Source: Verrucomicrobiota bacterium
Lineage (GTDB): Bacteria; Verrucomicrobiota; Verrucomicrobiia; Limisphaerales; AAA164-E04
Assembly (NCBI GenBank): GCA_047947115.1
Contig: CP170459.1
Coordinates: forward strand, 2,075,218 to 2,139,217
DNA length: 64,000 nt
Direction: 5' to 3'
The position numbers were made by a program, and so were the translations under genes. Positions within the stretch are counted from its first letter, which is position 1. Each line of letters opens with the position of its first letter. The notes under the pieces were generated by a model. The model searched no databases and had not been told where the DNA came from. It was given only the letters and a program-made list of their open reading frames with translations. Below, piece after piece: positions 1 to 64,000 of this stretch.

Positions 1-1
1 A

Positions 2-2869
2 TCGCGCAACTCTGCCTTGGGATGGCCCGGGGCTGACCTTCATGTCACGGAATGCGTTGGAGAACGAGGTGAGGGAGGTTTTGACTTTTTTGCGAACCCT
101 ACTCCCGGAGGTCCGAACGACACCGCGCACGGTCTGCCGGTTTTGGAGCGGGTTGAATTCTTTCCTCCCAGCCGGACCTTTACCGGTTCGCTTGAGTTAT
201 CCCTTTCTGGTGGTGTCGAAGGCGACGTGATTCGCTATACAACGAACGGTCAGATCCCGACTGAATCGTCCACGAGGTATAACGGCAGCCCGATCATGCT
301 GACCCGTAGCACACAGGTGCGTGCGAGACTATTTCGTACCCTGCGCGCAGCTGGCCCGGTGAGTTCAGGCGCTTGGACATCCATTGATTCCAGCCTGCAA
401 AACTTTACCTCGAACCTGCCTTTGATTGTTTTGGATAACTTCGACAGAGGCTCCGTCACCAGCGGCCCCGATCCGGAACCAGGCTACTTCACGCTATTGC
501 AACCAATCGAAGAAGGCATCACTCAATTGGTTGGTGCGCCCCAGGACGCGCATCGTATGGGATTCAAACGTCGTGGCGCCAGTACGTTAAACGATGCCAA
601 AGGAAACTACCGGATTGAATTCCGGCAGCAGGACAGTGAGGAAGATCAAAACGTCAATTTGCTGGGGCTTTCAAAACATCCGGAATGGATTCTGTTTGCT
701 CCATACCGTTTTGATCGTTCCCTCGTTCGAATCCCTTTCATTCATCAACTCAGCAACAACATTGGTGAATACGCTCCACGATCTGTTCCTGTGGAGGTTT
801 TTCTCAGCACCAGTGGCGGTCGGGTCAGTGAAAGCGATTATCAGGGAGTTTACGTGCTCCAGGAACGGATTTCGCGGGATAAGGACCGGGTAGACATCTC
901 CCGACTCGGACCCGAAGATACCGAAGAACCGGATGTCACCGGCGGATACATTCTGAGCATTGACCGTCGCGATCCCGGAGACAATGGTTTCCGCTCAAGC
1001 CTGGGACATCCAGAAGATCCCGCCATTGCCGGTCCCCAACCCTGGTTCAACTTTGTCTATCCCAAGGAATCCAACATCCTTCCGGAGCAGCGTGACTATA
1101 TCATGGGATACATCGACGAAATGGAATCCGCACTCTACTCCCCCAACTTCAAAGATCCAATGGAGGGTTATGCCAATTGGATCGATGTGGATTCCTTCAT
1201 TGGGCATCACCTCCTGGTTACCTTCACCAAAGATCCCGATGCGCTGCGCCTCAGCACATACATGAATAAACCGCGGAATGAGAAGCTGCGAATGGGGCCG
1301 ATCTGGGATTTCGACCGAACCATGGGGAATGACGCGGACGGTCGCTCCGGGAACCCGGAAGGGTGGGATCCCCCGTTTGAGACGGCTCAGTTTTTCCTAT
1401 ACGATTGGTGGGGGCAGCTCTTTAAGGATCCAAATTTTTTCCAGGCTTGGATTGATCGCTGGCAAGCATTGCGCGAAAGTGAGATGAGCGACACAAAGCT
1501 CACGGAACTGGTGAGCCACTTCGCCGTGCAGGTCGAAGCCACGCAGGAACGTAACTTTGTTCGTTGGCCCGAGGTTTCCCCAAACGGCGGAGAATTTTCA
1601 AATCTGCCCGGATGGGAAGGGGAAGTGGATCATTTGAAACAGTGGCTGGTCCGGCGAGCGGCTTGGATTGACAGTCAGTTTCCCTCAAAACCGACATTCA
1701 GCCAGGCGGGTGGTTCATTCACGCCGGGCACCTTGCTTTCTATTTTTTCGACGGGGAACGATGTATACTACACGACAGACGATACGGACCCCAGAGCATC
1801 GGGAGGTTCCCCATCCAATACGGCAATCAAACAAACGTCTCCTGAATCAGCCTTCGAACTGAACCGGTCGGTTGTCATTACAGCTCGAGCCTTCAACGGA
1901 ACCGACTGGAGCAGCCCGGTTCGCAGAGTCTTCGTCACGGGGGCAACGCCCTCCAAAGCAAACCTTGTCATCAGTGAACTCCATTATCACCCATTGGACC
2001 CAACAGCGACCGAGATCGCCGATGGCTGCACGGATGCCGATATGTTCGAATTCATTGAGTTGACAAATATTGGCAATGAATCGCTTGATTTATCCGGCGT
2101 TCACTTCAGCGATGGCTTGGAGTTCGAGTTTGCACCGCAAGGATTGGGGGCCCCTGAGATGGCTCCTGGAGATTCTTTGGTGCTGGTAAAGAACCTGGAA
2201 GCATTCGAATCGAGGTATCATCAAAGCTTGGCGCGAATCCAAATAGGCGGAGTTTACAATCTGAACTTAAGTAATGGGGGAGAGCTGATTCAACTGCTCG
2301 ATGCAAATGGAAATGAGATCCAAAGTTTCGCCTACGGAGATTCATCGCCCTGGCCCGACACCCCTGATGGTACCGGGCCAAGCCTGGTCTTAAGCGACGT
2401 CTGGACCAATCCTGATCCCTCCCTGCCGGAAAACTGGAAACCAAGTTTCAACTTCGGAGGCACTCCTGGTACGATCGAAACAGGAACAGGCGGTTTCACC
2501 GGAGATCCTTTCGCAGATACCGACGGCAACGGGTTTGCCGACCTTTTTGATTATGCCTTCGGCAGCTCTTCAAATCCCGGCCAATTGACCTTGCCGACAG
2601 CTTTGATCGTTCGCATTCCTGACGAGATCGAAAACGCTGAATACTTTGCGATTCAATATCACCGGAATCCTGACGCAACAGACCTGGGCTTCTCACTGGA
2701 AGGATCATCCGACATGCTCTCCTGGAACAGTGTTGATGAAGATTTTCAGCATATTGAATCCACGATCCAACCGGACAATACTATTCGAGAAACATATCGC
2801 GCCCACACGCCCATTCTGCACGACGATCGCATGTTTATAAGAGTTGCCATCCACCTGAATCAGCCTTGA
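2..2869 (+). CDS. CotH kinase-family protein with chitobiase-type Fn3-associated modules and a lamin-tail domain; 5' end probably outside the window
   Basis: ORF 17..2869. The frame stays open back to nt 2 and there is no signal peptide, so the gene is likely truncated at the window edge. CotH-like core strings: PRSVPVEVFLS...YQGVYVLQERI and GPIWDFDRTMGN. Two modules of the type GDVIRYTTNGQIP / NDVYYTTDDTDP. Lamin-tail-like LVISELHYHP...FEFIELTN...GVHFSDG. Acidic DTDGNGFADLFDYAFG stretch and a C-terminal ...LSWNSV...MFIRV module. Confidence 0.8.
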   Translation, partial: SRNSALGWPGADLHVTECVGERGEGGFDFFANPTPGGPNDTAHGLPVLERVEFFPPSRTFTGSLELSLSGGVEGDVIRYTTNGQIPTESSTRYNGSPIMLTRSTQVRARLFRTLRAAGPVSSGAWTSIDSSLQNFTSNLPLIVLDNFDRGSVTSGPDPEPGYFTLLQPIEEGITQLVGAPQDAHRMGFKRRGASTLNDAKGNYRIEFRQQDSEEDQNVNLLGLSKHPEWILFAPYRFDRSLVRIPFIHQLSNNIGEYAPRSVPVEVFLSTSGGRVSESDYQGVYVLQERISRDKDRVDISRLGPEDTEEPDVTGGYILSIDRRDPGDNGFRSSLGHPEDPAIAGPQPWFNFVYPKESNILPEQRDYIMGYIDEMESALYSPNFKDPMEGYANWIDVDSFIGHHLLVTFTKDPDALRLSTYMNKPRNEKLRMGPIWDFDRTMGNDADGRSGNPEGWDPPFETAQFFLYDWWGQLFKDPNFFQAWIDRWQALRESEMSDTKLTELVSHFAVQVEATQERNFVRWPEVSPNGGEFSNLPGWEGEVDHLKQWLVRRAAWIDSQFPSKPTFSQAGGSFTPGTLLSIFSTGNDVYYTTDDTDPRASGGSPSNTAIKQTSPESAFELNRSVVITARAFNGTDWSSPVRRVFVTGATPSKANLVISELHYHPLDPTATEIADGCTDADMFEFIELTNIGNESLDLSGVHFSDGLEFEFAPQGLGAPEMAPGDSLVLVKNLEAFESRYHQSLARIQIGGVYNLNLSNGGELIQLLDANGNEIQSFAYGDSSPWPDTPDGTGPSLVLSDVWTNPDPSLPENWKPSFNFGGTPGTIETGTGGFTGDPFADTDGNGFADLFDYAFGSSSNPGQLTLPTALIVRIPDEIENAEYFAIQYHRNPDATDLGFSLEGSSDMLSWNSVDEDFQHIESTIQPDNTIRETYRAHTPILHDDRMFIRVAIHLNQP

Positions 2870-2944
2870 ACTGCGTCACACATGACGTTATGATCCTGCG
2901 GTCGGGAATAGGTGATTTACTGGGGGAATCGTGGCTAGTACGTA

Positions 2945-3367
2945 TTATTCATCCTTTTGCACAATACCTACCGTTGCAACTTCCAGTGTAATGACTTGAT
3001 CACGCTTCTGAGTTGTGATTTTGAAGGCAACTTCTTTTGCGCCGTCGATGTTCTCCAAGTCCATATACGCTGGAACATTGCTTAATGACTTACCTGTCCT
3101 TGAAGTGTAGGTAATGTAACGCCTTATAGTACATGCTTTGCAGTGGATGGTTTGCCCACACCCTCCTGGTAGTTGATGATTTTCGCATGAAAAGACTTCT
3201 CCTCCCAATTTTCCCTGCATTGATTGCCTATCCGCTCCCAAAAAATTTTCAGCGGATCGATTTGCAGAAATGACTCTTGCATTTCCATCAACGACAAAGA
3301 CGGGAGTCTGTATGGAGTCAATAAACTCCTGCATGGGCTGCCCGGATCCTGCCATGAGTCTGCCCAA
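2945..3367 (-). CDS. small stand-alone PAS-like domain protein with a Cys cluster
   Basis: 140-aa ORF. PAS-like start (IDSIQTPVFVVDGNARVISANRSAENFLG), then FSCENHQLPGGCGQTIHCKACTI (C-x9-C-x5-C-x2-C). No output domain. The exact start (3367 or an internal Met) is uncertain. Confidence 0.5.
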   Translation of the reverse strand: MGRLMAGSGQPMQEFIDSIQTPVFVVDGNARVISANRSAENFLGADRQSMQGKLGGEVFSCENHQLPGGCGQTIHCKACTIRRYITYTSRTGKSLSNVPAYMDLENIDGAKEVAFKITTQKRDQVITLEVATVGIVQKDE

Positions 3368-3434
3368 ACATTGCTTGCATATACCATGGCTTACTTTTTG
3401 TTCCTGTGTGCATTCAGAGCTAGAGGAATTGGAT

Positions 3435-3791
3435 TTGAAGAATTTAGCAACCGGAATCGCCTACCAGATGCGATTGAATTTCCAACAAGTCTATCGCAGT
3501 CGCAATGAGGTTACAGCGCGAAAAAACATGGTCAAATGGATAGGATGGGTAAAACGAAGGGCGAAAAAATCAGGGGATATGTTGGAACCAATGGTCAAGG
3601 TGGCAAACAGTATTGAACGTCACTTGGAAGGTATACTTGCTCATTGGAAAAAGAAACTGACCACAGCGTTCATGGAAGGATTGAATAGCGTTTTCAGCGC
3701 GGTCAAGCGGAAAGCCAGGGGCTTTCGCTCATCCGTATACATGACCACCATGCTTTACTTTGTAGCCGGTAAACTCAGAATCCCAGCTTAA
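3435..3791 (+). pseudogene. ISL3-family transposase, C-terminal fragment only (about 118 aa)
   Basis: Only the tail of ORF 3270..3791 looks like an ISL3 transposase C-terminus: ...GIAYQMRLNFQQVY...MVKWIGWVKRR...IERHLEGILAHWKKKLTTAFMEGLNSVFSAVKRKARGFRSSVYMTTMLYF. The N-terminal roughly 300 aa expected for this family are absent, and the first ~55 codons of the ORF are unrelated. Confidence 0.7.
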
Positions 3792-3820
3792 GTTAATTCC
3801 ACTGGAATTATCGAAGAACC
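3435..3820 (+). mobile_element. left-truncated ISL3-family insertion sequence remnant, including its right terminal sequence
   Basis: The transposase fragment is followed by ...attccactggaattatcgaagaacc, ending at 3820. Its reverse complement, GGTTCTTCGATAATTCCAGTGGAAT, resembles the GGCTCTTCG-type ISL3 terminal inverted repeat (from memory). No matching left end is present in the window. Confidence 0.5.
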
Positions 3821-4062
3821 TTAAATTTGTTCACCAACTCCAGTCGGATGGCTTCCAGAGTTGAAGAAATGTGCGCAAGGGCTTCGTTTCGATCCATCGT
3901 GTGATTGGCGCATACAACATCGAGATCGATAGAAAGGCGTAGCATGTTTCGAACAAACAGGTTGATTGCCGTGCCACCTTTCAAAATGAAGTGGGGATGT
4001 TTGAAAACGACTGGTGCCACTTCCAGAAGCAGGCGTGCCGCGTTGTGATAGTTCTCATTCAT
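3808..4062 (-). pseudogene. AbiEii/AbiGii-family nucleotidyltransferase toxin, N-terminal 84 aa only
   Basis: MNENYHNAARLLLEVAPVVFKHPHFILKGGTAINLFVRNMLRLSIDLDVV... matches the LKGGTA...RLS.DiDL N-terminal signature of AbiEii. The reading frame ends (..VLR-stop) inside the putative ISL3 terminal sequence at 3808-3820. Full-length toxins are several-fold longer. Confidence 0.65.
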
Positions 4063-4424
4063 CAGGGATTCAGAATAAGAGTCCGGCCATCTTTGAGACG
4101 TTTTACCCAACGACTGTTGCCATTTTTGCTTCCAACTGCTTGTCGTGCGGCTTCTGCCCAAGGCAGACTGAGTTCCTCAGCCCAGATCACGCACAAGCGG
4201 ACTGCCTTAATCATTCGGCAATGCTTGATCAAGGTCGAGAGCTGCTTGGTTCTCAGTTGGCGAACCGATTCCATGATGTTGCGAGTTTCTTCAAGGGATT
4301 CATGAGTGTCCAGTTCGCTGAGCATTTCCAGCAGAGCACGTTCCGGGGTTGATACCGTGGGGCCATTTGGAGAATTGTGCAATGGAGACAAACAGAAGCC
4401 GGCAGGTAAATGATCGTCGAACAA
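4062..4424 (-). pseudogene. AbiEi-family (type IV toxin-antitoxin) antitoxin, C-terminal part; N-terminal DNA-binding part apparently missing
   Basis: ...STPERALLEMLSELDTHESLEETRNIMESVRQLRTKQLSTLIKHCRMIKAVRLCVIWAEELSLPW... resembles the AbiEi_4 C-terminal half. Its stop abuts the start of the AbiEii fragment at 4062. At 120 aa it is roughly half the usual length. An upstream ORF in a different frame (4253..4522) suggests a frameshift or decay. Confidence 0.55.
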
Positions 4425-4678
4425 CTTGGATGATGTATATCGAGCTTGAAAACGGTCGGTAAACCACGACGGGAGAGAACCCTTCTTCTTATGTTATTCC
4501 ATTGTTCCATATCGGCATACATGCTCCTTTCTTAGCATGATGCCGCACTTTTCGACTGTCACTTTCCTGACCCCGACCCGCCGCACTTTTCGACTGGCGC
4601 CCACACCGGGAATCGGTGGTAAAAGAATCGACCGAATCTTGTGGAAAAGCTTGTTGTATGAAGGCAGCCAAATAAGTC

Positions 4679-6613
4679 TTATTCTTGTCTGGTGGAAGTA
4701 TGCCCGAAGAATCGATCGACAAGTGCAGTGTCCAGAGGTCGTGTGATTTTCGAAACCAGCACGGTTGCAGCGAGGGAGCCGGCGATGTCCCACATAAAGG
4801 GTTGGATGCCGAGGAATGAGTAGACTTTGAACTCGTGGTGGATGACATACCCGGCTATGTAAAGAATCAGGTGGGTACCGCATCCTCCCAGCATCCCGGC
4901 AATGATGCCTGTCCGTGTGACTTTCGGCCAGTAAAGTGCGAGGGCCATGGGGATCAGGAAGCAACCCGCCAGTCCTCCGGTTGCAAAGACAATCAGGTTC
5001 TGCAGGTACTTCGGCGGATTCAATACGGCCAATACCGCGGCGAGACCGATCAGGGTTGTTACCAGATAGGTCAGCCATTTGATCGCTTTTTCTTTGGCGT
5101 TGGGATTGATGTGGTGTTGGTAAACATCGCGCACCACCCCGGATGAGACCATCAACAGAAAACTGTCCACACTACTCATCACTGCCGCAAATGGAGCTGC
5201 AACAATGAGTCCGGTCAACCAGGGCATGCCGGCATTGACCGAGAGGGTGCGGGCCATTTCAGGCATGATTCGATCGGGGTCTATTTCCATGCCGGGCAGA
5301 ATCACCCGCGCACAGCAGAATATTATGATCAATGGGAAATAAATGGCGGTGTAGTAAAGCGACACCACAATGATGGAGCGTTTGAGGACCCGGCTGTCGG
5401 TGAAGGCCATTTGGCGCACCATGTTGCTGGGCTGGCCTGCCCCGCCAAAAGCCCAGAAAACAAAGAAACTGAATGCCATGCCCAGAGAGAGAAAACCCAC
5501 GTCTTCCTTGGGGTGTGGGCCGGGAGGTCGGACGTAAACACCTGTTTGCCCTGCGCCGCTGGCATAAGGCGTATTGGACACCAGTGTCACGGTTCCCCAT
5601 TCTGAGAGGTTCAGCGATTGGTCGATGATTTTTTGTGGTGGATCCGGTTGGATCAGGACTTCCACTCCTTTCAGGTCAGCTTGACCTGCTTTCAGAATGG
5701 TATGATCTGCCACGCGAAGAATCTGATTGTCAGATGATTTAATCCAAACGCCTTTGGGAAGAGCCACGTCCTCTTCCAAAGGTGATTTCCATTGAATATC
5801 CACTTTCCCCATTTGAGGAGGTTCCATTTTTGCCAATTCCACTGTGGCTTTGCTGAGACCTCCCACCTGGCTCAATACCAGCACAAGCATGACCATGACT
5901 CCGATCACCATGACAATGCCTTGCATCACATCGGTCCAGACGACGGCACGAAAACCGCCGTAAGTCGTGTAAACAATGACGGTGCCTGCAAACAGGATCA
6001 GGCAAAGCAGGTAATCGGCGTCGGTTGCCTGCGTCAGGGCAAATTGACCTTTCCACCCGGCTACCCAGTTCACCGCGGTTTGAAAGGAATCGATATCCTT
6101 CAACAAAGTGGCAAGAATTTCGCTGCCGGCTTTGAATTGGGCCAACAGATAAAAGAACATGAAGAAAGTTAACAATCCTGTAGCTACCAATCCGACGGAA
6201 GGACTGCCGAAACGTTCCCTCAGGATGTCGGGAACAGTCACGGCATTGGCCTTTCTTGAAACCTGGTTCAGTCGTTTGGCAAGTAGTCCTGTCGTGACCA
6301 AAGGAACGATCATGTAACTCGCGATCCAAAGGGCGAGGATCCACCCGTGCGTATAGATCAACGCAGGGAACCCCATAAAACTTCCGCCCGACGCATTGGT
6401 GGCGGCAAACGTGAGGGCAAAGGCCCACATGCCCAGTCCTCGACTGCCGAGAAAGTATTCACTGACGAATTCCTTTTTGGAACTACGCACCCTGCCGGCC
6501 AACCAGGCAAGCCCGAACACCAGGAGCATGTAAGCAAAGAAACTTCCGAGGGCGGCGTTCTGGCCCTGGGAGTTTCCAATGGCGTTTTGGATGAGGTTTT
6601 CTAGAGATTGCAT
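4679..6613 (-). CDS. sodium:solute symporter family transporter (PanF-like) with a large extra-membrane insertion
   Basis: ORF 4679..6643. SSF hallmarks include EYFLGSRGLGMWAFALTFAATNASGGSFMGFP and many TM segments. An insertion of about 110 aa is non-hydrophobic (VDIQWKSPLEEDV...VRPPGPHPKED). The start is either ATG 6613 (MQSLENL) or TTG 6643, which overlaps the upstream stop. Confidence 0.85.
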   Translation of the reverse strand: MQSLENLIQNAIGNSQGQNAALGSFFAYMLLVFGLAWLAGRVRSSKKEFVSEYFLGSRGLGMWAFALTFAATNASGGSFMGFPALIYTHGWILALWIASYMIVPLVTTGLLAKRLNQVSRKANAVTVPDILRERFGSPSVGLVATGLLTFFMFFYLLAQFKAGSEILATLLKDIDSFQTAVNWVAGWKGQFALTQATDADYLLCLILFAGTVIVYTTYGGFRAVVWTDVMQGIVMVIGVMVMLVLVLSQVGGLSKATVELAKMEPPQMGKVDIQWKSPLEEDVALPKGVWIKSSDNQILRVADHTILKAGQADLKGVEVLIQPDPPQKIIDQSLNLSEWGTVTLVSNTPYASGAGQTGVYVRPPGPHPKEDVGFLSLGMAFSFFVFWAFGGAGQPSNMVRQMAFTDSRVLKRSIIVVSLYYTAIYFPLIIIFCCARVILPGMEIDPDRIMPEMARTLSVNAGMPWLTGLIVAAPFAAVMSSVDSFLLMVSSGVVRDVYQHHINPNAKEKAIKWLTYLVTTLIGLAAVLAVLNPPKYLQNLIVFATGGLAGCFLIPMALALYWPKVTRTGIIAGMLGGCGTHLILYIAGYVIHHEFKVYSFLGIQPFMWDIAGSLAATVLVSKITRPLDTALVDRFFGHTSTRQE

Positions 6614-6639
6614 GGGGTGTTTGCCGAGCCTTGCATGGG

Positions 6640-6954
6640 TCAATCTTGTTCCTCGGAGTTGGACTGGGAGGGATCTTCCAGCGGATCATCCTTCATGAAT
6701 TTTGAAGCAAACCCGATGATCACGATATTTGCTCCCAGCCAGGGAACGGCAATGCCCCAGAACACCCACTTTGGAAATCCGAGTATGATTTCTGTCGGAG
6801 TATCTTGAGCGGCACCATAGCCCAGCCAGGCGGATATGCCGACCACCCACAGTGCAAATGCCGCCCATATGATGAGTATCCAGAATGTTTCGCGTTTGGA
6901 GTTTAGAAATACCGGGTCAATGGATTTAGGCGAATGATGAGGCATGGGATACAA
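6640..6954 (-). CDS. small two-TM membrane protein, YhdT/DUF997-like partner of the symporter
   Basis: 104-aa ORF with two hydrophobic helices (FWILIIWAAFALWVVGISAWLG; WVFWGIAVPWLGANIVIIGFA). It lies immediately upstream of the PanF-like gene and abuts it, as yhdT-panF does in E. coli (established synteny). Confidence 0.55.
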   Translation of the reverse strand: MYPMPHHSPKSIDPVFLNSKRETFWILIIWAAFALWVVGISAWLGYGAAQDTPTEIILGFPKWVFWGIAVPWLGANIVIIGFASKFMKDDPLEDPSQSNSEEQD

Positions 6955-6960
6955 TTCGAA

Positions 6961-8064
6961 TCAAGGTTTCCAAATGGGCGTTTTAACTGAATACGCGAAG
7001 GATTCTCCACTCCAGTTCAACTCGGTGGTTTTCTCCCTCTCCATGGTTTGCATGTGGTTGATCAAGGTCTTCCATAGCAGTGTCCGTTCAAGTGGCCAGG
7101 CTGCCTCCTTGCCTTCCAGGAAAGGGATGATGCGTTCCATCAGGCGACTGTATTGGTGGTCGTTGGGTTTTGGTGGGCGATAAAATTGTGCCGACACCAT
7201 ATTGCCGTCCTTGGTTTGCGCCGCAAAATGATCGTCGTTCAGGACTCCGTCCATGGTGATGACCGTTGATTTCAATCCATCGTTATGCTCCAGGATCCAG
7301 GCTCGCGTTCCTTTTGCCATGTTGGGAATCATGCCCAGACCGACAATATCCTGAGTGCGCCCGTCGCTGGTTGCGTCGCCCAGTTTGCTGTTGGTGCGGG
7401 AGACGGCTGCAGAGAAAACGTCCCAGGAAAATTTCCCCTCGCGTGCCGCTTTCCAGACTTGGGCGCCTTCGAGGCGTTTGATGTTTGCGATACCGGATTC
7501 GCCGCCTCTCCGATGGGCGGTCAGTGCGAGTAATGCGTCGAGACCTTCCTGTTCGGCGTAGGGAAATGCTCCCCTCACTAAAACGACCACTTCCTTCAAG
7601 TCGGCGCCGACCGGAATATTCCGTTCCGGCAAACGCCAGGTCCAGGGCAAGGGGGTGCTGAATTGAACTTGCATACGACTTTCTTTGACAAAGGAGGACA
7701 TCACTTCTTGTGAAAGCCCTCCGGACGGACCCACAACCCAGCCTGGTTTGCTGGAGCCGTATTTGTCCGCAATTGAATGCGTATACTGGGAACAGCACGC
7801 CCAACTGTCTTCTATGCCCGGCGCCAGAATCCAACAGTCGGCTTCCTCCAAGACATCTTTCATATCGTCGTGGATGACCAGTTTGGGAGTCCCTTTTCTG
7901 CTTTCCAATAGTTGCTTACGGGAAAGTCCGTGAACGAGAACAGATTCAAAAGGCGACTCAAAAAAACGACCTTCAGACGGCCAACCCGTGAGGCAACGAT
8001 CCAGGAGTTGTTGAGCGGGTGTATTCTGGTCGAGATAGACGCTTATTAATCCAAGTTTTTTCAT
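6961..8064 (-). CDS. hypothetical protein, cytoplasmic paralog of the upstream gene
   Basis: ORF 6961..8106; ATG at 8064 (MKKLGLISVYLD) is preferred over GTG 8106. Collinear similarity to 8099..9421, e.g. STPLPWTWRLPERNIPVGADLKE vs SSLPVTWRIPSVDIPWNADLHE, HRRGGESGI vs ERRAGGETGV, and WILEHNDGLKSTVITMDG vs YFIEHNDGFKTTLFMLNG. Confidence 0.6.
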   Translation of the reverse strand: MKKLGLISVYLDQNTPAQQLLDRCLTGWPSEGRFFESPFESVLVHGLSRKQLLESRKGTPKLVIHDDMKDVLEEADCWILAPGIEDSWACCSQYTHSIADKYGSSKPGWVVGPSGGLSQEVMSSFVKESRMQVQFSTPLPWTWRLPERNIPVGADLKEVVVLVRGAFPYAEQEGLDALLALTAHRRGGESGIANIKRLEGAQVWKAAREGKFSWDVFSAAVSRTNSKLGDATSDGRTQDIVGLGMIPNMAKGTRAWILEHNDGLKSTVITMDGVLNDDHFAAQTKDGNMVSAQFYRPPKPNDHQYSRLMERIIPFLEGKEAAWPLERTLLWKTLINHMQTMEREKTTELNWSGESFAYSVKTPIWKP

Positions 8065-8098
8065 GCTGACTGTTTTCTTTGTTGCATGTTGCCTGCTC

Positions 8099-9421
8099 TT
8101 ATCCACGCCAATAAGTGGATAAAGGTTCGACCTGATATTGGACGTCCAGTTCCGGTGTGTTCAGTTTGACCTCTCCTCTGTAAAGCGATTCCACTCCGAA
8201 CAAAGTCATGCCTGATGTCAGTAAAGTGCGTTCCGGCGGATAGGTCGCCTTGCCGGACAGAATGGTTTCTTCAATGCGATGGGAGAGGGGATTGAAGAAA
8301 TCAGCTGTGGTGGTTTGTCTTGGAGGCATGGGAAGGTGCATTTGGCAGGAGGTGATCTTGCCATTGCCCATCATGCCGGCGTAAGTGAAATCCAATACGA
8401 GACCGTTCAACATGAACAATGTGGTTTTGAATCCATCGTTGTGTTCAATGAAATACGCAACGGCACCCGGGCTGGCTTGTTGTATCCAGTCCAATGTAGG
8501 AGGTTTGAATGACCATTCATTGGGCGCCTTGCATTGGTGGCTGCGAGCTAGCGCGGCCATTAAAAGTTCGCGTGTAGAGTCCCGTTTCTCCAGCAATGGC
8601 CAGATATCAGCTCCACGCACTGCGTGAACGGATTTGACGCCAGTTTCGCCTCCGGCTCTCCGTTCGGACATGCACTGTGCGGTTTCCAAACCGTGAATGT
8701 CATAAGAATCGATACCGCCGTAACACACGCTGACGCTCTCATGCAGGTCGGCATTCCAGGGAATGTCCACCGACGGAATCCTCCAGGTGACCGGCAAGGA
8801 TGAACCAGCCAGGAAGGCAAAATCGAGTCGTTTGGAATCTTCTACCATCTCGACACATTCATTCCAATCGGTAGAAAGATGTTTGTCGTTGAACACCGGA
8901 ACAGATCGTCCGCTGCTTTCGAACACCTCGATCATCTCCTTGAAAAACCGGTAACGAGGATAACGTTTTTGACCTTTGTCGTTGTTTGGGTAGTCCCCGT
9001 GTTCGGCGATGATGATCACACCATCGACATCCAGCTTGTTGCCTCCCTGCGTCAATGCCTCGGCAATGGTGGGGTAGATGGGAACTCCATGGCGTCGTTC
9101 ACGGTCCCTCGCGAGGTCGGTCTCGGGAAACTGGTCGACATAGAGCGAGGTCAGCTTGATGCGCGGATAGTAATGTTCCCCATGCCAACCGTAGCCTTCC
9201 AGTAATCGGTCGATAAAATGTTGGGCATGACTGTGCCTGCGCACCTCCGTGGCCAGCAATGCCACTCGGGGCGGGTTGCTGGGGTCCGGGTGCGATTTGC
9301 TGAACGCCGCGGACAATTGACCACAACCAGCCGCAACACTGGTCAGGGACAACGTTTTCAAGAACGTCCGACGATTCCACAACGTGGAAGCCTGGTCTGA
9401 ATATGGTATTGGATCATTCAT
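8099..9421 (-). CDS. hypothetical exported protein with a twin-arginine (Tat) signal; paralog of 6961..8064
   Basis: ORF 8099..9865, but a start at ATG 9421 gives MNDPIPYSDQASTLWNRRTFLKTLSLTSVAAGCGQLSAA, a Tat-type leader. The 148 upstream codons overlap the divergent promoter region and look non-coding. Confidence 0.65.
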   Translation of the reverse strand: MNDPIPYSDQASTLWNRRTFLKTLSLTSVAAGCGQLSAAFSKSHPDPSNPPRVALLATEVRRHSHAQHFIDRLLEGYGWHGEHYYPRIKLTSLYVDQFPETDLARDRERRHGVPIYPTIAEALTQGGNKLDVDGVIIIAEHGDYPNNDKGQKRYPRYRFFKEMIEVFESSGRSVPVFNDKHLSTDWNECVEMVEDSKRLDFAFLAGSSLPVTWRIPSVDIPWNADLHESVSVCYGGIDSYDIHGLETAQCMSERRAGGETGVKSVHAVRGADIWPLLEKRDSTRELLMAALARSHQCKAPNEWSFKPPTLDWIQQASPGAVAYFIEHNDGFKTTLFMLNGLVLDFTYAGMMGNGKITSCQMHLPMPPRQTTTADFFNPLSHRIEETILSGKATYPPERTLLTSGMTLFGVESLYRGEVKLNTPELDVQYQVEPLSTYWRG

Positions 9422-9556
9422 GAGCCGAAAGTCGGTTCTTGTCTGGGATGTGTCCGGATAGTGCCTTGATAAGAGGGAAACGTCAATCGGAATGGGGCGG
9501 TGGCTGTCCAAACTATTTCCTTTCAAATTTTTCTCATGCTCGTAGGTTTCAATGCC

Positions 9557-10921
9557 ATGAAAAATCACCGCCATGATGCATTGCTCATCCGCCTTTGCTG
9601 TATGTTGTTTGTTTTTGTTTTCGTTGCAAAAGCTGAAGACTGGCCAAGGTTTCTTGGACCCACAGCGGATTGTATCTCTACTGAAACCGGTCTGCTGGAT
9701 GAATGGCCCGAGCAAGGCCCGCCCCGAATCTGGAATAAGGAAATCGGCACCGGATACAGCGCACCTTCCGTCAAAGATGGAAGGTTGGTGCTGCATCATC
9801 GGCTCGGTGATGAAGAAATTGTTGAAGCCATGGATCCTTTGAATGGAGAAACGATGTGGAAGCACTCTTATCCTTCCAGCTACAGAGATCCCTATGGTTA
9901 CAACAATGGGCCACGTTGTTCGCCCTTATTGACGGAAGATCGTTGTTATGTTTTTGGCGCGGAAGGCAAATTGCTTTGTTTGAATGTTCAGACGGGAGAA
10001 AACGTATGGATGAGAGACGTTTCCAAGGATTTTCAAATTCCCAACGCATTCTTCGGAGTGGGCAGTACTCCGCTGTTGGAAGAGGATAAATTAATCGTCA
10101 TGGTTGGGGGGCAGCCCAATTCCGGCGTGGTTGCCTTCGATGCATCTACCGGCAGAACAATTTGGGAAAGTGTGGGTAAGGACACATGGGATGGCGAACG
10201 GAAAACCGGATGGCGTGGGGAACCGTTCATCCAGTGGCAGGGACTCGAGAAACAAGCATCCTACGCTTCCCCCGTGGCGGCCACGATACACGGGAAACGT
10301 CATGTGCTGTGTTTCATGCGTCAGGGTTTGGTTTCGTTGGATCCTGAAACAGGTAAGGAAAACTTTCATTATTGGTTTCGGGCGACGGTCAATGAAAGCG
10401 TCAACGCCATGAATCCGGTGGTTTCCGGTGATACCATTTTGATTTCGGCTGCTTACTATCGAGTGGGATCGGTGTTGCTGAGGGTGGCCCCGGACGGAAG
10501 GTCGGTGGATCAGGTGTGGCGTTCGTTGGCCTTGGAAGTGCATTGGACCACGCCGGTCCTGCTGGACGGAAACCTGTATGCTTTCAGCGGGCGCAACGAA
10601 CCGGATGCACGTTTTCGTTGTGTGGAGATGGCAACCGGCAAAGTGCACTGGGATCAGGACGAAAGCTGGCGCAAGAGTTACTCAGGACCGCCCGAAAAAT
10701 ATGGACGTGGTTCCGCCGTCTATGCCGATGGAAAACTCATCGTCATGGGGGAAGCCGGACAACTGGGTTTGTTCAAACCCAACACAACCGAACCCACCGA
10801 GATCAGCAAAATCCAGGTGCCCGAAATGAAGTATCCCTGCTGGACCGCCCCGGTGTTGTCTGATAAGAAGCTTTACCTCCGATGTGAGGATCGCCTGATT
10901 TGTTATGATCTGAAAGAGTAG
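9557..10921 (+). CDS. PQQ-like (BamB-type) beta-propeller repeat protein, secreted
   Basis: ORF 9500..10921. ATG 9557 gives a signal peptide, MKNHRHDALLIRLCCMLFVFVFVAKAEDWPRFLGP. Repeated propeller-blade pattern (SAPSVKDGRLVLH, YVFGAEGKLLCLNVQTGENVW, LYAFSGRNE...RCVEMATGKVHW, KLYLRCEDRLICYDL). Confidence 0.75.
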   Translation: MKNHRHDALLIRLCCMLFVFVFVAKAEDWPRFLGPTADCISTETGLLDEWPEQGPPRIWNKEIGTGYSAPSVKDGRLVLHHRLGDEEIVEAMDPLNGETMWKHSYPSSYRDPYGYNNGPRCSPLLTEDRCYVFGAEGKLLCLNVQTGENVWMRDVSKDFQIPNAFFGVGSTPLLEEDKLIVMVGGQPNSGVVAFDASTGRTIWESVGKDTWDGERKTGWRGEPFIQWQGLEKQASYASPVAATIHGKRHVLCFMRQGLVSLDPETGKENFHYWFRATVNESVNAMNPVVSGDTILISAAYYRVGSVLLRVAPDGRSVDQVWRSLALEVHWTTPVLLDGNLYAFSGRNEPDARFRCVEMATGKVHWDQDESWRKSYSGPPEKYGRGSAVYADGKLIVMGEAGQLGLFKPNTTEPTEISKIQVPEMKYPCWTAPVLSDKKLYLRCEDRLICYDLKE

Positions 10922-11270
10922 ATGCGTAAGGGTTCGCACATCAGGAGTCCGGTTTCATTATACTCCCCGATGGTAGGATTACGCCAAGCGCCCTCTGGAG
11001 TGCGGTGTGCAGCACCGCTCTGGATACCATAGGTCAAGGTTGCATCACCCTTACCACTCAGAACCAGTGCCATGTTCACCTCCTGCACCACAAACGGGGC
11101 TAATCGATCGGAGATTTGGGGGGATACTTGGCGAAATAAGCCTGTTGGACATGCAAAGCGTATACAAAGTAGTTCCGCTTTATCGGAACACGTATTCTAT
11201 AAAAGTAAGATGCTTGTAATGCGCTTGCCAAGTGATGATAGTGGAGTAAGTTGGTTCCCATTGTCGACTT

Positions 11271-12611
11271 ATGAAACGTCCTTTATATCTCAGGCTTGTT
11301 TGGTGGATTGCTGTTGTGCTTTTTCTGGCGCTTGGGGTTAAAGCTCTCCATAAAGCAAACCAGTCACCCTTTGGGCGCATTCAGGTAGGGAGGCCGATTC
11401 AAGCAGGGGTGATCGACCCTCAAGTAGTGGTGCATAGCAAATTCGTTGTATTTCTTTCTCCCGAACGCGAGTTGTATGTTTGGGGAGGGATTTCGGAGCA
11501 TGACTCCACATTTGAGGTTTTGACGGGATACACCAGGCCTTCACTTGTTCCAATCCCGATTGCTCATGATTTTACCATTCGTCAAATAGTTGAATGTGAC
11601 GCGCGCATCATTGCCTTATTGGATGATGGAACCATCCGTGTTTTTGGAGATCGTGTTGTTCGCAACAATCAAGTAGACCGAAACCCTTATCAACCGTTTT
11701 CAGATTCCGGTTTCGTCGATATTTCCGCCGGAATCAACCATGTCGTCGGTTTGAAAGAAGATGGGACCATTTGGGCTTGGGGCAACAATGATTGGGATCA
11801 ATTGGGGCAGGGACGGGCCAGAGATGAAGGGCTTCCTTATCCAAAAAAATCCTCGGCGCCTTTACGGGTTGGATTGGGCACCGACTGGGCACAGGTAAAA
11901 ACCATCCATTCGGAAACATATGCTCTCAAGAAAGACGGATCCCTTTGGACTTGGGGCAACGAGCCCTATTCCAATCCTGCGCCAGGAAATCCCAATGAAC
12001 GTCCGCTCCTGTTATCCGATAAGGCTGGGTGGGTAAAATTGGCTCCCAGTTATAGAATGGTTTTAGGTTTACATGAAGACGGTTCCTTGTGGCTTTACGG
12101 AAATAATGTGCCGCGAAATGAGTTTTGGGAGGAATACGAGTATGTTGCTTCAAAAGGTTTGGGAAGGTTGGGGAAAGATTCCGATTGGGTGGACATCATG
12201 GCTGGCGAATACCATATGTTTGCCAAAAAGAAGGACGGTTCCTGGTGGGGGATGGGTAGCAATCAATACAATCAATTGGCCCTGGATCCTGAGACCAAAT
12301 TCAAATCCGACTTTCCTGGTTTCGTGACCAAATGGGTGAAACTGCCTGATTCCATCGATCCTTGGGCGATCGGATTGGGACTTCAAAATACGGTTTTGCT
12401 GACACGTGATGGCCAGCTCTGGAACAGTGGACGCATTTTGGGGATACCTGAGCGCAAATCCGTCTGGAAGGACTTTGCCAATTCATTCAATCGAAACGTT
12501 CCCATACTAAGGTTGCCCGTCCGGCTGCCGGAGCACCATTCCGGATTTCACCGGATATGGAGTTGGCCTCCGAAACCTGAGGAGTCGTTTTATTTCGAAG
12601 ACGGCGAATAG
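11271..12611 (+). CDS. RCC1-repeat beta-propeller protein with an N-terminal membrane anchor
   Basis: 446-aa ORF with an N-terminal TM (LVWWIAVVLFLALGV). Repeated RCC1-type blades (INHVVGLKEDGTIWAWGNNDWDQLGQG; ETYALKKDGSLWTWGN; YHMFAKKKDGSWWGMGSNQYNQLA). Confidence 0.8.
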   Translation: MKRPLYLRLVWWIAVVLFLALGVKALHKANQSPFGRIQVGRPIQAGVIDPQVVVHSKFVVFLSPERELYVWGGISEHDSTFEVLTGYTRPSLVPIPIAHDFTIRQIVECDARIIALLDDGTIRVFGDRVVRNNQVDRNPYQPFSDSGFVDISAGINHVVGLKEDGTIWAWGNNDWDQLGQGRARDEGLPYPKKSSAPLRVGLGTDWAQVKTIHSETYALKKDGSLWTWGNEPYSNPAPGNPNERPLLLSDKAGWVKLAPSYRMVLGLHEDGSLWLYGNNVPRNEFWEEYEYVASKGLGRLGKDSDWVDIMAGEYHMFAKKKDGSWWGMGSNQYNQLALDPETKFKSDFPGFVTKWVKLPDSIDPWAIGLGLQNTVLLTRDGQLWNSGRILGIPERKSVWKDFANSFNRNVPILRLPVRLPEHHSGFHRIWSWPPKPEESFYFEDGE

Positions 12612-12637
12612 TACATTCCAATCACTGGTTGGCAGAT

Positions 12638-12814
12638 TCAAAGTTTATCAGTGTCCACCCAGTTTGATGGATCCTTACACTGACTGTTCTTACGAACTGT
12701 ATTCCAGTAATCCTCATCAGATTCCAAATCGCGTTTGATCAAGTAAAACGAAAGTTCCTTTCTCTCATCTGGCGTCAAACTATCGACCTTTTGTTTCAAA
12801 TCTTCAGCAATCAT
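12638..12814 (-). CDS. possible 58-aa small protein below the ORF-track cutoff (addiction-module-component-like?)
   Basis: My own translation of the minus strand gives MIAEDLKQKVDSLTPDERKELSFYLIKRDLESDEDYWNTVRKNSQCKDPSNWVDTDKL-stop (ATG at 12814, TGA at 12638-12640). It is 32 nt downstream of the methyltransferase stop on the same strand. The LTPDERKEL..YL motif resembles small antitoxin-type components. No partner gene is present. Confidence 0.3.
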   Translation of the reverse strand: MIAEDLKQKVDSLTPDERKELSFYLIKRDLESDEDYWNTVRKNSQCKDPSNWVDTDKL

Positions 12815-12845
12815 TGCTTAATGACTATTTTGATGACAGAGGAAA

Positions 12846-13505
12846 TCAATGGGAAAGCGAAGTTCTGTAAGTCAAAGTCCAATAATACTTGTAGCATTGA
12901 ACCGTTGCATCCGTTGAGATTCCTTCGACTGCTTTCAGGAGTTCGGATTCGGTGGGGAAGTTCTTCATGATTTCGTGTTTGCTTCCGTTTTCCAACCGGC
13001 GGGTTTGGTAGGTGTTGCCGATCGAATCAGTTCTGGATATGGGGGTGCTGCTGCCTTCTGCGAAGACGTTGTCCATGCAAACAACGATGGAGCCCGGTTT
13101 CAATGCGCTGTGAAAACTGCTCAAGAACTTTTGGATGTCGGGCTTCGAAATGTGGGACCAAAGAAAGCCAGCCAAACCCGCAGTGAAAGGTTGAGGAGGG
13201 AGGGGCAGGTTGAAGGCATCCTGGCAGTCGAATTTTACATGTGCGCCCAGTTTTCTTGTTCGCGCCATTTCCAAGGTGGCTTCAGTTCGGTCCTTGGCCC
13301 AGATGCTTGTGGCTGTTTTTGCAACGTATTGGGTCCAATAGCCAGTGCCGCAAGCTACTTCACATACGCGTTCATTCCGGAAGGTTTCCTCGATGAATGT
13401 TCTCAGTATCTGCAGTTCCGATTGGCGTTCGGGTTTGTCATAAATCCGATCATACTCGCGTGCACGAGCCGCGTAATATTGAATCATGGATGAAGCTGTG
13501 GTCAT
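12846..13505 (-). CDS. class I SAM-dependent methyltransferase
   Basis: 219-aa ORF with motif I, VCEVACGTGYWTQ, and a Methyltransf_11/25-like layout. Its ATG overlaps the RND pump stop (ATGA at 13502-13505). Confidence 0.8.
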   Translation of the reverse strand: MTTASSMIQYYAARAREYDRIYDKPERQSELQILRTFIEETFRNERVCEVACGTGYWTQYVAKTATSIWAKDRTEATLEMARTRKLGAHVKFDCQDAFNLPLPPQPFTAGLAGFLWSHISKPDIQKFLSSFHSALKPGSIVVCMDNVFAEGSSTPISRTDSIGNTYQTRRLENGSKHEIMKNFPTESELLKAVEGISTDATVQCYKYYWTLTYRTSLSH

Positions 13506-16500
13506 TTGCTTTCTTTACCGAATATCACTCCACTCAAAATAGGCAACACAAACAAACTGGCAACGGACAGAACACCGGCGAAACGTGCGTCCAGTTTGTG
13601 ACGGATTTCAAACTCTTTGACGGCTGCGTAGAGCACGGGCACGACAAACATCGTGATGACCACCACACTCATGCCTCCGAAGGTGGGGATGGCCATGGGG
13701 ACCATGATTTCCGATCCGCGTCCGGTGGATGTGAGCACCGGAATCAACGCCAGCACGGTGGTGGCAAGGGTCATGAGACAGGGGCGTACCCGGCGTTTGC
13801 CTGCTTCCACCGTGGCTTTCCGGATTTCGGCTATGGTGCCTGGTTTATGCTTTTCAAAGGATTGATCCAGATAGGTGGCCATGATGACGCCGTCATCCGA
13901 TGCAATGCCAAACAGGGCAAGGAATCCTACCCAGACTGCAACACTCAAGTGATAGGTGTGCATTTGGAACAGCTCACGAATGGGGACTCCGAGAAGGCTC
14001 ACGTTCAGGAACCAATCCTGTCCATACAGCCATAGCATCAGGAAACCTCCAGCCCACGCAACCAGGATGCCCGAGAACACCATCATGGTGGTGGTGGTGG
14101 ATTTGAATTGCATGTAGAGGATGATGAAAATGGCAAACAAGGCCAGGGGGAGCACGAGTCGCAACTTTTGTTCCGAACGCACCTGATTTTCATAGCTGCC
14201 GGCAAAGGTATAGCTGACTCCCGGAGGCAGAACCAGCTGACCGGTTTCAATCTGCTGTTTCAAATGGTTCTGTGCCGATTCAACGACTTCCACTTCGGCC
14301 AAACCGGGTTGTTTGTCGAACAGGACGTAACCGAGCAGAAAGGTGTCCTCGCTTTTGATGTTTTGGGGTCCGCGTCGATAGTTGATGTGTGCCAGTTGTT
14401 CGATCGGAATTTGTGAGCCGTCCGGAGCCGGAACGAGGATTCGTCCGAGTGATTCCAGTTGATCTCTCAATTCGCGCATGTAACGAACTCGAACCGGATA
14501 CCGCTCACGTCCCTCCACCGTGGTGGAAATGCGTTTGCCGCCGATACCCACTTCGATGACTTCCTGCACCTCACCCAGGCGAATGCCATAACGCGCGATG
14601 GCTTCGCGATCAATTTCTATTTCCATGTAAGGCTTGCCTACGGTTCGATCGGCGATCACGGTGGCCGGATTGACCTTGGGTGCTTGCTTGAGCAGTCGTT
14701 CCAGTTGCAAGCCGACCTGTTCGATGGTTTCCAAATCGGGTCCTTTGACCTTGATGCCCATCGGCGCGCGCATGCCGCTTTGCAACATGACGAGCCGGGC
14801 GGCAATGGGTTGAAGTTTCGGCGCGGAGGTGGAGCCGGGCACTTCGGCGTAATCAACAATCAGATCCCAAATATCATTCTCGCTCTGAACGCCCGGCCAG
14901 GGAGCGCGGCCTTCATTCCATTCCGGATTGAGCGCCGGACGCCAGATGCGAAATGGTTTTCCGGAATCATTCGGAATGAGATTTCCAGAGGCATTACGTT
15001 GGAAGGATCCCTTTACTTGGTAGGGTTCTCCATCCGGCGCGGGCACTGGATTGCCGTTAAGATCCCTGAAGGAATCGATCTTGTTCGCATCGAACTGGAA
15101 GGTCAAACGGTGCCCCTGATCATCCAGCAAATATTCCGGGTGATAATTGATGATGGTTTCCACCATGGAGACCGGTGCCGGATCGAGTGGTGTGTCGGCG
15201 CGTCCGAGTTTGCCGACCACGGTGTCGATTTCGTGGATTTGACGGATGGACAGATCCTGTTTGCGCATGGCATCCATGGACTCTCCGATGGACGCATGCG
15301 GCATGGTGGTTGGCATGTAGAGAAAGGACCCTTCGTCCAGAGCCGGCATGAACTCCTTGCCCATGCCCGGGAATTGATGCGCCAGCATGGACACCGGGCG
15401 CCATGTCCGGATCGAGCCCGGGATCCAGCCGAACAAAGCGTCAAATCCTAACCAAACGCCGCATCCCAAAGTTACCAACGCGATGGGCAGGGTTAAAAAC
15501 GCCAAACGATGACGCAGGCACCATGTCAGCATGGGACCGTAATTTCGTTGAACCAAAGCAACGAGTCCGAGGAGGCCTCCAATCAATGCGATGACAAAGA
15601 TCAGATTCGACATCATCCCTTTTTCCGGTCCCAATGGAAGCCAGTGCGAGGTGAGGGTAAAACAGACGATGGCTGCGGCCAGGTAATTGATTGTTTTGGG
15701 GACACGATGTTGAACCTTTGCGGGCAGGCGGTGTGCCAGGAGGTGATATAGCCCGGTGAGCAGGGCTGCCAGTCCGATCAACCAACCAATCACACTAGGT
15801 TCGCCTCCGCTTGCCCATCGAACCAGTTGGACAAGCAATAGAAAGGAACCCAGCACCATCATGGTGCCAAAAGAAAAACGGCGCACGGTTTTACCGGTGA
15901 TGCGTCCGGTGAAAAGAATCTGGGCAAGCGGGGGAATCACGGTCAGCGCGACGACCACCGAAGCGAGCAGGGCAAAGGTCTTGGTCCAAGCCAGCGGTTT
16001 GAAGAGTTTGCCTTCCGCCGCTTCCATGGTGAATACGGGGAGAAAACTGACAACGGTGGTTGATACCGCCGTCAATACGGCTTGTCCGACTTCGCTGGAT
16101 GCCTTACGTATGACAACGATGGGATGTTCATTCGGTGCGGCTTCTTCCAGTTGTTTGAGGATGTTCTCACAGATGACGATCCCCATGTCCACCATGGCTC
16201 CGATGGCAATGGCGATGCCGGACAAAGCGACGATGTTGGCATCCACACCAAACAATTTCATGGCGCTGAAACACATCAGGACTGCAATCGGCAACAATCC
16301 TGCGATGAGGACGGAGCTGCGCAAATGCATCAACATGACAATCACCACGATGATGGTGATGAGAATTTCTTCGGTCAGGGCCACCTGCAGGGTGTTGAGG
16401 GTTTCCTTGATCAGACCGGTTCGATCATAGAAGGGGACGATGCGCACCTGGCTGACCGTTCCGTCGTCCAATGTTTTGGAGGGAAGTCCCGGGGTGAGTT

Positions 16501-17512
16501 CGTTGATTTTTTGTTTCAGGTTTTGAATGGTTTTCAACGGGTTTTCACCGTAACGAACCACCACCACACCGCCGACCGCTTCTGCACCTTCTTTATCCAA
16601 TGCTCCGCGACGCAACGCCGGTCCAAAGGTAACATGGGCCACGTTGCGTACATACACCGGAACGTTGTCCCGCACTTTGATAACCGTGTTTTCGATGTCT
16701 TTCAGGGATTTGATGAAGCCGATGCCCCGGATGAAATATTCGACATGGTTGACTTCAACCGTTCGCGCGCCGACGTCCACGTTGGACATTTGGATGGCTT
16801 TGAACACTTCCTGCAGCGACACATCAAACGCCCGCATCGCATCGGGATCGACATCCACCTGATACTCCCTGACGAATCCCCCCACCGAGGCGACCTCGCT
16901 GACACCGTCCGCTGCCAGGAGGCCATATCGTACGTAGTAATCCTGAACGGATCGGAGTTCATCCAAATCCCAACCTCCGGTCGGGTTGCCATCGGCATCC
17001 TGTCCTTCGAGTGTATACCAAAACACCTGCCCCAGGGCTGTGGCATCCGGTCCAAGTCGTGGCTGAGTGCCTTCCGGGAGTGTGCCAGCGGGCAGGCTTG
17101 CAAGTTTTTCGAGGATGCGGGATCGCGACCAGTGAAAGTTGATATCCTCTTTGAAGATCACGTAAATGGATGAAAACCCAAACATGGAATAGCTCCGAAC
17201 GGTTTTCACTCCGGTTAATCCCATCAGGGAAACCGTTAGAGGATAAGAAATCTGATCCTCCACATCCTGTGGTGAGCGTCCCATCCACTCCGTGAACACA
17301 ATCTGCTGGTTCTCTCCGATATCCGGGATGGCATCAACCGGAACGGGATCGCGTTGAATACCGTCGATCTCCCATTCGAACGGGGCCACGAACAAACCCC
17401 ATCCGATGAGAAACAGGGTTCCCAGGACAACGATCAATTTGTTGTGAAGGCAGAAATCGATGAGTCGTTCGATCCAGCCTTGAGGTGAATCGTTATTCTT
17501 CATGGGAATCAT
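13502..17512 (-). CDS. CusA/CzcA-family heavy-metal efflux RND permease, long form (1,336 aa)
   Basis: Typical HME-RND N-terminus (IERLIDFCLHNKLIVVLGTLFLIGWG...VPVDAIPDIGENQQIVFTEWMGRSPQDVEDQISYPLT) and conserved TM4 region (ALSGIAIAIGAMVDMGIVICENI). Carries extra hydrophobic and periplasmic insertions compared with ~1,045-aa CusA. Confidence 0.9.
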   Translation of the reverse strand: MIPMKNNDSPQGWIERLIDFCLHNKLIVVLGTLFLIGWGLFVAPFEWEIDGIQRDPVPVDAIPDIGENQQIVFTEWMGRSPQDVEDQISYPLTVSLMGLTGVKTVRSYSMFGFSSIYVIFKEDINFHWSRSRILEKLASLPAGTLPEGTQPRLGPDATALGQVFWYTLEGQDADGNPTGGWDLDELRSVQDYYVRYGLLAADGVSEVASVGGFVREYQVDVDPDAMRAFDVSLQEVFKAIQMSNVDVGARTVEVNHVEYFIRGIGFIKSLKDIENTVIKVRDNVPVYVRNVAHVTFGPALRRGALDKEGAEAVGGVVVVRYGENPLKTIQNLKQKINELTPGLPSKTLDDGTVSQVRIVPFYDRTGLIKETLNTLQVALTEEILITIIVVIVMLMHLRSSVLIAGLLPIAVLMCFSAMKLFGVDANIVALSGIAIAIGAMVDMGIVICENILKQLEEAAPNEHPIVVIRKASSEVGQAVLTAVSTTVVSFLPVFTMEAAEGKLFKPLAWTKTFALLASVVVALTVIPPLAQILFTGRITGKTVRRFSFGTMMVLGSFLLLVQLVRWASGGEPSVIGWLIGLAALLTGLYHLLAHRLPAKVQHRVPKTINYLAAAIVCFTLTSHWLPLGPEKGMMSNLIFVIALIGGLLGLVALVQRNYGPMLTWCLRHRLAFLTLPIALVTLGCGVWLGFDALFGWIPGSIRTWRPVSMLAHQFPGMGKEFMPALDEGSFLYMPTTMPHASIGESMDAMRKQDLSIRQIHEIDTVVGKLGRADTPLDPAPVSMVETIINYHPEYLLDDQGHRLTFQFDANKIDSFRDLNGNPVPAPDGEPYQVKGSFQRNASGNLIPNDSGKPFRIWRPALNPEWNEGRAPWPGVQSENDIWDLIVDYAEVPGSTSAPKLQPIAARLVMLQSGMRAPMGIKVKGPDLETIEQVGLQLERLLKQAPKVNPATVIADRTVGKPYMEIEIDREAIARYGIRLGEVQEVIEVGIGGKRISTTVEGRERYPVRVRYMRELRDQLESLGRILVPAPDGSQIPIEQLAHINYRRGPQNIKSEDTFLLGYVLFDKQPGLAEVEVVESAQNHLKQQIETGQLVLPPGVSYTFAGSYENQVRSEQKLRLVLPLALFAIFIILYMQFKSTTTTMMVFSGILVAWAGGFLMLWLYGQDWFLNVSLLGVPIRELFQMHTYHLSVAVWVGFLALFGIASDDGVIMATYLDQSFEKHKPGTIAEIRKATVEAGKRRVRPCLMTLATTVLALIPVLTSTGRGSEIMVPMAIPTFGGMSVVVITMFVVPVLYAAVKEFEIRHKLDARFAGVLSVASLFVLPILSGVIFGKESK

Positions 17513-19487
17513 TGGGCGATGTGTTGATGCCGGATGTCACGAGCGTTTCTTTCAACGCTCCGCAGGTAAACATTTTGGAACCGTAGTAGGGGTTTTCGGT
17601 TCCCTCATGGCTTTGCAACCAATCGCCGCCTTTACCGCCAAAAGCCATGGGGCAATGGTAGAGATACACGTCAGCTTTGGCTGTAGGTTGGAATTGTCGT
17701 AGTGTTTGGATCAATGTGTTGGACAGGTGTTCGAACCCTTGACGCATCGACCCCATGTCCTCGCCGGAAGTTTTCATGTGGGACAGGGCTTGTTGGAGTT
17801 CGGTTTGCCTTTCGTTCCATCTTGTTTGCGCTTCCCCTTCCAAAACTTCGCCTGGCACGGAATCCAATGCGGTTTCCATCCTGGTAGTCGAAGAGTTGGC
17901 TGCGGTTTGATCGTCATGGCTCAGGGCGTGTTGGATTTCCATGTAGAGACTGACCAACTCGTCCAATGAATCTTGCAAACCGGGTGGTGTCGGGAAGGCC
18001 GTTGGCTGGGTTGTTTCTGCTTCATGTTCTGTGTGACTGCCGTGATCATGGGTATGAACGCCGCTGGATTTGCCTCCTTGAGGTTGCATCATGCTGGGTT
18101 TGGCAAGGATTTGGATGGCGCTGTCGATTTTGAAGTTTCCATTGGTGACCACTTTTTCGCCTTCCTGTAGTCCTGATTCGACCAAGTAAAAATCACCCGC
18201 CCTGGGGCCGAGTTCGATTTCCCTTCCTTCGTATTGTCCCTGTCCCAGATCGACGTAAACCACCGCGCGCTTTCCGGTGATCAGAGGCGCGCTTGAGGGA
18301 ATGACCAATGGCGCTGTTTCCGCCTGAGCGGTTACATAGCCCAGAGATTCCGCGCTCACCAGATCCATCCCGCAGATGTCACAGGCCCCGGGTTCGTTCT
18401 TGATGATTTCCGGGTGCATGGGGCTGATCCATTTGCCGGCCAGATTGGGGTCCATGACGCGACCACCCTTGGCGATTTGAGATTTTACCACCGCTCGCAC
18501 AAACATGTCCGGTTTAAGTTTGCCTTGCGGGTTGGGCAGGTTGACGCGCATTTTGATGGTGCGGGTTTTGGCGTTCAAAACGGGGTCGATGAAGGCGATC
18601 TTACCTTTGAAAACTTCGCCGGGATATGCTTCGGTGCGGAACTCGACTTCCTGACCGTAATGAATCCAGGGGAGATCCGACTCATAGGCGTCCAATTTGA
18701 CCCAGACATGGGTGAGATCCGCGATGGTGTAGATTTGTGTGCCGGTCTGTACATACATGCCTTCCACAGCGTTCTTGTGCACGACGATTCCTTCCATCGG
18801 TGAATTGATGGTGATATGATCGCTGGGGGTTCCCTTTTGTTGGATATCCGCGATCTGAGATTCGGTTAATCCCCATAGGCGGAGCTTTTCTCGGGCGGAC
18901 CGAATGTTCTCCTGGGATCGTTCGCGAAGGTAGCCGCTGGAACTGGATTCAAGATCTCCTGCTGTTCTTATGGCTGCGATCAGTTCCTCCTGAGCATTGA
19001 GCAAGTCAGGGCTGTAGAGATAGACAAGGTGATCGTTTTGTTTCACTGGGACACCTGTGTAATCAACGTACAGCCGGTCCAAACGTCCCGGCACACGAGC
19101 CGTGATGTAGGACAATCGACTCTCGTCATATTCCACCTTGCCGACCATGCGGATTTCCGCTTCCGCATAACGTCTTTCTACGGGGGTGGATTGAATCTCG
19201 GCCAGTTTTTGTGCTCTCGGTGAAAGGCTGAGTGAACGCGGTCCGGTGTTGGCCGCATCCCCTTCATAGACCGGAATCAAATCCATCCCGCACAGTGAAC
19301 ATGTGCCCGTGGTATCCTGTTGGATAGATGGGTGCATGGAGCAGGTGTAGAACTTTACGGGTCGAGCAGCGTCTCTTTCCAAGTGAGAATGGTTGGCATG
19401 GTCCCCTTGGAAAAAACCGCGCAGCCAAAAACCGCCGATGAACATGATGACGGCGGTGATGAAGATGGTTGGGATAGTCCTATTCAT
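17493..19487 (-). CDS. efflux RND periplasmic adaptor (CusB-like) with two heavy-metal-binding CxxC modules and a DUF3347-like C-terminus
   Basis: FYTCSMHPSIQQDTTGTCSLCGMDLIP and WISPMHPEIIKNEPGACDICGMDLVS (YHS/HMBD-type). Membrane-fusion-protein barrel and hairpin core. C-terminal helical region ending YLYHCPMAFGGKGGDWLQ. Overlaps both neighbouring genes. Confidence 0.85.
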   Translation of the reverse strand: MNRTIPTIFITAVIMFIGGFWLRGFFQGDHANHSHLERDAARPVKFYTCSMHPSIQQDTTGTCSLCGMDLIPVYEGDAANTGPRSLSLSPRAQKLAEIQSTPVERRYAEAEIRMVGKVEYDESRLSYITARVPGRLDRLYVDYTGVPVKQNDHLVYLYSPDLLNAQEELIAAIRTAGDLESSSSGYLRERSQENIRSAREKLRLWGLTESQIADIQQKGTPSDHITINSPMEGIVVHKNAVEGMYVQTGTQIYTIADLTHVWVKLDAYESDLPWIHYGQEVEFRTEAYPGEVFKGKIAFIDPVLNAKTRTIKMRVNLPNPQGKLKPDMFVRAVVKSQIAKGGRVMDPNLAGKWISPMHPEIIKNEPGACDICGMDLVSAESLGYVTAQAETAPLVIPSSAPLITGKRAVVYVDLGQGQYEGREIELGPRAGDFYLVESGLQEGEKVVTNGNFKIDSAIQILAKPSMMQPQGGKSSGVHTHDHGSHTEHEAETTQPTAFPTPPGLQDSLDELVSLYMEIQHALSHDDQTAANSSTTRMETALDSVPGEVLEGEAQTRWNERQTELQQALSHMKTSGEDMGSMRQGFEHLSNTLIQTLRQFQPTAKADVYLYHCPMAFGGKGGDWLQSHEGTENPYYGSKMFTCGALKETLVTSGINTSPNDSHEE

Positions 19488-20899
19488 GGTTGGGTCGTTT
19501 TAAGTGATTGGGTGGAGTCGGGTAACAGTGAATGTGTGCCGAGGAGCTTTTCCAAGTTGGCTGTTGCAATGGCTCGATCTGCCAGGGCGCGTTGATATGA
19601 CAACTGGAATTCCAGGAGCAAGCGTTGTGCATCGATGAGTTCCAGGAAATCTGATTGCCCGGCCTGATAGGATTGCTCCGCTACTCGCAGAGCGTTTTCG
19701 GTCAGGGGAGTCAAAGAATTTTTATACAAACCAAGTTTTCGCTCCGCATCCCTGTAGTTGAACAGCGCCATGGCAAGATCCGTTTGCAATTCATTTTCAC
19801 GCTGCTTCAAGCGGAGTTGTGCTGCGGAAGTGTTGGATTCGGCCTGGCGAACAGCGGCCTTGTTTTTGCGGTTCCAGATGGGAATGTTAAAGGCACCGGT
19901 GATCATCACCGGATCTTTGCCGTTGTCGCTTATCCCTGCTGTTGCCGATGGGGCGGTTTGGATGTAATCCAGCCCCAACGTGAAATCCGGTCGATTGTTT
20001 TTGAGGGTCAGTTGGATGGATTTCCGGCTTTTTTCCACTTCGGCCTGCAAGGCCGCCAGGTCCGGGTGTTGCAACAGCATGGTATCCATAGAGGTTTTGC
20101 TCGGTAGCTGTAAGGTCTGAGTGTTTCCAAGTTTTGGGACAGGAAGGAAGGTGTTCGGGGGGCGATTCATTTCCGTGTTGAGTCTTGTGGTCAGGGGAAG
20201 GATCATGTCCTGAAGGCTCAGCAGTCGATCTTCGAGCTTTCCAATCTCGACCTGCGCTTTCACGACTCCTGTGACGTCACTACCGCTTCTGAAACTAGCC
20301 TGTGCAACGCGTTCGAGGTGTTTCATGAGTTCAATGTTTTCCTGGGTGATCCGGATGGATTCATGCAGATAAGCCAGCTCGTTCCATGTTGTTTTGACGG
20401 ATTGAAACAATCTGCGCTTGGTTGATTCGTAGACCTGCCAGGCGGCTTCTGCATCGTGATCGGCCATCTGGCCTGCCAGGGTTCGTTTTCCAAACCATGG
20501 AAACATTTGGGAAAGCCCCACACGTTGTTGCTGTGGGCCGACTCTTGTCTCAACTTCACGGATGAAATACCCGTAGGAGAACTTGGGATCCGGCAGCGCC
20601 GTCACCTGAGGGCTTTTTTCAAGAGCAGCTTGCCACGCTTCAAAAGCGGCTTTCATCCCTGGGTGTCGCATTGCCGCCATGGAGAGCACATCTTGCAGGC
20701 TTGCGTCCGGACTGAGTTCGGGATGATTTAATTTCGTTGGTTGAACGGGTGTTAGGGCACCGCTTCCAATCGGGTGTGAGATTGCTTCTGTCCGCTCTGC
20801 ATCATGCCTGGTCTTTCCGGAGGCGCATCCTGTCAGGGCTCCGATCAAACCACTTAATATCAATTTGTTTGCAATAGAAAAATTAGCCGTTGTTTTCAT
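19484..20899 (-). CDS. TolC-family outer-membrane efflux lipoprotein (CusC-like)
   Basis: Lipobox LIGALTGCASG and the two-repeat TolC architecture. Its stop overlaps the adaptor start (ATGA at 19484-19487). Confidence 0.85.
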   Translation of the reverse strand: MKTTANFSIANKLILSGLIGALTGCASGKTRHDAERTEAISHPIGSGALTPVQPTKLNHPELSPDASLQDVLSMAAMRHPGMKAAFEAWQAALEKSPQVTALPDPKFSYGYFIREVETRVGPQQQRVGLSQMFPWFGKRTLAGQMADHDAEAAWQVYESTKRRLFQSVKTTWNELAYLHESIRITQENIELMKHLERVAQASFRSGSDVTGVVKAQVEIGKLEDRLLSLQDMILPLTTRLNTEMNRPPNTFLPVPKLGNTQTLQLPSKTSMDTMLLQHPDLAALQAEVEKSRKSIQLTLKNNRPDFTLGLDYIQTAPSATAGISDNGKDPVMITGAFNIPIWNRKNKAAVRQAESNTSAAQLRLKQRENELQTDLAMALFNYRDAERKLGLYKNSLTPLTENALRVAEQSYQAGQSDFLELIDAQRLLLEFQLSYQRALADRAIATANLEKLLGTHSLLPDSTQSLKTTQP

Positions 20900-21006
20900 G
20901 GTGGTATCTCATTGGATCAATGGTGTTTGTTTGTGTCAGTACGCACACAAACACAAAGGAGGATCATCATCGGAAACGTACACACGTCACCTGGAAGATC
21001 TTTTGA

Positions 21007-21363
21007 TCATATGAGATACGAGCAGAACAACGTGTAGGCGGGAATGCCGGTCGACTTCACCGCAAGCGGAGGGGCGAATGAAGACATCCTGACATCGGGG
21101 TCCAACGCGGCCAAATGAAATGACTGGATCATTTTGGCCAGGAGGGAAATCTTCAACTGAGTTTCCGTTTGTGGAGGTGTTGTGGGTGTTTCAGGTGTGT
21201 TGGGTTGAGATGCATCCACGCAGCAACTGTCTCCACCGCACTTGCAGTGACAGGGCACGGTAGTTTCGGCGTTCAACGACATACCCACAGCCTGCATCGT
21301 CGCGCCCAGTTGCCCGGCGACGAAGATCAGCATCAGAAGAATGGATGTCGTTTTCTTTAACAT
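21007..21363 (-). CDS. small secreted Cys-rich protein upstream of the metal efflux operon (possible metal-binding protein)
   Basis: ORF 21007..21393. ATG 21363 gives the signal peptide MLKKTTSILLMLIFVAGQLGATMQA, followed by PCHCKCGGDSCCVD and a Pro/Thr linker. It is 107 bp upstream of the TolC gene on the same strand. Confidence 0.45.
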   Translation of the reverse strand: MLKKTTSILLMLIFVAGQLGATMQAVGMSLNAETTVPCHCKCGGDSCCVDASQPNTPETPTTPPQTETQLKISLLAKMIQSFHLAALDPDVRMSSFAPPLAVKSTGIPAYTLFCSYLI

Positions 21364-21755
21364 TGTCTCTGGGTAGTGTAGTCTAGGTGCCAAAAAATGC
21401 GAGAGGAATTTAATAGGTGGAGGGGCGGGGCGCAGGTCAAAAATTATAAATCCAAATCTGGAGGGGCAAACGCCGCTTTGCTCCCACTTCTATGCTCAGG
21501 ACATATGCATGCCTTACGGTAGCGAAGGACATACTGCAAGCATTCGAACACCAGTGGCTTTCCGCGTTCCATCTCAATTGATCGGGAATGATTCAAGGAG
21601 AAGATTTGGGAACCGGGTGGCACCGGTCCCTCCTTTTCAAAATACTGAACGGCGCCCGATACCTCGATACCTCGGAGCACCAGAGTGCGCTTGCATCTTT
21701 CAGGGAACAATGTGAGTATCTCGCCAATCCATTTATTCAAATCATATCCACGATC

Positions 21756-23174
21756 ATGCAAATGTTTCTTCGTCGACTTTTGGTGTGCTCTGTTTTGAGC
21801 ACGGTTCTTTTTGGTTTCAACGTTTTTGGAGCCGCCAAACCCAACTTCATCCTTATCTTTATTGACGACCAGGGGTATGGCGATTTGAGCTGTTTTGGTT
21901 CAAAAATCATCAAAACACCCAACATCGACAGGCTGGCCACCGAAGGTCGTAAGTTTACGAGTTTTATGGTGGCATCGCCTGTGTGTACTCCATCTCGTGC
22001 TGCTTTGATGACTGCCTGTTACCCGAAGCGCGTTGGGATGCATCAGCATGTGTTGTTTCCTCAGTCCAAGAAAGGATTACATCCTGAAGAGCACACCATT
22101 GCAGATCATTTGAAATCTCAGGGGTATGCCACGGCATGTTTCGGTAAATGGCATCTCGGGCACCACCCGGAAGTGTTGCCGACTTCGAACGGGTTCGATA
22201 CTTACCTGGGCATTCCATACTCGAATGACATGAACCATCCCGACAACAAAGGAAAACCGCAAGGCGGTTGGCAGGGGATGGATATTTTGTGGAATGATCC
22301 TGAATCGACTCTAACCAAATGGAAGACTCCTTTGATTGAGGATGGGGAAATTGTCGAGTTGCCCGTTGATCAACGAACGGTGACGCGGCGTTATACCCAG
22401 AAGGCAATTGATTTCGTAAAAGCTCACAAGGATGAGCCGTTTTTTGTTTATCTGCCCCATACGATGCCGCATATCCCGCTTTATGTTCCCGACGATGTGC
22501 GTGATCCGGACCCTAAAAATGCTTACATCAACACGATCGAACATATTGACAGCGAAGTTGGGCGCTTGCTGGATGTGGTGGATGATTTGAAACTGACCGA
22601 GAACACCTATGTTATTTACACCACGGACAACGGTCCCTGGTTGCAGTTCAAGCATCATGGTGGTTCCGCCGGACCGCTGCGTGCGGGCAAGGGAACGACT
22701 TTCGAAGGCGGACAGCGTGTGCCTTGTTTAGTGCGGGGACCGGGTATACCCGCTGGAACCTTGTGCGACGAATTGACAGGAACGATTGATGTGCTTCCCA
22801 CTATTGCCGCCCTTACTGGTAAGCCATTGCCATCCGATAGAAAAATTGATGGCATCGACGTTTCCGGACTTTGGAATGGAACCCTGAATCGCTCGCCGCG
22901 CACTGAATTCATTCACTACACATCGGTTGGCAATCTGGAAGGACTCAGGCAGGGAGATTGGAAAATTCTGGTCAAGAAACCGCGTAACCAAAACAATCAG
23001 CAAGGTGGCCCGAATCCGACTCAGATCATGTTGTTTAATCTAAGAGACGATGTAGGTGAACAAAACAATCTTGCCAGTCAATATCCCGATCTCGTGAGGA
23101 TACTCACCCAACGCATGGAAGCTTTGGATCAGGAAATCACCACGAATGCCCGCGCTCCTTGGGTCACTGAATAG
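21756..23174 (+). CDS. formylglycine-dependent sulfatase (arylsulfatase A family), secreted
   Basis: ORF 21588..23174. ATG 21756 gives the signal peptide MQMFLRRLLVCSVLSTVLFGFNVFGAAKPNFILIFIDDQGYGDL. Active-site signature SPVCTPSRAALMTACYP (C-x-P-x-R). Confidence 0.9.
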   Translation: MQMFLRRLLVCSVLSTVLFGFNVFGAAKPNFILIFIDDQGYGDLSCFGSKIIKTPNIDRLATEGRKFTSFMVASPVCTPSRAALMTACYPKRVGMHQHVLFPQSKKGLHPEEHTIADHLKSQGYATACFGKWHLGHHPEVLPTSNGFDTYLGIPYSNDMNHPDNKGKPQGGWQGMDILWNDPESTLTKWKTPLIEDGEIVELPVDQRTVTRRYTQKAIDFVKAHKDEPFFVYLPHTMPHIPLYVPDDVRDPDPKNAYINTIEHIDSEVGRLLDVVDDLKLTENTYVIYTTDNGPWLQFKHHGGSAGPLRAGKGTTFEGGQRVPCLVRGPGIPAGTLCDELTGTIDVLPTIAALTGKPLPSDRKIDGIDVSGLWNGTLNRSPRTEFIHYTSVGNLEGLRQGDWKILVKKPRNQNNQQGGPNPTQIMLFNLRDDVGEQNNLASQYPDLVRILTQRMEALDQEITTNARAPWVTE

Positions 23175-23362
23175 GCCCTCGGACTTCATTTGCAGAAGCT
23201 GATTGTTGCCATTTCTATTTGCCAGCCTTTCAGTTGTCTTTTTTGGTGGGGAAGTGTCGTGATTATTCCATCGGTTGAAAGTTTGCAATGGCCTTGAACG
23301 ATGGGGTGATGACGGAATTTCGATAAAATGGTGGATTGATCCATCCATAAATAGATTGACTT

Positions 23363-26300
23363 TTGGTAAGGTTTTGTAAATCATTGGCCAACCAGTTATC
23401 AGTGACACGTTCGTCTTACAGCCTGGAGGCGTTGGAGCCTCGTGTGCTTCTTTCTGGGGATGGGCTTTCTGTTTTATCAGAGAGTCACGCGTCTTCTGGA
23501 GTCGAAGAAGATTTGTTCTGCGCTTCGGAGTCGTGTGAATTGATCCAGAATGAAACACAGGATGAAGTGACCGAATGGTTGATTGACGGAGATCTTGATG
23601 CATTAGATTCTCTGTTCAACCAGGAGGGTACTTCGCAGGAGGACTGTATCTTCGCCGAAGAAAGTGACGCAGCGGGTGAGGCTGCAGTGAGCGGTCCACT
23701 TGAAGATGCTTCAGACGGTGAAACTGAGGAGCAGGGTGATGCTCCAACTTCCGATATTTCCAATTTTATTCCCGCTTCAGATATCCTTTCCGAAACATCG
23801 CTTTTGGTGACGGATCAGCCGGGAGATTTCGATTTATTTTGCTATTGTTCACGTCTGGTTGAGACGTTGAATGTGGGCAATGCCCCCCCTGCTGGTGAAA
23901 CCTGTTTGCCTGGCGAAAGCGCGAGGCACGATTTGCCATACCATGTTGCATCTCAAACGGTCGACCAGGTCTCTGGTTTGTTCGTCTCTTTAACGCCAGA
24001 GCAGGCAGAGTCTGTTCTGGACTTGTCTATGAGTCCGCAAGGTTATGTGGCTCAAGTCGTTGATGCTTATGGTAAGCTTGTGGCCGAGCCGACAGAACTG
24101 TCGGTCGATGCGACGGTTGTCATCACGGGCAGTGACGACCTCGACGATACTCTTACCATCCGATTGCCGGAAGTGCACGCGGATGGATGGCTTGCCATTG
24201 CTTTTGAAGGCGGAGATGCAGGGTTTGATTCATTGGTTCTGGAAGGGCCGGACGGTGTGCTTGTTCAGTACGTTGCTGCAGGTCCTGATTCCGGTTCCAT
24301 TCAAGGTGAAGGGTGGGAGATTCATTACACCGGACTTGAGCCCATTACCGACAACAGTGATGTGGCCGACCGGTTGTTCACCGCGACCGGCTCGGATGAT
24401 ATCATTCGCTTGAAGGACGCCGATGAACCTGGATTCATGACCATTGAAAGTGACAATGGTTCTTTTGAGAGTATCAGCTTTCCTAATCCAACTTCCTCCC
24501 TGACCATCGATGCCGGCGGAGGAAATGACCAGATCATTATTGAAAGTTTGGATCCGGCCTTTGTCGCGGGAGCAAGTGGTTCGGCTGATCCGGAATTGCA
24601 TCTTCAAGGTGGCGCTGGCACGGACACCGTTTTTGTAAGTTATCCGGCGGACCTGATTCTCACCGATGCTTCCTTGGATGGTGGAAGTGATTTCAATTTG
24701 ATTTTTGATGATGTTCCCGATCAAGTCGTGGTTTCGGGCGGAGCGATTGACGCTTCGGCTTTTTCCGGCGTGGCTGTGGTGGTACCGGGTGTGCCGGATT
24801 GGCAGGACGAGGGCCCCGGGCTGATTCATTCGGATCTCACAAAAGATGCTCCTTTCCCTGAATCAGGTGCAGTTGAAGCGATCGCAGTACATCCGGGAAA
24901 CGATCAAATCCTTTTTGCCGCGAGTGTAAACGGTGGCGTTTGGCGGACTGAGAATGGAGGGCAGACCTGGACGGCGATGACCGATGAACTGCCATCACTG
25001 TCCTTTACGTCCATTGCCATACATTCCCATGATGCGGATGGTAACTTGGTGGATGCTTCCACGCCTGTTGGCAAATTGATTGTTTTTGCTGGAACAGGTC
25101 AACGAAGCGCCAATCACGAAGGTGGATTGGCGATCGGTTTGCTGCGTTCTCAGGATGGAGGAGATACCTGGGAATTGGTGGGTGTGCCGGATATGACCGG
25201 TTTGCCGCTCAGCGCCATTGTGGCAAAACGCATTTCCGGGCAGGACATTGTGCTTGTTGCAGCTGAAGGAAAAACGGTCAGAGAATCCAGCAAAGTGGAA
25301 ATGCTTGGTTCACCGGATTTGACCTTCAGCGACCAGGGTGCATCATCGGATACCATCACGCGATCCGCTGGCAGCTGGATAGATGATGGTTTTGCATCCG
25401 GTCACGAGATTGAGGTAGATGGTACCACCCGAAATGATGCGACATACAAGATTGCTTCCGTCACTGCGACCGTAATGACCTTGGAGGCCGACTCAATTCT
25501 GGTGGATGAAGCCAGTGTCAGCGGAGTAAAGGTCATCACTTCCTTGAAGGTCAAGTTGTTGAAAGAGGGAGGTGTTTTTCGTAGTGTGGATGGAGGGGAT
25601 ACATTTACCCAGATTCAGCCCATTGACCCTGCCGCGCAATTTTTCCCTCTGGACGAGCGCCATTTTCCGACCGGATCTGTGACAGATCTGGCCATTGATC
25701 CTGGGGCGGAAGAACGCATCTATGCCGGTGTTCGAGGCGGCGGGGTCTATCGTTCCGATGACGCCGGAGCTACTTGGACCGCCGTGAATACGGGGTTAAC
25801 CCTGGCAACCGATGACTGGGACAATGACGGAAACGGCTATGTCGATGATGCTGATGAAACGGCAGTAGGGGTGCAACGTATCTTATTAGCGGTCCAGGCA
25901 GATGATGCATCGGCGACAAACGAGGTCTATGCTGCATTGGTTGGTGGGAATGATCATTTCATAGGGATATTCAAATCCGACGATCAGGGGGCTAATTGGT
26001 CTTTGCTCGGAGAAGCTCCCGGACGTCCCGAATTTGAATTGAGTTTTCCTGTCACATCGAATGCCGGGCTCATCGACTTCCTCGATAACAATCCCGCTCA
26101 GGATACGGTTGTGCGATCGACTGGCAGTTGGATTCGGGATGGCTTCCAAGCGGGGGATTACATTGAAATAACCGGATCTGCTGCAAGCGATGGGGTTCAT
26201 TTGGTGGCTTCCGTCAGTCATGACACATTGACGATGGATGCGGGTGTTGCCCTGGATACCGAAGTTTATTTGCGCAGTATCAAAGGGGCTCCGGAATTGA

Positions 26301-29300
26301 CCTTTGCCGATGCGAATCCCGATACTATCACGCGTAGCGTGGGGAGCTGGGTTGAGGACGGGATTGTGAAGGGGCATGAGATCAAGATCTCCGATACAAC
26401 GGGCAATAATGGCACCTATACCGTGACCGGAGTCACTCCGCTGGTGTTGACGCTATCTGGTTCGGATTCACTCACAGCAGAGACCATTCAGACCGCAGTA
26501 GAAATCAAAGCAAGTGCCACCGAATACGATGGTCCGGGAACGCTTCAACCTCAGATTCACCGCGGCAGCCAGGGCGAATTGCATTTCTCAGTCACGGCGG
26601 ATGCCGATGGCAATATCTATCTGGGTGGGGACCGGCCTGCCCATATTTTCCGTTGGGATCAAACAACCAGCCAATGGGATCACATCACCAAGCAAAACGC
26701 CACGGGCACACGTTCGCATGCTGACTCAAGAGTCTTGATTCTGGATGGAGCAGGGCAGCTTTTGGATGGGGATGATGGAGGCGTGTATCGTTTACTTAAC
26801 CCTGGTGACAATGCCACGGTGACCATGACGGGATCTCCGCGCGTCACTTTCGTGGATGCCAATCCTGACCAGGTTCAACGCTCTGCCGGAAGCTGGATCA
26901 CGGACGGGTTTGTCGCAGGTCAACGCATTGGTGTGACAGGTAGCTTTTCTTTGTATGGGAATGACGGGGTTTACACGATTGCCTCAGTTACCGCTTCCAC
27001 TCTTACACTGGTTGCATCTGATCAGCTTCAATCCGAAGGCCCCAGATCTGGCGTCACAGTTGTCTCTTATCCCGCTTTGGCCGGCAATCCGAACCTGACT
27101 TTTGCGGATGCCTCGCCGGATACCATCACCCGTTCGGCCGGGAGTTGGGTTTCCGATGGATTTGCTGTCGGACATCACATTGAAGTATCAGGTTCATCGA
27201 GCAACGACGGCATTTATACGATTTCCGAATTGACCGCGACTCTGTTGAAAGTAACGGCAGCCGATAGTCTTGCTGCCGAAGGGCCCGTCAATGGAATCCA
27301 TGTCTGGCAGAATCGTGAGTGGAAGAGTCTGAATGCATCCCTTGGTGCCACGGAGATTCTTTCCATGTCTTACGACCCGGTCAGCAATGTCTTCTTCGCC
27401 GGTACTCAGGATAATGGTGTCATTGAACAGCCTTTTCCGGCTGACGGTGTTGACAATGACGGGGACGGTATCGTAGATGAACCGGATGAACGCTTCAGGT
27501 GGTCTGTTGTGCTGGATGGACGCGGACTTCCGCCGGGCGATGGCAACATCACCGCCGTGGCGTTGTTGGATTTGGATGACGATGGGCAGATTGACGAAGT
27601 GCGTCGCTATACCATGTCCAATAATCTCGTCAGTTTTACCCAGCGCCTTTTTGACGAAAATGGAGCACTGATCCCGGGAACGAATCAACTTGTCGGACTT
27701 GCTTCTCCTGTGTCGCAAACCGTGAACTTCACTGTCAACATCGGCAGCGACCAACTTACCATCAATGATCATGGCTTGGTGACCGGAGACGGACCCTTCA
27801 AAGTGGACGTTTCCGGAGGAGGTAGTCTTCCGGCCGAACTGTCAACAGATGCGCTATATTGGGCCATTCGGGTTTCTGACAACGCCATTCAGTTGGCCGC
27901 CAATCAGCAGGATGCTTTGGATGGAAGCCAGATCAATTTGACCACGGATGGCTCGGGGACACGTCAGTTGACGAAACCTTTCCTTAGCTTTGGCAATGCC
28001 GCCATTGACGATCCCACCGATCAGATAACCATTCCCAATCATGGTCTGGCAACGGGAGCCGGGCCGTTCCGTCTGGTGACCAGTCGGGGTAGTGATTTTG
28101 GAAGTGGCCTTTATCCCTACATAGATTACTACGTCATTCGGGTGGATAACGATACCATTCAACTGGCACGTTCCAAGGCTTTGGCCAATGCGGGAACCGA
28201 TTATTCCATCAAGGACAATGGTTCCGGAGCTTTCCAGCTTGTCTCTCGATTGAGTGGTTTGAACGGCAACGATGCTGCTAAGTACACCAGTGGTTTTCGG
28301 GAGTTGGCATACGCTGTCAATCAAGTGGATGACACCCGAATGTTGCTTGGTTTGAATTCGGTTTATGCCAGCGTGAATATCGGTAGTGACGCGACTCCTT
28401 ATTACGATGGTTTGGGAACGGTGCAGAGATTGTTCACTCATCCAAGCAGCGGTCAGTTCACTTCACTGGTTTACGGAGGTTCCAAGAATGGTGTTGAGAA
28501 TCCCGATGTGGTTTATGCCTCCAGCTGGTCTCGCATTTATATTCAGGTTGCCAATGCCATGACGGGTAACCCCAATCTGGTATTTGCGGACAATGGGGCA
28601 AGCGAAGATACCATTACCAGATCGTCCGGAGATTGGGAGGCGGACGGGTTTGCTCCCGGTCAGGTGATTACCATCAGCGGTTCGTCTAACAACGATCACT
28701 CTTACACTGTTCAAGCCGTGACTCCTACCGTGTTAACGGTGACTTCCGGAGACAGTCTTACTGCCGAAGGGCCCGTGAATCAGGTGGCTGTAAGTCGTTT
28801 CAGCAGGGAAACCACCCCCGGTTCGGAAACAATCAACGGGTTGGTGCTAGATCCTGATGATTACGACATCGCTTATGCCATTTCGGATGCAAACGTGTAT
28901 CAGCGCACTGGACCTGGGAAATGGGAAATCATTTCAACCGAACTATCCAGCTTGTCATTGAAGAGTATTGAATTCGCCCAGGTAGGAGGGACGGACATCC
29001 TGCTGGTTGGCGGTGTGAATGGATTGTTCCGGGCAATCGATCCGCAGCCAGGAGTGACCTGGACGGAAGTGGGGCGCGGCTTGCCCAATACCTTGCTTCG
29101 TGACACAGATTATATCAGTCGCGATCCGGCTGATGCCCCGAATCCACACAACTTGTCCCGCGAAGATATTCTGTTGGTGGCGACTCAAGGTCGCGGTGCA
29201 TGGTTGACATTGTCGCCGGATGTTTATCTGGACGAAATGACTGAAATTCACATTGTGGGCGATGGCGGCAATGATGAGATCAAGATTGAACGTCGTGCAA

Positions 29301-32300
29301 GCAATGCCTCATTGCTGGACATCTACGTCAATAGCAATTCACCTGTTTATACACTACCTGCTAGTGCCGTTTCCAAAATCACCGTGGAAGGTAATGATGG
29401 AAATGATACGCTCACCTTGGACAGCACGCATGGACCGCTTTCTTTCCCGGGGGATGCTTCCGATCCTTCTAATCCCGAAGGGATCTTTTTCAACGGAGGT
29501 GGCGGTACCAATCAATTGGTTCTGGAAGGTGGAAAAAGTCACAGCCTCACCCAGGCGAGCGATGCAGGTGTCACAACTCTGACCATTCAGGATATTCGGG
29601 CAAATCAGCAAGCGATGTTTGCGTTTGAAAATGCCACGCTCGACAACAATCTCGTGCCGGCATCCGATCTGGAAATCTTTTATCATGTGATGACTGAGAT
29701 CTTTTTCGGTTATTCGCATTGGATGGGGTCAAATGATTCGTTGAGTGGTGATGGGATGATGGATGAATTGGCCTTGATTGGTTACTCGCTGCCACGCGTC
29801 TTGAACGGATCTCAAACAAACGATCTTGATCCGGTCGGTGATCCGGTCGAGGAGGCTACTGAAATGGTTCAGAGCGGATCAGTTCGGTCAACTTCGGGAC
29901 TGGAACGCCTGATTGAATCGGGTGAAAACGGATTTAGCCTCTCTGAAATTGGTGACACAATCCTGACCCTTGATGCTTTACGGGCCCGTCTGGATGATCT
30001 GGATGACGTGGCTGGGAATGTTGTGTTGGATGAAATCACCGATCGTGATGGTGACAGTTTGGCTGACGCCATTTTGACCATCCAAATACAGCGCACCTTG
30101 AATGGACAGGCAGCTTTGGAATTGCAGACTGAATACGGGGTAGGCGAGATTGATATCTCAGGGGACATGCATGTATCGGTCGATGTGGTGCTGGACTTGG
30201 TGGTTGGTATTGAGACGACCGATGGGGTTTTCATTGAGACGCTGGGTGGAGCATCCGGCCTTAGTGTAAGTGGACTTGAACTTGAAGGCTCTTTGGAGGG
30301 AACCGGTCGATTGGGCTTCCTGGAGGTCTATCTTGAGGAATCCCGGCTTGTGGTCGATCCCGCATTGACCTTCGGAATCACGCTGTTGGATCCTTCTGGC
30401 GGGGATGAGATTCGTTTTGATGAATTGATGGCGTTGTTATCCGATCCCTCATCCTTGAGCGATCTGGCCGAGTTTGCCATTACGGGATCTGCTTCTGATG
30501 ACCTGGAGTTCAGTGCTGTCGTTCATGCTGCGGCCATTCTTCCCGGATTGGATGATCCATTCGATCTGGGGGATGCGGAGATGACAGCGACATGGAGTGA
30601 GATTACCGATATTGATTCTGTGGCAATCAGCTTCAGCGTGGGGGCTGGTGAGGACTTGATTGGGTTTTTGGAAGTGACCGCGCAACGAGTGGTTGAGGCG
30701 TTGGAAACCGTTCAGAATACCCTTGAACAATTCAGTGTCGATATCCCGGAAATCGATCAAACCCTCGACGATCTCCTGCGGTTTGTGGATGGATTTGAAG
30801 ACACTATTCTTTCTCCACTCCGTGAACCTGTGCATGGATCCGTATCGACAGCGACGATTCAGGATATGATTCGTTCCTGGAACCGCGGATTGAACGAAGA
30901 ACTGGAAACGGTAGGGCTTCACTTCGATGCCGACGAACTTGAGTTGACCTATGATTTCGAATACAGCCATTTCTTCGGTCGCGACGGTGATGCCCTGGAC
31001 CTTTCCTTTGATCTGGGCGGGGCGGGATCGTCCCTTGGTATGGATGCCGAAGTGTCTGTCGAGGGGACGGTGGGATTGCAAACTACTTTGGGTCTCGACC
31101 TGGGGGCTTTGATCGGTGGTGGAGATTTTGATGACATTTTCTTTTTACAGGACACCTTGTTTGAAGGGGAATTGAATCTGAGCTTCACTGAACTGGATAC
31201 GGACCTGACGGCGGGTTCGCAAACATTCAATCTTGAAGATGGTGAGCTGGTGTTGGGAGTGAGCCTGACCATTGATCCATCCGGTGCGGACGATAATGCT
31301 GACAATAAGCTGAGCCTGACTGAATTGACTTCCGCTTCCTTGGAAGATCTGGTTGATCTGGACGCTACAGGTACACTGGATGCAACGCTTCCTTTCAATG
31401 CCGATCTGAGCCTTGATTTGTTGAACGGAGCCGGGCTGGCGACGGAAGGGGATTATGTCATTACCTTGCATACGGATGATTTGTTCGGATCGGATCCCAT
31501 GGACGTGACGGTCAGTCTGGATGGCAGTGTGACGGTGTTGGGACAGACGCTTGAGGGGCTCTTTACTTTCCAATCCACCACCATGGAAGGCGAATCGGTT
31601 ACTATTCTTTCGGGTGATCCGTTTACGCTGACTTTGTTTGAAGGCGCAGGGGGTGGTACCGCCCTGGTCTCTGCAATGGGTAGCGGTCACTTCGTGGTAA
31701 CCGACGACGGAGTGGCAGGCGAAGCCGAGGCTGCCCTTGTGGTTGGAGTGGCCGGTTTTGCCAACCTGACAGGTGATTTTGAGGTTAGGGTCAATACCAC
31801 CGAATCAGACTTCGATGCTACCTTTACGGTGGGGGGCGATTCGGTGACACTGGATCTGCCTGAAGGCCCTTACCTGCGCGTTGCGGGCGAGGATGTGAGT
31901 GTCGACTTGAGCATCGGTTCCTTCACCCAAACCGTCAGCGGCGATTTTGCTTTCGAACAAACGGGCGATGGCGATAACCGGCAAGTGGTCCTCGGGTTGA
32001 ACAACGTTTCCATGACCATGGAAGCCGGCGCTTTGACCCTGGAAGCAAATGATGGTTCAGGCGCGTTCCTGCTTCAGTCAGCAGGTGTGGCAGGTGAGGC
32101 GACGATCGGAGAAGTCATTTTGAACGGCGTTCCTGGTGTTACTTTGAATGTGGTGGATCTGGCCATTCGCGTGAACAACACCGGTATGGACATCAACGAC
32201 GGTGAAGCCGAACCCGGCCCGCTTACCATCGAGGTCGGCGGGGAAACCCTTTCGTTTGAATTCAGCGGTGCTTACGAGCAGGATTATCTTTCCGTTTCAG

Positions 32301-35300
32301 GTGGCGCCGAAATGGTGTTGGCGGATTTCATCACTCTGTACGGAAACTTCACCATTGAGCGATCCGAACTGGATACCAATGCCGACACGATTGTGGAGGA
32401 CGTAATCAAGGTGGGGGTTGAATCCTTGAACTTCACTTTGAGCGCCGGTTCATTTGAAGTGTTGTCCTTCTCTGATGGAACGGGCGCTTTTGTCTTCACC
32501 GATGAGGGCGTGGCAGGAACGGCTGACATGCAGTTCGAGCTGGGAATCATCGGTCTCAGTGGCGACATTGACATGGAATTGAACACACTGAGCCGCGCGA
32601 TTGAAGCCTCGGTGCCGGTGGCCTCTGGCGCGGTTGCATTTAACTTCACTGATACCGAGTTCCTTCGGGTATGTGTCACCAACGCATTTCTCAATCTTGG
32701 CTCCACTTCGATTCCGATCCCGGGTGATTTGTTGGTCGATGTTGACACGGGCAGCGGTTCGGTCGATGTCGTGGACAAGACCAGTGGCACGGTGCTGGTT
32801 TCGGTTGCTTCGGATGGTACGATTTCCACAGGGCTTTCCTTTGACGACTTTGCGATTTCCGGTCCGTTTGAATTCATCAGTTTGCTCCGGCAATTGCTGA
32901 TCTGGTTCAATGAAATGAGCGAATCGGAAGCGTTCAATGTCGAGATTCCATTCACCGATAACACGCTTGGGGAGGCGCTGGACTGGACGCAGTTGTTCCT
33001 GGATGAAATTTACTCCAACATGATCAGCGTCGAGTTGCAGTCCGGTGAGGATATTGACGGCATGATCGCGGATGAAGGGGATGGCATTGTGGATCTGGTT
33101 GATGTGAATTTCATGTTGCAGGTCGATGACGAAACACCGGTCGAAGTCACCGTCAACGGTTCGTTCAGTTCGATTGAAAACGCCAGTGATCCTTTCGATG
33201 CATCAACCTTGGTTGGTCTTTTCAACAACGCTTTCCTCGCTGCTGGTGCGGGGCTTTCCTCACAAGTGGTCGCCCGCAAACATGAAGAAACCGAGCCGGG
33301 TGTCGATCGATTTGTGATTGCCTTGCTGCCGGAAGCCATTGCCAAGTTGTCCTCCTTGAAGCTGGTGGAACTGGACGAGGATATGGAAGGGTTGGGCTTT
33401 GGTCCGAGTGACGGTAATTACGGGGATGAGGACGGTAGCGAAGCCAATCCATATACAACCGAGCAGACCGCCATCGAGACACATCGCTACACCACCGAAC
33501 AATTCTTTGTCGCGTTGGGCGATCTGCTGGGGATACCCGTTACTTACAATCCGGCCCAGTTGGTTTACACCTATACCGTCGATAAGGAAGCGACCTATGA
33601 GACGACGGTTCCGTTCAACTTCAGCGGGGACTTGGGCGACCTCGGCGGAGTGGCCGTGGAAGGGTTGGTCCGGATTGAAGCGACTGTTGGGTTTGAGTTT
33701 ACTTTGGGCTTTGACCTGGGCGCCGACGAAGTTCCAAGGATTCTCACATCGACCTTTGTGCCGACTCCAGCGAACGGCCGGATCAGTGAAGACGCCAACT
33801 TTGACATCTTCTTCAATGATGATCTTGCAGCCGTCAGTTTCTCTGGCGCCAATGCCCTGACCGCCGCTTCCACTGCTGATAATACCAGTATCAATGATTT
33901 GGCGGATGATCTGAATGACCTGTTTGCCACGGTAGATTACAACGGGTCTCCGGTCAGTGACTGGTTGGTGGCGCAGAAGGCCGGCAACGGTCTGGCCATT
34001 TCGGTGCGTCAGGAACATCTGGGAGTGATCAATCGACTGAGCACCCGTTCAAATATCGATGATACGTTCGCCACCGAGATGGGATTCGGAATCGAAGTGC
34101 TCGATCTGGACGGCAATGAAGTGACCGAGAATGATCGCTACTTTGTTTCCACATCGCAATCGGGAATGAAGGGGTTGTTTCTGGACGATGTTTCCCTTTC
34201 GGCCTCTCTGGCGGCCTACACTGAGACCGACACAGGAACTTATCCGGATGCCAATCCCGATGGGTTGACGGGAAGTCTGCAATTTGGTTTTGTCGAATTG
34301 TCCACGAGTGAGGGTGCCTTCGGAACCTTGGAATATGATGGAACCACACCGACCGAAATCGGGATTGATCTGGGATTGGAAAACAGTGGCAGCGGTGAAA
34401 GCCGGTTTTATCTCGCGGATTTGTTCCAGTCCCTGACGTCCACATCATTTGGTGACATGGTCAACGGACCGGATTTCTCGGGCAGCTTCCTGGCACGATT
34501 GCAGGGATTAAGCGTGAATGGATTCGATATCGGAGACCTGGCTGGAAGTGACCCTGAAATCTCCGTTTGGATCCCTGATATCAATGATCTCGAATACAAC
34601 GAAGACCCCTATGATGGCACCAACACCGGTGTGTTTGTGACATACCCAAATTTGGGACACTTGCAGAACTTCCAAAACTTCAGTTTCGCTCAATTGATCA
34701 ATGCGCTTCGGGTATTGGTCGACAACCTGAGCGAATTGAGTGCGTTTGGATTCCTGGACAAGAAGATTCCGGTGATTGATGCCAGCGTGAATGATCTGCT
34801 GGATTATGCTGCGAAGTTCGCCGAGTTGGTGGAAGAAGCAGCGAATCAACCTGCCGGGTCATTGCAGGCAGCGATCACCGAACTGGAATCCCAGATCGAA
34901 TCCCTGTTCAATCTTGATCCCAGCATCCTGACCGTTTCCATTGATACCAATGGAATCACTCCAGACCAACTGGTATTGAGCGGGGGAGATGGCTCGAATC
35001 CGGCTGGCACCACTCTGGATCCAGAAGGCGACAACAATGGACTTGTCATTGAGAGCGCATCCAACGGCACGGGGGATAACGGCATCTCGATACGTCTAGT
35101 TGGTGATTCAAGCGTGAGTGGAAATGATGCCAATGTAGAGTGGGACAGTGTGCAGCGAGTCCTCACACTAGGTATCCGGGGCGGAGAGACGACCGCTGCA
35201 ACGTTGCGTGATGCCATCAATGCGCTGTCGGGAACGCCCTTTTTTGCCTCTTTGCCGGGCGGTGAGGATGGTAGCGGGACATTGAGGACAACCGCATTGA

Positions 35301-38300
35301 AATTCGGGTTCGACTTTACCGCTGCCTATGGCAACCTCCTACCGCTGCAATTGGATCTCAATGCGTTGGTGAATCAATTGGCAGGCGACAGCGGTGCTGC
35401 AGCTTTCCTCGATGCAGCCACCACGCTGATCCAGGTCGAAGGATCCGGGTCATTGGAAGTCAGCGCGAGTGCTTCGTTGATTTTGGATTTTGGAATTGAT
35501 GTGACCAATCCCACATCACCCGAGGTGTTCTTCTATGACACCACCGGAATTTCGCTTCTGGCTAAGGTGCTTGGACGCGATATTTCCATTGAGACCTCGC
35601 TTGGTTCCGTGATTGGGATCTATATTGAAGACGGGGAAGTGACCATTGATCAGGATGGTGATCCGGATACTGATGCGGGCGACGACGATCGAGGTGTTGA
35701 GTTCGGCCTGACGCTGAACGACACGAATGGTGATTCCAGGATTTATTTCTCCGAAAACTGGTTCACCACCGACATCATTGACATTTCCCTGAATGGCGGA
35801 CTGAGCGTATCCCTGCCAATCTTTGCTCCGGTGGAAGGATTGCCGCTGGGCGGGACAGGGGATCAGAACGAGGACGGACATCCGGACAACGAGTTGTATA
35901 TTGAAATCTCCGATTTTGCCGGACTGTTTTCCGGGGAGGATGTGGTCACCATCATTGCCCCGGATCTGAACAACCTGATTCAAAATGTTGATTTCTGTGC
36001 TGTTTTAGAAAATGCGGGTTTGCTGATCAATGGACTGGATCAACTGCTCGGTTCGATCGAAGAAGGGCTGCAGGATCTGGTGGCATCCAATTCACTTCCA
36101 ATGCTTGGGGATGGTTTCAGTGATGCTGCGAACTTTATCTCGAGTTTCCGAAATGGTTTGCTCGCGTCCATACAAGCCGAGTTGGATGCGGCAGGCGGCA
36201 GCGCAGTGACCGTTGTTGAAAACGCGCTCAAGCAAGCTTTCTGGGAAACGCTGGGACCGGAAGGGTTGGATTTGTTGGTAGACCCTGATTCGGGTGAAGC
36301 GCTGGATCCATCACTGGGTTATCATCAGCTCGCCGTGATGCTGGACTGTGAAGCAGGGTTGGTGGTTGATCTGCGATTGCGCAAGACCGTCGCCTTGGTG
36401 GACACCAGCGAGAATCCGATTGATTTTGACATTGGCGTGCCCGGATTCGGGTTGGAAGTGAATGGAAATGTCAGTGTCGCCATTGGATTTGATCTCAAGT
36501 TCGGCTTCGGGTTGAACAAGGAGGACGGTTTCTATTTCGATTCCTCGGCAGGTGCGGATGATCCCGAGCTGCGAGTCTTCTTCGAGGCCAGCATTCCCGG
36601 TTTGTCGGCGACGGGGAGTTTGGCATTCCTGCAACTGGACGTCGGAGATGATCCGGATGATCCGAGTTCGTTTGTCGGTCAGTTTGTTGTGGATCTGAAA
36701 GATCCCAATCACGACGGAAAACTGACATTTGCCGAGATGAGTTCGAGCGGGGTGCAGTTCTCGGACATATTTGATCCGGGACTCGAAGCCGTGGCGGATG
36801 TGAATCTGGACCTGTCGGCCAGTTTTGGTGGCAATGCGGCCTTCCCGCGCGTGGTGGCGGAGTTTCATCTGGATTGGTTGTGGGATCTGGAAGAAGGGAT
36901 GCAGAGCCCTGAGATCGTGCTTTCGGACATCGCGCTGGATCTGGGGACCTTTATTTCCGATTTCCTGGAACCTATACTGAATGAGATCCGCAAGGTCACC
37001 GAACCACTGGATCCCATCATCGAAATCGCCACGGCCCGCTTGCCGGTGCTTTCCGATCTGGCTGGTCAGACCGTGACTTTGCTGGACTTGGCTGAACTGT
37101 ATGGTGTGCTGGAACCATCGACCGTTCGCTTCATTGAAACGGCTCTCAAAGTGGTCGACATTATCAATAACCTGCCGACAGGGAATGGCAGTGTGTTGAT
37201 TCCGTTTGGTTCTTTCCGGTTGGGCGAAGATGAAAATGGGAATCGCAACCAGATTCAGACACTCGATGCACTTGGTTCCACCGACTTTGCCGGAATGGTG
37301 AACAATGCCGCTGCCACCGATACGAGCGCGACCTATATGAATCAGGTGTCCGGGTTTGCCAGTGATGTTGACAGCCTGGATAATTTCAGCATCCCGATCT
37401 TCAAGAATCCTGCCGAGTTGTTCAACCTTTTCATAGGCGAACCGGTACGTCTCATCGAGTGGCGCATGCCGACCTTTGAGTTCAATTTTACATACACACA
37501 GAAAATAGCGATTTACCCGCCGCTTTACGCACACTTTGGAGGTTCCATTGGAGCGACCATCGACATCGGTTTCGGTTATGACACCTTTGGCATACAGAAA
37601 TACATTGCCGCCGAAGACAAGAATGTCCTGGATCTGTTCGATGGATTCTATGTTCTCGATTTCGATGAAAACGGAAACGAACAACCCGAACTTGAATTGC
37701 GGGGCGAGATCTTTGCTGGGGCTTCCATTGACCTGCTCGTTGCGGAAGCGGGAGTGACGGGTGGTATCTATGCTTTGATTCAATTTGACCTCAATGATGT
37801 CAACGATGACGGGAAGGTGCGCATTAGTGAAATCGTTGCCAACGCCCAGATCGATCCACGTTGCATTTTTGATATTCACGGAGAAATGGGATTGTTCCTG
37901 GAGGCCTTCCTGAGTGTGGACCTGTTTTTCTTCAGCATCGATAAGACCTGGCGCTTTGCGGAGATCACCCTGTTTGAGTTTGACATCACCTGTCCCGAAC
38001 CCGTGTTGGCATCGAAGGATGGTTCCGGGGTGTTGACTCTGCACATGGGAAGTGATGCGGAAGATCGTGAAGAAATCGATACCAGCGACTCCGCCGAAAC
38101 GTTCATCGTGACACATCTGGATGGCGATGAACTCAGTGAAACGGTGGAAGTGCAGTGGGGTAATTACAAGCAGACCTATGAAGAAGTCACAAAAATCCTG
38201 GTCGTCAACGCTGGGGCCGGAAATGACTTGATCGATCTGCGCGGCGTCTTGGTGCCCGCCGAAGTCCATGGAGGCGTTGGTAATGACACGATCTACCTCA

Positions 38301-41300
38301 GTGACGGCATGGGCGCCGTTGTTTATGGCGATGAAGGCAACGACACCATCGTGGCCAGTTCCGCCGCTTCGGCCACGGGCGTGACTCTTTACGGTGGTGA
38401 TGGCAACGATGTATTCACGCCGGGAACGGTTTCCATCACGATCTACGGCGATGGAGGAGCCGATATAATTCCGGGTAGTCCCGAGGGAGACTTCCTGTAT
38501 GGCGGAGCCGGGGAAGATACCATTCTGGGCGCAGGTGGGGATGACTATCTGGAAGGTGGCGATGGCAAGGATACTCTTGAAGGATCGGCGGGTAGTGACC
38601 TGCTCTATGGCGGTCTCGGCACCGACGTGCTTCGAGGAGGCCGTGATGATGATCTGCTGGACGGTGGGGAAGATGAGGATGTGCTCTATGGAGGTAGCGG
38701 TAATGATCTGTTGATCGGTGGAGAGGATGCGGACAAAGCCTACGGACATGGCGGTATCGATCTTTTGATCGGGGATAATGTGGCCACCATTTTTGGAGCC
38801 GCTCCATCTCGGGATACTCTTCCTTTGCTTGCTGACATTCCAACTTCCGGACTTCAAGTGACCGGTCTGACCGGTTTGGGTAATGATTTCCTGATCGGCG
38901 GCGGCAATGTGGATGTGCTCTTTGGTGGTGACGGGGATGATTTCCTTTACGGTGGCAACATGTTCGCCAATGGGGAAACCGAGATCATTGAGGAAGATCA
39001 CAATGATTTCTTCGATGGCGGCGCCGGGGATGATGTGATCTTTGGCGACGATGCAATGGGACGCACGGGAGATCGTGACACAGGCATCGAGATCCGGGGG
39101 GCTGTCTGGTATGACAACAACAAGAATGATGTCTGGGATGATGAAGAAGTCGGGTTTGGATCGATTACGGTCGAGCTTCGCAAACAAAGTGATGACAGTT
39201 TGATCGCAACCGAAGTAAGTGGTTCCGATGGTTCGTTTGTGTTCAAGGGGCTGGATCCCAATAATTACTACCTCGTTGCCAGCAAGCCTGCCGACCTGGA
39301 TTATCTGGTGTCAGATCCTGCTCATGACGGAGAGGCATCGTACGTTGATAGCGATTTCATTGATGCTGCCGGCCGCACGGCCACGTTTGCGTTGGATTAC
39401 GATGAGGTGGAAACATCCATTGCGATTGGTTATGTGGGCGATCCGCTGCTGTCCATTGGGGATATCTCAGTAGAGGAAGGGGATTCGGGTGTCATCAATG
39501 CCACCTTCACCATCACTCTTTCAGGTCCTCAGCTTTATGTCGCTACCGTGGATTATGAAACAGTGGATACAACGACAACAGCCAAAGAGGCTGACGGAGA
39601 CTTTGAGTTCACGAGTGGCACATTGGAATTCGCTCCGGGTGAGACTTCGCTTCAGGTGGTAGTGCCTGTTTTGGGTGATCTCACGTATGAGGATCACGAG
39701 CAGTTCGTTCTCCAATTGAGCAATCCAAGCGCAGGTATCGTCCTGCCTGCAGTACCGAGCGCCACGGCGACGATTGTCAACAACGATCCCATACCTCAGA
39801 TTTCCATCAGTGATTTCAACCCCATTCCAATCGATTACGAAGACGCAGATGAAACGCGTCCGATTTACGATGAAGATCAGGATGCCGAGTTCATCATTTC
39901 GCTGAGCAATCCGTCCCATAACACGATCGAGGTCTCCTGGACCACCGATGTGGCGATCACCTCAAGGGGCTTGGCGGTGAATGACGCAGCCACACCTTTC
40001 GGTTTGCCGGATGGTGATTTCATTCCCGCAAGTGGAACCGTGATCTTTGAACCGGGAGAAACGCGCCAGACCATAACCGTGGAGGTGCTGGATGACGATG
40101 GATACGATACGGACGGTGATCCTGCCACGGTTGTGCTGGACGAAGCGGCAGAAACTTTCCACGTCAACCTGTCTAATGCCAAGTTTGCCTTCATCAGCGA
40201 TGATCGCGGTGTGGGGATCATTGAAGACGATGACGATCCGGTCAGTGTTTCCATTGCGCCCAACTCGCCCTACGATCCTGATGGCGCCGGTCCCATGACT
40301 CCATTGCCTTTCGAGACGCATGTTGTCGAAGGGAACTCCGGATCACAGTATGTTGAGTTTGAAGTGACCTTGTCGGAACGTAGTTCACTGCCCGTGACGG
40401 TCCAATACAGCACCTCACCCGGAACGGCGGTAGGTTCGGTCTATAGTAAACAGAGCAAGGCGATCAAAGACCTGCCTGACTATGAGCCTACGCCGCAGGA
40501 AGACAAGACGGATCACGAACTGGAGCTTTTGTTTGCGCCAGGCGAAGTTTCGAAGACTTTCACCGTGGAAGTCTACGGAGATAATCGCATCGAATCCGAT
40601 GAAGATTTCTTCGTTAATTTGTTGAGCGCCCATAACGCAGATATCGCCACGGATCCGACAACTGAGAATAATCATGTGACGGTGGTGATCGAAAATGATG
40701 ACAGCATGGTCAGCGTGGACTACGGTCCATACAGCATCTGGTTCAGCGATCAGATGTATGTGGTGGATGAACCGGACGCCGGATCGGAGGATGCTGAGAT
40801 CACCGTTATCAGGGCAGACGGCAGCTCCTATGCCATCGCTGTTTTGACGGCTTTCGATATTTCGGCCACCTCGGGAGCAGATTATGATCCTGTCTTTCGA
40901 ACCCTGCTGGTATTTGAGCCCGGTGAAAATTCCAAGACCGTATTGATCCCGGTTCATGCCGATGATCTGAGTGAAGGGGATGAGGAAGTCTTGTTGTTGT
41001 TGCAGGATCCCACCGGAGACGTGGTGAACGGTGAACCCTATGCGTCTACATTGGTGATCAGGGATGGCGACACACCTCAGCTTTCCATCGAACCGCCCGT
41101 CTTTGCATCCTTGCCTTGGGGAATAGATATTCCTGGCATCAAGGAAAACGGTGTGCCTCCCCATGAATTTACCGTCAAACTGAGCGCCGACGCGCCTCCA
41201 GGCGGAGTCACCGTTTATTATGAAACAGTGGCTATCTCGGCACGTGAAGGCACGGACTTTATCGCGGACTCCGGTTGGATCGTGATTCCGGAAGGTCAGG

Positions 41301-44300
41301 ATGAATTCCCTCTGGAAGTCGTGATTGTGGATGATGCGATTGCGGAACCCAATGAACGATTTGCCGTACGTTTGAGTCAGGCAAGTGGGGCCGATCTTGC
41401 GGTCGAAGATAGTGTCGCTGTAGCTATCATCTTTGATGACGATGGGATTGAGGTGTCAGGTGTGGTTTTCTATGATGCCAATGCCAACGGCTTCCAGGAC
41501 TACAATGAACGGGGGATCAACGATGTCGATGTGACGATCAGCTGGTATGAAGACGGCGCCGAACAGACCGCTACGGTGCAGACCCAGACAGTGGGCGGCG
41601 TGCAGGGTGTCTTCACCCGCGATGTGTTCCTGGGGCAAGTTGCCATTGCTGTGGATGGCACTTCGGTGACTTCTCCTTACAAGGGATTTGGTATTCTCGG
41701 GTCAGGCAGCTATGAAACCACCACCGATAATGAGAGTCAGGCGGTGGAGTTCCTCGGGGCGGAAGGTATCTCTCCATTCGAACCGGTCGGTTATGATACG
41801 TCATCCCGGTTTGATACGCCTGTCGAGACCGATGATGTGGGCAGAGGCGGTACGGATGATACCATCTTCGGAGGTCCCGGTGATGACACTATTGATGCCG
41901 GAGCTGGGGATGATCACGTTGTGGGCGGGCATTGGATGACCGCTACCGATGGGAATGCCGCCGTGAATCTGGGTGATTATGACGCAGATCTGTTGGTGGT
42001 GACAGATCCTGCCGGTGATCCGGACACCTTGCACAACGTCTACGATGAAGGTCCCATCTTTGAAATCGACCTTGGCAGTCTGCCCGCAGGAGGGTCGATC
42101 TCCGGTCAGATCTGGGAAGATGTGAATGATTCCGATACCCAGGATGGTGCGGATAATCTGTTTGCTGAGGAAGTGATCGTGCATCTTTTCGATGACCTGG
42201 GCAATGCGGTGAATTCCATGGTGACGACCGATGGCGAATATACGTTTGATTATCTTGCCTTGAAGGAAGGTGGCGATCCGAGCGGTTATATCGTGGCCTT
42301 CGAATTACCGCAGGGATGGACTTTTGTCGTTCCTGAAATAGGTGGCGACGATACGGCCGACAGCGATGTGCTGGCGGGCAACCGCACCTTGGTGGTGGAT
42401 ATCAGTGAGGGATTGCCGGACGTGGCGAATGTGGATGCCGGGGTGAAGCCTTCGGATGCCATTCCTGCTTCCAACAGTGGTGGATTTGAATTCGGTGAAG
42501 TGGCTTACACGGTTGGGCAGGAGGAAGGTTTTGTCACCATCGAAGTGGTGCGTGGCAATTCGACGAAACAAGCCGCGGTGATTTATCGGACTCACGATGG
42601 TTCAGCGGAAGCAGGAACGCATTACGACTCGGTGACCGGGATTCTGGTGTTCGAAGTGGGCGAGACCTATCGTTCCTTCGATGTGCCCGTGCATGATACC
42701 GGGTTGGGAATCAGTGAAACCGTTGAGTTCGCTCTCACACTCCATGAACCCACCGGTCGGCCATTGGATGAAACACTCGTCTATATTTATGGCGATGGCC
42801 AGGGAACCTTGACCGATGACGATACGATTCAAGGCGGAGACGATTGGGATATTATCCTTGGCGATTCAGGTGCCATACCTGCCGAAGTGGTCATGGCCGA
42901 TCCAGCCTCGCTTCTTACCATTATTACCAGGGGTGGTCCGGGTAAGGATAACATTGATGGCGGCAATGGCCCCGATTACATCGATAGTCAACTGGACGAT
43001 GACCTGGTCGCCGGCTCTGAAGGTCAGGATGTCGTTTATGCCGGTCTGGGTGACGATGAGGTGTGGGCCGAGCTGGACGATGACGATCTGAATGGGCAGC
43101 ATGGTGAGGACACCATTGTTTCCGTGCGCGATGTAGTTCGAATCGAACTTTCTCCTGACTTCCTGGTGCATTATGGCAATTCGGAAGGAACCGGTCCGGC
43201 ATTGAGCACGTTTACCTTGAATGACAGCTTCGAGATTGCCCGCCTCTCGGCAGGTGCGACCGACAATGTCTTTGTCTTCACCGATTGGGAAGGTTCGGTG
43301 TTTGTCGATGCTTCCGGAGGTGAGGACAGTTTGCATGTCACATTCGATTCCGACATGACTTTGACGGATGTGGTTCTGGCCTATCCCTGGAATGCTATTT
43401 TCAATCAGATGCACGGCTTCTTTAAGGATGGAGCCATCAGTTTGCCTGATGATCAAACGTACCATCTGGGTTCTGTCGAGAACGTGAAACTCACCGGTGG
43501 CGCGAGCGCGAATCACCTGGATGCATCCGGCTATTCGCGTAAAGCCATTCTGGAAGGAGCTGGTGGTGATGACGTGCTGGAGGGTGGTTCCAATGATGAT
43601 GTTTTCGTGTTTGACGCCGATGATCCGCTTGGTGTGGATACCGTGATGGGTAACGGGGGGACGGATTGGTTGGATTTCTCATCCACCAGCGCTTCGGTCA
43701 CAGTGGACCTTTCAGTTCTGTTGGTGGATCAAAGCGTGAATGGTAATCTGAACCTTATCCTGGATGACGAGATCGAAGCGGTCATCGGTGGGGAGAATGA
43801 TGACGAATTGATCGGTAATTTCCTGGATAATATTTTACTCGGAGGTCCGGGTGACGATATTCTGGCAGGTGGATTGGGTGATGAAACCTACGCGTTCGAT
43901 ACCGATGAAGCATGGGGCAATGAAACCATCATTGAAAATGCCGGGGAAGGTCACGACGTGATCGATTTCTCCGACACCTCCACCCTGAACGTTGTCTTCG
44001 ATCTCAGCAATACGGCAGCACAGGCGGTCAATGCGAATCTCACGCTCTCGGTTCAAGACTCAGGAGGTGGTGTGGGTGAAATCGAAGGGATCATTGGGGG
44101 TGATCTGGATGACGTCCTGTCCGGAAATAATGAGGACAACACCCTGGTGGGAGGTCCCGGTGTGGATACGTTGAATGGAGCCGGTGGGGATGATGTGCTG
44201 GATGGTGGAACCGGCAATGACGTGTTATCCGGGGGTGAGGGAACGGACACCATTCACGAATCCGAGGACACTCATTTCTATTTGAGCGATTCGATCCTGA

Positions 44301-46744
44301 TGCGTGCCACGGGTGAGATTGATGCTTTGGACGGTATTGAAGTGGCTCATCTGGAAGGTGGTCCCAATCGGTCTAATACCTTTGATCTCACGGGATGGAG
44401 CGGTTCCGGAAGCGTGCATGGTATGGATGACACCGATCCATCCAGTCTGCCACCTGCCTATCCCGACCGCTTGATCATGAGCGCCGATGCTGATTTTGTG
44501 CTGACCGATACGGACCTGACCATCACCGATGGCAGTGGATCGCGGGTGATTGAATTGACGGATATCGGAACCGTGACGCTCATTGGCGGTCCCAGCGGCA
44601 ACGTTATGGATGCTTCGGCTTTCACTGGGAATGTGACCCTCATGGGTGCCGGGGGCGATGATGTGTTGATCGGCGGTGAAGGGGCCGATGTTCTTCAGGG
44701 GGATGAAGGTAATGATACCTTGTCTGGTGGTCGTGGTTCAGATCGGCTTGATGGCGGTGAAGGTCAGGATGCCGTTGTGGAAGATCTGGGCGGTCTGCCA
44801 GGTGAATACCGGGTGTCGCTTTCGGATCAGTTGCTGGGGGTTGACGAGACAAGTTCGGTGACACTTCCTGATTTGCCCTTGAGCGAGTCAGATCTCATGA
44901 CCTCTGTTGAGAGTGTGGAAATCACCGGAAGCCCGCAATCGGATCAATTTGATATTACGGAATGGACCTTGGGTGAACTTACATTGGATGGCGCCGGTGG
45001 AAATGACACGATATTGGCTAACGGTTATGATCGAGTATTTGACGATGAGAGTGGAGAAGTAATTGAAGCTGGTGACGACATGATAGTGTTGACCGATACC
45101 GAATTGACGCGGACAGCGCGATCCGGTGTGTCGATGACCTCCATGGAATCGGCAATCCTGTTTGGCTTGGGTGGTGAAGATGTGTTTGACGCTTCGGGGT
45201 TCACCGGGCGTGTGTTGTTGGTGGGGGGATCGGAATCCGATCAGTTTATTCCCGGTCAAGGTGTTTCCATCCTCGCTGGCGATGATCCGACCGATGCCGA
45301 TGTGCGTTCGGGGGATGACCGATTTGTGTTCCTGGAGGATGGCACTGGTGATTCGGTCGTGGTTCAGGGTGGCGATGGGGAAGATACGCTGGATTTTTCC
45401 GCATTCACCAGCGGCGTCTCTGTTGACCTTTCAATGTTGGGCGTCCTTCAGGTGGTCTTGGCCGGTGAGATGAGCCTGCGGATACAGTTGGATGATTTGG
45501 AGACCGTGATCGGCGGTTCGGGAAATGATGTCCTGATCGGAAATGACAGGGTTAATCGATTCACCGGCGGGGCCGGAGATGATTTGATCAATGGTGCGGG
45601 CAATGTGGATTACATCATCGAAGAGGCCGATACGGATTTTGTGCTTACCGATGCGAGTCTGCAGATCGGTGGAGATACTGATGTTCTGCTGAATATCGAA
45701 TTTGCAGAACTGAGAGGGGGCGCAGGGGCAAATGTCATCGATGCCTCTGCCTTCACCGGTAATACGGAACTAAGTGGCGAAGGCGGTTCCGATATCCTGT
45801 TGGGCGGAAGTGGAGCGGATCTCATGGAAGGCGGGGCCGGAGATGATACCCTGATGGGCGGAAACGGTGGAGATTTCTATGTGTTCGATGTGGATGAAGT
45901 CCTTGGAAGCGATACAGTGAATGACGCTGGCGCGACCGGAACCGATTGGTTTGATTTCCGTGACACCGAGGAAGAGTCAATAAACCTGAATCTGGAGGTG
46001 GGCACACACGTGGTGCACGCTTCTCACCTCACTTTGACCCTCCAGGCTGGTACAGTGATTGAAGCTGTGTTTGACGGGAAGCAGGATGATGTGTTGATTG
46101 GTAATGGAGCGGACAATATCTTTGGCGTAGGAGAAGGTAACAATCTGATAGACGGTGCCGGAGGCACTTCCAATCAAGTGGTCGTCTTGCGTGATGTTGA
46201 CCAAACCCTGCAGGATGACAGTCTTGAGATCGGGGATGCCATAAATGTCCTGAGTGGTATCCAGACGGCATTGTTGGCGGGTGGCGCATCCGCAAATGTC
46301 TTGAATGCTTCCGGTTTTACTTTGGGGCCGGTCAGTTTGTATGGATTGGGTGGAACGGATGTGCTGTGGGGAGGTTCCGGAAACGACGAACTATATGGAG
46401 GGCCAGGGAATGACCTTTTGATGGGCGAGGCGGGGGATGATTTGTTGGTGGGTGGTCTAGGAGACGACGTGCTGGATGGCGGTGGTTATGATCCATCGGG
46501 CGTTGGGACAGACGATGACACGCTTCGCGGAGAACAGGGGAACGATACTTATTTCTTTGATGCTTCACTTCAATTGGGAACCGATACAGTTTTCGAACTG
46601 CCTGGTCAGGGATATGCCGATCTTTTATACGGAGCCGGGTTGAGTGGCGTGGACCTGGATCTCTTTGATCATACCCCTCAAACCATGAGTGATCACCTCA
46701 CGCTGATACTTGTGATTCCCGGCACGGTGGAGGATGCTTATTAA
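23363..46744 (+). CDS. giant (7,793-aa) acidic surface/secreted repeat protein: LEPR-XLL-type N-terminus, BNR/sortilin-like blades, novel repeats, RTX, SdrD-B-like and Calx-beta domains
   Basis: Single uninterrupted ORF with TGA at 23357-23359 directly upstream. LEPRVLLS at 23432-23455. BNR-type strings [50 protein letters not shown]. RTX nonapeptides ([38 protein letters not shown]...). Calx-beta strings (e.g. [46 protein letters not shown]). Confidence 0.9.
   Translation: [7793 protein letters not shown]
25307..28797 (+). repeat. protein-level repeat region inside the giant gene: six copies of a ~75-aa unit plus two copies of an ~80-aa HGL-TG unit
   Basis: Unit consensus, read by eye: (G)xP(D/N)LTFxDxxPDTITRSxGSWxxDGFxxGxxIxVxGxxxNDGxYTIxxVTxxxLTLxxxDSLxAEGP. 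Copies at about 25307-25540, 26069-26283, 26284-26512, 26831-27066, 27083-27306 and 28564-28797. The HGL units ([16 protein letters not shown]...; [16 protein letters not shown]...) lie at about 27727-28230. Confidence 0.75.
38205..39060 (+). repeat. RTX (hemolysin-type Ca-binding) nonapeptide block within the giant gene
   Basis: Continuous GGxGxDxL/I/Y-type repeats: [13 protein letters not shown]...YGGDGNDVF...[74 protein letters not shown]. Confidence 0.85.
39445..41445 (+). other. array of five Calx-beta-like domains within the giant gene (a sixth lies at about 42470-42800), flanked by SdrD-B-like domains
   Basis: Each unit has the ...V.Y.T.dgTA..g.DY....G.l.F.pGe....i.v.i.dD...E..E.F.v.L pattern, e.g. 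[13 protein letters not shown]...[32 protein letters not shown]. SdrD-B-like: [28 protein letters not shown]..., [27 protein letters not shown]..., [30 protein letters not shown]. Confidence 0.8.
42820..46600 (+). repeat. C-terminal ~1,250-aa series of RTX-type modules in the giant gene
   Basis: Recurring composite modules: (D)xDFVLTDxxLxI...IExxxLxGGxxxNxxDASxFTGxVxLxGxGGxDxLxGGxGxDxL and Y/[38 protein letters not shown], each seen five or six times. Confidence 0.8.
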
Positions 46745-46834
46745 TGAAGAGGAAAGATAACAACGATCAATCAAGGTTTGCCGTCTTTCAAACAACAGAA
46801 ACATCGGTTCTGAGGCGATATTCGCATCGAACTC

Positions 46835-46840
46835 GGAGGA
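46835..46840 (+). promoter_or_regulatory. Shine-Dalgarno sequence (GGAGGA) for the 1,603-aa gene
   Basis: GGAGGA lies 7 nt upstream of ATG 46848, and only 103 bp separate it from the giant gene stop. Confidence 0.6.
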
Positions 46841-46847
46841 TCGAATT

Positions 46848-49800
46848 ATGATGCTATTTGGAAAAAAACCGGAGTGGTTTCCTGTCTGCTCAGGGGTTGC
46901 TCGACTCATTCTTTCAACATTGTTATGCGCCTTGGTGGTGTGCGTCGCCAAGGCTCAGACCGCAGCGCCGCCAGTTTCCATCGTGGATGGTTTTGCAGCC
47001 AAAGACAACAGCACCGTTTTGGATGAAGATGGGGAACTGCCCGCCTATATTATTTTACGCAACAACCGCTCTCAAACAACAGCACCGATGGATTTGAGCG
47101 GTTATGCGTTGACCAGTGACAGCACGGGAAATGCTGTCTGGATCATTCCTCCACGCACTCTGATCGCGCCCCAGTCGGAATTGATCGTATTTGCTTCCGG
47201 CAAGAATCGTCCATCCAGCAATCCTGAATTGAGAAATCACACCGATTTCATATTCTCCTGTGAAATTCCCTACGTTGCGCTATTGGGCCCCAAGCGGGAG
47301 GTTGTTTCCACATTCCGTAAACTAGATCCCAATTGCAGCGGAAATGATGATGATTGCCGGGGGACGCCTCTGTTCCACGATAAAACCATCGGTCGCTACT
47401 TTGTGCCCAGTACCGACAAAATGACCGGTATCTGGATGGAACCTGACTTTGATGTCTCAAACTGGAAGCGTGGTCCACTTGGTCTGGGTTACGAAGTGCT
47501 GGAATCCAAGGGAGAACTGGACATGATCCTTTACGCGACCATGGATCGCACGGATCTGGATTTGGTGGCGAACATCGTCAAGGATGTCAGCGGGTCGCCC
47601 GTCGTGCATGATGGCCTGGCATCACAAAAAATCGCCATGACAACCGGGCAGATTCAACAAGGGATCAACATGGCGCAAGGTCAGGCCATTCGTTTTCGTC
47701 ACCATGACGAACTGGATCCCGTAACCAGCGATTTCACAGTGTCCATCTGGTGTCGCACTTTAGGGCAGGGAGATGAAGTGATCATTGCCAAAGGTGGATT
47801 GAACAACGAAACCACGGGTTGGGCGATTTTCAATCGTAAGGATGCCACCATCGTGCGATTGAACTATGGAAAGGCGGGCATCGTGGATTTGACGCTGCCA
47901 CGACTGGAGGTGGAGCGTTGGACACATCTTGCGTTTGTTATTGATCGGACTCAGAAAGCAGCTTTCGCGTACGTCAATGGAGTCGTGGCCGCGAATGCCG
48001 GTATACCGGCTGATGCCTTGCTCGCGCCTCGAACGGATATGTGGATTGGGGCACGTCCCGACGGGAATCCTCTTTTCACCGGCACGGTTGATGAAACCGT
48101 CATTTGGCGGCGTGCACTTTCCAAGGGAGAGATTCGCACGGTCGCCGCACTGGGAGCGAGTGGAAAACGACTGGATACGGCCGTTTCGACTGGCACGCCG
48201 ATTTATGTGGATCTCATTTCAACTGATGTGGAAACGGATATGTATGGAAAGGGTTCCAGTTTGTATGTGCGCATTCCGTTTTTGGTGAACGACCCGAACC
48301 TTGTGAGTGGATTGAACCTTTCCATGCATTACGATGATGGTTTTGTCTGCTATCTGAACGGCGTGGAAGTAGCCCGGAAAAACGCCCCGTCCACTACCTT
48401 CCCAGGGTACGATGCCACGGCTTCGAGCGATCGAGCGGATACGTTGGCTTTGACGGCGGAATCGATCAATCTGGCCAATGCCATCCGTTATCTGATTCCC
48501 GGGGAAAACCTCTTGGCGATTCATGGGTTGAATGTTTCGAAGGATGCGGGTCGTTTTGTGATCAAGCCACAACTTTGCCTGGAAGAAAGCGAACCTCAAG
48601 ATTGCGAGAAGACCACCAACGGGCGTGACTTCTGGTTGACCTTTCCCGGCAACGCTCCTGAAGACACAGGCAATCCGCTTCAGATCAGTTTGTGTGTGGC
48701 AGGCCTTGCGGGAACCACCGGACGTGTTGACGTCCCGGGTCTCGGTTTTTCGAAGAATTTTACGATACCGGCAAACGGTCCCACACCTGCCACGGGTAGC
48801 CTGATGTTGCCTTTGCCCCGGGAGGTTTCTCTGGAGGTCTCAGGAAAAATTGAATCCAAGGGAGTGAGGGTGCGTGCACAGTCGGATGTGAGTGTTTACG
48901 GCACGACACGTATCGATTATTCCACCGATTCCTTCCTTGGTTTGCCGGTCGATTGCCTTGGTAGAAATTATGTGACCATGGGCTATAAAAATGTATGGGA
49001 AGATATTCCTGTGCTGAACGGATCGCAGATTGGTCTGGTGGCGCCCTACAACGGGACCAAGGTGCTGATTGATGTCGGGACAAGCGCTTCCGGCGGCGTT
49101 CCGGTCGAGGTGACATTGAATGAAGGGGAGACGTACCTGTTGCGCGATACCGGCAACAGTCCGGCTGACTTGAGTGGTTCCCGCATTTTATCCAATTTAC
49201 CGGTCGGTGTGTTTGCTGGTCATCGTTGTGCGAATATCAATGGCAAGGATTTGTTCTTCTGCGATACGGTGCTTGAGCAACTGCTGCCCATCTCCGGTTG
49301 GGGAACACGTTACTGGAATGCCCCGCTCAGTACCCGCAACCATCTGCTTGGCGATGGCAAGGGTGACACGCTTCGAGTGACTGCTTCCGAAGATAACACG
49401 GCGGTGACCATCACCGATGATCAGGGAGCGAATGTTTTGGTCCTGAACGCCAATCAGATCCATGAACAATCGGTCATTGGACCCAGCTATGTTATCTCCG
49501 AGAAACCTGTTTTGACGGCGGTTTATGCGAATAGTTCCGATTTTGATCTCGTAACCGATTCAGATCCGTTCATGGTGATGTTGCAGCCTGAAATTCATTG
49601 GCTGGATCGCTACATTATTTGCACACCTCCCTCCAGTGATTTTGAACAGAGCTACGTCAATATCATTGCGCGGAATATCACAGAAGCATCCACCATTCGG
49701 CTTAACGGCGCCCCAATCGCGGGATTTCTGCCTCTTGGCGCCAGTGGCTATTTTTATGCGCAGGTCGATTTGGATCCGGCTTTGTTGCGGCATACGATTA

Positions 49801-51659
49801 CATCGACCCGTGCCGTATTTGGGGTGACGGTTTACGGCTTCAGTGAGTATGATTCCTACGGCTATCCCGGGGGAATGCGCTTTGACTCCGCCGGAGCCCC
49901 TTTTGTTGTATGCCCTCCTGACGTCACTATCCCGGCAGGTGAGAATTGCGAGGGAGTCATTCCTGATTTGAGTGAATTCATTCAGGTTGTGGATCCATGT
50001 GATGAAGGAGGCGATCGGCCGGTTCCCGGCGATGATTGCTTCGAATTTGAAGATCTTAAACTCCAAACCCTCATCCGTGATGGCGACACATTGACGATCA
50101 TCAGTGCATCGGGGAATCAAACCGCCAATGTAACGGCATCGGCTGCGGGATTTGCCGCTGTGGCTGCCGTGGTCAATGGGGGACAAGCCGGACATACGGG
50201 GAATGAGGTGCGCTTTGCCAACATCAATTTGACCTTCGTTTCTTCGGCTCTCACCTCAGGGTTTTCACTTTCATTCGGCGAATATGGTGGGTCCGTGAAC
50301 CTGGGGGTGAACAATGATCTTCAGACCGCCGCCAATATGGAGGATTTCAATGGCAAGACGATTGGGGGAGCACAGGTTGCTGTAACAGGTGCGACGGGCG
50401 GACAGGGGACGGGGACGCTGACTGTCACTGGAACCATCCGCAGTTTTACCATCGGTGGCCAGGAGTTTTTTATTGATCATATCTGCCCTGGAGGCGGAGG
50501 GACGGTTGAAGTGCCGGATTGTTATGAGTTCGAAGATCAGGATGCCAAACTGGTTCTACGTGTGGGAGACACAACACCCGCAACCAGTAGCACAGGAAAC
50601 TCGGTCACCGTTTTGGGCGCTCCTTTCACATGGTCCAATGGACAGGTGACTCAGGAGGGATCTGCCGCCATTCGAACCAATGGTCAAGCCGGGCACACGG
50701 GCAACGAGTTTGCCGTGAACAATATTCTGTTGAAATTCATCCCAACCGAGTCGTTTCCAAACGGTGTCTCCATACTGTTCGGCGAATACGGCGGCAATGT
50801 GAACCTGGAGGTTAACGGCGAATTGGCCAATGTCAGCAATTTCAGTGAACTGAGCGGCACCTCTCTGGGCGGGGCGCACATTCTCGTTACCGGTGGGACG
50901 GGTCAGGGATTGGGTGAATTGCACATCATTGGCGAGTTGAAGGAATTCGGGATTGGTGGTCAGGAATTGTTCATCGATCACCTTTGCCTGCTTCCAGCAA
51001 GAGCAGTGACGGTAGTGGATCGTATCACGACGAACCTTGGTTCTTTGACTCGATCCTTGGTGAAGCAGGCTGGTGTGGGGCAAAATTATATCGTCAAGCA
51101 AGATCCCCCTGCGGGTTTGATGGTCTCGGCAGGATCTTATGACGTCAGTGTGAGTGTGGTCGACCTGCAGGGAAACTCGATTGGAACATGCGTGACCCAA
51201 GTCAAGATTGTTGACGATTCGCCCGTCAAAATCGTCTGTCCTCCCAATATAACGGTCAACTGCCAACGTCCTGAAGGAGCATTGGTTTTTTGGGAGGGCC
51301 CAGTTGCCTACACCGAGCGATGCCAAATGCCCGTGGAGGTGAGGTGCAACTATGAACCCGGTGAATTGTTTCCGTTGGGTAATACCACCGTCACCTGCGT
51401 GGCCAAGAGTCCGTCCGGTGAAGTGGCTACATGTTCGTTTTTGGTGACGGTTGTCTGTGAAGATGTCGTCGTGCCAGATAATCCCACCGTCTCGATCAAT
51501 CTTTCAGATGGGACCGGCATTACACTGGATTGGCCGGCAGGAGGCTATTTGGAAGCCGCCGACAGTCCGCTGGGCCCTTGGGAAATCGTCCCCGAAGCCA
51601 GGCCTCCATTCAACATCAGTACCACTCGGAAGCAGGCATTTTATCGGATTCGTTATTAG
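46848..51659 (+). CDS. secreted 1,603-aa multidomain protein: lamin-tail domain, LamG, IgGFc-binding-N-like domain, two copies of an unassigned ~155-aa module, HYR domain
   Basis: Signal peptide MMLFGKKPEWFPVCSGVARLILSTLLCALVVCVAKAQ. LTD-like PAYIILRNN...MDLSGYALTSD...SELIVFASG. LamG-like DFTVSIWCRT...WTHLAFVIDRT...MWIGARPDG...ETVIWRRALSKGEI. GRDFWLTFPGN (IgGFc-binding-N-like). HYR-like CPPNITVNCQRPEGALVFWEGPVAYTERCQMPVEVRCNYEPGELFPLGNTTVTCVAKSPSGEVATCSFLVTV. Confidence 0.85.
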   Translation: MMLFGKKPEWFPVCSGVARLILSTLLCALVVCVAKAQTAAPPVSIVDGFAAKDNSTVLDEDGELPAYIILRNNRSQTTAPMDLSGYALTSDSTGNAVWIIPPRTLIAPQSELIVFASGKNRPSSNPELRNHTDFIFSCEIPYVALLGPKREVVSTFRKLDPNCSGNDDDCRGTPLFHDKTIGRYFVPSTDKMTGIWMEPDFDVSNWKRGPLGLGYEVLESKGELDMILYATMDRTDLDLVANIVKDVSGSPVVHDGLASQKIAMTTGQIQQGINMAQGQAIRFRHHDELDPVTSDFTVSIWCRTLGQGDEVIIAKGGLNNETTGWAIFNRKDATIVRLNYGKAGIVDLTLPRLEVERWTHLAFVIDRTQKAAFAYVNGVVAANAGIPADALLAPRTDMWIGARPDGNPLFTGTVDETVIWRRALSKGEIRTVAALGASGKRLDTAVSTGTPIYVDLISTDVETDMYGKGSSLYVRIPFLVNDPNLVSGLNLSMHYDDGFVCYLNGVEVARKNAPSTTFPGYDATASSDRADTLALTAESINLANAIRYLIPGENLLAIHGLNVSKDAGRFVIKPQLCLEESEPQDCEKTTNGRDFWLTFPGNAPEDTGNPLQISLCVAGLAGTTGRVDVPGLGFSKNFTIPANGPTPATGSLMLPLPREVSLEVSGKIESKGVRVRAQSDVSVYGTTRIDYSTDSFLGLPVDCLGRNYVTMGYKNVWEDIPVLNGSQIGLVAPYNGTKVLIDVGTSASGGVPVEVTLNEGETYLLRDTGNSPADLSGSRILSNLPVGVFAGHRCANINGKDLFFCDTVLEQLLPISGWGTRYWNAPLSTRNHLLGDGKGDTLRVTASEDNTAVTITDDQGANVLVLNANQIHEQSVIGPSYVISEKPVLTAVYANSSDFDLVTDSDPFMVMLQPEIHWLDRYIICTPPSSDFEQSYVNIIARNITEASTIRLNGAPIAGFLPLGASGYFYAQVDLDPALLRHTITSTRAVFGVTVYGFSEYDSYGYPGGMRFDSAGAPFVVCPPDVTIPAGENCEGVIPDLSEFIQVVDPCDEGGDRPVPGDDCFEFEDLKLQTLIRDGDTLTIISASGNQTANVTASAAGFAAVAAVVNGGQAGHTGNEVRFANINLTFVSSALTSGFSLSFGEYGGSVNLGVNNDLQTAANMEDFNGKTIGGAQVAVTGATGGQGTGTLTVTGTIRSFTIGGQEFFIDHICPGGGGTVEVPDCYEFEDQDAKLVLRVGDTTPATSSTGNSVTVLGAPFTWSNGQVTQEGSAAIRTNGQAGHTGNEFAVNNILLKFIPTESFPNGVSILFGEYGGNVNLEVNGELANVSNFSELSGTSLGGAHILVTGGTGQGLGELHIIGELKEFGIGGQELFIDHLCLLPARAVTVVDRITTNLGSLTRSLVKQAGVGQNYIVKQDPPAGLMVSAGSYDVSVSVVDLQGNSIGTCVTQVKIVDDSPVKIVCPPNITVNCQRPEGALVFWEGPVAYTERCQMPVEVRCNYEPGELFPLGNTTVTCVAKSPSGEVATCSFLVTVVCEDVVVPDNPTVSINLSDGTGITLDWPAGGYLEAADSPLGPWEIVPEARPPFNISTTRKQAFYRIRY
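50031..50993 (+). repeat. tandem duplication of a ~155-aa unassigned module inside the 1,603-aa gene
   Basis: Copy 1 (about 50031-50489): DDCFEFEDLKLQ...GQAGHTGNEVRFANINLTF...FSLSFGEYGGSVNLGVNNDLQ...FTIGGQEFFIDHICP. Copy 2 (about 50511-50993): PDCYEFEDQDAK...GQAGHTGNEFAVNNILLKF...VSILFGEYGGNVNLEVNGELA...FGIGGQELFIDHLCL. Confidence 0.8.
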
Positions 51660-51822
51660 ATCATTTGCAGTATGCGATGACGGAAATGGATTCGTTCACC
51701 TTATCATAAATCACGCCCTCTGTGCTCCAGGCACAGGGATGCAGAGGCTTTTCTGAAAAATATTAGGGCCAATCTGTAAGTTCGGGCAATCATATCCTTT
51801 CTGTTCATTTTTTACATTTCGG

Positions 51823-51849
51823 TGTAACCACTTCCATGGACATGGCGTT
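51823..51849 (+). promoter_or_regulatory. candidate ECF-type promoter upstream of the sigma-like gene
   Basis: TGTAAC (51823-51828), 17 nt, then CGTT (51846-51849), ending about 30 nt upstream of ATG 51879. AAC and CGT are the conserved cores of many ECF promoters (from memory). GCGTTGAAT is also repeated at 51845-51853 and 51868-51876. Confidence 0.3.
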
Positions 51850-51878
51850 GAATGGTTGAGTGCAGCCTGCGTTGAATC

Positions 51879-52718
51879 ATGGAGATGAAGCAACCCGATC
51901 TCGCTTCCCTGGTGGAGCGTGTCAGAGAGGGAGAGGAAGATGCCTTTCGTATCTTCATGGAAGTCCTGTACCCAACCGTGATCCGGATCGTCCGCTCTCA
52001 TTTGCCGGTAAGACAGTTGGAAGAGGATCTGGCGCAGGAGGTTTTCGTTCGGGTGTTCAAGCGCATCGATCAGTATCAGGCCCGTCCAGGCATACCGGTG
52101 ACGCACTGGGTGTGCCGGGTGGCAACCACCACATGCCTGGATGCATTGCGCGCCGAACGCAGGCGTCCTGAGTTGCGTTGGGCAGATCTCAGCGAGGATC
52201 AGGCGGAGTGGCTGCAATACATGGTGGCAGACGATCAGGAGGAGGCGCCTCATTCGGATTGCGATACCGGCGAGTTTTTGGAGAAAATGTTGGCTCAACT
52301 ATCTGTGGATGATTTGGGTGGTTTGCTGATTCCCCGTATCGATTTGTCGGAAGGTTCCGAATCAGATGTAGGAACGGAACCGATCGCCATCGGCGAACTT
52401 TGGTTGCGCAACTTGACTCTGGAGAAAAATGGTTGGGGTATCTCATCAAGTCAGTTGAACGTTGTCATTGTCAACACGGAGGAAGGACGCGTTCGGGCGC
52501 CACGCTGTATCCTTGCGGTCAGTAAAACCGATGACAACAAACCCGTGCTGATGATCTATGGCAAAAACGAGCAGCCCCTGCTGACATTGCCTTTATCCAA
52601 AGTGCAAAAGCATCAAACCAGGCCTCTGGATATGGTCACGTTCGATGACGGCAAGGTCGACCTTTGCATCAACGGTCAATATCAGGCCAGTTTCTCCGTG
52701 GCCGAATTATATTTGTAG
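51879..52718 (+). CDS. ECF-like sigma-70 family protein with region 2 but no recognisable region 4; unassigned ~140-aa C-terminal domain
   Basis: Sigma region 2 strings: EDAFRIFMEVLYPTVIRIVRSHL...EDLAQEVFVRVFKRIDQY...THWVCRVATTTCLDALRAERRR. After an acidic linker and ...EKMLAQLSVDD (about nt 52300), the remainder (GELWLRNLTLEKNGWGISSSQLNVVIVNTEEGRV...DLCINGQYQASFSVAELYL) shows no HTH pattern. Confidence 0.7.
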   Translation: MEMKQPDLASLVERVREGEEDAFRIFMEVLYPTVIRIVRSHLPVRQLEEDLAQEVFVRVFKRIDQYQARPGIPVTHWVCRVATTTCLDALRAERRRPELRWADLSEDQAEWLQYMVADDQEEAPHSDCDTGEFLEKMLAQLSVDDLGGLLIPRIDLSEGSESDVGTEPIAIGELWLRNLTLEKNGWGISSSQLNVVIVNTEEGRVRAPRCILAVSKTDDNKPVLMIYGKNEQPLLTLPLSKVQKHQTRPLDMVTFDDGKVDLCINGQYQASFSVAELYL

Positions 52719-52731
52719 CATTTTTTATTCG

Positions 52732-52780
52732 AAAACCACCCTGTTCGATTTGAAATCGTGCAGGGTGGTTTTTATTTCTT
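52732..52780 (+). terminator. rho-independent terminator after the sigma-like gene
   Basis: The 12-nt stem aaaaccaccctg (52732-52743) pairs with cagggtggtttt (52761-52772). The loop is 17 nt. A T-rich run follows (tttttatttctt), starting 14 nt after the stop codon. Confidence 0.75.
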
Positions 52781-52793
52781 TGGTTGCGTCACG

Positions 52794-52886
52794 TGGGATT
52801 GGGTTGCCCCTACAGGGCTCGTTATGTGGGGTGTGCGGGGTTCCCAGGGCGATGCCGTGGGCTGACATGGTTTGGACCTTTGGGCG
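52794..52886 (+). repeat. REP-like repeat, left copy (direct orientation)
   Basis: gtgggattgggttGCCCCTACAGGGCTcgt...cCCAGGGCGATGCCGTGGGctga...cctttggg shares ordered conserved boxes with 53549-53650. An inverted copy of the core (AGCCCTGTAGGGGC) lies at 53081-53094. Confidence 0.65.
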
Positions 52887-52979
52887 TATGGCGATCGGTT
52901 CCGTCGATTGATGTGCTTTGCCCTTTTAGGGTGCGCCTTTGGAGCTGTTTTTGTGATTAGACATTTTTTGGTCTTTTCA

Positions 52980-53094
52980 GGTTTGCCTGCAAACCGTAGT
53001 TCCCAATTGTTACGCCCCAACGGGGCAAGCTACAACAACCCAGAGCACCGCTCTGGGGCTGCAACAGATATTCATTTCTAAGCCCTGTAGGGGC
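52980..53094 (+). repeat. cluster of three short hairpins plus an inverted REP-like core, directly upstream of the Y1 transposase gene
   Basis: Hairpins: ggtttgc-ct-gcaaacc (52980-52995), gcccc-aac-ggggc (53014-53026) and cccagagc-acc-gctctggg (53039-53057). Then AGCCCTGTAGGGGC (53081-53094), 10 nt before ATG 53105. Confidence 0.6.
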
Positions 53095-53104
53095 GCCCCA
53101 AGAA

Positions 53105-53530
53105 ATGCCTCAATCACTCGCAAAAAATTGGATGCATTTGGTTTTTTCCACCAAACACCGAGAACGTCTCATTTCGGAGACTATTCGACCTTCTCTTCAT
53201 GCCTATATGGCTACGGTATTCAAAAACCTTCAATGCCCGGTATTGGCAATCAATTCGGTGGAGGATCATGTTCATATCCTGTTTTCACTTCATCGAACGG
53301 TGGCCCTTTCGAAAGTAGTGGAGGATGTGAAGAAATCTTCATCCAAATGGATAAAGAGTCAATCGAATGATTTCAGCAGATTTCAATGGCAGGCCGGGTA
53401 TGGCGCTTTTTCGCTGAGTGAATCAAATGTCCCTGCGGTTCAACAATACATTACCAATCAGGCAGAGCACCACCGGAAGGTATCTTTTCAGCATGAAATC
53501 CGAATATTTATGCGCAAAACATCACATTGA
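53105..53530 (+). CDS. IS200/IS605-family Y1 (HUH) transposase-like protein, RAYT-like
   Basis: 141-aa ORF. HUH motif in SVEDHVHILFS (53267-53275 encodes HVH). WQAGYGAFSLSES...VQQYITNQAEHH carries the catalytic-Tyr YIxNQ-type motif. Flanked by REP-like palindromes. Confidence 0.8.
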   Translation: MPQSLAKNWMHLVFSTKHRERLISETIRPSLHAYMATVFKNLQCPVLAINSVEDHVHILFSLHRTVALSKVVEDVKKSSSKWIKSQSNDFSRFQWQAGYGAFSLSESNVPAVQQYITNQAEHHRKVSFQHEIRIFMRKTSH

Positions 53531-53548
53531 TTTTGATGAACGGTTTGT

Positions 53549-53650
53549 GTGGGATTAGGCTGCCCCTACAGGGCTCGTGGTCACCAACGATTCGAAAAAC
53601 CAGGGCGGTGCCTTGGGCTGATTTATTATGCCCCTTTGGGGTGTGGGATG
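53549..53650 (+). repeat. REP-like repeat, right copy (direct orientation)
   Basis: gtgggattaggctGCCCCTACAGGGCTcgt...aCCAGGGCGGTGCCTTGGGctga...cccctttgggg. The core lies at 53562-53575, 31 nt after the transposase stop, in inverted orientation relative to the core at 53081-53094. Confidence 0.65.
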
Positions 53651-53745
53651 TACGTGCTAACTGATTGGTAGACGGATTCACCATGATCCTGAGTTTATAA
53701 AAAACGCTGTCGTCTCGGGTGTTTTTTGGGCATAATCCCGCCATC

Positions 53746-56376
53746 ATGACCGCGAAATACAAAGCCCCGGCCATCGTGCGGATTCTGTGTGGCCTCCTGG
53801 TTAATTTGTGGGGATCGCTCTGCATCGCTGATACTCAGCAGGTGGATTACGTCAGCGATATTCAACCGTTGCTGGAGAAACGTTGTTATCGTTGTCATGG
53901 ACCTGAAAAGCGCAAGGGTGGATTGCGTTTGGATATGAAAACCACCGTTTTGCAAGGTGGAGATTCAGGTGATGCTGCAATCGTCCCCGGGGAAGCAGAT
54001 CAGAGCCCGCTTGTTCGTCTGGTTTCATCGAAAGATGACAAGGAACGCATGCCGCCTGCCAACGCAGAGGAGGCGCCATTGACCGACGATGAATTGGAGA
54101 AGTTGCGGCGGTGGATCAATGCGGGAGCCGACTGGCCTGAGACGGGGGCATCAGTGATTCTTCCCGAGCCGGGGGAACTGAAAGTAACAGAGGAAGATCG
54201 ACAGCACTGGGCTTTTCGGCCCCTGGCGGACCCCTTGCCACCCACTTCACAAGATCCGCACTGGCAGCAGACTCCTGTCGACGCTTTCATTCTGCACGCA
54301 CAGGAGGCGCAGCAACTCACACCTTCCGCCCCAGCCGATGCACGTACTCTCATTCGGCGCTTGTATCTGGATTTGATCGGGCTACCTCCTTCTCCGGAAG
54401 AAATGTCCGATTGGACGCGGCGAATCGATCAATCGCCTAACGAGGTGGAGTTGCTGGTGGAATCCCTGTTGCACAGTCCGCACTATGGTGAGCGATGGGG
54501 ACGGCATTGGTTGGATGTGGCCCGTTATGCCGACAGCAATGGAATGGAACTCGATGCGGATCGTCCCAATGCCTATCGCTACCGTGATTTCGTGATTCGT
54601 GCCATGAACGATGATTTACCGTTTGATGAATTTGTTCGCTGGCAATTGGCGGGTGATGAGATTGCTCCGGACCATCCGGACGCGATTGCCGCCACCGGAT
54701 TCCTTGCGGCCGGGGTCAATACGATCCTGCCGGACAAGCAAATGGTGGAGGAAAAACTCCGTAACCGAGCCAACGAACTTGATGACATCGTATCGACCAC
54801 CGGTCAGGCCATGCTGGGGCTGACCCTCGCCTGTTGTCGCTGTCACGATCATAAGTATGATCCGGTTTCTTCCCGTGATTACTATCGGTTGACACGCGTA
54901 TTCACCAGCGGTGATCGAGCCGAGGTGCCATTGGTTTCGCCCGAAGAAGCAAAGCGACATCAACAAAAGGTGGCTGATTGGCGAAGATCGTATGATGAAG
55001 CGGTCAAGGAGCGTGACCAATGGCTCAAGGAAGCGCGCAAACCGGTGGAAGAGCGATTGTGTCGGGAACGGATCGCCAGCCTTGAAATCAGCGACACAGA
55101 TAAACAAATGCTGCTCGAATCCTCCCAAGAACCATCCGCGAAGAAATTGGCCGAGCGGTTCAAAAAGCAGCTGGTCCTTTCTGATTCAGATTATGTCGCC
55201 GCCCTGCCTGAGCAAAGCCGGCAGCGATGGAAGGCATTCAATCAACACATTTCGGAAATCAAAAAGCGTGAGCCAAATCCTCTGCCACTGGCTTATGCTT
55301 TTTCTGATTTTGGTCCCGAGCCGGAAGAAACCTGGTTTTTCGAACGCGGCAATTTCCTGGCTCGTAATGAACGGATGGATCTTGGTTTTTTGACCGTACT
55401 CACCTCCGGGAAAACAGCCGAAGCATACTGGAACGAAGCGAAAGCCCATCCGTTGCGTGATGATTCGACTTATCAACGCCGGGCATTGGCGGAATGGATG
55501 ACAGATCTGGATCATGGCGCCGGAGCTTTGTTGGCGCGTGTCATGGTGAATCGTGTCTGGCAACGTCATTTCGGCGAGGGATTGGTGCGTACGCCAAGCG
55601 ATTTCGGCACGCGAGGTGAGCGTCCCACACATCCCGAACTGCTGGAATGGCTCGCCACGGAATTTGTTCGGAGTGGCTGGAGCGTCAAACACCTGCACCG
55701 TTTGATATTGAACAGCGCCACGTATCAACAGGCGTCCGAGTATCGTCCCGCGATGGCCTCGATCGATTTGGAGAATCGATTATGGTGGCGTCAACTCCCG
55801 GCTCGTTTGGAAGCCGAAGCCTTGCGCGATGCCATGTTGTCCGTTGCAGGGCAACTCAATTTCGAAGCTTTCGGGCCCAGCTTCAAACCTCCCATTCAGC
55901 AGGAAGCCATGCAGGCACGCAATGTGAGAAATCCCTATCCGAAGGACGCCAAGGACTCTGCCCCGACTCGAAGGCGCAGCGTTTATATGTTCCATAAACG
56001 TGTCGTGCAATACCCGCTCATGCAGGCTTTCGATGCACCCGATGCACAGCAAAGTTGTGGCCGCCGAATGAATACTACCGTTGCGCCTCAAGCATTGGCA
56101 TTGTTGAATGATCCGTTCGTGCGATTGAGAGCCAGTGATCTGGCGGGGCGCATTCTGAAAGAAGCAGGGGATGACAGGGAAGCCCAAGTCAGGCGCGCAT
56201 TCGAACTTGCATTGAATCGAGCGCCCGAAGCCGCCGAACGAACCGATGCAACCGGTTTCCTGGCGCAACAAACAGATGAACGTACCCGCCGTGGTGAATC
56301 CAGCGCTTCACTGGCGGCGCTGACCGATTTTTGTCAGGCCCTGTTTGGGTTGAATGAATTTATTTATGTCGATTGA
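53746..56376 (+). CDS. PSCyt1/PSCyt2(DUF1549)/PSD1(DUF1553) domain protein (planctomycete-type cytochrome c family)
   Basis: ORF 53719..56376. ATG 53746 gives a signal peptide. Heme motif CYRCHGPEKRKGGLRLD (53884-53898 encodes CYRCH). DUF1549-like LIRRLYLDLIGLPPSPEE...HYGERWGRHWLDVARYADSNG. CCRCHDHKYDP. DUF1553-like tail. Confidence 0.9.
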   Translation: MTAKYKAPAIVRILCGLLVNLWGSLCIADTQQVDYVSDIQPLLEKRCYRCHGPEKRKGGLRLDMKTTVLQGGDSGDAAIVPGEADQSPLVRLVSSKDDKERMPPANAEEAPLTDDELEKLRRWINAGADWPETGASVILPEPGELKVTEEDRQHWAFRPLADPLPPTSQDPHWQQTPVDAFILHAQEAQQLTPSAPADARTLIRRLYLDLIGLPPSPEEMSDWTRRIDQSPNEVELLVESLLHSPHYGERWGRHWLDVARYADSNGMELDADRPNAYRYRDFVIRAMNDDLPFDEFVRWQLAGDEIAPDHPDAIAATGFLAAGVNTILPDKQMVEEKLRNRANELDDIVSTTGQAMLGLTLACCRCHDHKYDPVSSRDYYRLTRVFTSGDRAEVPLVSPEEAKRHQQKVADWRRSYDEAVKERDQWLKEARKPVEERLCRERIASLEISDTDKQMLLESSQEPSAKKLAERFKKQLVLSDSDYVAALPEQSRQRWKAFNQHISEIKKREPNPLPLAYAFSDFGPEPEETWFFERGNFLARNERMDLGFLTVLTSGKTAEAYWNEAKAHPLRDDSTYQRRALAEWMTDLDHGAGALLARVMVNRVWQRHFGEGLVRTPSDFGTRGERPTHPELLEWLATEFVRSGWSVKHLHRLILNSATYQQASEYRPAMASIDLENRLWWRQLPARLEAEALRDAMLSVAGQLNFEAFGPSFKPPIQQEAMQARNVRNPYPKDAKDSAPTRRRSVYMFHKRVVQYPLMQAFDAPDAQQSCGRRMNTTVAPQALALLNDPFVRLRASDLAGRILKEAGDDREAQVRRAFELALNRAPEAAERTDATGFLAQQTDERTRRGESSASLAALTDFCQALFGLNEFIYVD

Positions 56377-56415
56377 TTGGGTGAACTGTATCGAACTTGA
56401 AAAGAATTATTGGTC

Positions 56416-57840
56416 ATGAAAAGCATGCATCAACATTGTGGTCGCTTCGAAGCGGTTCATACACGCAGGGATTTCCTCAAGAAGGCTGGGGGAGGTTTTG
56501 GTATGTACGCCTTGGCGGATTTGATGTCGAAAAACGGATTGCTCGCTGACGAGACGCTTCCGGATCCCTTGCACCCCATGGCTCCGCGCGCAGGGCATTA
56601 TCCCGCCAAAGCCAAAGCGGTCATCTGGTTGTTCATGGAGGGCGCGCCCAGTGCCGTGGACATGTTCGATCCAAAACCCGAATTGACAAAACGTGACGGT
56701 CAGCGGATGGAAATTGATGTGTTCAATGGCAACCCGGGCCCCCTGATGAAATCCCCCTTTGAGTTCAAACAATACGGACAAAGCGGAGCCTGGGTATGTG
56801 AACATTATCCGAACGTCGCCAAACATGTGGATGAATTCGCCTTCATCAATTCCTTTTACAGTGAATCAAACGATCATGTACCGGCACTCTATCAAATCAA
56901 TACCGGCATCCCGCGCCCGGGGTGTCCGAGTGCGGGCGCCTGGATTACCTACGGGTTGGGTTCCGAGAACAGCGATCTACCCGGATATGTTGTGCTGGGC
57001 AATAATCGCGGTGTGAAAGGCGGTAATTTAAATTGGAGTTCCGCGTTTCTGCCGACGACTTACCAGGGAACACTGTTTCGCCCTGAAGGTGTTCCTGTGA
57101 TCAATCTCACACGGCCGGGTGACGTCACCCAACAGGATCAACGGGCTCAACTGGACCTCATGTCCAAATTGAATCATCGTCACCTGGCGGCTCGCCCTGG
57201 TGAAGAGGAATTGTTGGGGCGCATTCAGAGCTTCGAGCTGGCCTATCGCATGCAGATGGAGGCTTCTGATTTGGTCGATCTGGAAAGGGAATCAGCCGAG
57301 ACCCGGGAAATGTACGGCGTGGATGAAAAGGAAACCCGTTCCTATGGACGAAAATGTCTCATGGCCCGACGTCTCATCGAACGTGGCGTTCGTTTCGTGC
57401 AGGTTTACAGCGACGGAGAATGGGATGCGCACAGCGATCTCAATGGGAACCACCGTGGACACTGCCGCGCTACCGACAAACCCATTCACGCCCTGTTGAC
57501 CGATCTTAAACGTACGGGATTAATTGATGACACTCTGGTTATCTGGGGTGGGGAGTTCGGACGCATGCCGGTATCCCAGGGCAACGGTGGGCGTGATCAT
57601 AATCCTCAAGGCTTCGGCATGTTCATGACTGGCGCCGGCATCAAGCCCGGTGTGCGTTACGGTGAGTTGGATGAAATCGGATACAAAGCAGCTGTCGATC
57701 GCGTATCCGTGCACGACCTGCATGCCACCATGCTGCACCTGCTCGGGCTCGATCACGAGCGCCTGACCTTTTTCCACAACGGCCGCCGCTTCAGGCTGAC
57801 CGACGTGGCGGGAGAGATCATTCGCCCGGTGTTGGCCTAG
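56416..57840 (+). CDS. DUF1501 domain protein (sulfatase-fold, Tat signal), usual partner of PSCyt/PSD proteins
   Basis: RRDFLKKAGGGFGMYALADL Tat-type leader, plus ...WLFMEGAPSAVDMFDPKPEL... and ...GGEFGRMP...GRDHNPQGF. The gene lies 39 bp downstream of the PSD gene. Confidence 0.9.
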   Translation: MKSMHQHCGRFEAVHTRRDFLKKAGGGFGMYALADLMSKNGLLADETLPDPLHPMAPRAGHYPAKAKAVIWLFMEGAPSAVDMFDPKPELTKRDGQRMEIDVFNGNPGPLMKSPFEFKQYGQSGAWVCEHYPNVAKHVDEFAFINSFYSESNDHVPALYQINTGIPRPGCPSAGAWITYGLGSENSDLPGYVVLGNNRGVKGGNLNWSSAFLPTTYQGTLFRPEGVPVINLTRPGDVTQQDQRAQLDLMSKLNHRHLAARPGEEELLGRIQSFELAYRMQMEASDLVDLERESAETREMYGVDEKETRSYGRKCLMARRLIERGVRFVQVYSDGEWDAHSDLNGNHRGHCRATDKPIHALLTDLKRTGLIDDTLVIWGGEFGRMPVSQGNGGRDHNPQGFGMFMTGAGIKPGVRYGELDEIGYKAAVDRVSVHDLHATMLHLLGLDHERLTFFHNGRRFRLTDVAGEIIRPVLA

Positions 57841-58125
57841 GAAGTGGTCGAAACCCAATTTTAGATTAATGCGTGCGAAGTCATGCTGGAGGTGGAATGA
57901 CTTTTGTGATTCCGACCCCGTTGAGAGACTCGGTTGGCTGCTGTAAGAATCCGTTCGTGCTACTAGCTTTTTGTGGTTTGTCCTTTGGGGCCGGGCGTGA
58001 TGGGGGGCTGGTATCCCTTGGGAAGGTGTTTGGGATTTGAATGGCATAAGGGTTACGCGCCGGGGCGCCACATTCTACCTTTTGGCCCGCTTGACGAACT
58101 TTGATGGTCAGCGTTGAATGGGGGT

Positions 58126-61100
58126 ATGTCAGCCATTGGTCGATTCCTTTTGTGGATGTTTTTTTTGGTGTGTACTGGTTTGGTCGCCCAATCTGCGGAG
58201 CCCGTTTTTCGAGCGGGAGCTGCTCGTGTGGATATTGGTCCCGAGGGATTTCCTGTAAGGGTGAACGCCATGTTCACAGAGCGTTCTGCTGATCGTGTTG
58301 AAGATCCACTTTTTGCCAAAGCCCTGGCGTTGGATGACGGACGTGAGCGGATTGTGGTGTGCGTGGTGGATACCTGCATGATCCCACGTAATTTGATCGA
58401 TCAAGCCAAGCTGCTGACGCACAGAGCGACAGGATTGCCATTGGATCGCATGTTGGTTTCCGCAACGCATACGCATTCGGCTCCTTCGGCCATGGGATGT
58501 CTGGGGAGTCGGGTGGATCCGCGTTACGCCACCACCCTTCCACCCAAAATTGCTCGAGCCATGATCCATGCAATCGAGCGGCTTCAACCGGCTCGGGTTG
58601 GCTGGGGGCAGGTGGATGATTGGGAGCATACCTTCAACCGACGCTGGGTGCGACGGCCGGATCGCGTGTTTGCGGATCCGTTCGGAGTTCCCAATGTCAG
58701 GGCGCACATGCATCCAGGTCACGAAAGCCCGGATGCCGTGGGGCCAAGCGGGCCGGTGGATCCGGAGCTGTCCGTACTTGCCGTGCAGACAATCGATGGA
58801 CGCCCGCTCGCGCTTCTGGCTAATTATTCCATGCACTATTATGGATCTCCTTTGTTATCTTCTGATTATTATGGACGATTTGCGGGTTACATGGGGGCCA
58901 TGCTTGATGCGGATGATGAGTTTGTAGCGATCATGTCGCAGGGGACCAGCGGGGATTTGATGTGGATGGATTACGGCGCTCCTCGTAAGGATACTGGTTA
59001 TGACACATATGCTAAAGAAATCGCCGAAAAAGTGACCACCCTTGTGAATAACCTTGAATGGCAGGATGCCGCGCCATTGGGGATGGCGCAACGTATCCTG
59101 GCTTTATCCTATCGTGTGCCGAGTCCAGAACGACTGGCCTGGTCCAAAGAAAAAGTAGCTGAATTGGAAGGGCGCCTGCCTCAGTCGCAATCTGAGATTT
59201 ATGCATTGGAATCAGTTTACCTCCACGAAAAACAACATACAGAACTTGTCCTTCAGGCGCTTCGTATTGGCGATCTGGGCATCACGGCGCTTCCCAATGA
59301 AGTGTATGCCTTGACTGGTTTAAAGTTGAAGGAGCAAAGCCCGTTTGCATCGACCTTCAATATCGAACTTGCCAACGGAGCTGAGGGATACATTCCGCCT
59401 CCGGAACAGCATGCTCTCGGAGGTTATACCACTTGGGCGGCACGCACGGCCGGGTTGGAAGTGGAGGCTGAACCGAAGATCGTGGAGGCATTGCTTTCTT
59501 TACTGGAGGAAGTGTCGGGCAAAACCAGGCGAACTGTAGGTGCGGATGCCGGTCCTTATTCGGAAACGGTTCTCGAAAGTCACCCGGAAGCCTACTGGCG
59601 ATTGGAAGAAATGAACATGCCGGTTGCGCGCGATGTGACGGGGCAACATGACGGCGCGTTTGAAGACGGTGTGGCGTTGCATCTTCCCGGTGCCGATGAG
59701 CGCAGGGGATTTCAGCCACCTGAACCGCCCACCAAGAATGCTTTTTCCGGAAATGCGATCAATCGCGCAGTTCATTTTGCGGGAGGGCGAATGCGTTCTG
59801 ATGTACTTCTGGACGATGCGTACAGTGTGGAGTTCTGGTTGTGGAATGGGTTGCCAGCCGATGCGCGTGCCGTGACGGGCTATGCTTACTCACGTGGAGC
59901 GGATGGGGACGGCGTGGCGCGTGGTGAACATCTTGGCATCGGTGGAACTCATATGCCTCACTTGGCTGGACGGTTGTTTCTGTTCAATGGAAACGAACGG
60001 AATCAGATCCTGGGTGGGCAGACCACACTTGCGTTGCGGGCGTGGCATCATGTCGTGTTTGTGCGTGAAGGGGAACGGGTGCGGGTGCATCTGGACGGGA
60101 AACAGGAGCCTGAAATCGAAGGCATTTTTAAACATACGATCCCGCAAGGCGAGAATGCTTTGTTCATGGGAGGGCGCAACGACGGATTGTTCAACTTTGA
60201 AGGCAAGCTGGATGAAATCTCTGTTTACACGCGAGCGCTAACCGCATTGGAAATTGAAACACATTACAAGTTTTCCGATTTGACGCCTCCCGATAAGATA
60301 ACCGCTACGGGGCCTTTGGAACCTGCTCTGTCGCCGGAGGAGGCTTTGAAGAAGATTCACGTGCGTGATGGTTACCAGGTGGAATTGATTGTAAGCGAAC
60401 CTTTGACCGTGGATCCGGTGGCGATCGATTGGGATGCCTCGGGGCGCTTATGGGTGGTGGAGATGTCGGATTATCCTTTGGGGATGGACGGGCAGGGGAA
60501 ACCTGGCGGTCGTGTTCGTGTGATTGAAGATAGTGATGGTGATGGAAGCTATGATCGACAAACCTTGTTTGCGGACGGGTTGACGTATCCGACCGGATTA
60601 TTGGTCTGGCGTGATGGGGTGATGGTGACGGCGGCACCCAATGTCTTGTTTCTGAGGGACACCGACAAGGATGGTCGTGCGGATGATCAAGAAGTGTTGA
60701 TCAGCGGATTAAGCACGGGGAATCAGCAACTACGAGCCAACGGACTGCGATGGGGGATCGATGGGTGGGTTTATTGTGCGGCGGGAGGACATCATGGCAA
60801 TTTTGCCAACGGCACTCGTTTACGTACCCGTCTGGGAGAAGTTCAGGTCGGTTCGCGTGATTTTCGGTTTCGTCCTGACACGGGTGAATTGGAACCTTTG
60901 AGCGGACCTTCCCAAAACGGTCGCAATCGGGATGACTGGGGGCATTGGTTCGGGACGCAGAACATGAGGCCTCTGTGGCATTACGTGCTGCCGGATCGAT
61001 ATCTCAGGAGGCAACCGCATGTTGCATCGCCGAGTCCCATTCAGTTGGTGGTGACACCGCTGGGACCGAAAGTGTATCCGGCAAGTTCTCCGGAAAAACG

Positions 61101-63168
61101 CTTTCACAGTTTTAATGAAGCCGGTCGTTTTACATCCGCATGCGGAGGGATGATCTATCGTGATTCCTTGTTGTTCCCGAAGACAGGCAATCAAATGCAT
61201 GCGTTTACTTGTGAGCCTTTTCATAATCTGGTTCAGCATAATATGGTAGTGGATCAGGGAGTGTCCTTTGCTGCACATCGTGATGGGGGTGATGGTGTGC
61301 ATGATTTCTTCGCCAGCGAAGATCGCTGGTGTCGTCCCGTGATGACACGGACCGGACCGGACGGTGCACTGTGGGTGGTGGATATGTATCGCTATATGAT
61401 TGAGCATCCGGACTGGTTGCCGGCTGCCGGTCGTGACGAGTTACTGCCGAATTATCGGATCGGAGACGATCTCGGGCGTATCTATAGGGTGGTTCGAAAG
61501 GATTCTGGCATAGAGCCCCAAACAAAGCTCGATCAACTGTCGATTGCCGAACTGGTCGAAGAACTCAAGTCCGGCAATGGCTGGCGACGTGATCGCGCCC
61601 ATATGATGCTCAGTTGGCAAAAGGATCAGGCGGTTGTGGGGCATGTGAGAAAGCTTGCCGAGGCGACTGCAAATCCGGTTGCAAAGGTGCATGCATTATG
61701 GCTTTTAAATGATTCAGGTGGATTGACCCCTGATCATATTCGAACCGCCTTGAAACATTCGCATCCTCGAGTGCGGGAGAATGCGCTTCGACTTGCCGAA
61801 TCAAGCAAAGAAACCTCGGTGGTGCGAGTTGCCGCGGAGTTGGTGAATGATCCGGATGACAAAGTCCGTTTGCAGTTGGCTTTTTCGCTGGGTGAATGGG
61901 ATCAACCGATGGCAGGTGACGCACTGGGAAAATTGGCGGTGGCATCGGCTGATGACGCGTTTATGAAGGCGGCTGTGTTGAGTTCAGCTACACCCCACTT
62001 GAGAGCATTGGCCGGTGCGGTGATTCAATCGGATTCAACAGTTCAAGGTGCGTTGATGGAATCCTTGATCGAACTTGCGTTCGCATTGAATGAACGGGAT
62101 GTGTTGGCTGAATTGTTGGAACCCATGATGGGTAAATCCGATGAATCCTTCACCTTGGAAACTTATGAATCCGCGACGGCATTCTTTCAATTGGTCAAAA
62201 GACGTGGTTCGAAATGGGGGGATTTGGCCAACCTGGACGATGCCCTGGGCAAGTTGTTGACCCATGTGTTTTCGAACAATGCGGATTCAATTGTTAACTC
62301 CGCGCTCAAAACGGTCAAACAAGATTCGGCAAGCGTGGGATTACGTGCCGCTGCTATTCGATGCGTCGGGGAAATGGCAGAGGGTCGTTCCGAGGTGGTG
62401 GACGTGTTGGTCGATTTGTTGACACCGCAACAGCCGATTTCGATTCAGGAAGCTTCGCTGGAAGGGTTGACTTCTGTGGACGAGTCTTTTGTGGCAGCAA
62501 AGGTTTTGGATCGTTGGGCGAGTTTCTCGCCATCAACCCGTGCTAAAGCGATGCAACTTCTCTTATCCCGCGAGTCATGGACCATTGTTTTACTCGAGCG
62601 GTTAGTCAAAGGTCAGGACATTCCTCTGGATGCCTTGCAACGTGAACGTTTGATGAGGCATGGATCAATACGCGTACGTGAATTGGCGTCTCAAATGCTC
62701 GCTACTCCTTCAGATCGGGCTCAAGTGATCGAGCAATTTCGACCGGCTCTGCGTTTGGGTGGAGATGCCGACCGTGGGCGGTCGGTTTACGAACGGGCCT
62801 GTGCCCTTTGTCATCGAAAGGGTAATCAGGGTAAAGAAGTCGGACCGGATTTGAATTCCGTGGTTCGGCATTCACCTGAAAAACTGCTGGCCAACATACT
62901 GGATCCGAGCGCGGACATTCAACCCGGTTACCACGCATACCAATGTGAGTTGACGAATCATGCTGAAATGTATGGAGTGATCACTTCGGAAACCGGGAAC
63001 AGTCTCACGATGAAACTTGCGGACGGAACGGAACACGTCATTTTGCGTCGTGATATTCGGGAACTGCGCGGAGGGAATCTATCCTTGATGCCTGAAGGCT
63101 TGGAACGGGGTTTGACGCAACAAGACATGGCGGATTTGATCCAATGGTTGAGGACAGAGGTGGATTGA
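58126..63168 (+). CDS. 1,680-aa fusion: ceramidase-N-like hydrolase domain, LamG, PVC-type membrane-bound-dehydrogenase-like propeller, HEAT repeats, C-terminal cytochrome c
   Basis: Signal peptide MSAIGRFLLWMFFLVCTGLVAQSAEP. ARVDIGPEGFPV...DPLFAKALALDDGRERIVVCVVDTCMI...MLVSATHTHSAPS (neutral-ceramidase-N-like). YSVEFWLWNG...WHHVVFVREGERVRVHLDG...KLDEISVYTRALTALEI (LamG, about 59640-60280). VDPVAIDWDASGRLWVVEM... (about 60355-61480). HEAT-like region. CALCHRKGNQGKEVGPDLNSV (CxxCH at 62800-62814). Confidence 0.8.
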   Translation: MSAIGRFLLWMFFLVCTGLVAQSAEPVFRAGAARVDIGPEGFPVRVNAMFTERSADRVEDPLFAKALALDDGRERIVVCVVDTCMIPRNLIDQAKLLTHRATGLPLDRMLVSATHTHSAPSAMGCLGSRVDPRYATTLPPKIARAMIHAIERLQPARVGWGQVDDWEHTFNRRWVRRPDRVFADPFGVPNVRAHMHPGHESPDAVGPSGPVDPELSVLAVQTIDGRPLALLANYSMHYYGSPLLSSDYYGRFAGYMGAMLDADDEFVAIMSQGTSGDLMWMDYGAPRKDTGYDTYAKEIAEKVTTLVNNLEWQDAAPLGMAQRILALSYRVPSPERLAWSKEKVAELEGRLPQSQSEIYALESVYLHEKQHTELVLQALRIGDLGITALPNEVYALTGLKLKEQSPFASTFNIELANGAEGYIPPPEQHALGGYTTWAARTAGLEVEAEPKIVEALLSLLEEVSGKTRRTVGADAGPYSETVLESHPEAYWRLEEMNMPVARDVTGQHDGAFEDGVALHLPGADERRGFQPPEPPTKNAFSGNAINRAVHFAGGRMRSDVLLDDAYSVEFWLWNGLPADARAVTGYAYSRGADGDGVARGEHLGIGGTHMPHLAGRLFLFNGNERNQILGGQTTLALRAWHHVVFVREGERVRVHLDGKQEPEIEGIFKHTIPQGENALFMGGRNDGLFNFEGKLDEISVYTRALTALEIETHYKFSDLTPPDKITATGPLEPALSPEEALKKIHVRDGYQVELIVSEPLTVDPVAIDWDASGRLWVVEMSDYPLGMDGQGKPGGRVRVIEDSDGDGSYDRQTLFADGLTYPTGLLVWRDGVMVTAAPNVLFLRDTDKDGRADDQEVLISGLSTGNQQLRANGLRWGIDGWVYCAAGGHHGNFANGTRLRTRLGEVQVGSRDFRFRPDTGELEPLSGPSQNGRNRDDWGHWFGTQNMRPLWHYVLPDRYLRRQPHVASPSPIQLVVTPLGPKVYPASSPEKRFHSFNEAGRFTSACGGMIYRDSLLFPKTGNQMHAFTCEPFHNLVQHNMVVDQGVSFAAHRDGGDGVHDFFASEDRWCRPVMTRTGPDGALWVVDMYRYMIEHPDWLPAAGRDELLPNYRIGDDLGRIYRVVRKDSGIEPQTKLDQLSIAELVEELKSGNGWRRDRAHMMLSWQKDQAVVGHVRKLAEATANPVAKVHALWLLNDSGGLTPDHIRTALKHSHPRVRENALRLAESSKETSVVRVAAELVNDPDDKVRLQLAFSLGEWDQPMAGDALGKLAVASADDAFMKAAVLSSATPHLRALAGAVIQSDSTVQGALMESLIELAFALNERDVLAELLEPMMGKSDESFTLETYESATAFFQLVKRRGSKWGDLANLDDALGKLLTHVFSNNADSIVNSALKTVKQDSASVGLRAAAIRCVGEMAEGRSEVVDVLVDLLTPQQPISIQEASLEGLTSVDESFVAAKVLDRWASFSPSTRAKAMQLLLSRESWTIVLLERLVKGQDIPLDALQRERLMRHGSIRVRELASQMLATPSDRAQVIEQFRPALRLGGDADRGRSVYERACALCHRKGNQGKEVGPDLNSVVRHSPEKLLANILDPSADIQPGYHAYQCELTNHAEMYGVITSETGNSLTMKLADGTEHVILRRDIRELRGGNLSLMPEGLERGLTQQDMADLIQWLRTEVD

Positions 63169-63395
63169 GATTTGTTGAATCCGTCCTCCCTTGCTGGGGG
63201 CTCTGATGCGGTGGATGAGGGACCATTGAACACTGCGCAGTCAATGGTGAAATTGATCGCTGTCTTCGGCGAAATCAATCCGGAGTGTCGGTTGGAATGA
63301 GTCAGTTTGATCAGCCGATGCAGTCGCCCTTTCCCAGCCTGGAGGCAGATCTTTTGTCATGTTCCGGCTGCAGCACGGCTGCCACATATAAGAAG

Positions 63396-63423
63396 GCCGC
63401 GAAGAGTCAGGACCCTTCGCGGC
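63396..63423. terminator. GC-rich hairpin between convergent genes (possible terminator, mainly for the cyclophilin gene)
   Basis: The 9-nt stem gccgcgaag (63396-63404) pairs with cttcgcggc (63415-63423), with a 10-nt loop. It lies 23 nt downstream of the minus-strand cyclophilin stop. The flanks are only moderately T-rich on either strand. Confidence 0.45.
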
Positions 63424-63446
63424 TTATTCATGATTACAGTCTGAAA

Positions 63447-64000
63447 TTACTTTTTTTCGACCCGGATGGATTCGATGGTGACCGGGGTGCTGGGTTTGCC
63501 GGCGGGGTCGGTTTCGAGGTTGCTGATCTTGTCGGCGATGTCCATGCCTTCAATGACTTTCCCGAACACGGTGTGCTTTCCGGTCAGGTGAGGGGTATCG
63601 ACGACATTGATGAAGAACTGTGAACCGTTGGTGTTGGGACCGGAATTGGCCATGGCAATGACGCCGCGATCTGGTTTTTTGGCCGGAAGTTTTTCGTCGA
63701 ATACGTAGCCAAGGTTGGCATACACATCGAGCACTGACAATGCGTTAACGGTGTTTTGAATCTCTTCGAGTTTCTCCTGGAACTGTTCCTGGCTGCTGAT
63801 GCCTAATGTTTGAAGGACGGGTCCCAGAACGGTTCGCTGAAAGCTTGCCTGATCGCGGATCAACAGCCAGGGGTGGGGCGCTCCGCCTTCTCCCATGGCT
63901 TTCAGATCAGCCAGTCCGAGTCCTTTTGCATTGATTTCGTCCTTGAATTTGTAGCCTGGATCTCCTGTGCCGGTGCCGAGGGGGCAACCTCCCTGGATCA
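63447..64000 (-). CDS. cyclophilin-type peptidyl-prolyl cis-trans isomerase, 5' end outside the window; carries an internal insertion
   Basis: GVIAMANSGPNTNGSQFFINVVDTPHLTGKHTVFGKVIEGMDIADKI is canonical cyclophilin. My translation upstream of the ORF-track Met continues in frame to the window edge: IQGGCPLGTGTGDPGYKFKDEINAKGLGLADLKAMGEGG... Confidence 0.85.
   Translation of the reverse strand, partial: IQGGCPLGTGTGDPGYKFKDEINAKGLGLADLKAMGEGGAPHPWLLIRDQASFQRTVLGPVLQTLGISSQEQFQEKLEEIQNTVNALSVLDVYANLGYVFDEKLPAKKPDRGVIAMANSGPNTNGSQFFINVVDTPHLTGKHTVFGKVIEGMDIADKISNLETDPAGKPSTPVTIESIRVEKK

Follow-up and report, generated by a model that had tools for sequence, protein, structure and literature searches.

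Four adjacent plus-strand genes, encoding a sulfatase, a giant protein of 7,793 aa, a 1,603-aa partner rich in extracellular-type modules and a sigma-like protein, raise the question of whether they constitute a single surface system under its own regulator. The original prediction for this DNA held that they do, and described a self-contained, specifically regulated cell-surface or adhesion apparatus. We favor a different reading, to which we assign a probability of roughly 0.6: the region brings together three unrelated things, namely a conserved two-gene module consisting of giant and partner, a lineage-specific sulfatase neighbor, and the scar of a separate ECF operon.

Gene layout and domain content

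All four ORFs were confirmed on the plus strand of the 64-kb stretch of DNA analyzed here (the window) at the coordinates given in Table 1, as were the predicted gap between the giant and partner genes and the strong SD sequence preceding the latter. The domains that had been read from the sequence were largely recovered: Sulfatase, RTX, Calx-beta, SdrD_B, IgGFc_binding, Laminin_G_3, HYR and Sigma70_r2 all exceed the Pfam cut-off. The BNR and lamin-tail (LTD) modules were also detected, but the BNR/Sortilin matches in the giant and the LTD match in the partner score below that cut-off.

Table 1. Features of the giant–partner locus and its neighbors, in window coordinates.
Feature	Position	Strand	Basis or remark
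Sulfatase with signal peptide	21756..23174	+	Pfam Sulfatase, 1.2e-58
Giant gene, 7,793 aa	23363..46744	+	ORF without internal stop; NF012209 and Pfam matches
Giant–partner spacer, 103 bp	46745..46847	+	GGAGGA 8 nt before partner ATG
Partner gene, 1,603 aa	46848..51659	+	Pfam domains; full-length orthologs P0121–P0127
ECF-type promoter motif TGTAACC-N15-GCGTT	51823..51849	+	~30 bp 5′ of sigma ATG
Chimeric 279-aa ORF	51879..52718	+	Sigma region 2 half and secreted-protein half
Deletion junction, 8-bp microhomology TGGATGAT	52306..52313	+	Two copies in intact alleles, 1,119 bp apart
Intrinsic terminator of (former) sigma cassette	52731..52780	+	Hairpin ~52731–52773, then T run

The sulfatase is encoded within an ORF spanning 21588–23174, in which the ATG at 21756 yields a signal-peptide-like N-terminus. 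Its position 5′ of the giant gene is shared only by a 91%-identical relative (L096); in two more distant loci with upstream sequence (L097 and L099) the sulfatase is absent and other genes are found there. On the basis of these gene orders, the sulfatase appears to be a lineage-specific neighbor and not part of a conserved module.

The giant is a member of the annotated LEPR-XLL class (NF012209): its N-terminal motif, LEALEPRVLLSGDG, is preceded by a basic stretch, and residues 20–36 score 24.8 bits against a model cut-off of 17. Its start codon is uncertain (TTG 23363, TTG 23381 or GTG 23399, with no ATG available), and reading of the N-terminal sequence revealed neither a Sec signal nor a hydrophobic core. 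BNR/sortilin-like repeats occupy aa ~500–1810, and an internal RTX block lies at aa ~4900–5100. SdrD_B (3.7e-31) and Calx-beta (3.8e-63) modules then alternate over aa ~5250–6500, followed from aa ~6500 on by C-terminal RTX blocks, the last of which stops ~60 aa before the C-terminus. The RTX family (PF00353) matches 13 stretches in the Pfam search (5.7e-67), and GGxGxD nonapeptide repeats are present near the C-terminus. The protein is acidic and poor in cysteine, with 11.7% G, 11.0% D, 1.1% K and 0.2% C (D+E 17.4%, K+R 3.5%). Some 4,000 aa have no Pfam match, and the Pfam-empty middle is matched by 57 library representatives at E ≤ 1e-30, many of them 5,000–7,900 aa in length. A homolog search with aa 1–1000 gave weak partial matches and recovered no known full-length giant, while aa 1–5000 had no match among the sequences of solved structures. 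Self-comparison confined internal similarity to short repeat groups, and no DNA tandem repeats were found in the gene. Antisense ORFs of up to 958 aa within the gene had no family matches and were taken as shadow ORFs of a G/D-rich gene.

The partner begins with a Sec-type signal peptide, after which come the weak LTD match, LamG, a CotH-protein-like beta domain, IgGFc_binding (aa 694–997), a pair of ~165-aa repeats and HYR; a small beta domain with a terminal FYRIRY makes up the C-terminus. Its beta modules, of lectin-like and adhesion type, are arranged around the IgGFc_binding domain. Pfam matches are to IgGFc_binding (1.6e-57, over the full-length model), Laminin_G_3 (4.2e-20) and HYR (1.6e-08). 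To our knowledge, the IgGFc_binding domain has no established bacterial function. Comparison of the partner with the sequences of solved structures gave nothing beyond a marginal match to the NTNHA jelly roll. A structural model of the IgGFc_binding region, built from a 7-sequence alignment, was of low confidence (pLDDT 53), and its Foldseek/PDB matches (complement C3, cupins and MpIBP fragments), with TM-scores ≤0.15, were treated as meaningless.

The sigma-like gene is a deletion product

The fourth gene had been described as an atypical ECF-like protein holding only sigma region 2; it is instead a fusion, created by deletion, of a normal ECF sigma factor and an unrelated secreted protein. 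Codons 1–145 cover region 2 of an ECF sigma factor together with the linker and the opening residues of region 4; this part is 99% identical to an intact 200-aa sigma factor (P0002) that contains both regions 2 and 4. Codons 146–279 correspond to the last two-thirds of a 200-aa secreted protein without an assigned function, represented intact by P0004. Sigma70_r2 (PF04542) matches residues 29–96 of the chimera at 4.3e-13. Region 4 is detected in P0002 (PF08281, 2.7e-11) and is absent from the chimeric ORF and from all three reading frames, and the idea of a frameshift concealing it was rejected.

Relative to intact alleles, exactly 1,119 bp are missing from the window between the two copies of TGGATGAT; this loss removed sigma region 4, two small genes and the fourth gene's signal peptide and left the fusion in frame. 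The identical junction occurs in an independent sample (L141). With a repeat of only 8 bp, and with the same junction in an independent assembly, an assembly artifact was rejected as the source of the deletion. An exact look-up showed the 279-aa protein not to be on record. The ORF is the product of a microhomology-mediated in-frame deletion and the scar of a separate ECF operon.

The deletion allele is almost certainly a loss-of-function allele. Could the chimera nevertheless have gained a new role, for example by titrating RNA polymerase core or an anti-sigma factor as a protein with region 2 alone? Preservation of the frame and the presence of the allele in two samples would fit such a role, to which we give very little credence: the promoter of the chimera depends on the sigma factor that the deletion destroyed, the anti-sigma candidate was lost in the same event, and the C-terminal part no longer has its signal peptide. 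Furthermore, derived changes in that part comprise 6 nonsynonymous and 3 synonymous substitutions, compared with a dN/dS of ~0.06 next door, which points to relaxed selection on the basis of nine substitutions, and intact alleles are the commoner form (21 contigs versus 1). We therefore retain loss of function, and the ORF in the window should not be classed as a sigma factor. More generally, what looks like a domain-poor "sigma" can turn out to be the product of a recent microhomology deletion and not a new class of regulator, and contigs from sister strains resolve the matter in one step.

Independence of the intact sigma cassette

In sister strains, the intact cassette encodes the sigma factor, a 98-aa single-pass protein, a 135-aa LTXXQ-like protein and the 200-aa secreted protein. 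Near-identical contigs (L001–L008) carry these four genes in this order after the giant and partner genes, and the cassette is also intact in L017, which has 88% DNA identity to the window. No anti-sigma model matched the 98-aa protein. In relatives with 62–74% sigma identity, the cassette stands beside a lactonase, flagellin or AhpC-family gene with no giant near; similarly, no sigma gene was found 3′ of partner orthologs at 37–67% identity.

The motif TGTAACC-N15-GCGTT is conserved 5′ of the sigma genes of the window, L017, L009, L010 and L012. Its single exact match in the 64 kb precedes the sigma gene itself, and none lies 5′ of the sulfatase, giant or partner gene. The terminator that had been placed after the sigma-like gene was borne out by folding: the hairpin has a predicted energy of −28.7 kcal/mol (z = −4.5), 0 of 200 shuffles folded equally well, and a T run follows. 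From gene order and motif distribution, the cassette is a separate, self-promoted operon, independent of giant and partner. The deletion and intact alleles coexist in nature, and the former offers a naturally occurring knockout of an ECF cassette that can help in finding the targets of the cassette.

These results bear directly on the idea that all four genes make up a single, self-contained surface apparatus under the specific control of an atypical sigma factor. The four genes are indeed adjacent on the same strand, both in the window and in strains 88–99% identical to it. Beyond the species level, however, cassette and pair are found apart in every relative, the sigma-like ORF is a chimera without region 4, the cassette motif in the window precedes only the cassette's own sigma gene, and the position of the sulfatase is not conserved. 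There is therefore no self-contained, specifically regulated four-gene apparatus, and we regard this interpretation as highly improbable.

Giant and partner form a conserved pair

Synteny among relatives, proposed originally as a check on the whole locus, held for the pair and failed for the sigma cassette and the sulfatase. Of 29 testable loci from Verrucomicrobiota genomes and metagenomes, 27 (23 genome loci and 4 metagenome loci) have a partner homolog immediately 3′ of a colinear giant RTX ORF, with an intergenic gap of −41 to 103 bp; seven loci share a 4-bp ATGA overlap of the two genes. In two Verrucomicrobiota loci (L037 and L039), no giant is present upstream of the partner-like gene. 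The giants of relatives are colinear with aa ~4400–7793 of the window giant at 27–95% identity, and the C-terminal tail (..LTLxL....VExSF / VEDAY) is conserved and common to most orthologs; in two metagenome loci the orthologs measure 7,772 and 7,755 aa. Partner orthologs have signal-peptide-like N-termini, and their architecture differs among loci with the IgGFc_binding core as the sole constant. No convincing terminator was found in the window's giant–partner spacer (fold z = −1.2), and no family common to at least 3 of 28 loci recurs as a third gene 3′ of the pair. Both genes are under purifying selection, with dN/dS values of 0.057 for the giant (versus L017) and 0.068 for the partner. SdrD_B-like and IgGFc_binding domains occur together within a single ORF (≥6,300 aa) in Novipirellula rosea and another MAG.

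Judged by this gene order, giant and partner constitute a conserved unit across Verrucomicrobiota, and they most likely represent a co-transcribed surface adhesin pair. We propose that the two are carried on one transcript and, in many relatives, translationally coupled; the partner would cross the inner membrane by Sec, and the two proteins may then act jointly at the surface, with the giant as scaffold and the partner contributing ligand binding or anchoring. Possibly, giant and partner are instead independent adhesins, adjacent merely through a common promoter and with neither complex formation nor mutual dependence. Both proteins are mosaics of generic adhesion modules, and a partner whose architecture varies around a single constant core would suit such independence. 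We consider this rather unlikely, as adjacency persists at 27% giant identity while all other surroundings change, the seven 4-bp overlaps suggest coupled translation and stoichiometry, and the two types of domain can reside in a single ORF.

A cooperating adhesin pair would be of interest for the wider group: giant surface proteins are abundant in PVC genomes and have no assigned function. The pairing of a family of ~6,000–8,000 aa with a Sec-exported partner narrows the 31-kb locus to two genes, and a cultured carrier of the pair, Limisphaera sp. VF-2, is available for study.

Export of the giant

Turning to the export of the giant, we propose that it exits C-terminus first via a type I secretion system (T1SS) encoded elsewhere, and that it would fold upon binding extracellular Ca2+. 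The prediction that the window contains no dedicated export machinery was correct, with T1SS, T5SS and T9SS components all absent from the 64 kb. No T1SS ABC transporter or membrane-fusion protein was found in the window, nor in the flanks of any related locus (~30 contexts); the export route therefore finds no support in linkage. More distant LEPR-type contexts contained Ser/Thr-kinase–WD40 genes, one ECF sigma and plasmid replication genes, with no ABC transporter or membrane-fusion protein. The OEP, HlyD-like and ACR_tran genes at 13502–20899 (minus strand) belong to a CusCBA-type RND metal-efflux operon, which includes an HMBD domain and no ABC transporter. Pfam and NCBIfam searches of the giant, the partner and their neighbors returned no match to a TPS domain or TpsB partner, a beta-barrel translocator or a T9SS C-terminal domain.

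The missing linkage invites an explanation in which the giant is not exported by a T1SS, the LEPR-XLL motif is a new export or anchoring signal, and the partner, itself exported by Sec, belongs to the machinery for display or anchoring. In keeping with this, the motif is kept near the N-terminus of distant giants in which a hydrophobic core is absent, and the partner always bears a signal peptide. We judge this explanation quite improbable, since RTX repeats reaching to a conserved C-terminal tail, together with an acidic, cysteine-poor composition, form the classic signature of a T1SS substrate; moreover, T1SS genes frequently lie apart from the genes of their substrates, and no candidate transporter adjoins the pair either. 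It is similarly unlikely, and we offer it as conjecture, that the LEPR-XLL giant and its IgGFc_binding partner represent an undescribed two-component surface system of Verrucomicrobiota in which display or anchoring of a protein of ~8,000 aa depends on the partner and the LEPR-XLL motif and not on a linked T1SS. Export by an unlinked T1SS is the route we prefer.

Comparison with known systems

The intact sigma cassette resembles ECF sigma/anti-sigma cassettes (group 4 sigma-70) in regions 2 and 4 of its sigma factor, in an overlapping gene 3′ of it for a small single-pass protein and in the conserved −35/−10-like motif 5′ of its own sigma gene; the window copy differs in lacking region 4 and the downstream genes. 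The partner shares its central domain with other IgGFc_binding (PF17517) proteins, which include the N-terminal domains of animal FCGBP and stand-alone surface proteins of Bacteroidota. The Bacteroidota homologs are 37–42% identical to the partner over the domain and, unlike the partner, have no giant gene upstream.

The giant shares with LEPR-XLL giants (NF012209, "LEPR-8K") the N-terminal LEPRxLL motif, a size of ~8,000 aa and C-terminal RTX repeats. A Vibrio LEPR-type protein of ~8,000 aa with the same ends has been mentioned (PMC10868602). The class is known by annotation alone, with no known function or export route, and we found no mention in the literature of a downstream IgGFc_binding partner of these giants.

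Finally, the giant is similar to the T1SS giant RTX adhesins LapA, MpIBP, SiiE and FrhA in its C-terminal RTX repeats, its acidic, cysteine-poor composition, the absence of a Sec signal and its Ca2+-binding beta modules (Calx-beta and SdrD_B). It differs from them in having no adjacent ABC, MFP or OMP genes, and from the LapA/MpIBP type in lacking a long array of near-identical Ig-like extender domains; Pfam and NCBIfam scans gave no match to a LapA-type retention module or to LapG/LapD-type proteins, for which no dedicated model was identified. In contrast to the T1SS RTX adhesins, modules of the ligand-binding type are here found mostly in a separate, Sec-exported protein.

Gene layout and domain content of the window

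The four plus-strand ORFs of the original prediction (a sulfatase, a giant, its partner and a sigma-like protein) were reproduced with the same coordinates, as were the 103-bp giant–partner spacer with GGAGGA ahead of the partner and the terminator 3' of position 52718. Pfam searches recovered Sulfatase in the first ORF; in the giant, Calx-beta, SdrD_B and RTX, the last in 13 stretches; Laminin_G_3, IgGFc_binding and HYR in the partner, and Sigma70_r2 as the only domain of the 279-aa ORF; the proposed BNR/Sortilin and LTD domains scored under their respective cut-offs. As originally noted, no T1SS, T5SS or T9SS genes were found among the genes of the 64-kb window. The surroundings are PVC-typical (PSCyt1/PSCyt2/PSD1, DUF1501, CotH-LTD, sulfatase), and the nearest genome record is L017, an uncultured Verrucomicrobiota MAG. 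The observation stands, and its reading as a four-gene unit is supported for the giant–partner pair and fails for the sigma-like gene and the sulfatase.

Coordinates of features in the window, in related loci (L-numbers) and along the giant protein
Feature	Location	Remark
ISL3-family transposase fragment	3270-3791	173 aa; C-terminal part of DDE domain only
Metal-efflux RND operon (OEP / CusB-like / ACR_tran)	13502-20899 (-)	on the strand opposite to that of the four ORFs
Efflux operon, whole CusCBA-type extent	13502-21393 (-)	
Sulfatase	21756-23174 (+)	
Giant	23363-46744 (+)	7,793 aa
Antisense ORF inside giant (example)	36311-39187 (-)	
Partner	46848-51659 (+)	1,603 aa
Hairpin-rich segment	51712-51760	3' of partner stop
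ECF-type promoter motif TGTAACC-N15-GCGTT	51823-51849	sole exact match in 64-kb window
Sigma-like ORF	51879-52718 (+)	279 aa
Substitution cluster	52617-52643	chimera codons 247-255
IS200-like Y1 transposase element	52925-53645	ORF 53105-53530
Giant, BNR/sortilin-like repeats	aa ~500-1810	
Giant, Pfam-empty region	to aa ~4900	after BNR/sortilin-like repeats
Giant, RTX block	aa ~4900-5100	
Giant, SdrD_B/Calx-beta alternating	aa ~5250-6500	
Giant, RTX blocks	aa ~6500 to C-terminal end	
Fused ORF, Novipirellula rosea JCM 17759	L089 773-21217	at least 6,815 aa; SdrD_B-like directly then IgGFc_binding
Fused ORF	L040 2345-21268	at least 6,308 aa; SdrD_B-like directly then IgGFc_binding
Giant homologue	L097 1517-7308	39% identity over aa 307-800
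Distant LEPR-motif proteins	L142 5990-9388; L143 4390-9569	Planctomycetota-like contigs

The efflux operon encodes an OEP protein, a CusB-like protein bearing both HMBD and DUF3347, and an ACR_tran protein of 1,336 aa. At its upstream end is a 128-aa Cys/His-rich ORF (..CHCKCGGDSCC..) that has no Pfam match and may be a metal-binding accessory. The IS200-like element is polymorphic: the window and L001 (91% identical) have the insertion, and L002 and L004 (otherwise 98–99% identical) lack it. This element and the ISL3 fragment show that mobile elements have been active in this genome.

The giant and its partner as a conserved pair

By sequence comparison, giant and partner form a conserved pair, for which we found no description in the literature. 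Full-length relatives of the partner are few (92, 89, 89, 63, 67, 47 and 37% identity). At all four of the more distant loci (63, 67, 47 and 37%), a giant gene lies immediately before the partner, encoding 7,772 aa, 7,755 aa and, where cut by contig ends, 2,021 and 4,693 aa. The genes after the partner vary (ankyrin; an unknown gene; Peptidase_C25; BamD/LptE), and no other gene family recurs 3' of the pair in three or more of 28 loci. A wider scan, comparing the partner alignment with one genome per species, yielded 23 further loci in which an open frame with 11–45 RTX motifs occupies the entire upstream flank and stops at the partner start, so that the predicted synteny of the two genes is borne out. 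The loci are spread over Verrucomicrobiales, Limisphaerales (among them the isolate Limisphaera sp. VF-2), subdivision 3, Akkermansia-labelled MAGs and one Omnitrophota-labelled MAG. Their upstream frames are colinear with aa ~4400–7793 of the window giant at 27–95% identity, and most share a C-terminal tail (..LTLxL....VExSF). The two genes are coupled, with spacing from -41 to 103 bp and an ATGA overlap in seven loci, and both are under purifying selection (dN/dS against L017 of 0.057 for the last 3,298 codons of the giant and 0.068 for the partner). A signal-peptide-like N-terminus is present in 26 of 27 predicted partners, the exception being L015. Partner-like genes occur without a giant at two Verrucomicrobiota loci (L037, L039), and Bacteroidota IgGFc_binding proteins stand alone, with no giant.

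SdrD_B-like and IgGFc_binding domains occur together in one long ORF (6,300 aa or more) in both Novipirellula rosea and a second MAG. These ORFs, which join giant-type and partner-type modules, offer a weak, fusion-type hint of a functional link. At their N-termini the LEPR motif takes LE(R/D)R-like forms.

Turning to upstream genes, the sulfatase, originally counted as part of the locus, is a local neighbour of the giant. Sulfatase and efflux operon precede the giant in L096 (giant N-terminus 91% identical) as in the window; they are replaced upstream of more distant giant homologues by KfrA, RepA, ParA and a group II intron reverse transcriptase in L097 (39% identical) and by a SecA fragment in L099. 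The L097 genes suggest that some members of the giant family are plasmid-borne.

The sigma-like gene is a deletion chimera

The 279-aa ORF, originally taken for an atypical sigma-like protein in a specifically regulated locus, is instead a strain-level deletion product fusing an ECF sigma factor to a secreted protein. In a homologue search, residues 1–145 were 99% identical to P0002, a normal 200-aa ECF sigma factor with regions 2 and 4, and residues 146–279 matched the 200-aa secreted proteins P0004 and P0007. On eight contigs of near-identical strains, giant (7,793 aa) and partner (1,603 aa) are followed by an intact cassette of sigma (200 aa), 98-aa, 135-aa and 200-aa genes, with PSCyt and DUF1501 genes next, as in the window; the cassette is also intact in the more divergent L017 (88% DNA identity). 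Relative to the intact allele, the window lacks exactly 1,119 bp (373 codons), with both flanks 99% identical. The breakpoint lies within TGGATGAT, which the intact allele carries at either end of the lost segment. The deletion removed sigma region 4 (absent from all three frames), the 98-aa and 135-aa genes and the part of the last gene that encodes its signal peptide. The 98-aa gene, whose start overlaps the sigma stop, encodes one transmembrane segment predicted by eye and has no Pfam match; the 135-aa product has a hydrophobic N-terminal segment and two LTXXQ-like motifs, with weak, sub-threshold Pfam matches. Assembly error is ruled out as the source, since L141, an independent JGI sample, has the identical junction; the deletion allele is thus real.

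With three intact alleles as reference, the derived changes in the 134 C-terminal codons, pooled over the two deletion alleles, are 6 nonsynonymous and 3 synonymous. These counts are small, and they fit relaxed constraint on this part of the chimera. Comparison with all intact alleles and the other deletion allele also revealed five substitutions, four nonsynonymous, within nine codons, a cluster that could stem either from relaxed constraint or from a conversion event over a small tract.

The sigma cassette as a separate operon

Gene order and a promoter motif identify the sigma cassette as a predicted operon independent of the giant. Sigma orthologues at 74%, 62% and 64% identity retain the sigma-98aa-134aa(-199aa) block beside lactonase and CotH, flagellin, or an AhpC-family gene, and no giant gene adjoins the cassette at these three loci. 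The ECF-type motif is conserved ~30 bp before the sigma start in five of five lineages (window, L009, L010, L012, L017) and is kept in orthologues down to 62% identity. Three two-mismatch matches in the window fall inside unrelated coding regions, a count equal to chance expectation. This motif pattern and the cassette's separate occurrence elsewhere therefore give no tie between sigma and giant, and the sigma is broken in the window strain. The motif could be used to map the sigma's regulon across complete genomes. Between the pair and the cassette, the hairpin-rich segment, ending GCAGAGGCTTTTCTG and partly kept in L017 (..GCAGAGGTTTTT), may be a weak terminator; its fold is not significant (z = -1.25).

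Nature and possible export of the giant

The giant scores above the cut-off of the NCBIfam LEPR-XLL model and belongs to a known, annotated, uncharacterised class; the only description of such a giant that we found is a single sentence in a Vibrio genome report (PMC10868602). At E<=1e-30, 57 representatives out of 1.84 billion match its Pfam-empty middle, and because many are 5,000–7,900 aa long, the family of giants is sizeable. Distant LEPR-motif proteins (L142, L143) have Ser/Thr-kinase-WD40 genes upstream, in L143 with an ECF sigma directly upstream of that gene. Antisense ORFs of up to 958 aa inside the giant, with no family matches, are probably shadow frames produced by its G/D-rich coding sequence, and they could mislead gene callers.

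The giant is rich in G (11.7%) and D (11.0%) and poor in K (1.1%) and C (0.2%), and it lacks a hydrophobic signal at the N-terminus. In relatives, a basic stretch precedes the LEPR motif. Among RTX proteins, type I secretion and Ca2+-driven folding outside the cell are indicated by RTX repeats at the C-terminus, an acidic composition and the lack of a Sec signal. Because the giant combines these features, we infer that it would be exported by type I secretion and then fold extracellularly with Ca2+. No T1SS gene is linked to it in the window or related-locus flanks, including the distant LEPR contexts. The partner, given its signal peptide, would be exported via Sec; its LamG, IgGFc_binding and HYR modules suggest a role in binding ligands or in anchoring, and conserved coupling of the genes raises the possibility that the two proteins cooperate physically. 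The conserved partner makes the pair a new variation on the theme of giant RTX adhesins.

Follow-up and report, generated by a model that had tools for sequence, protein, structure and literature searches.

Giant bacterial proteins with a short conserved motif near the N-terminus have been described in several lineages. NCBIfam family NF012209 (LEPR-XLL, "LEPR-8K") comprises giant proteins in which a basic N-terminus is followed by the motif xFExLEPRxLLS, and a Vibrio example has the same layout as the protein described here (~8,000 aa, RTX toward the C-terminus; PMC10868602). A related planctomycete motif is present on 8 of the 10 longest proteins of Tuwongella immobilis, and proteins carrying it have been recovered from cell-envelope fractions (PMC8567305); an export-signal role has been proposed for it (Studholme et al. 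2004, cited in PMC8567305). RTX adhesins, another class of very large surface proteins, leave the cell C-terminus first and remain attached through the N-terminus (bioRxiv 10.1101/2025.09.30.679566).

The window, which is the whole 64-kb stretch of DNA analysed here, contains a giant gene whose features are collected in the table. The initial annotation had described an uninterrupted ORF of 23,382 nt encoding 7,793 aa, and this was confirmed: there is no stop in its own frame, compared with 311 and 550 in the other forward frames and 94, 262 and 314 in the reverse frames. Its accompanying remark that bacterial proteins of such size are rare does not apply within the PVC superphylum, where they are not rare (PMC5177795, PMC11573180). 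An in-frame TGA at 23357 lies 5' of the ORF, and stops are found upstream in all three frames. ATG is absent from codons 1-200; the other possible starts are TTG at 23384 and GTG at 23402. No Shine-Dalgarno sequence is evident before the TTG start, and promoter and terminator scans near the gene ends stayed at chance level. The gene and its neighbours show correlated relative synonymous codon usage (r = 0.88). The protein is strongly acidic (D+E = 1,356 vs K+R = 273), with 7 of its 12 cysteines inside the N-terminal 181 aa. Neighbours in the window include PSCyt, PSD1, DUF1501 and sulfatase genes; an exact look-up of the downstream 1,603-aa protein gave no match.

Features of the giant gene and its product (window coordinates; residues are those of the protein)
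Feature	Position	Strand	Residues (aa)	Remarks
Complete giant ORF	23363..46744	+	7,793 aa in total	818.9 kDa, pI 4.05, TTG start, TAA stop
LEPR-XLL motif SLEALEPRVLLSGDG	23420..23470	+	20-36	short basic segment before motif
Acidic leader/linker	23471..24016	+	37-218	low-complexity character
Conserved all-beta N-terminal domain	24017..24652	+	~219-430	motifs GGxAGFDSL, YxGLEPITD
BNR / Sortilin-Vps10-like region	24800..29542	+	~480-2060	six ~80-aa repeats: 645-726, 895-973, 970-1050, 1152-1235, 1236-1316, 1730-1812
Acidic core, first part	29543..35284	+	~2061-3974	divergent internal repeats, aa ~2600-3100
Family-defining conserved module	35285..38062	+	3975-4900	~925 aa
First RTX nonapeptide block	38270..39052	+	~4970-5230	PF00353, 9 stretches in piece scanned
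SdrD B-like domain	39095..39436	+	5245-5358	PF17210
Five Calx-beta domains	39440..41443	+	5360-5476, 5503-5615, 5649-5780, 5794-5903, 5924-6027	PF03160; copy boundaries by jackhmmer
SdrD B-like domain	42095..42442	+	~6245-6360	PF17210, 43.2 bits
Sixth Calx-beta domain	42497..42784	+	6379-6474	
C-terminal array of ~190-aa RTX-containing modules	42920..46576	+	~6520-7738	PF00353
Conserved 55-aa C-terminal tail, ending ...LTLILVIPGTVEDAY	46577..46741	+		

Three independent assemblies jointly span the whole gene with open frames, which answers the concern, raised in the initial annotation, that the ORF might be an assembly artefact. The first (L079, JGI Ga0255770_10001784) is 88-93% identical at the nucleotide level to window positions 13473-29361 and spans aa 1-2000; all 2,000 initial codons are open, and the upstream stop and TTG context are identical. 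The second (L001, GCA_018667275.1) spans aa ~1960-3430 with an open frame and 73-74% amino acid identity; synonymous sites are saturated in this comparison (pS 0.81, pN 0.17). The third (L005, the Verrucomicrobiota MAG contig CAYPZD010000043.1) is 89.5% identical at the nucleotide level to positions 31940-47942 and spans aa 2860-7793, where 4,934 of 4,934 codons are open and the gap-free protein alignment shows 95.2% identity (dS 0.49, dN 0.024, omega 0.049). Omega across the compared orthologue stretches ranged from 0.05 to 0.15. Internal protein repeats are at most ~60% identical, direct DNA repeats form families of 38 nt at most, the copies being imperfect, and no tandem repeats were detected in the gene by TRF, so that repeat collapse is unlikely. 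Full-length relatives are colinear: P0019 (7,868 aa) aligns over aa 1439-7793 with 46-50% identity and P0020 over aa 2830-7793 with 42-49%. The alternative that the ORF is a chimeric assembly, a repeat collapse or a pseudogene in decay, and not one functional protein, would fit the TTG start and the inconspicuous ribosome-binding region, but it conflicts with the frame kept open over the full length in three assemblies, the low omega values, the absence of long DNA repeats and the colinear homologues; this reading is largely refuted, and we assign it a negligible probability. Collectively, these data show that the giant gene is real and that its product is under strong purifying selection over its full length.

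By its N-terminal signature the protein is a member of NF012209, a family already catalogued. The model, which consists of a 24-residue signature only and has a curated cutoff of 17 bits, gave 24.8 bits with aa 1-4000 and 29.9 bits with the N-terminal 80 aa; the signature lies at the extreme N-terminus (aa 20-36 of 7,793) of a very large protein. Nine relatives from several phyla and orders also score above the cutoff (19.9-36.5 bits), and the family ranges over Verrucomicrobiota, Planctomycetota, Burkholderiales, Fibrobacter, Nitrospina and Anaerolineales, Proteobacteria included. The LEPRVLLS motif noticed in the initial annotation is therefore present, although it had not been recognised there as this curated signature. 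LEPR-type motifs also occur on proteins without RTX repeats, one of which has a C-terminal OmpA domain. A Sec-type hydrophobic h-region is absent from the N-terminus, where the Kyte-Doolittle maximum is 1.41 vs 1.9-3.1 in the classical signal peptides of neighbours.

The acidic leader that follows contains cysteines, as initially noted, holding 6 of the 12 (the seventh N-terminal one is C5). These are kept in the L079 orthologue but missing from Verrucomicrobial relatives, so that the feature is lineage-specific and not family-wide. The all-beta domain beyond it is common to other LEPR-XLL proteins (homologues 36-52% identical). Its AF2 model has numerous short strands (pLDDT 75, pTM 0.76), and no PDB fold match was found for the aa 200-480 model. 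Both termini of the giant protein are conserved in the family.

Pfam and NCBIfam HMM scans together with repeat mapping bore out the previously proposed domain order. In the BNR region, a 901-aa piece reached 34.5 bits with PF15902 (cutoff 33) and 27.8 bits with PF02012 (cutoff 27), and within a 4,000-aa piece the Sortilin-Vps10/BNR models gave 28.8 and 21.0 bits, under cutoff; homologues of aa 480-890 carry PF15902. No Pfam or NCBIfam match was obtained over aa ~1000-4950. The first part of the acidic core is 74% identical to P0017 and colinear with P0019 and P0020. Over their gathering scores were PF03160 (Calx-beta, 210.7 bits, six copies) and PF17210 (SdrD_B, 107.7 bits, three stretches). 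The C-terminal array matched PF00353 with 219.5 bits in 12 stretches, the last canonical nonapeptide being at aa 7697; its internal repeats are 31-50% identical and it gave a weak Peptidase_M10_C match. A profile search against PDB sequences matched the RTX parts only, to beta-rolls of solved T1SS substrates. The RTX, Calx-beta and other extracellular-type domains support calcium-dependent folding outside the cell, as the initial annotation had suggested.

That annotation had described the acidic core as lacking recognisable domains, which is right with respect to Pfam and NCBIfam; the core nevertheless holds a ~925-aa module that recurs in at least 2,416 representative protein clusters (E<=1e-3; 921 at E<=1e-30) in an exhaustive search. 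Word-indexed homologue searches under-report the family (1-16 matches vs 2,416). Among the best 150 module matches, 111 span nearly the whole module. It is the most constrained stretch of the giant protein, with an omega of only 0.007 at aa 4360-4859, its most constrained part, in the L005 comparison. A 200-aa, 8-sequence alignment was the query of a contig search that found relatives; a profile search of genome contigs with an aa 2151-3350 alignment found none. A planctomycete host, which the PSCyt, PSD1, DUF1501 and sulfatase genes of the window might suggest, was rejected since the orthologue and the next relatives belong to Verrucomicrobiota / Limisphaerales. In addition, ~6,150-aa relatives occur in cultured Limisphaera strains, and the smallest family members, of ~1,600 aa, consist of the N-terminal region, the module and RTX.

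Segment-wise structure prediction, suggested at the outset, yielded models for aa 200-480 and for the module, neither with a significant PDB counterpart. The AF2 model of the module (pLDDT 72.6) comprises three long beta-hairpin segments, with hairpins of 15-24 residues, and two helical bundles between them; no Pfam, NCBIfam, or significant PDB sequence or fold match was found. A membrane-inserting RTX toxin or MARTX-type delivery device, in which the module hairpins would insert into a target membrane or the producer's outer membrane and the remainder would serve as targeting domains, could be read into this arrangement: the module with its hairpins and helical bundles lies directly N-terminal to the first RTX block, the smallest members are laid out like RTX toxins, and the weak Foldseek matches comprise nothing but outer-membrane barrels and pores of the gasdermin, perforin and pleurotolysin kind. 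We consider this reading improbable. None of the fold matches is significant (best E-value 1.3e-3, TM-score <=0.18), a hydrophobic helical pore domain is missing from the module, which is highly acidic, the toxin model NF033943 reached 191.5 bits vs a cutoff of 1000 and through RTX repeats only, no acyltransferase gene is nearby, and the hosts are free-living environmental bacteria.

We tentatively favour the view that the gene encodes an exported, calcium-folded surface or extracellular LEPR-XLL megaprotein of a Verrucomicrobiota (Limisphaerales-like) host, and that a T1SS-like, C-terminus-first route is the likeliest mode of export. The chain would remain unfolded in the cytoplasm, where calcium is low, and would cross the envelope in a single step, through a conduit of periplasmic adaptor and outer-membrane channel encoded elsewhere in the genome. 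The C-terminus would probably lead, as in type I secretion, by means of the conserved tail after the last RTX module. Outside the cell, the RTX beta-rolls and Calx-beta domains would fold on binding calcium and so make export irreversible; the LEPR-XLL segment and acidic linker would exit last, and by them the protein would be retained or processed at the envelope. Once outside, it would form a long surface fibre, ligand-binding or matrix-building, with the ~925-aa module as its functional core.

Several features are consistent with C-first, T1SS-like export. The RTX modules cluster at the C-terminus, an arrangement better suited to C-first than to N-first export, and the RTX repeats end 55-90 aa before the C-terminus. 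The protein combines a pI of 4.05 and 12 cysteines per 7,793 aa with the absence of a Sec signal peptide, and the family is present in Proteobacteria too. The tail can be aligned to its very end with those of P0019, P0020 and further subfamily members (...VExSF-COOH in the Verrucomicrobial relatives), and its final residues are an acidic one and then hydrophobic ones; it is a candidate C-terminal secretion or capping signal. It matched no NCBIfam or curated T1SS C-terminal model. T1SS C-terminal signals are poorly conserved in sequence.

Other observations speak against T1SS-like export. The 64-kb window contains no ABC exporter or T1SS-type adaptor: as the initial annotation had stated, there is no T1SS-type ABC/MFP pair, with no ORF pairing a Walker A motif with an ABC signature, and the sole TolC-family gene belongs to a metal efflux operon, which proved to be a CusCBA-like RND operon. 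No retention module was found by NCBIfam and Pfam scans of aa 1-4000 or by the fold search with aa 200-480. The LEPR-type motif occurs on RTX-less proteins and is treated in the literature as an N-terminal export signal, and the only recurrent export-related neighbours of family members are of a different kind.

These neighbours emerged from the visible flanks, mostly shorter than 2 kb, of ~100 related loci, none of which shows a T1SS gene pair. In 12 loci, from Burkholderiales, Nitrospina, Acetobacteraceae, Fibrobacter, Isosphaeraceae and seven metagenome contigs, the giant gene adjoins one or more of four accessory genes, which encode a DUF3467 protein, a GAF-HlyD adaptor, a PqqD-HExxH membrane protease and a truncated SecA paralogue. 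The order is giant, DUF3467, GAF-HlyD, PqqD-HExxH in L075, L094 and L113; HlyD, PqqD-HExxH, SecA-like, giant in L077; and SecA-like, giant in L041 and L082. All seven accessory-linked loci with a visible giant N-terminus have the LEPR-XLL motif. The ten largest flank ORFs of the relatives, considered as T1SS candidates, were unrelated enzymes, bar the SecA-like and PqqD genes of L077. A literature search found no paper joining DUF3467, SecA and PqqD, or tying these to LEPR-XLL. The comparative context points to an accessory gene set other than a T1SS.

Export could depend on the N-terminal LEPR-XLL leader and a dedicated, undescribed system whose genes would lie elsewhere in this genome. The PqqD-like (RRE) domain of a polytopic HExxH intramembrane metalloprotease would recognise and remove LEPR-XLL, the truncated SecA paralogue would power translocation, HlyD-family adaptors (one GAF-fused) and DUF3467 would complete the route, and the RTX and Calx-beta domains would serve only for folding outside the cell. 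The 12 adjacencies with their recurrent gene orders, the motif on every linked giant with a visible N-terminus, its signal- or leader-like position at the extreme N-terminus after a basic stretch, the export role proposed for the related motif (PMC8567305) and the lack of a T1SS pair in the same locus sample all favour such a route. Against it, the 64-kb window lacks all four accessory genes, as do the closest Verrucomicrobial relatives in their short flanks, and adjacency is seen in only ~10% of loci with any flank. The accessory-linked giants also have C-termini unlike ours, with the last RTX motif 200-1,000 aa before the end, and may therefore form a separate subclass. The C-terminal concentration of RTX modules fits C-first export, and the component functions are all read from domain names alone. 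We regard leader-dependent export of this protein as possible but rather doubtful. Slightly less likely still is the proposition that LEPR-XLL giants, this one among them, are the cargo, marked by the LEPR-XLL leader, of an undescribed SecA-paralogue / PqqD(RRE)-HExxH / GAF-HlyD / DUF3467 export-processing system, with the module as a new fold and functional core.

Taken alone, the giant gene is one more PVC giant surface protein. Its module belongs to thousands of giant proteins in many phyla, and selection has kept it almost unchanged here. The function of the LEPR-XLL / Planc_extracel motif is now testable because the recurrent neighbour genes name candidates for the machinery that may recognise, cut and export such proteins: the SecA paralogue, the protease with a leader-binding domain, the HlyD-family adaptors and the DUF3467 protein.

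With the RTX and MARTX toxins (HlyA, CyaA, RtxA) the giant protein shares RTX blocks, with matches to the beta-rolls of CyaA and HlyA, and a large conserved region that immediately precedes the first of these blocks. It differs from them in that the toxin family models score far below cutoff, no acyltransferase gene lies nearby, and neither a hydrophobic helical pore domain nor effector domains are present. The T1SS RTX adhesins (LapA, MpIBP, FrhA, SiiE) are likewise of megadalton size, acidic, Cys-poor and devoid of a Sec signal peptide, and they have a short tail behind a C-terminal RTX beta-roll, calcium-dependent domains, and a special N-terminus with a flexible linker. Unlike them, the giant protein has no retention module, no adjacent T1SS or LapG/LapD-type genes and no tandem near-identical Ig-like extenders (no tandem repeats, no BIg families); in place of an Ig array it has six divergent Calx-beta domains, three SdrD_B domains and six ~80-aa repeats, and ~3,900 aa are non-Ig sequence that includes the large conserved module.

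The planctomycete giants of Rhodopirellula baltica and Tuwongella immobilis (RRLxxExLExRxLLA, PF07595 Planc_extracel) have the same type of N-terminal motif, are their genomes' longest proteins, frequently contain Calx-beta domains and are located in the cell envelope by proteomics (PMC8567305). PF07595 itself (gathering score 25.5 bits) does not match the giant protein even at E<=10, and in three relatives it aligns the same residues with 12-14 bits, below threshold; moreover, the host here belongs to the Verrucomicrobiota, and the LEPR-XLL family reaches Proteobacteria, Fibrobacter, Nitrospina and Anaerolineales. LEPR-8K (NF012209) shares the motif above cutoff, its position at the extreme N-terminus after a basic stretch, a length of ~8,000 aa and RTX toward the C-terminus; beyond these, the giant protein has a Cys-rich acidic leader specific to its lineage and a head of BNR/sortilin-like type.

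The giant ORF has the position and length assigned to it in the initial annotation, and its frame is free of stops. The TGA at 23357 is in frame, and stops occur in all three upstream frames, so no N-terminal extension is possible; besides TTG 23384 and GTG 23402 there are no alternative starts, and ATG is absent from the first 200 codons. Over the same 23.4 kb the other five frames contain 94-550 stops, and RSCU correlates with that of the neighbouring genes (r = 0.88). Collapse of repeats during assembly, the main earlier worry, is unlikely: identity between internal protein repeats is ~60% at most, the longest family of direct DNA repeats measures 38 nt and its copies are imperfect, and TRF found no tandem arrays. 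The reverse frame carrying a 958-aa antisense ORF inside the gene has 94 stops in 23 kb; this is most likely a shadow ORF arising from the biased codon and amino-acid usage of the giant gene.

Features of the window, of the giant protein (aa) and of related contigs (L handles)
Feature	Position	Strand	Description
CotH kinase-like protein, 950 aa	17-2869	+	Chitobiase C-terminal, Fn3-associated and lamin-tail domains; at window edge
ISL3-family transposase fragment, 173 aa	3270-3791	+	Profile matched in C-terminal part only
Adjacent ORFs, 381 and 588 aa	6961-8106 and 8099-9865	-	No Pfam match
PQQ beta-propeller ORF	9500-10921	+
CusCBA-like RND efflux operon	13502-20899	-	Adaptor with two heavy-metal-binding domains (HMBD) and DUF3347; syntenic in L079
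Giant gene	23363-46744	+	7,793 codons, start TTG
Antisense ORF, 958 aa	36311-39187	-	Inside giant gene
1,603-aa protein	46848-51659	+	Classical signal peptide; LTD, Laminin_G_3, IgGFc_binding and HYR domains
ECF-type sigma factor	51879-52718	+	Sigma70_r2 only; between large surface-protein genes and PSCyt/DUF1501 pair
Short N-terminal segment	aa 1-19		Three basic residues
LEPR-XLL motif SLEALEPRVLLSGDG	aa 20-36		NCBIfam NF012209 ("LEPR-8K"), above cutoff
Acidic leader	aa 37-218		Low-complexity character; six Cys
All-beta domain	aa ~219-430		36-52% identity to other LEPR-XLL proteins; AF2 pLDDT 75
BNR/Sortilin-Vps10-like region	aa ~480-2060		Right at Pfam threshold; six ~80-aa repeats
Acidic core	aa ~2061-4950		No Pfam or NCBIfam match
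Conserved module	aa 3975-4900		~925 aa, inside acidic core
First RTX block	aa ~4970-5230
SdrD_B x3 and Calx-beta x6			Between RTX regions
RTX-containing ~190-aa modules	aa ~6520-7738
C-terminal tail, 55 aa			Ends ...LTLILVIPGTVEDAY
Accessory-gene region, L077	1-4690
Accessory-gene region, L075	12081-14729
Accessory-gene region, L094	19621-22306
Accessory-gene region, L113	17429-21218

Three public contigs from other samples jointly span the whole gene. L079 (JGI Ga0255770_10001784) matches window 13473-29361 at 88-93% DNA identity, shares the upstream RND operon, the sulfatase gene and an identical stop/TTG context, and keeps the first 2,000 codons open (omega 0.15). In L001 (GCA_018667275.1, protein P0017), aa ~1960-3430 lie in an open frame at 73-74% amino-acid identity, with pN 0.17 and pS 0.81, at which synonymous sites are saturated. 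L005, from a Verrucomicrobiota MAG (CAYPZD010000043.1), corresponds to window 31940-47942 at 89.5% identity; its frame stays open over all 4,934 codons, the product aligns without gaps at 95.2% identity, and dS 0.49 and dN 0.024 give an omega of 0.049. Because all three contigs keep the frame open with low omega or pN, the giant gene truly codes for protein, with strong purifying selection acting over its full length, and we regard an artefact or pseudogene as extremely improbable. Its size is less unusual than first supposed, since giant genes are common in the PVC superphylum (PMC5177795, PMC11573180): genes >5 kb occur in all 29 planctomycete genomes of Kohn et al. and genes >20 kb in 15 of them (PMC5177795), and proteins >5,000 aa are enriched in PVC phyla (PMC11573180).

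The window also carries PSCyt1/PSCyt2/PSD1, DUF1501 and sulfatase genes, the RND operon, the sigma factor gene and other large surface-protein genes. The gene for the 1,603-aa protein begins 103 nt past the giant-gene stop, with its start at the same position in L005, and co-transcription of the two is possible. The 588-aa ORF and the PQQ beta-propeller ORF overlap on opposite strands, so one of these calls may be spurious. Nearly all 2-kb bins show positive GC skew and cumulative skew climbs steadily, which fits a window within a single replichore, without origin or terminus.

The giant protein (818.9 kDa, pI 4.05) contains 1,356 Asp and Glu versus 273 Lys and Arg residues. Pfam/NCBIfam profile mapping and internal repeats reproduced the domain order of the initial annotation, including the Cys-containing acidic leader and the RTX-type modules reaching near the C-terminus. 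Seven of the 12 Cys fall in the first 181 aa (C5 and the six of the leader); all seven are kept in the L079 orthologue, and Verrucomicrobial relatives typically have 6-9 Cys per ~6,000 aa. The Cys-rich leader is peculiar to this lineage. The AF2 model of the all-beta domain matched no PDB fold.

The core of ~2,800 aa was said to lack any recognisable domain; it matches no Pfam or NCBIfam profile, as claimed, but holds the conserved module. When aa 3701-4900 were searched exhaustively with HMMER, 2,416 representative clusters passed E<=1e-3, and 921 passed E<=1e-30; the common part is the module, nearly complete in 111 of the best 150 matches. The bearers, 1,600-7,900 aa long, carry it directly upstream of an RTX block; the orthologue and the next ~30 relatives are nearly all labelled Verrucomicrobiota/Limisphaerales, cultured Limisphaera strains among them. 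The host is accordingly most likely a verrucomicrobium close to Limisphaerales, and not the planctomycete that the gene content of the window first suggested. The module is the most constrained part of the protein (aa 4360-4859: omega 0.007, 99% amino-acid identity to the orthologue). It has no model in Pfam-A or NCBIfam, and PDB sequence profiles matched its alignment only in RTX parts. Its AF2 model (pLDDT 72.6, pTM 0.43) shows three segments made of 15-24-residue beta-hairpins, with two helical bundles between them. Foldseek against the PDB returned nothing significant, the best match being the BcsC barrel (E 1.3e-3, TM-score <=0.14) and other weak matches being outer-membrane barrels and beta-pore formers. 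This likeness of the model to barrels or pores is only a hint, and a pore-forming, RTX-toxin-like role of the module seems very unlikely.

Full-length relatives are colinear with the giant protein: P0019 (7,868 aa) aligns with aa 1439-7793, with 46-50% identity, and P0020 (6,191 aa) with aa 2830-7793, with 42-49%. The head (first ~1,400 aa) is variable, and throughout the subfamily the C-terminal ~70 aa align right up to the final residue. The N-terminus of Verrucomicrobial relatives 5,400-6,400 aa long carries xFELEALEPRxLLSAD, and most of these proteins finish ...LTL...VExSF-COOH. The N-terminal signature, behind an Arg/Lys-rich stretch, recurs in relatives from Burkholderiales, Pseudomonadales, Nitrospina, Anaerolineales, Fibrobacter, Isosphaeraceae, Pirellulales and Acetobacteraceae. 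All ten N-termini tested, that of the giant protein included, passed NF012209; PF07595 did not match the giant protein and aligned below threshold to the same motif residues in three relatives. By these profiles the giant protein is classed within NF012209 and outside formal PF07595 membership. The closely related PF07595 motif, RRLxxExLExRxLLA, was proposed as an export signal by Studholme et al., as cited in PMC8567305. In Tuwongella immobilis it occurs on 52 proteins, 20 of them seen by mass spectrometry and eight of these confined to the SDS-soluble envelope fraction, and on 8 of the 10 longest proteins (4,016-10,566 aa), often with Calx-beta domains (PMC8567305). A Vibrio protein of ~8,000 aa combines LEPR-XLL with RTX (PMC10868602). 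P0001, a protein of 1,331 aa, joins a LEPR-XLL N-terminus to a C-terminal OmpA-like peptidoglycan-binding domain. A Sec signal peptide at the giant N-terminus was ruled out: peak Kyte-Doolittle hydrophobicity in 12-residue windows of the first 60 aa is 1.41, versus 1.9-3.1 for the signal peptides of secreted neighbours in the window.

Taken together, the protein is very probably an exported LEPR-XLL megaprotein that folds on binding calcium, with a likely role as a surface fibre acting as adhesin or in the matrix. A T1SS is indeed missing from the window: Walker A motif and ABC signature never occur together in one ORF, and the sole TolC-family gene, like the sole adaptors, belongs to the heavy-metal RND operon. 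We tentatively favour a route in which the C-terminus would leave first through T1SS-type machinery encoded outside the window, the LEPR-XLL end acting as a handle for retention or processing. The RTX beta-rolls extending almost to the C-terminus, the conserved tail with its acidic-then-hydrophobic ending, the very acidic, nearly Cys-free composition without Sec signal and the presence of the family in Proteobacteria point this way. However, no curated T1SS target-domain model matched, a retention module was not found, the visible, mostly short flanks of about 100 related loci contain no T1SS gene pair, and the architecture of P0001 is hard to reconcile with C-first type I secretion of LEPR-XLL proteins generally.

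Flank screening revealed 12 related loci, spread over several phyla, at which some of four accessory genes adjoin the giant gene: L041 (Burkholderiales), L045 (Nitrospina), L075 (Acetobacteraceae), L076 (Fibrobacter), L077 (Isosphaeraceae) and seven metagenome contigs (L082, L086, L090, L094, L113, L115, L123). The genes encode a DUF3467 protein (~100 aa); an adaptor (~615 aa) with a GAF domain and a HlyD-family region; a polytopic protein (~724 aa) that joins an N-terminal PqqD-like domain to an HExxH intramembrane metalloprotease core and also shows a weak HlyD_3 region; and a SecA paralogue that is truncated (653 aa; 573 bits against a SecA cutoff of 814). PqqD-like domains are RREs, which bind leader peptides. 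The HExxH core scores 149-160 bits against the daptide protease model NF041824 (cutoff 300), with weak M50 similarity. The order is giant, DUF3467, GAF-HlyD, PqqD-HExxH in L075, L094 and L113; HlyD, PqqD-HExxH, SecA-like, giant in L077; and SecA-like, giant in L041 and L082. No NCBIfam model names these proteins as one system, and a literature search on the combination found nothing. Export dependent on the LEPR leader, by this SecA-paralogue/RRE-protease/HlyD set, would accord with the adjacency and with the LEPR-XLL motif on every linked giant whose N-terminus is visible. We nevertheless consider it rather unlikely, as the genes adjoin giants in no more than about a tenth of the loci, none of them turns up in the window or in the nearest Verrucomicrobial relatives, whose flanks are short, and the linked giants differ at the C-terminus, their last RTX motif lying 200-1,000 aa from the end. 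Both the favoured C-first route and the leader-dependent one would start from an unfolded substrate, pass it through a trans-envelope conduit that includes a HlyD-type adaptor, and rely on calcium to drive folding once it is outside the cell.

The giant gene is thus confirmed and is not new in kind; its size in itself contributes little to its interest, which lies in the large unannotated conserved module and in a testable clue to what machinery lies behind the LEPR-XLL motif. The protein is not a member of the RTX hemolysins (191 bits, where the cutoff is 1000); it resembles RTX adhesins in several respects, but departs from two defining features as set out in bioRxiv 10.1101/2025.09.30.679566.

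Follow-up and report, generated by a model that had tools for sequence, protein, structure and literature searches.

ECF sigma factors need their region 4 (sigma-4), through which the -35 element and the beta-flap are contacted. Sigma factors endowed with region 2 (sigma-2) only are also encountered, as exemplified by gp55 of phage T4. Another such protein is RsoA, the region-2-only partner in the two-subunit sigma factor SigO-RsoA of Bacillus (PMC7826278). By definition, membership of the ECF family demands both sigma-2 and sigma-4 (PMC7826278). Some ECF groups, including ECF41, ECF42, ECF56 and ECF294, carry a C-terminal extension behind a complete sigma-4, and this extension is conserved throughout each group (PMC7826278). 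In the systems SigW-RsiW (PDB 5wuq) and sigma-E-RseA (PDB 1or7), a sigma factor possessing both regions is accompanied by an autoregulated ECF-type promoter and by a co-transcribed membrane anti-sigma factor encoded downstream.

The window analyzed here is a whole stretch of 64,000 nucleotides (64 kb) from a Verrucomicrobiota bacterium (GCA_047947115.1 CP170459.1:2075218-2139217). It includes an open reading frame (ORF) of 279 aa (51879-52718, + strand) in which residues 1-145 of an ECF sigma factor are joined to residues 67-200 of the secreted protein encoded downstream of that sigma factor in related genomes. The NCBI entry XOV73153.1, labelled 'RNA polymerase sigma factor', corresponds to the same protein apart from its start codon, which is placed two codons later. 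We estimate at roughly 85% the probability that this ORF is an accidental in-frame chimera left by a microhomology-mediated deletion and most likely a dead remnant. Taken separately, its origin by deletion is as good as certain, and its being functionally dead is probable.

The domain content of the 279-aa protein agrees with the original prediction, which had described a sigma factor with region 2, no region 4, and a beta-looking, non-HTH C-terminal half. The sigma-2 domain spans aa 29-96 (51963-52166, + strand; Pfam PF04542, Sigma70_r2, E 4.3e-13) and is helical and confidently modelled by AF2 (pLDDT 80-90), whereas Pfam sigma-4 models gave no match to the protein even at E<=10. The following stretch (52167-52305, + strand) comprises the acidic linker between sigma-2 and sigma-4 and the region 4.1 helix, i.e. 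residues 1-12 of sigma-4. The sequence EKMLAQLSVDD, previously noticed as a sigma-4-like beginning, indeed corresponds to the first 12 of the 51 residues of the Sigma70_r4_2 domain found at aa 134-184 in an intact relative, while the remainder, including the HTH, is gone. Thus, the protein displays the region 2 of the ECF (group 4) sigma-70 family without the region 4 carrying the -35-binding HTH. NCBIfam ECF models cover only about its first 145 residues, and its score with the ECF superfamily model TIGR02937 is 42.0 bits, below the cut-off of 42.9, against 83.2 bits for the intact relative. The truncated beta domain (52314-52718, + strand) corresponds to the 3' part of the gene of the 200-aa secreted protein (codons 67-200 and stop), with a nucleotide identity of 98-100% to the intact loci L001-L008 and L020. 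In the AF2 model of the whole chimera (pTM 0.53), helices are found from residues 8 to 139 and strands from 148 to 276; the C-terminal half is all-beta without any HTH, and both parts are connected by a low-confidence linker (aa 94-165, pLDDT 50-61) that fixes no orientation between them. An intrinsic terminator hairpin belonging to the ancestral 200-aa gene and followed by a U-tract stands just downstream (52731-52773, + strand; inverted repeat I2, RNA fold -27.6 kcal/mol, z = -7.15). Like ECF41, ECF42, ECF56 and ECF294, the chimera starts with an ECF-type sequence and ends in a non-sigma domain of about 130 aa. Unlike in these groups, the extra domain replaces sigma-4, stems from a gene for a secreted protein, and is absent in the orthologues, which at 62-99% identity are all 200 aa long without extension.

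A search of 5.8 billion proteins showed that two families meet in this ORF. Over aa 1-145, it is 99% identical to P0002, a 200-aa ECF sigma factor in which Pfam recognizes both Sigma70_r2 (29-96) and Sigma70_r4_2 (134-184). This intact protein aligns end to end with the SigW, sigma-E, and SigH structures. The C-terminal 134 residues are matched by P0004 and its relatives, which are 200-aa proteins with a signal-peptide-like start (MMKTSKILLTLALLGTLTVANA followed by QERL...). On the contigs encoding P0002, the gene order is a giant gene of 7793 aa, a gene of 1603 aa, the sigma gene (200 aa), a 98-aa gene, a 135-aa gene, the 200-aa gene, a RAYT gene on some contigs only, a PSCyt/PSD protein gene, and a DUF1501 protein gene. 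The two giant genes that had been noted upstream of the ORF (7793 aa and 1603 aa) are both real. By BLASTN, the window aligns collinearly to the intact loci L001-L008 and L020, with 99.3-99.6% identity on both sides of the junction. Of the two explanations initially put forward for the missing sigma-4, a fusion or truncation derived from a rearrangement, or a genuine sigma2-only regulator, decoy, or anti-sigma-like factor, the former is borne out. Indeed, close relatives at 99% identity carry a normal sigma-4, and a single in-frame deletion of 1,119 bp is sufficient to convert their arrangement into that of the window. This comes down to the refuting result that the original prediction had set out for a sigma2-only factor. 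The latter explanation finds no support, as the C-terminal part consists of residues 67-200 of a secreted protein and the architecture occurs in one allele group with at least 97% identity.

The junction can be placed with precision. When the window is compared with intact loci by BLASTN, the alignment runs to 52313 and restarts at 52306 after skipping 1,119 bases (373 codons), so that both flank alignments overlap by eight bases. These eight bases (52306-52313, + strand) are the sole retained copy of the 8-bp direct repeat TGGATGAT, which in the intact locus L001 is found twice, at 9371-9378 and 10490-10497, on either side of the segment missing from the window. The codon phase of the repeat, xTG GAT GAT for (V/M)-D-D, is identical in either parental gene, and because of this shared phase a deletion between both copies is automatically in frame; by chance, one deletion in three would be in frame. 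Lost from the window are sigma residues 146-200 including the HTH, the 98-aa gene, the 135-aa gene, the promoter P2 described below, and codons 1-66 of the 200-aa gene, which specify the signal peptide and the first ~45 mature residues. No cryptic sigma-4 remnant, for which a search in other frames had been suggested, exists in any frame of the 64-kb window, and no trace of the lost segment (sigma-4, 98-aa gene, 135-aa gene) was detected elsewhere in it (tblastn E>0.2, blastn chance matches only). Illegitimate recombination or replication slippage between the two TGGATGAT repeats would account for the event, which destroyed a conserved four-gene ECF sigma cassette and left one chimeric ORF ahead of the old terminator. 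As in known microhomology deletions, the lost segment is bordered by short direct repeats in the intact arrangement, which close relatives and more distant ones alike possess at this locus; a single copy is kept, no mobile-element sequence is present at the junction, and both alleles coexist. The ORF therefore belongs with ordinary microhomology-mediated deletion alleles, among which it is unusual only in that the event is in frame and cleanly removes a whole regulatory cassette. As a side observation, a second short-repeat event was noticed in the same population, in L013, where 49 bp were deleted between TCTGT repeats.

The ancestral stress-signalling cassette consists of a promoter P1, the 200-aa ECF sigma gene, the 98-aa gene, the 135-aa gene, a promoter P2, the gene of a 200-aa Sec-secreted beta-protein, and the terminator. 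The start of the 98-aa gene overlaps the end of the sigma gene by 14 nt, and its product is a single-pass membrane protein translationally coupled to the sigma factor. Judged only from its position and topology, this product is a putative anti-sigma factor, and it has no family match in Pfam and NCBIfam. The 135-aa product is a membrane-anchored periplasmic helical protein for which the same databases give only sub-threshold hints of LTXXQ and Metal_resist. A sequence search of the PDB with the proteins of these two middle genes returned no match. The four-gene cassette, with equal gene lengths and overlaps, is found in three further lineages. The first one, L019, comes from the MAG of an uncultured member of the Verrucomicrobiota and shows 87% nucleotide identity; it was the sole locus recovered by a genome-contig scan with the 200-aa protein and was used as outgroup. 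In the others, L023 and L024, the sigma factor is 74% and 62% identical, respectively. Between species, dN/dS ranges from 0.08 to 0.23 for all four cassette genes, values indicative of purifying selection on each of them between lineages. Since the cassette is conserved in these three lineages and the fused proteins are confined to one cluster of six sequences with at least 97% identity, the intact arrangement is ancestral and functional and the deletion in the window is derived. The intact allele resembles SigW-RsiW and sigma-E-RseA in having sigma-2 and sigma-4, an autoregulated ECF-type promoter, and a coupled membrane protein downstream, but its putative anti-sigma factor matches no known anti-sigma family. 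The window copy, in contrast to these systems, keeps the sigma-2 half without sigma-4 and without the putative anti-sigma factor.

The ECF-type promoter-like sequence TGTAAC-N17-CGTT pointed out ahead of the ORF is present at 51823-51849. Taken alone, this match is not significant because 17 of 100 shuffles yield at least one match in 64 kb. Its support comes from the relatives. Indeed, L001, L019, L023, and L024 all keep TGTAACC and (G/A)CGTT ahead of their sigma gene, while spacer and flanks vary, and this conservation of the motif at the same place in four lineages with a varying spacer shows that P1 is real. In the window, P1 is an exact match to GGTGTAACC-N15-GCGTT (51821-51849, + strand), formerly upstream of the sigma gene and now ahead of the chimera, and it is intact in all fusion contigs covering it. 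The same motif recurs as P2 ahead of the 200-aa gene in each of the four intact cassettes, inside the deleted segment. This is the expected footprint of an ancestral sigma operon with P1 as the autoregulatory promoter and P2 as a second, internal target. Thus, a promoter that had seemed odd in front of a sigma factor possibly unable to read a -35 element is readily explained as inherited from an intact, autoregulated sigma gene. Besides P1, no occurrence of the P1/P2 motif with up to two mismatches was found in the 64-kb window, and nothing therefore links the sigma factor to the giant genes. The proposal that the ORF is a candidate regulator of the giant surface-protein genes is also unsupported by the neighbors of the cassette in other species, which in L023 and L024 are unrelated genes (lactonase and CotH; flagellin). 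The hairpin between the 1603-aa gene and P1 is weak (z = -1.46), so that read-through into the chimera may occur.

The secreted output of the cassette was characterized at the level of sequence and model. AF2 predicts the full 200-aa protein (17-sequence alignment) with a pLDDT of 79 and a pTM of 0.79. The signal region (1-22) is disordered in this prediction and is followed by two short helices (28-38 and 42-46) and a beta-rich body. The first hairpin of this body is formed by strands 60-64 and 67-74 in the model, and the deletion junction falls between both. The part removed by the deletion holds the strongly conserved segment QERL..AK.YAQLTRQNP, two helices, and one beta strand. A profile search of 1.84 billion representatives retrieved 301 family members, and the best-scoring 150 of these 301 are nearly all about 200 aa long, matching profile positions ~5-195. 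Among these best-scoring 150 of 301 members, none shows a layout with a sigma fusion, and the longer ones tested lack a sigma domain. The full-length architecture of the family comprises a signal peptide, an N-terminal helical segment, and the beta domain, and the window copy starts at family residue 67. With Foldseek, the model of the 200-aa protein found no match in the PDB at E<=0.001.

The deletion allele is not a singular occurrence. The identical junction is found in 10 further contigs (L009-L018) from independent JGI and Logan assemblies. Within the species-level group, the fusion is present in ~15 of ~51 contigs from at least three projects, these being contig counts and not allele frequencies, as several contigs may share samples. 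Both alleles are found in the sample series Ga0615097-Ga0615130. Three SNPs located 1.3-1.5 kb upstream are common to five fusion contigs and absent from six intact ones. Over the 2.1 kb of upstream sequence compared, the number of differences ranges from 0 to 7 between fusion contigs and from 6 to 25 between fusion and intact ones. Owing to these three shared SNPs, the deletion allele most likely arose once. All four combinations at aa 17 (D/E) and aa 197 (I/M) exist among the fusion alleles, from which it follows that the allele has recombined with its surroundings since arising. Taken together, these contigs indicate that both it and the intact allele now segregate in a natural population of Verrucomicrobiota that undergoes recombination.

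No amino-acid substitution is specific to the fusion, every variant of the fusion alleles being also present in intact alleles. E17 occurs in the intact proteins P0128 and P0129, the I-to-M change (I197M) in P0140 and P0145, and N230 (S230N) together with the T-R...T-F tract (T247/R248/T254/F255) in P0141-P0143. By comparison with the outgroup, some supposedly fusion-specific variants are ancestral states. An apparent signal of relaxed selection among the first 18 alleles (Fisher p = 0.026) came from 7 nonsynonymous and 3 synonymous variants in the fusion group, compared with 0 and 5, respectively, in the intact group. It was rejected as invalid since the amino-acid variants also exist in intact alleles. 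From the allele sequences, there is no evidence of decay or adaptation after the fusion.

The explanation that best survives besides accidental loss is an adaptive one, according to which removal of the cassette, e.g. of the secreted beta-protein or of envelope signalling, is favored in some environments and the chimera is a by-product. The number of contigs and projects in which the deletion allele is found, its occurrence on recombined haplotypes (four gametes at aa 17 x aa 197), and the joint presence of both alleles in one sample series speak in its favor, and selection, acting on either the loss or the chimera, could explain why the allele is not rare. However, counting contigs does not measure allele frequencies, and the data are also explained by a strain lineage carrying the allele along through neutral hitch-hiking, which leaves adaptive loss as a possible but rather doubtful explanation. 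As to the identity of the ORF, it agrees with the reading as a deletion remnant.

A functional sigma2-only protein, acting as a decoy or competitor for the RNAP core, or as a partner-dependent sigma factor whose sigma-4 is substituted by the beta domain or by another protein, is a much less probable alternative. The sigma-2 domain, which holds the main determinants of core binding and -10 recognition, is complete and confidently folded in the model, and P1 is intact. The ORF is also open in 11 of 11 fusion copies, although at such a low divergence (0-7 differences per 2.1 kb) this observation carries no weight either way. Against such a function, the C-terminal part is truncated and lacks the conserved N-terminal segment and one beta strand, the architecture is limited to one allele group in one species, no amino-acid change is specific to the fusion, and the sole promoter that can be recognized requires the very sigma activity abolished by the deletion. 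Like RsoA and phage T4 gp55, the chimera has sigma-2 and no sigma-4. Those are, however, conserved dedicated proteins with a promoter-anchoring partner, whereas the chimera results from a recent deletion within one population and has no such partner nearby, no sigma-4-like sequence or sigma-4-only protein being present in the 64-kb window. There is a slim chance that the chimera is transcribed, through read-through or cross-reading of P1 by an ECF paralogue, and competes for the RNAP core, the allele being kept by selection. If so, it would be a recently born natural 'sigma2-only' modulator, seen at its origin.

On the reading as a dead remnant, we infer a loss of function from the missing sigma-4, signal peptide, and conserved fold elements. 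Because sigma-4, with its binding to the -35 element and the beta-flap, is gone, the chimera presumably cannot direct transcription. Any protein made from it would consist of a sigma-2 domain linked to a beta domain that is both truncated and mislocalised, and would be devoid of promoter-directing activity, with the beta part remaining in the cytoplasm and probably being unstable. Sigma activity, the putative anti-sigma factor, the 135-aa periplasmic protein, and the secreted output would all have been lost in one step, and P1, deprived of its cognate sigma factor, would probably drive only weak transcription of the chimera. A paralogous ECF sigma factor reading P1, or a second intact cassette, may be encoded elsewhere in the 6-Mb genome, outside the 64-kb window.

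The original prediction also called attention to a RAYT/REP element about 400 bp downstream in connection with a possible rearrangement. This element does exist: a Y1_Tnp/RAYT gene (53105-53530) starts 387 bp downstream of the ORF and is surrounded by REP-like copies at 52793-52822, 53081-53101 (inverted), and 53549-53578. The whole REP/RAYT block (52793-53578; strand not assigned) thus stretches from 75 to 860 bp downstream of the ORF, with ~756 bp between its two direct REP copies, outside the deletion event. That this neighboring element caused the fusion is nonetheless very improbable, since the junction is an 8-bp microhomology without any REP sequence and the nearest REP copy is ~480 bp away. 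Furthermore, deletion and block assort independently in all four combinations, a pattern that refutes the causal link: among fusion alleles, the block is present in the window and absent in L010, L013, and L017, and among intact alleles, it is present in L001 and absent in L004 and L020. As for an artefact of MAG assembly or binning, conceivable as the window appears to derive from a metagenome-assembled genome, it is refuted to the point of being negligible by the recovery of the same junction from different samples and with two assembly pipelines, in 10 other contigs altogether, and a repeat of only 8 bp is much shorter than what could confuse an assembler.

The label 'RNA polymerase sigma factor' borne by XOV73153.1 and by the JGI names needs correcting, as the chimera would be unable to act as a sigma factor. 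It is likely to appear as a false positive when genomes are mined for region-4-less sigma factors or for new C-terminal extensions of ECF sigma factors. The analysis has also exposed a conserved, uncharacterised four-gene ECF cassette with two matching promoters, the output of which is a family of ~200-aa secreted proteins without Pfam entry or structural match among solved PDB structures. The deletion allele itself offers a clean example of a one-step microhomology knockout of a sigma/anti-sigma/output cassette, segregating in a wild population.

The four-gene ECF cassette, of which the window keeps just the two ends while the remainder is absent, is a conserved, uncharacterised unit, occurring intact at L001 (8888-10902), a locus about 99% identical to the window, and in three further lineages, L019 (8585-10600), L023 (5946-7962) and L024 (5945-7959). 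It encodes a sigma factor of 200 aa, a single-pass membrane protein of 98 aa whose start overlaps the sigma end by 14 nt, an N-terminally anchored helical protein of 134/135 aa with sub-threshold hints of LTXXQ/Metal_resist, and a secreted beta protein of about 200 aa. Both promoters of the cassette share the sequence TGTAACC-N15-RCGTT, and dN/dS values of 0.08-0.23 across all four genes indicate purifying selection.

The secreted beta protein (P0004), to which the 3' part of a gene at window 52314-52718 belongs, represents a family with 301 representatives at 50% clustering, 168 of them at E<=1e-10. This family has no model in Pfam or NCBIfam, and a Foldseek search against the PDB gave no match. 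Some members, of 383-392 aa, are tandem duplications with two matched stretches, and one member of 749 aa carries N-terminal AhpC/Redoxin domains.

Upstream of the cassette lie two giant genes, one encoding 7793 aa (window 23363-46744; Calx-beta, SdrD_B and HemolysinCabind, according to precomputed matches for relatives) and the other 1603 aa (46848-51659; Laminin_G_3, IgGFc_binding and HYR). In L023 and L024 neither gene is conserved beside the cassette, an arrangement restricted to the most closely related lineages (L001-L020, including L019). On the other side, the window encodes a pair (53719-57840) made up of an 885-aa PSCyt1/PSCyt2/PSD1 protein and a 476-aa DUF1501 protein, followed by a 1684-aa Laminin_G_3/DUF7133/HEAT protein (58114-63168). 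L024 likewise has this pair next to its cassette. In L002 and L004, a near-match (TGTAACC...CCGT, without the CGTT) sits on the minus strand close to where the DUF1501 gene ends.

A REP/RAYT unit (window 52793-53578) consists of a Y1_Tnp gene (53105-53530) bracketed by three REP-like copies of about 21-30 nt with the core TGCCCCTACAGGGCT. The block between two direct copies is polymorphic for presence or absence among contigs otherwise 98-99% identical. The RAYT ORF encodes 179 aa in L001 versus 141 aa in the window, with an identity of only 91%.

One contig with the fusion allele, L013, additionally lacks window 51724-51772. These 49 bp, from the spacer that separates the 1603-aa gene from the promoter preceding the sigma gene (P1), were deleted between TCTGT repeats, and a small hairpin (51718-51738) was lost with them. 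The event is the second deletion at a microhomology in this population.

In public databases, the chimera is named 'RNA polymerase sigma factor' or 'sigma-70 factor (ECF subfamily)' (NCBI XOV73153.1; JGI copies P0121-P0123). This sigma-factor annotation is misleading because the chimera lacks region 4.
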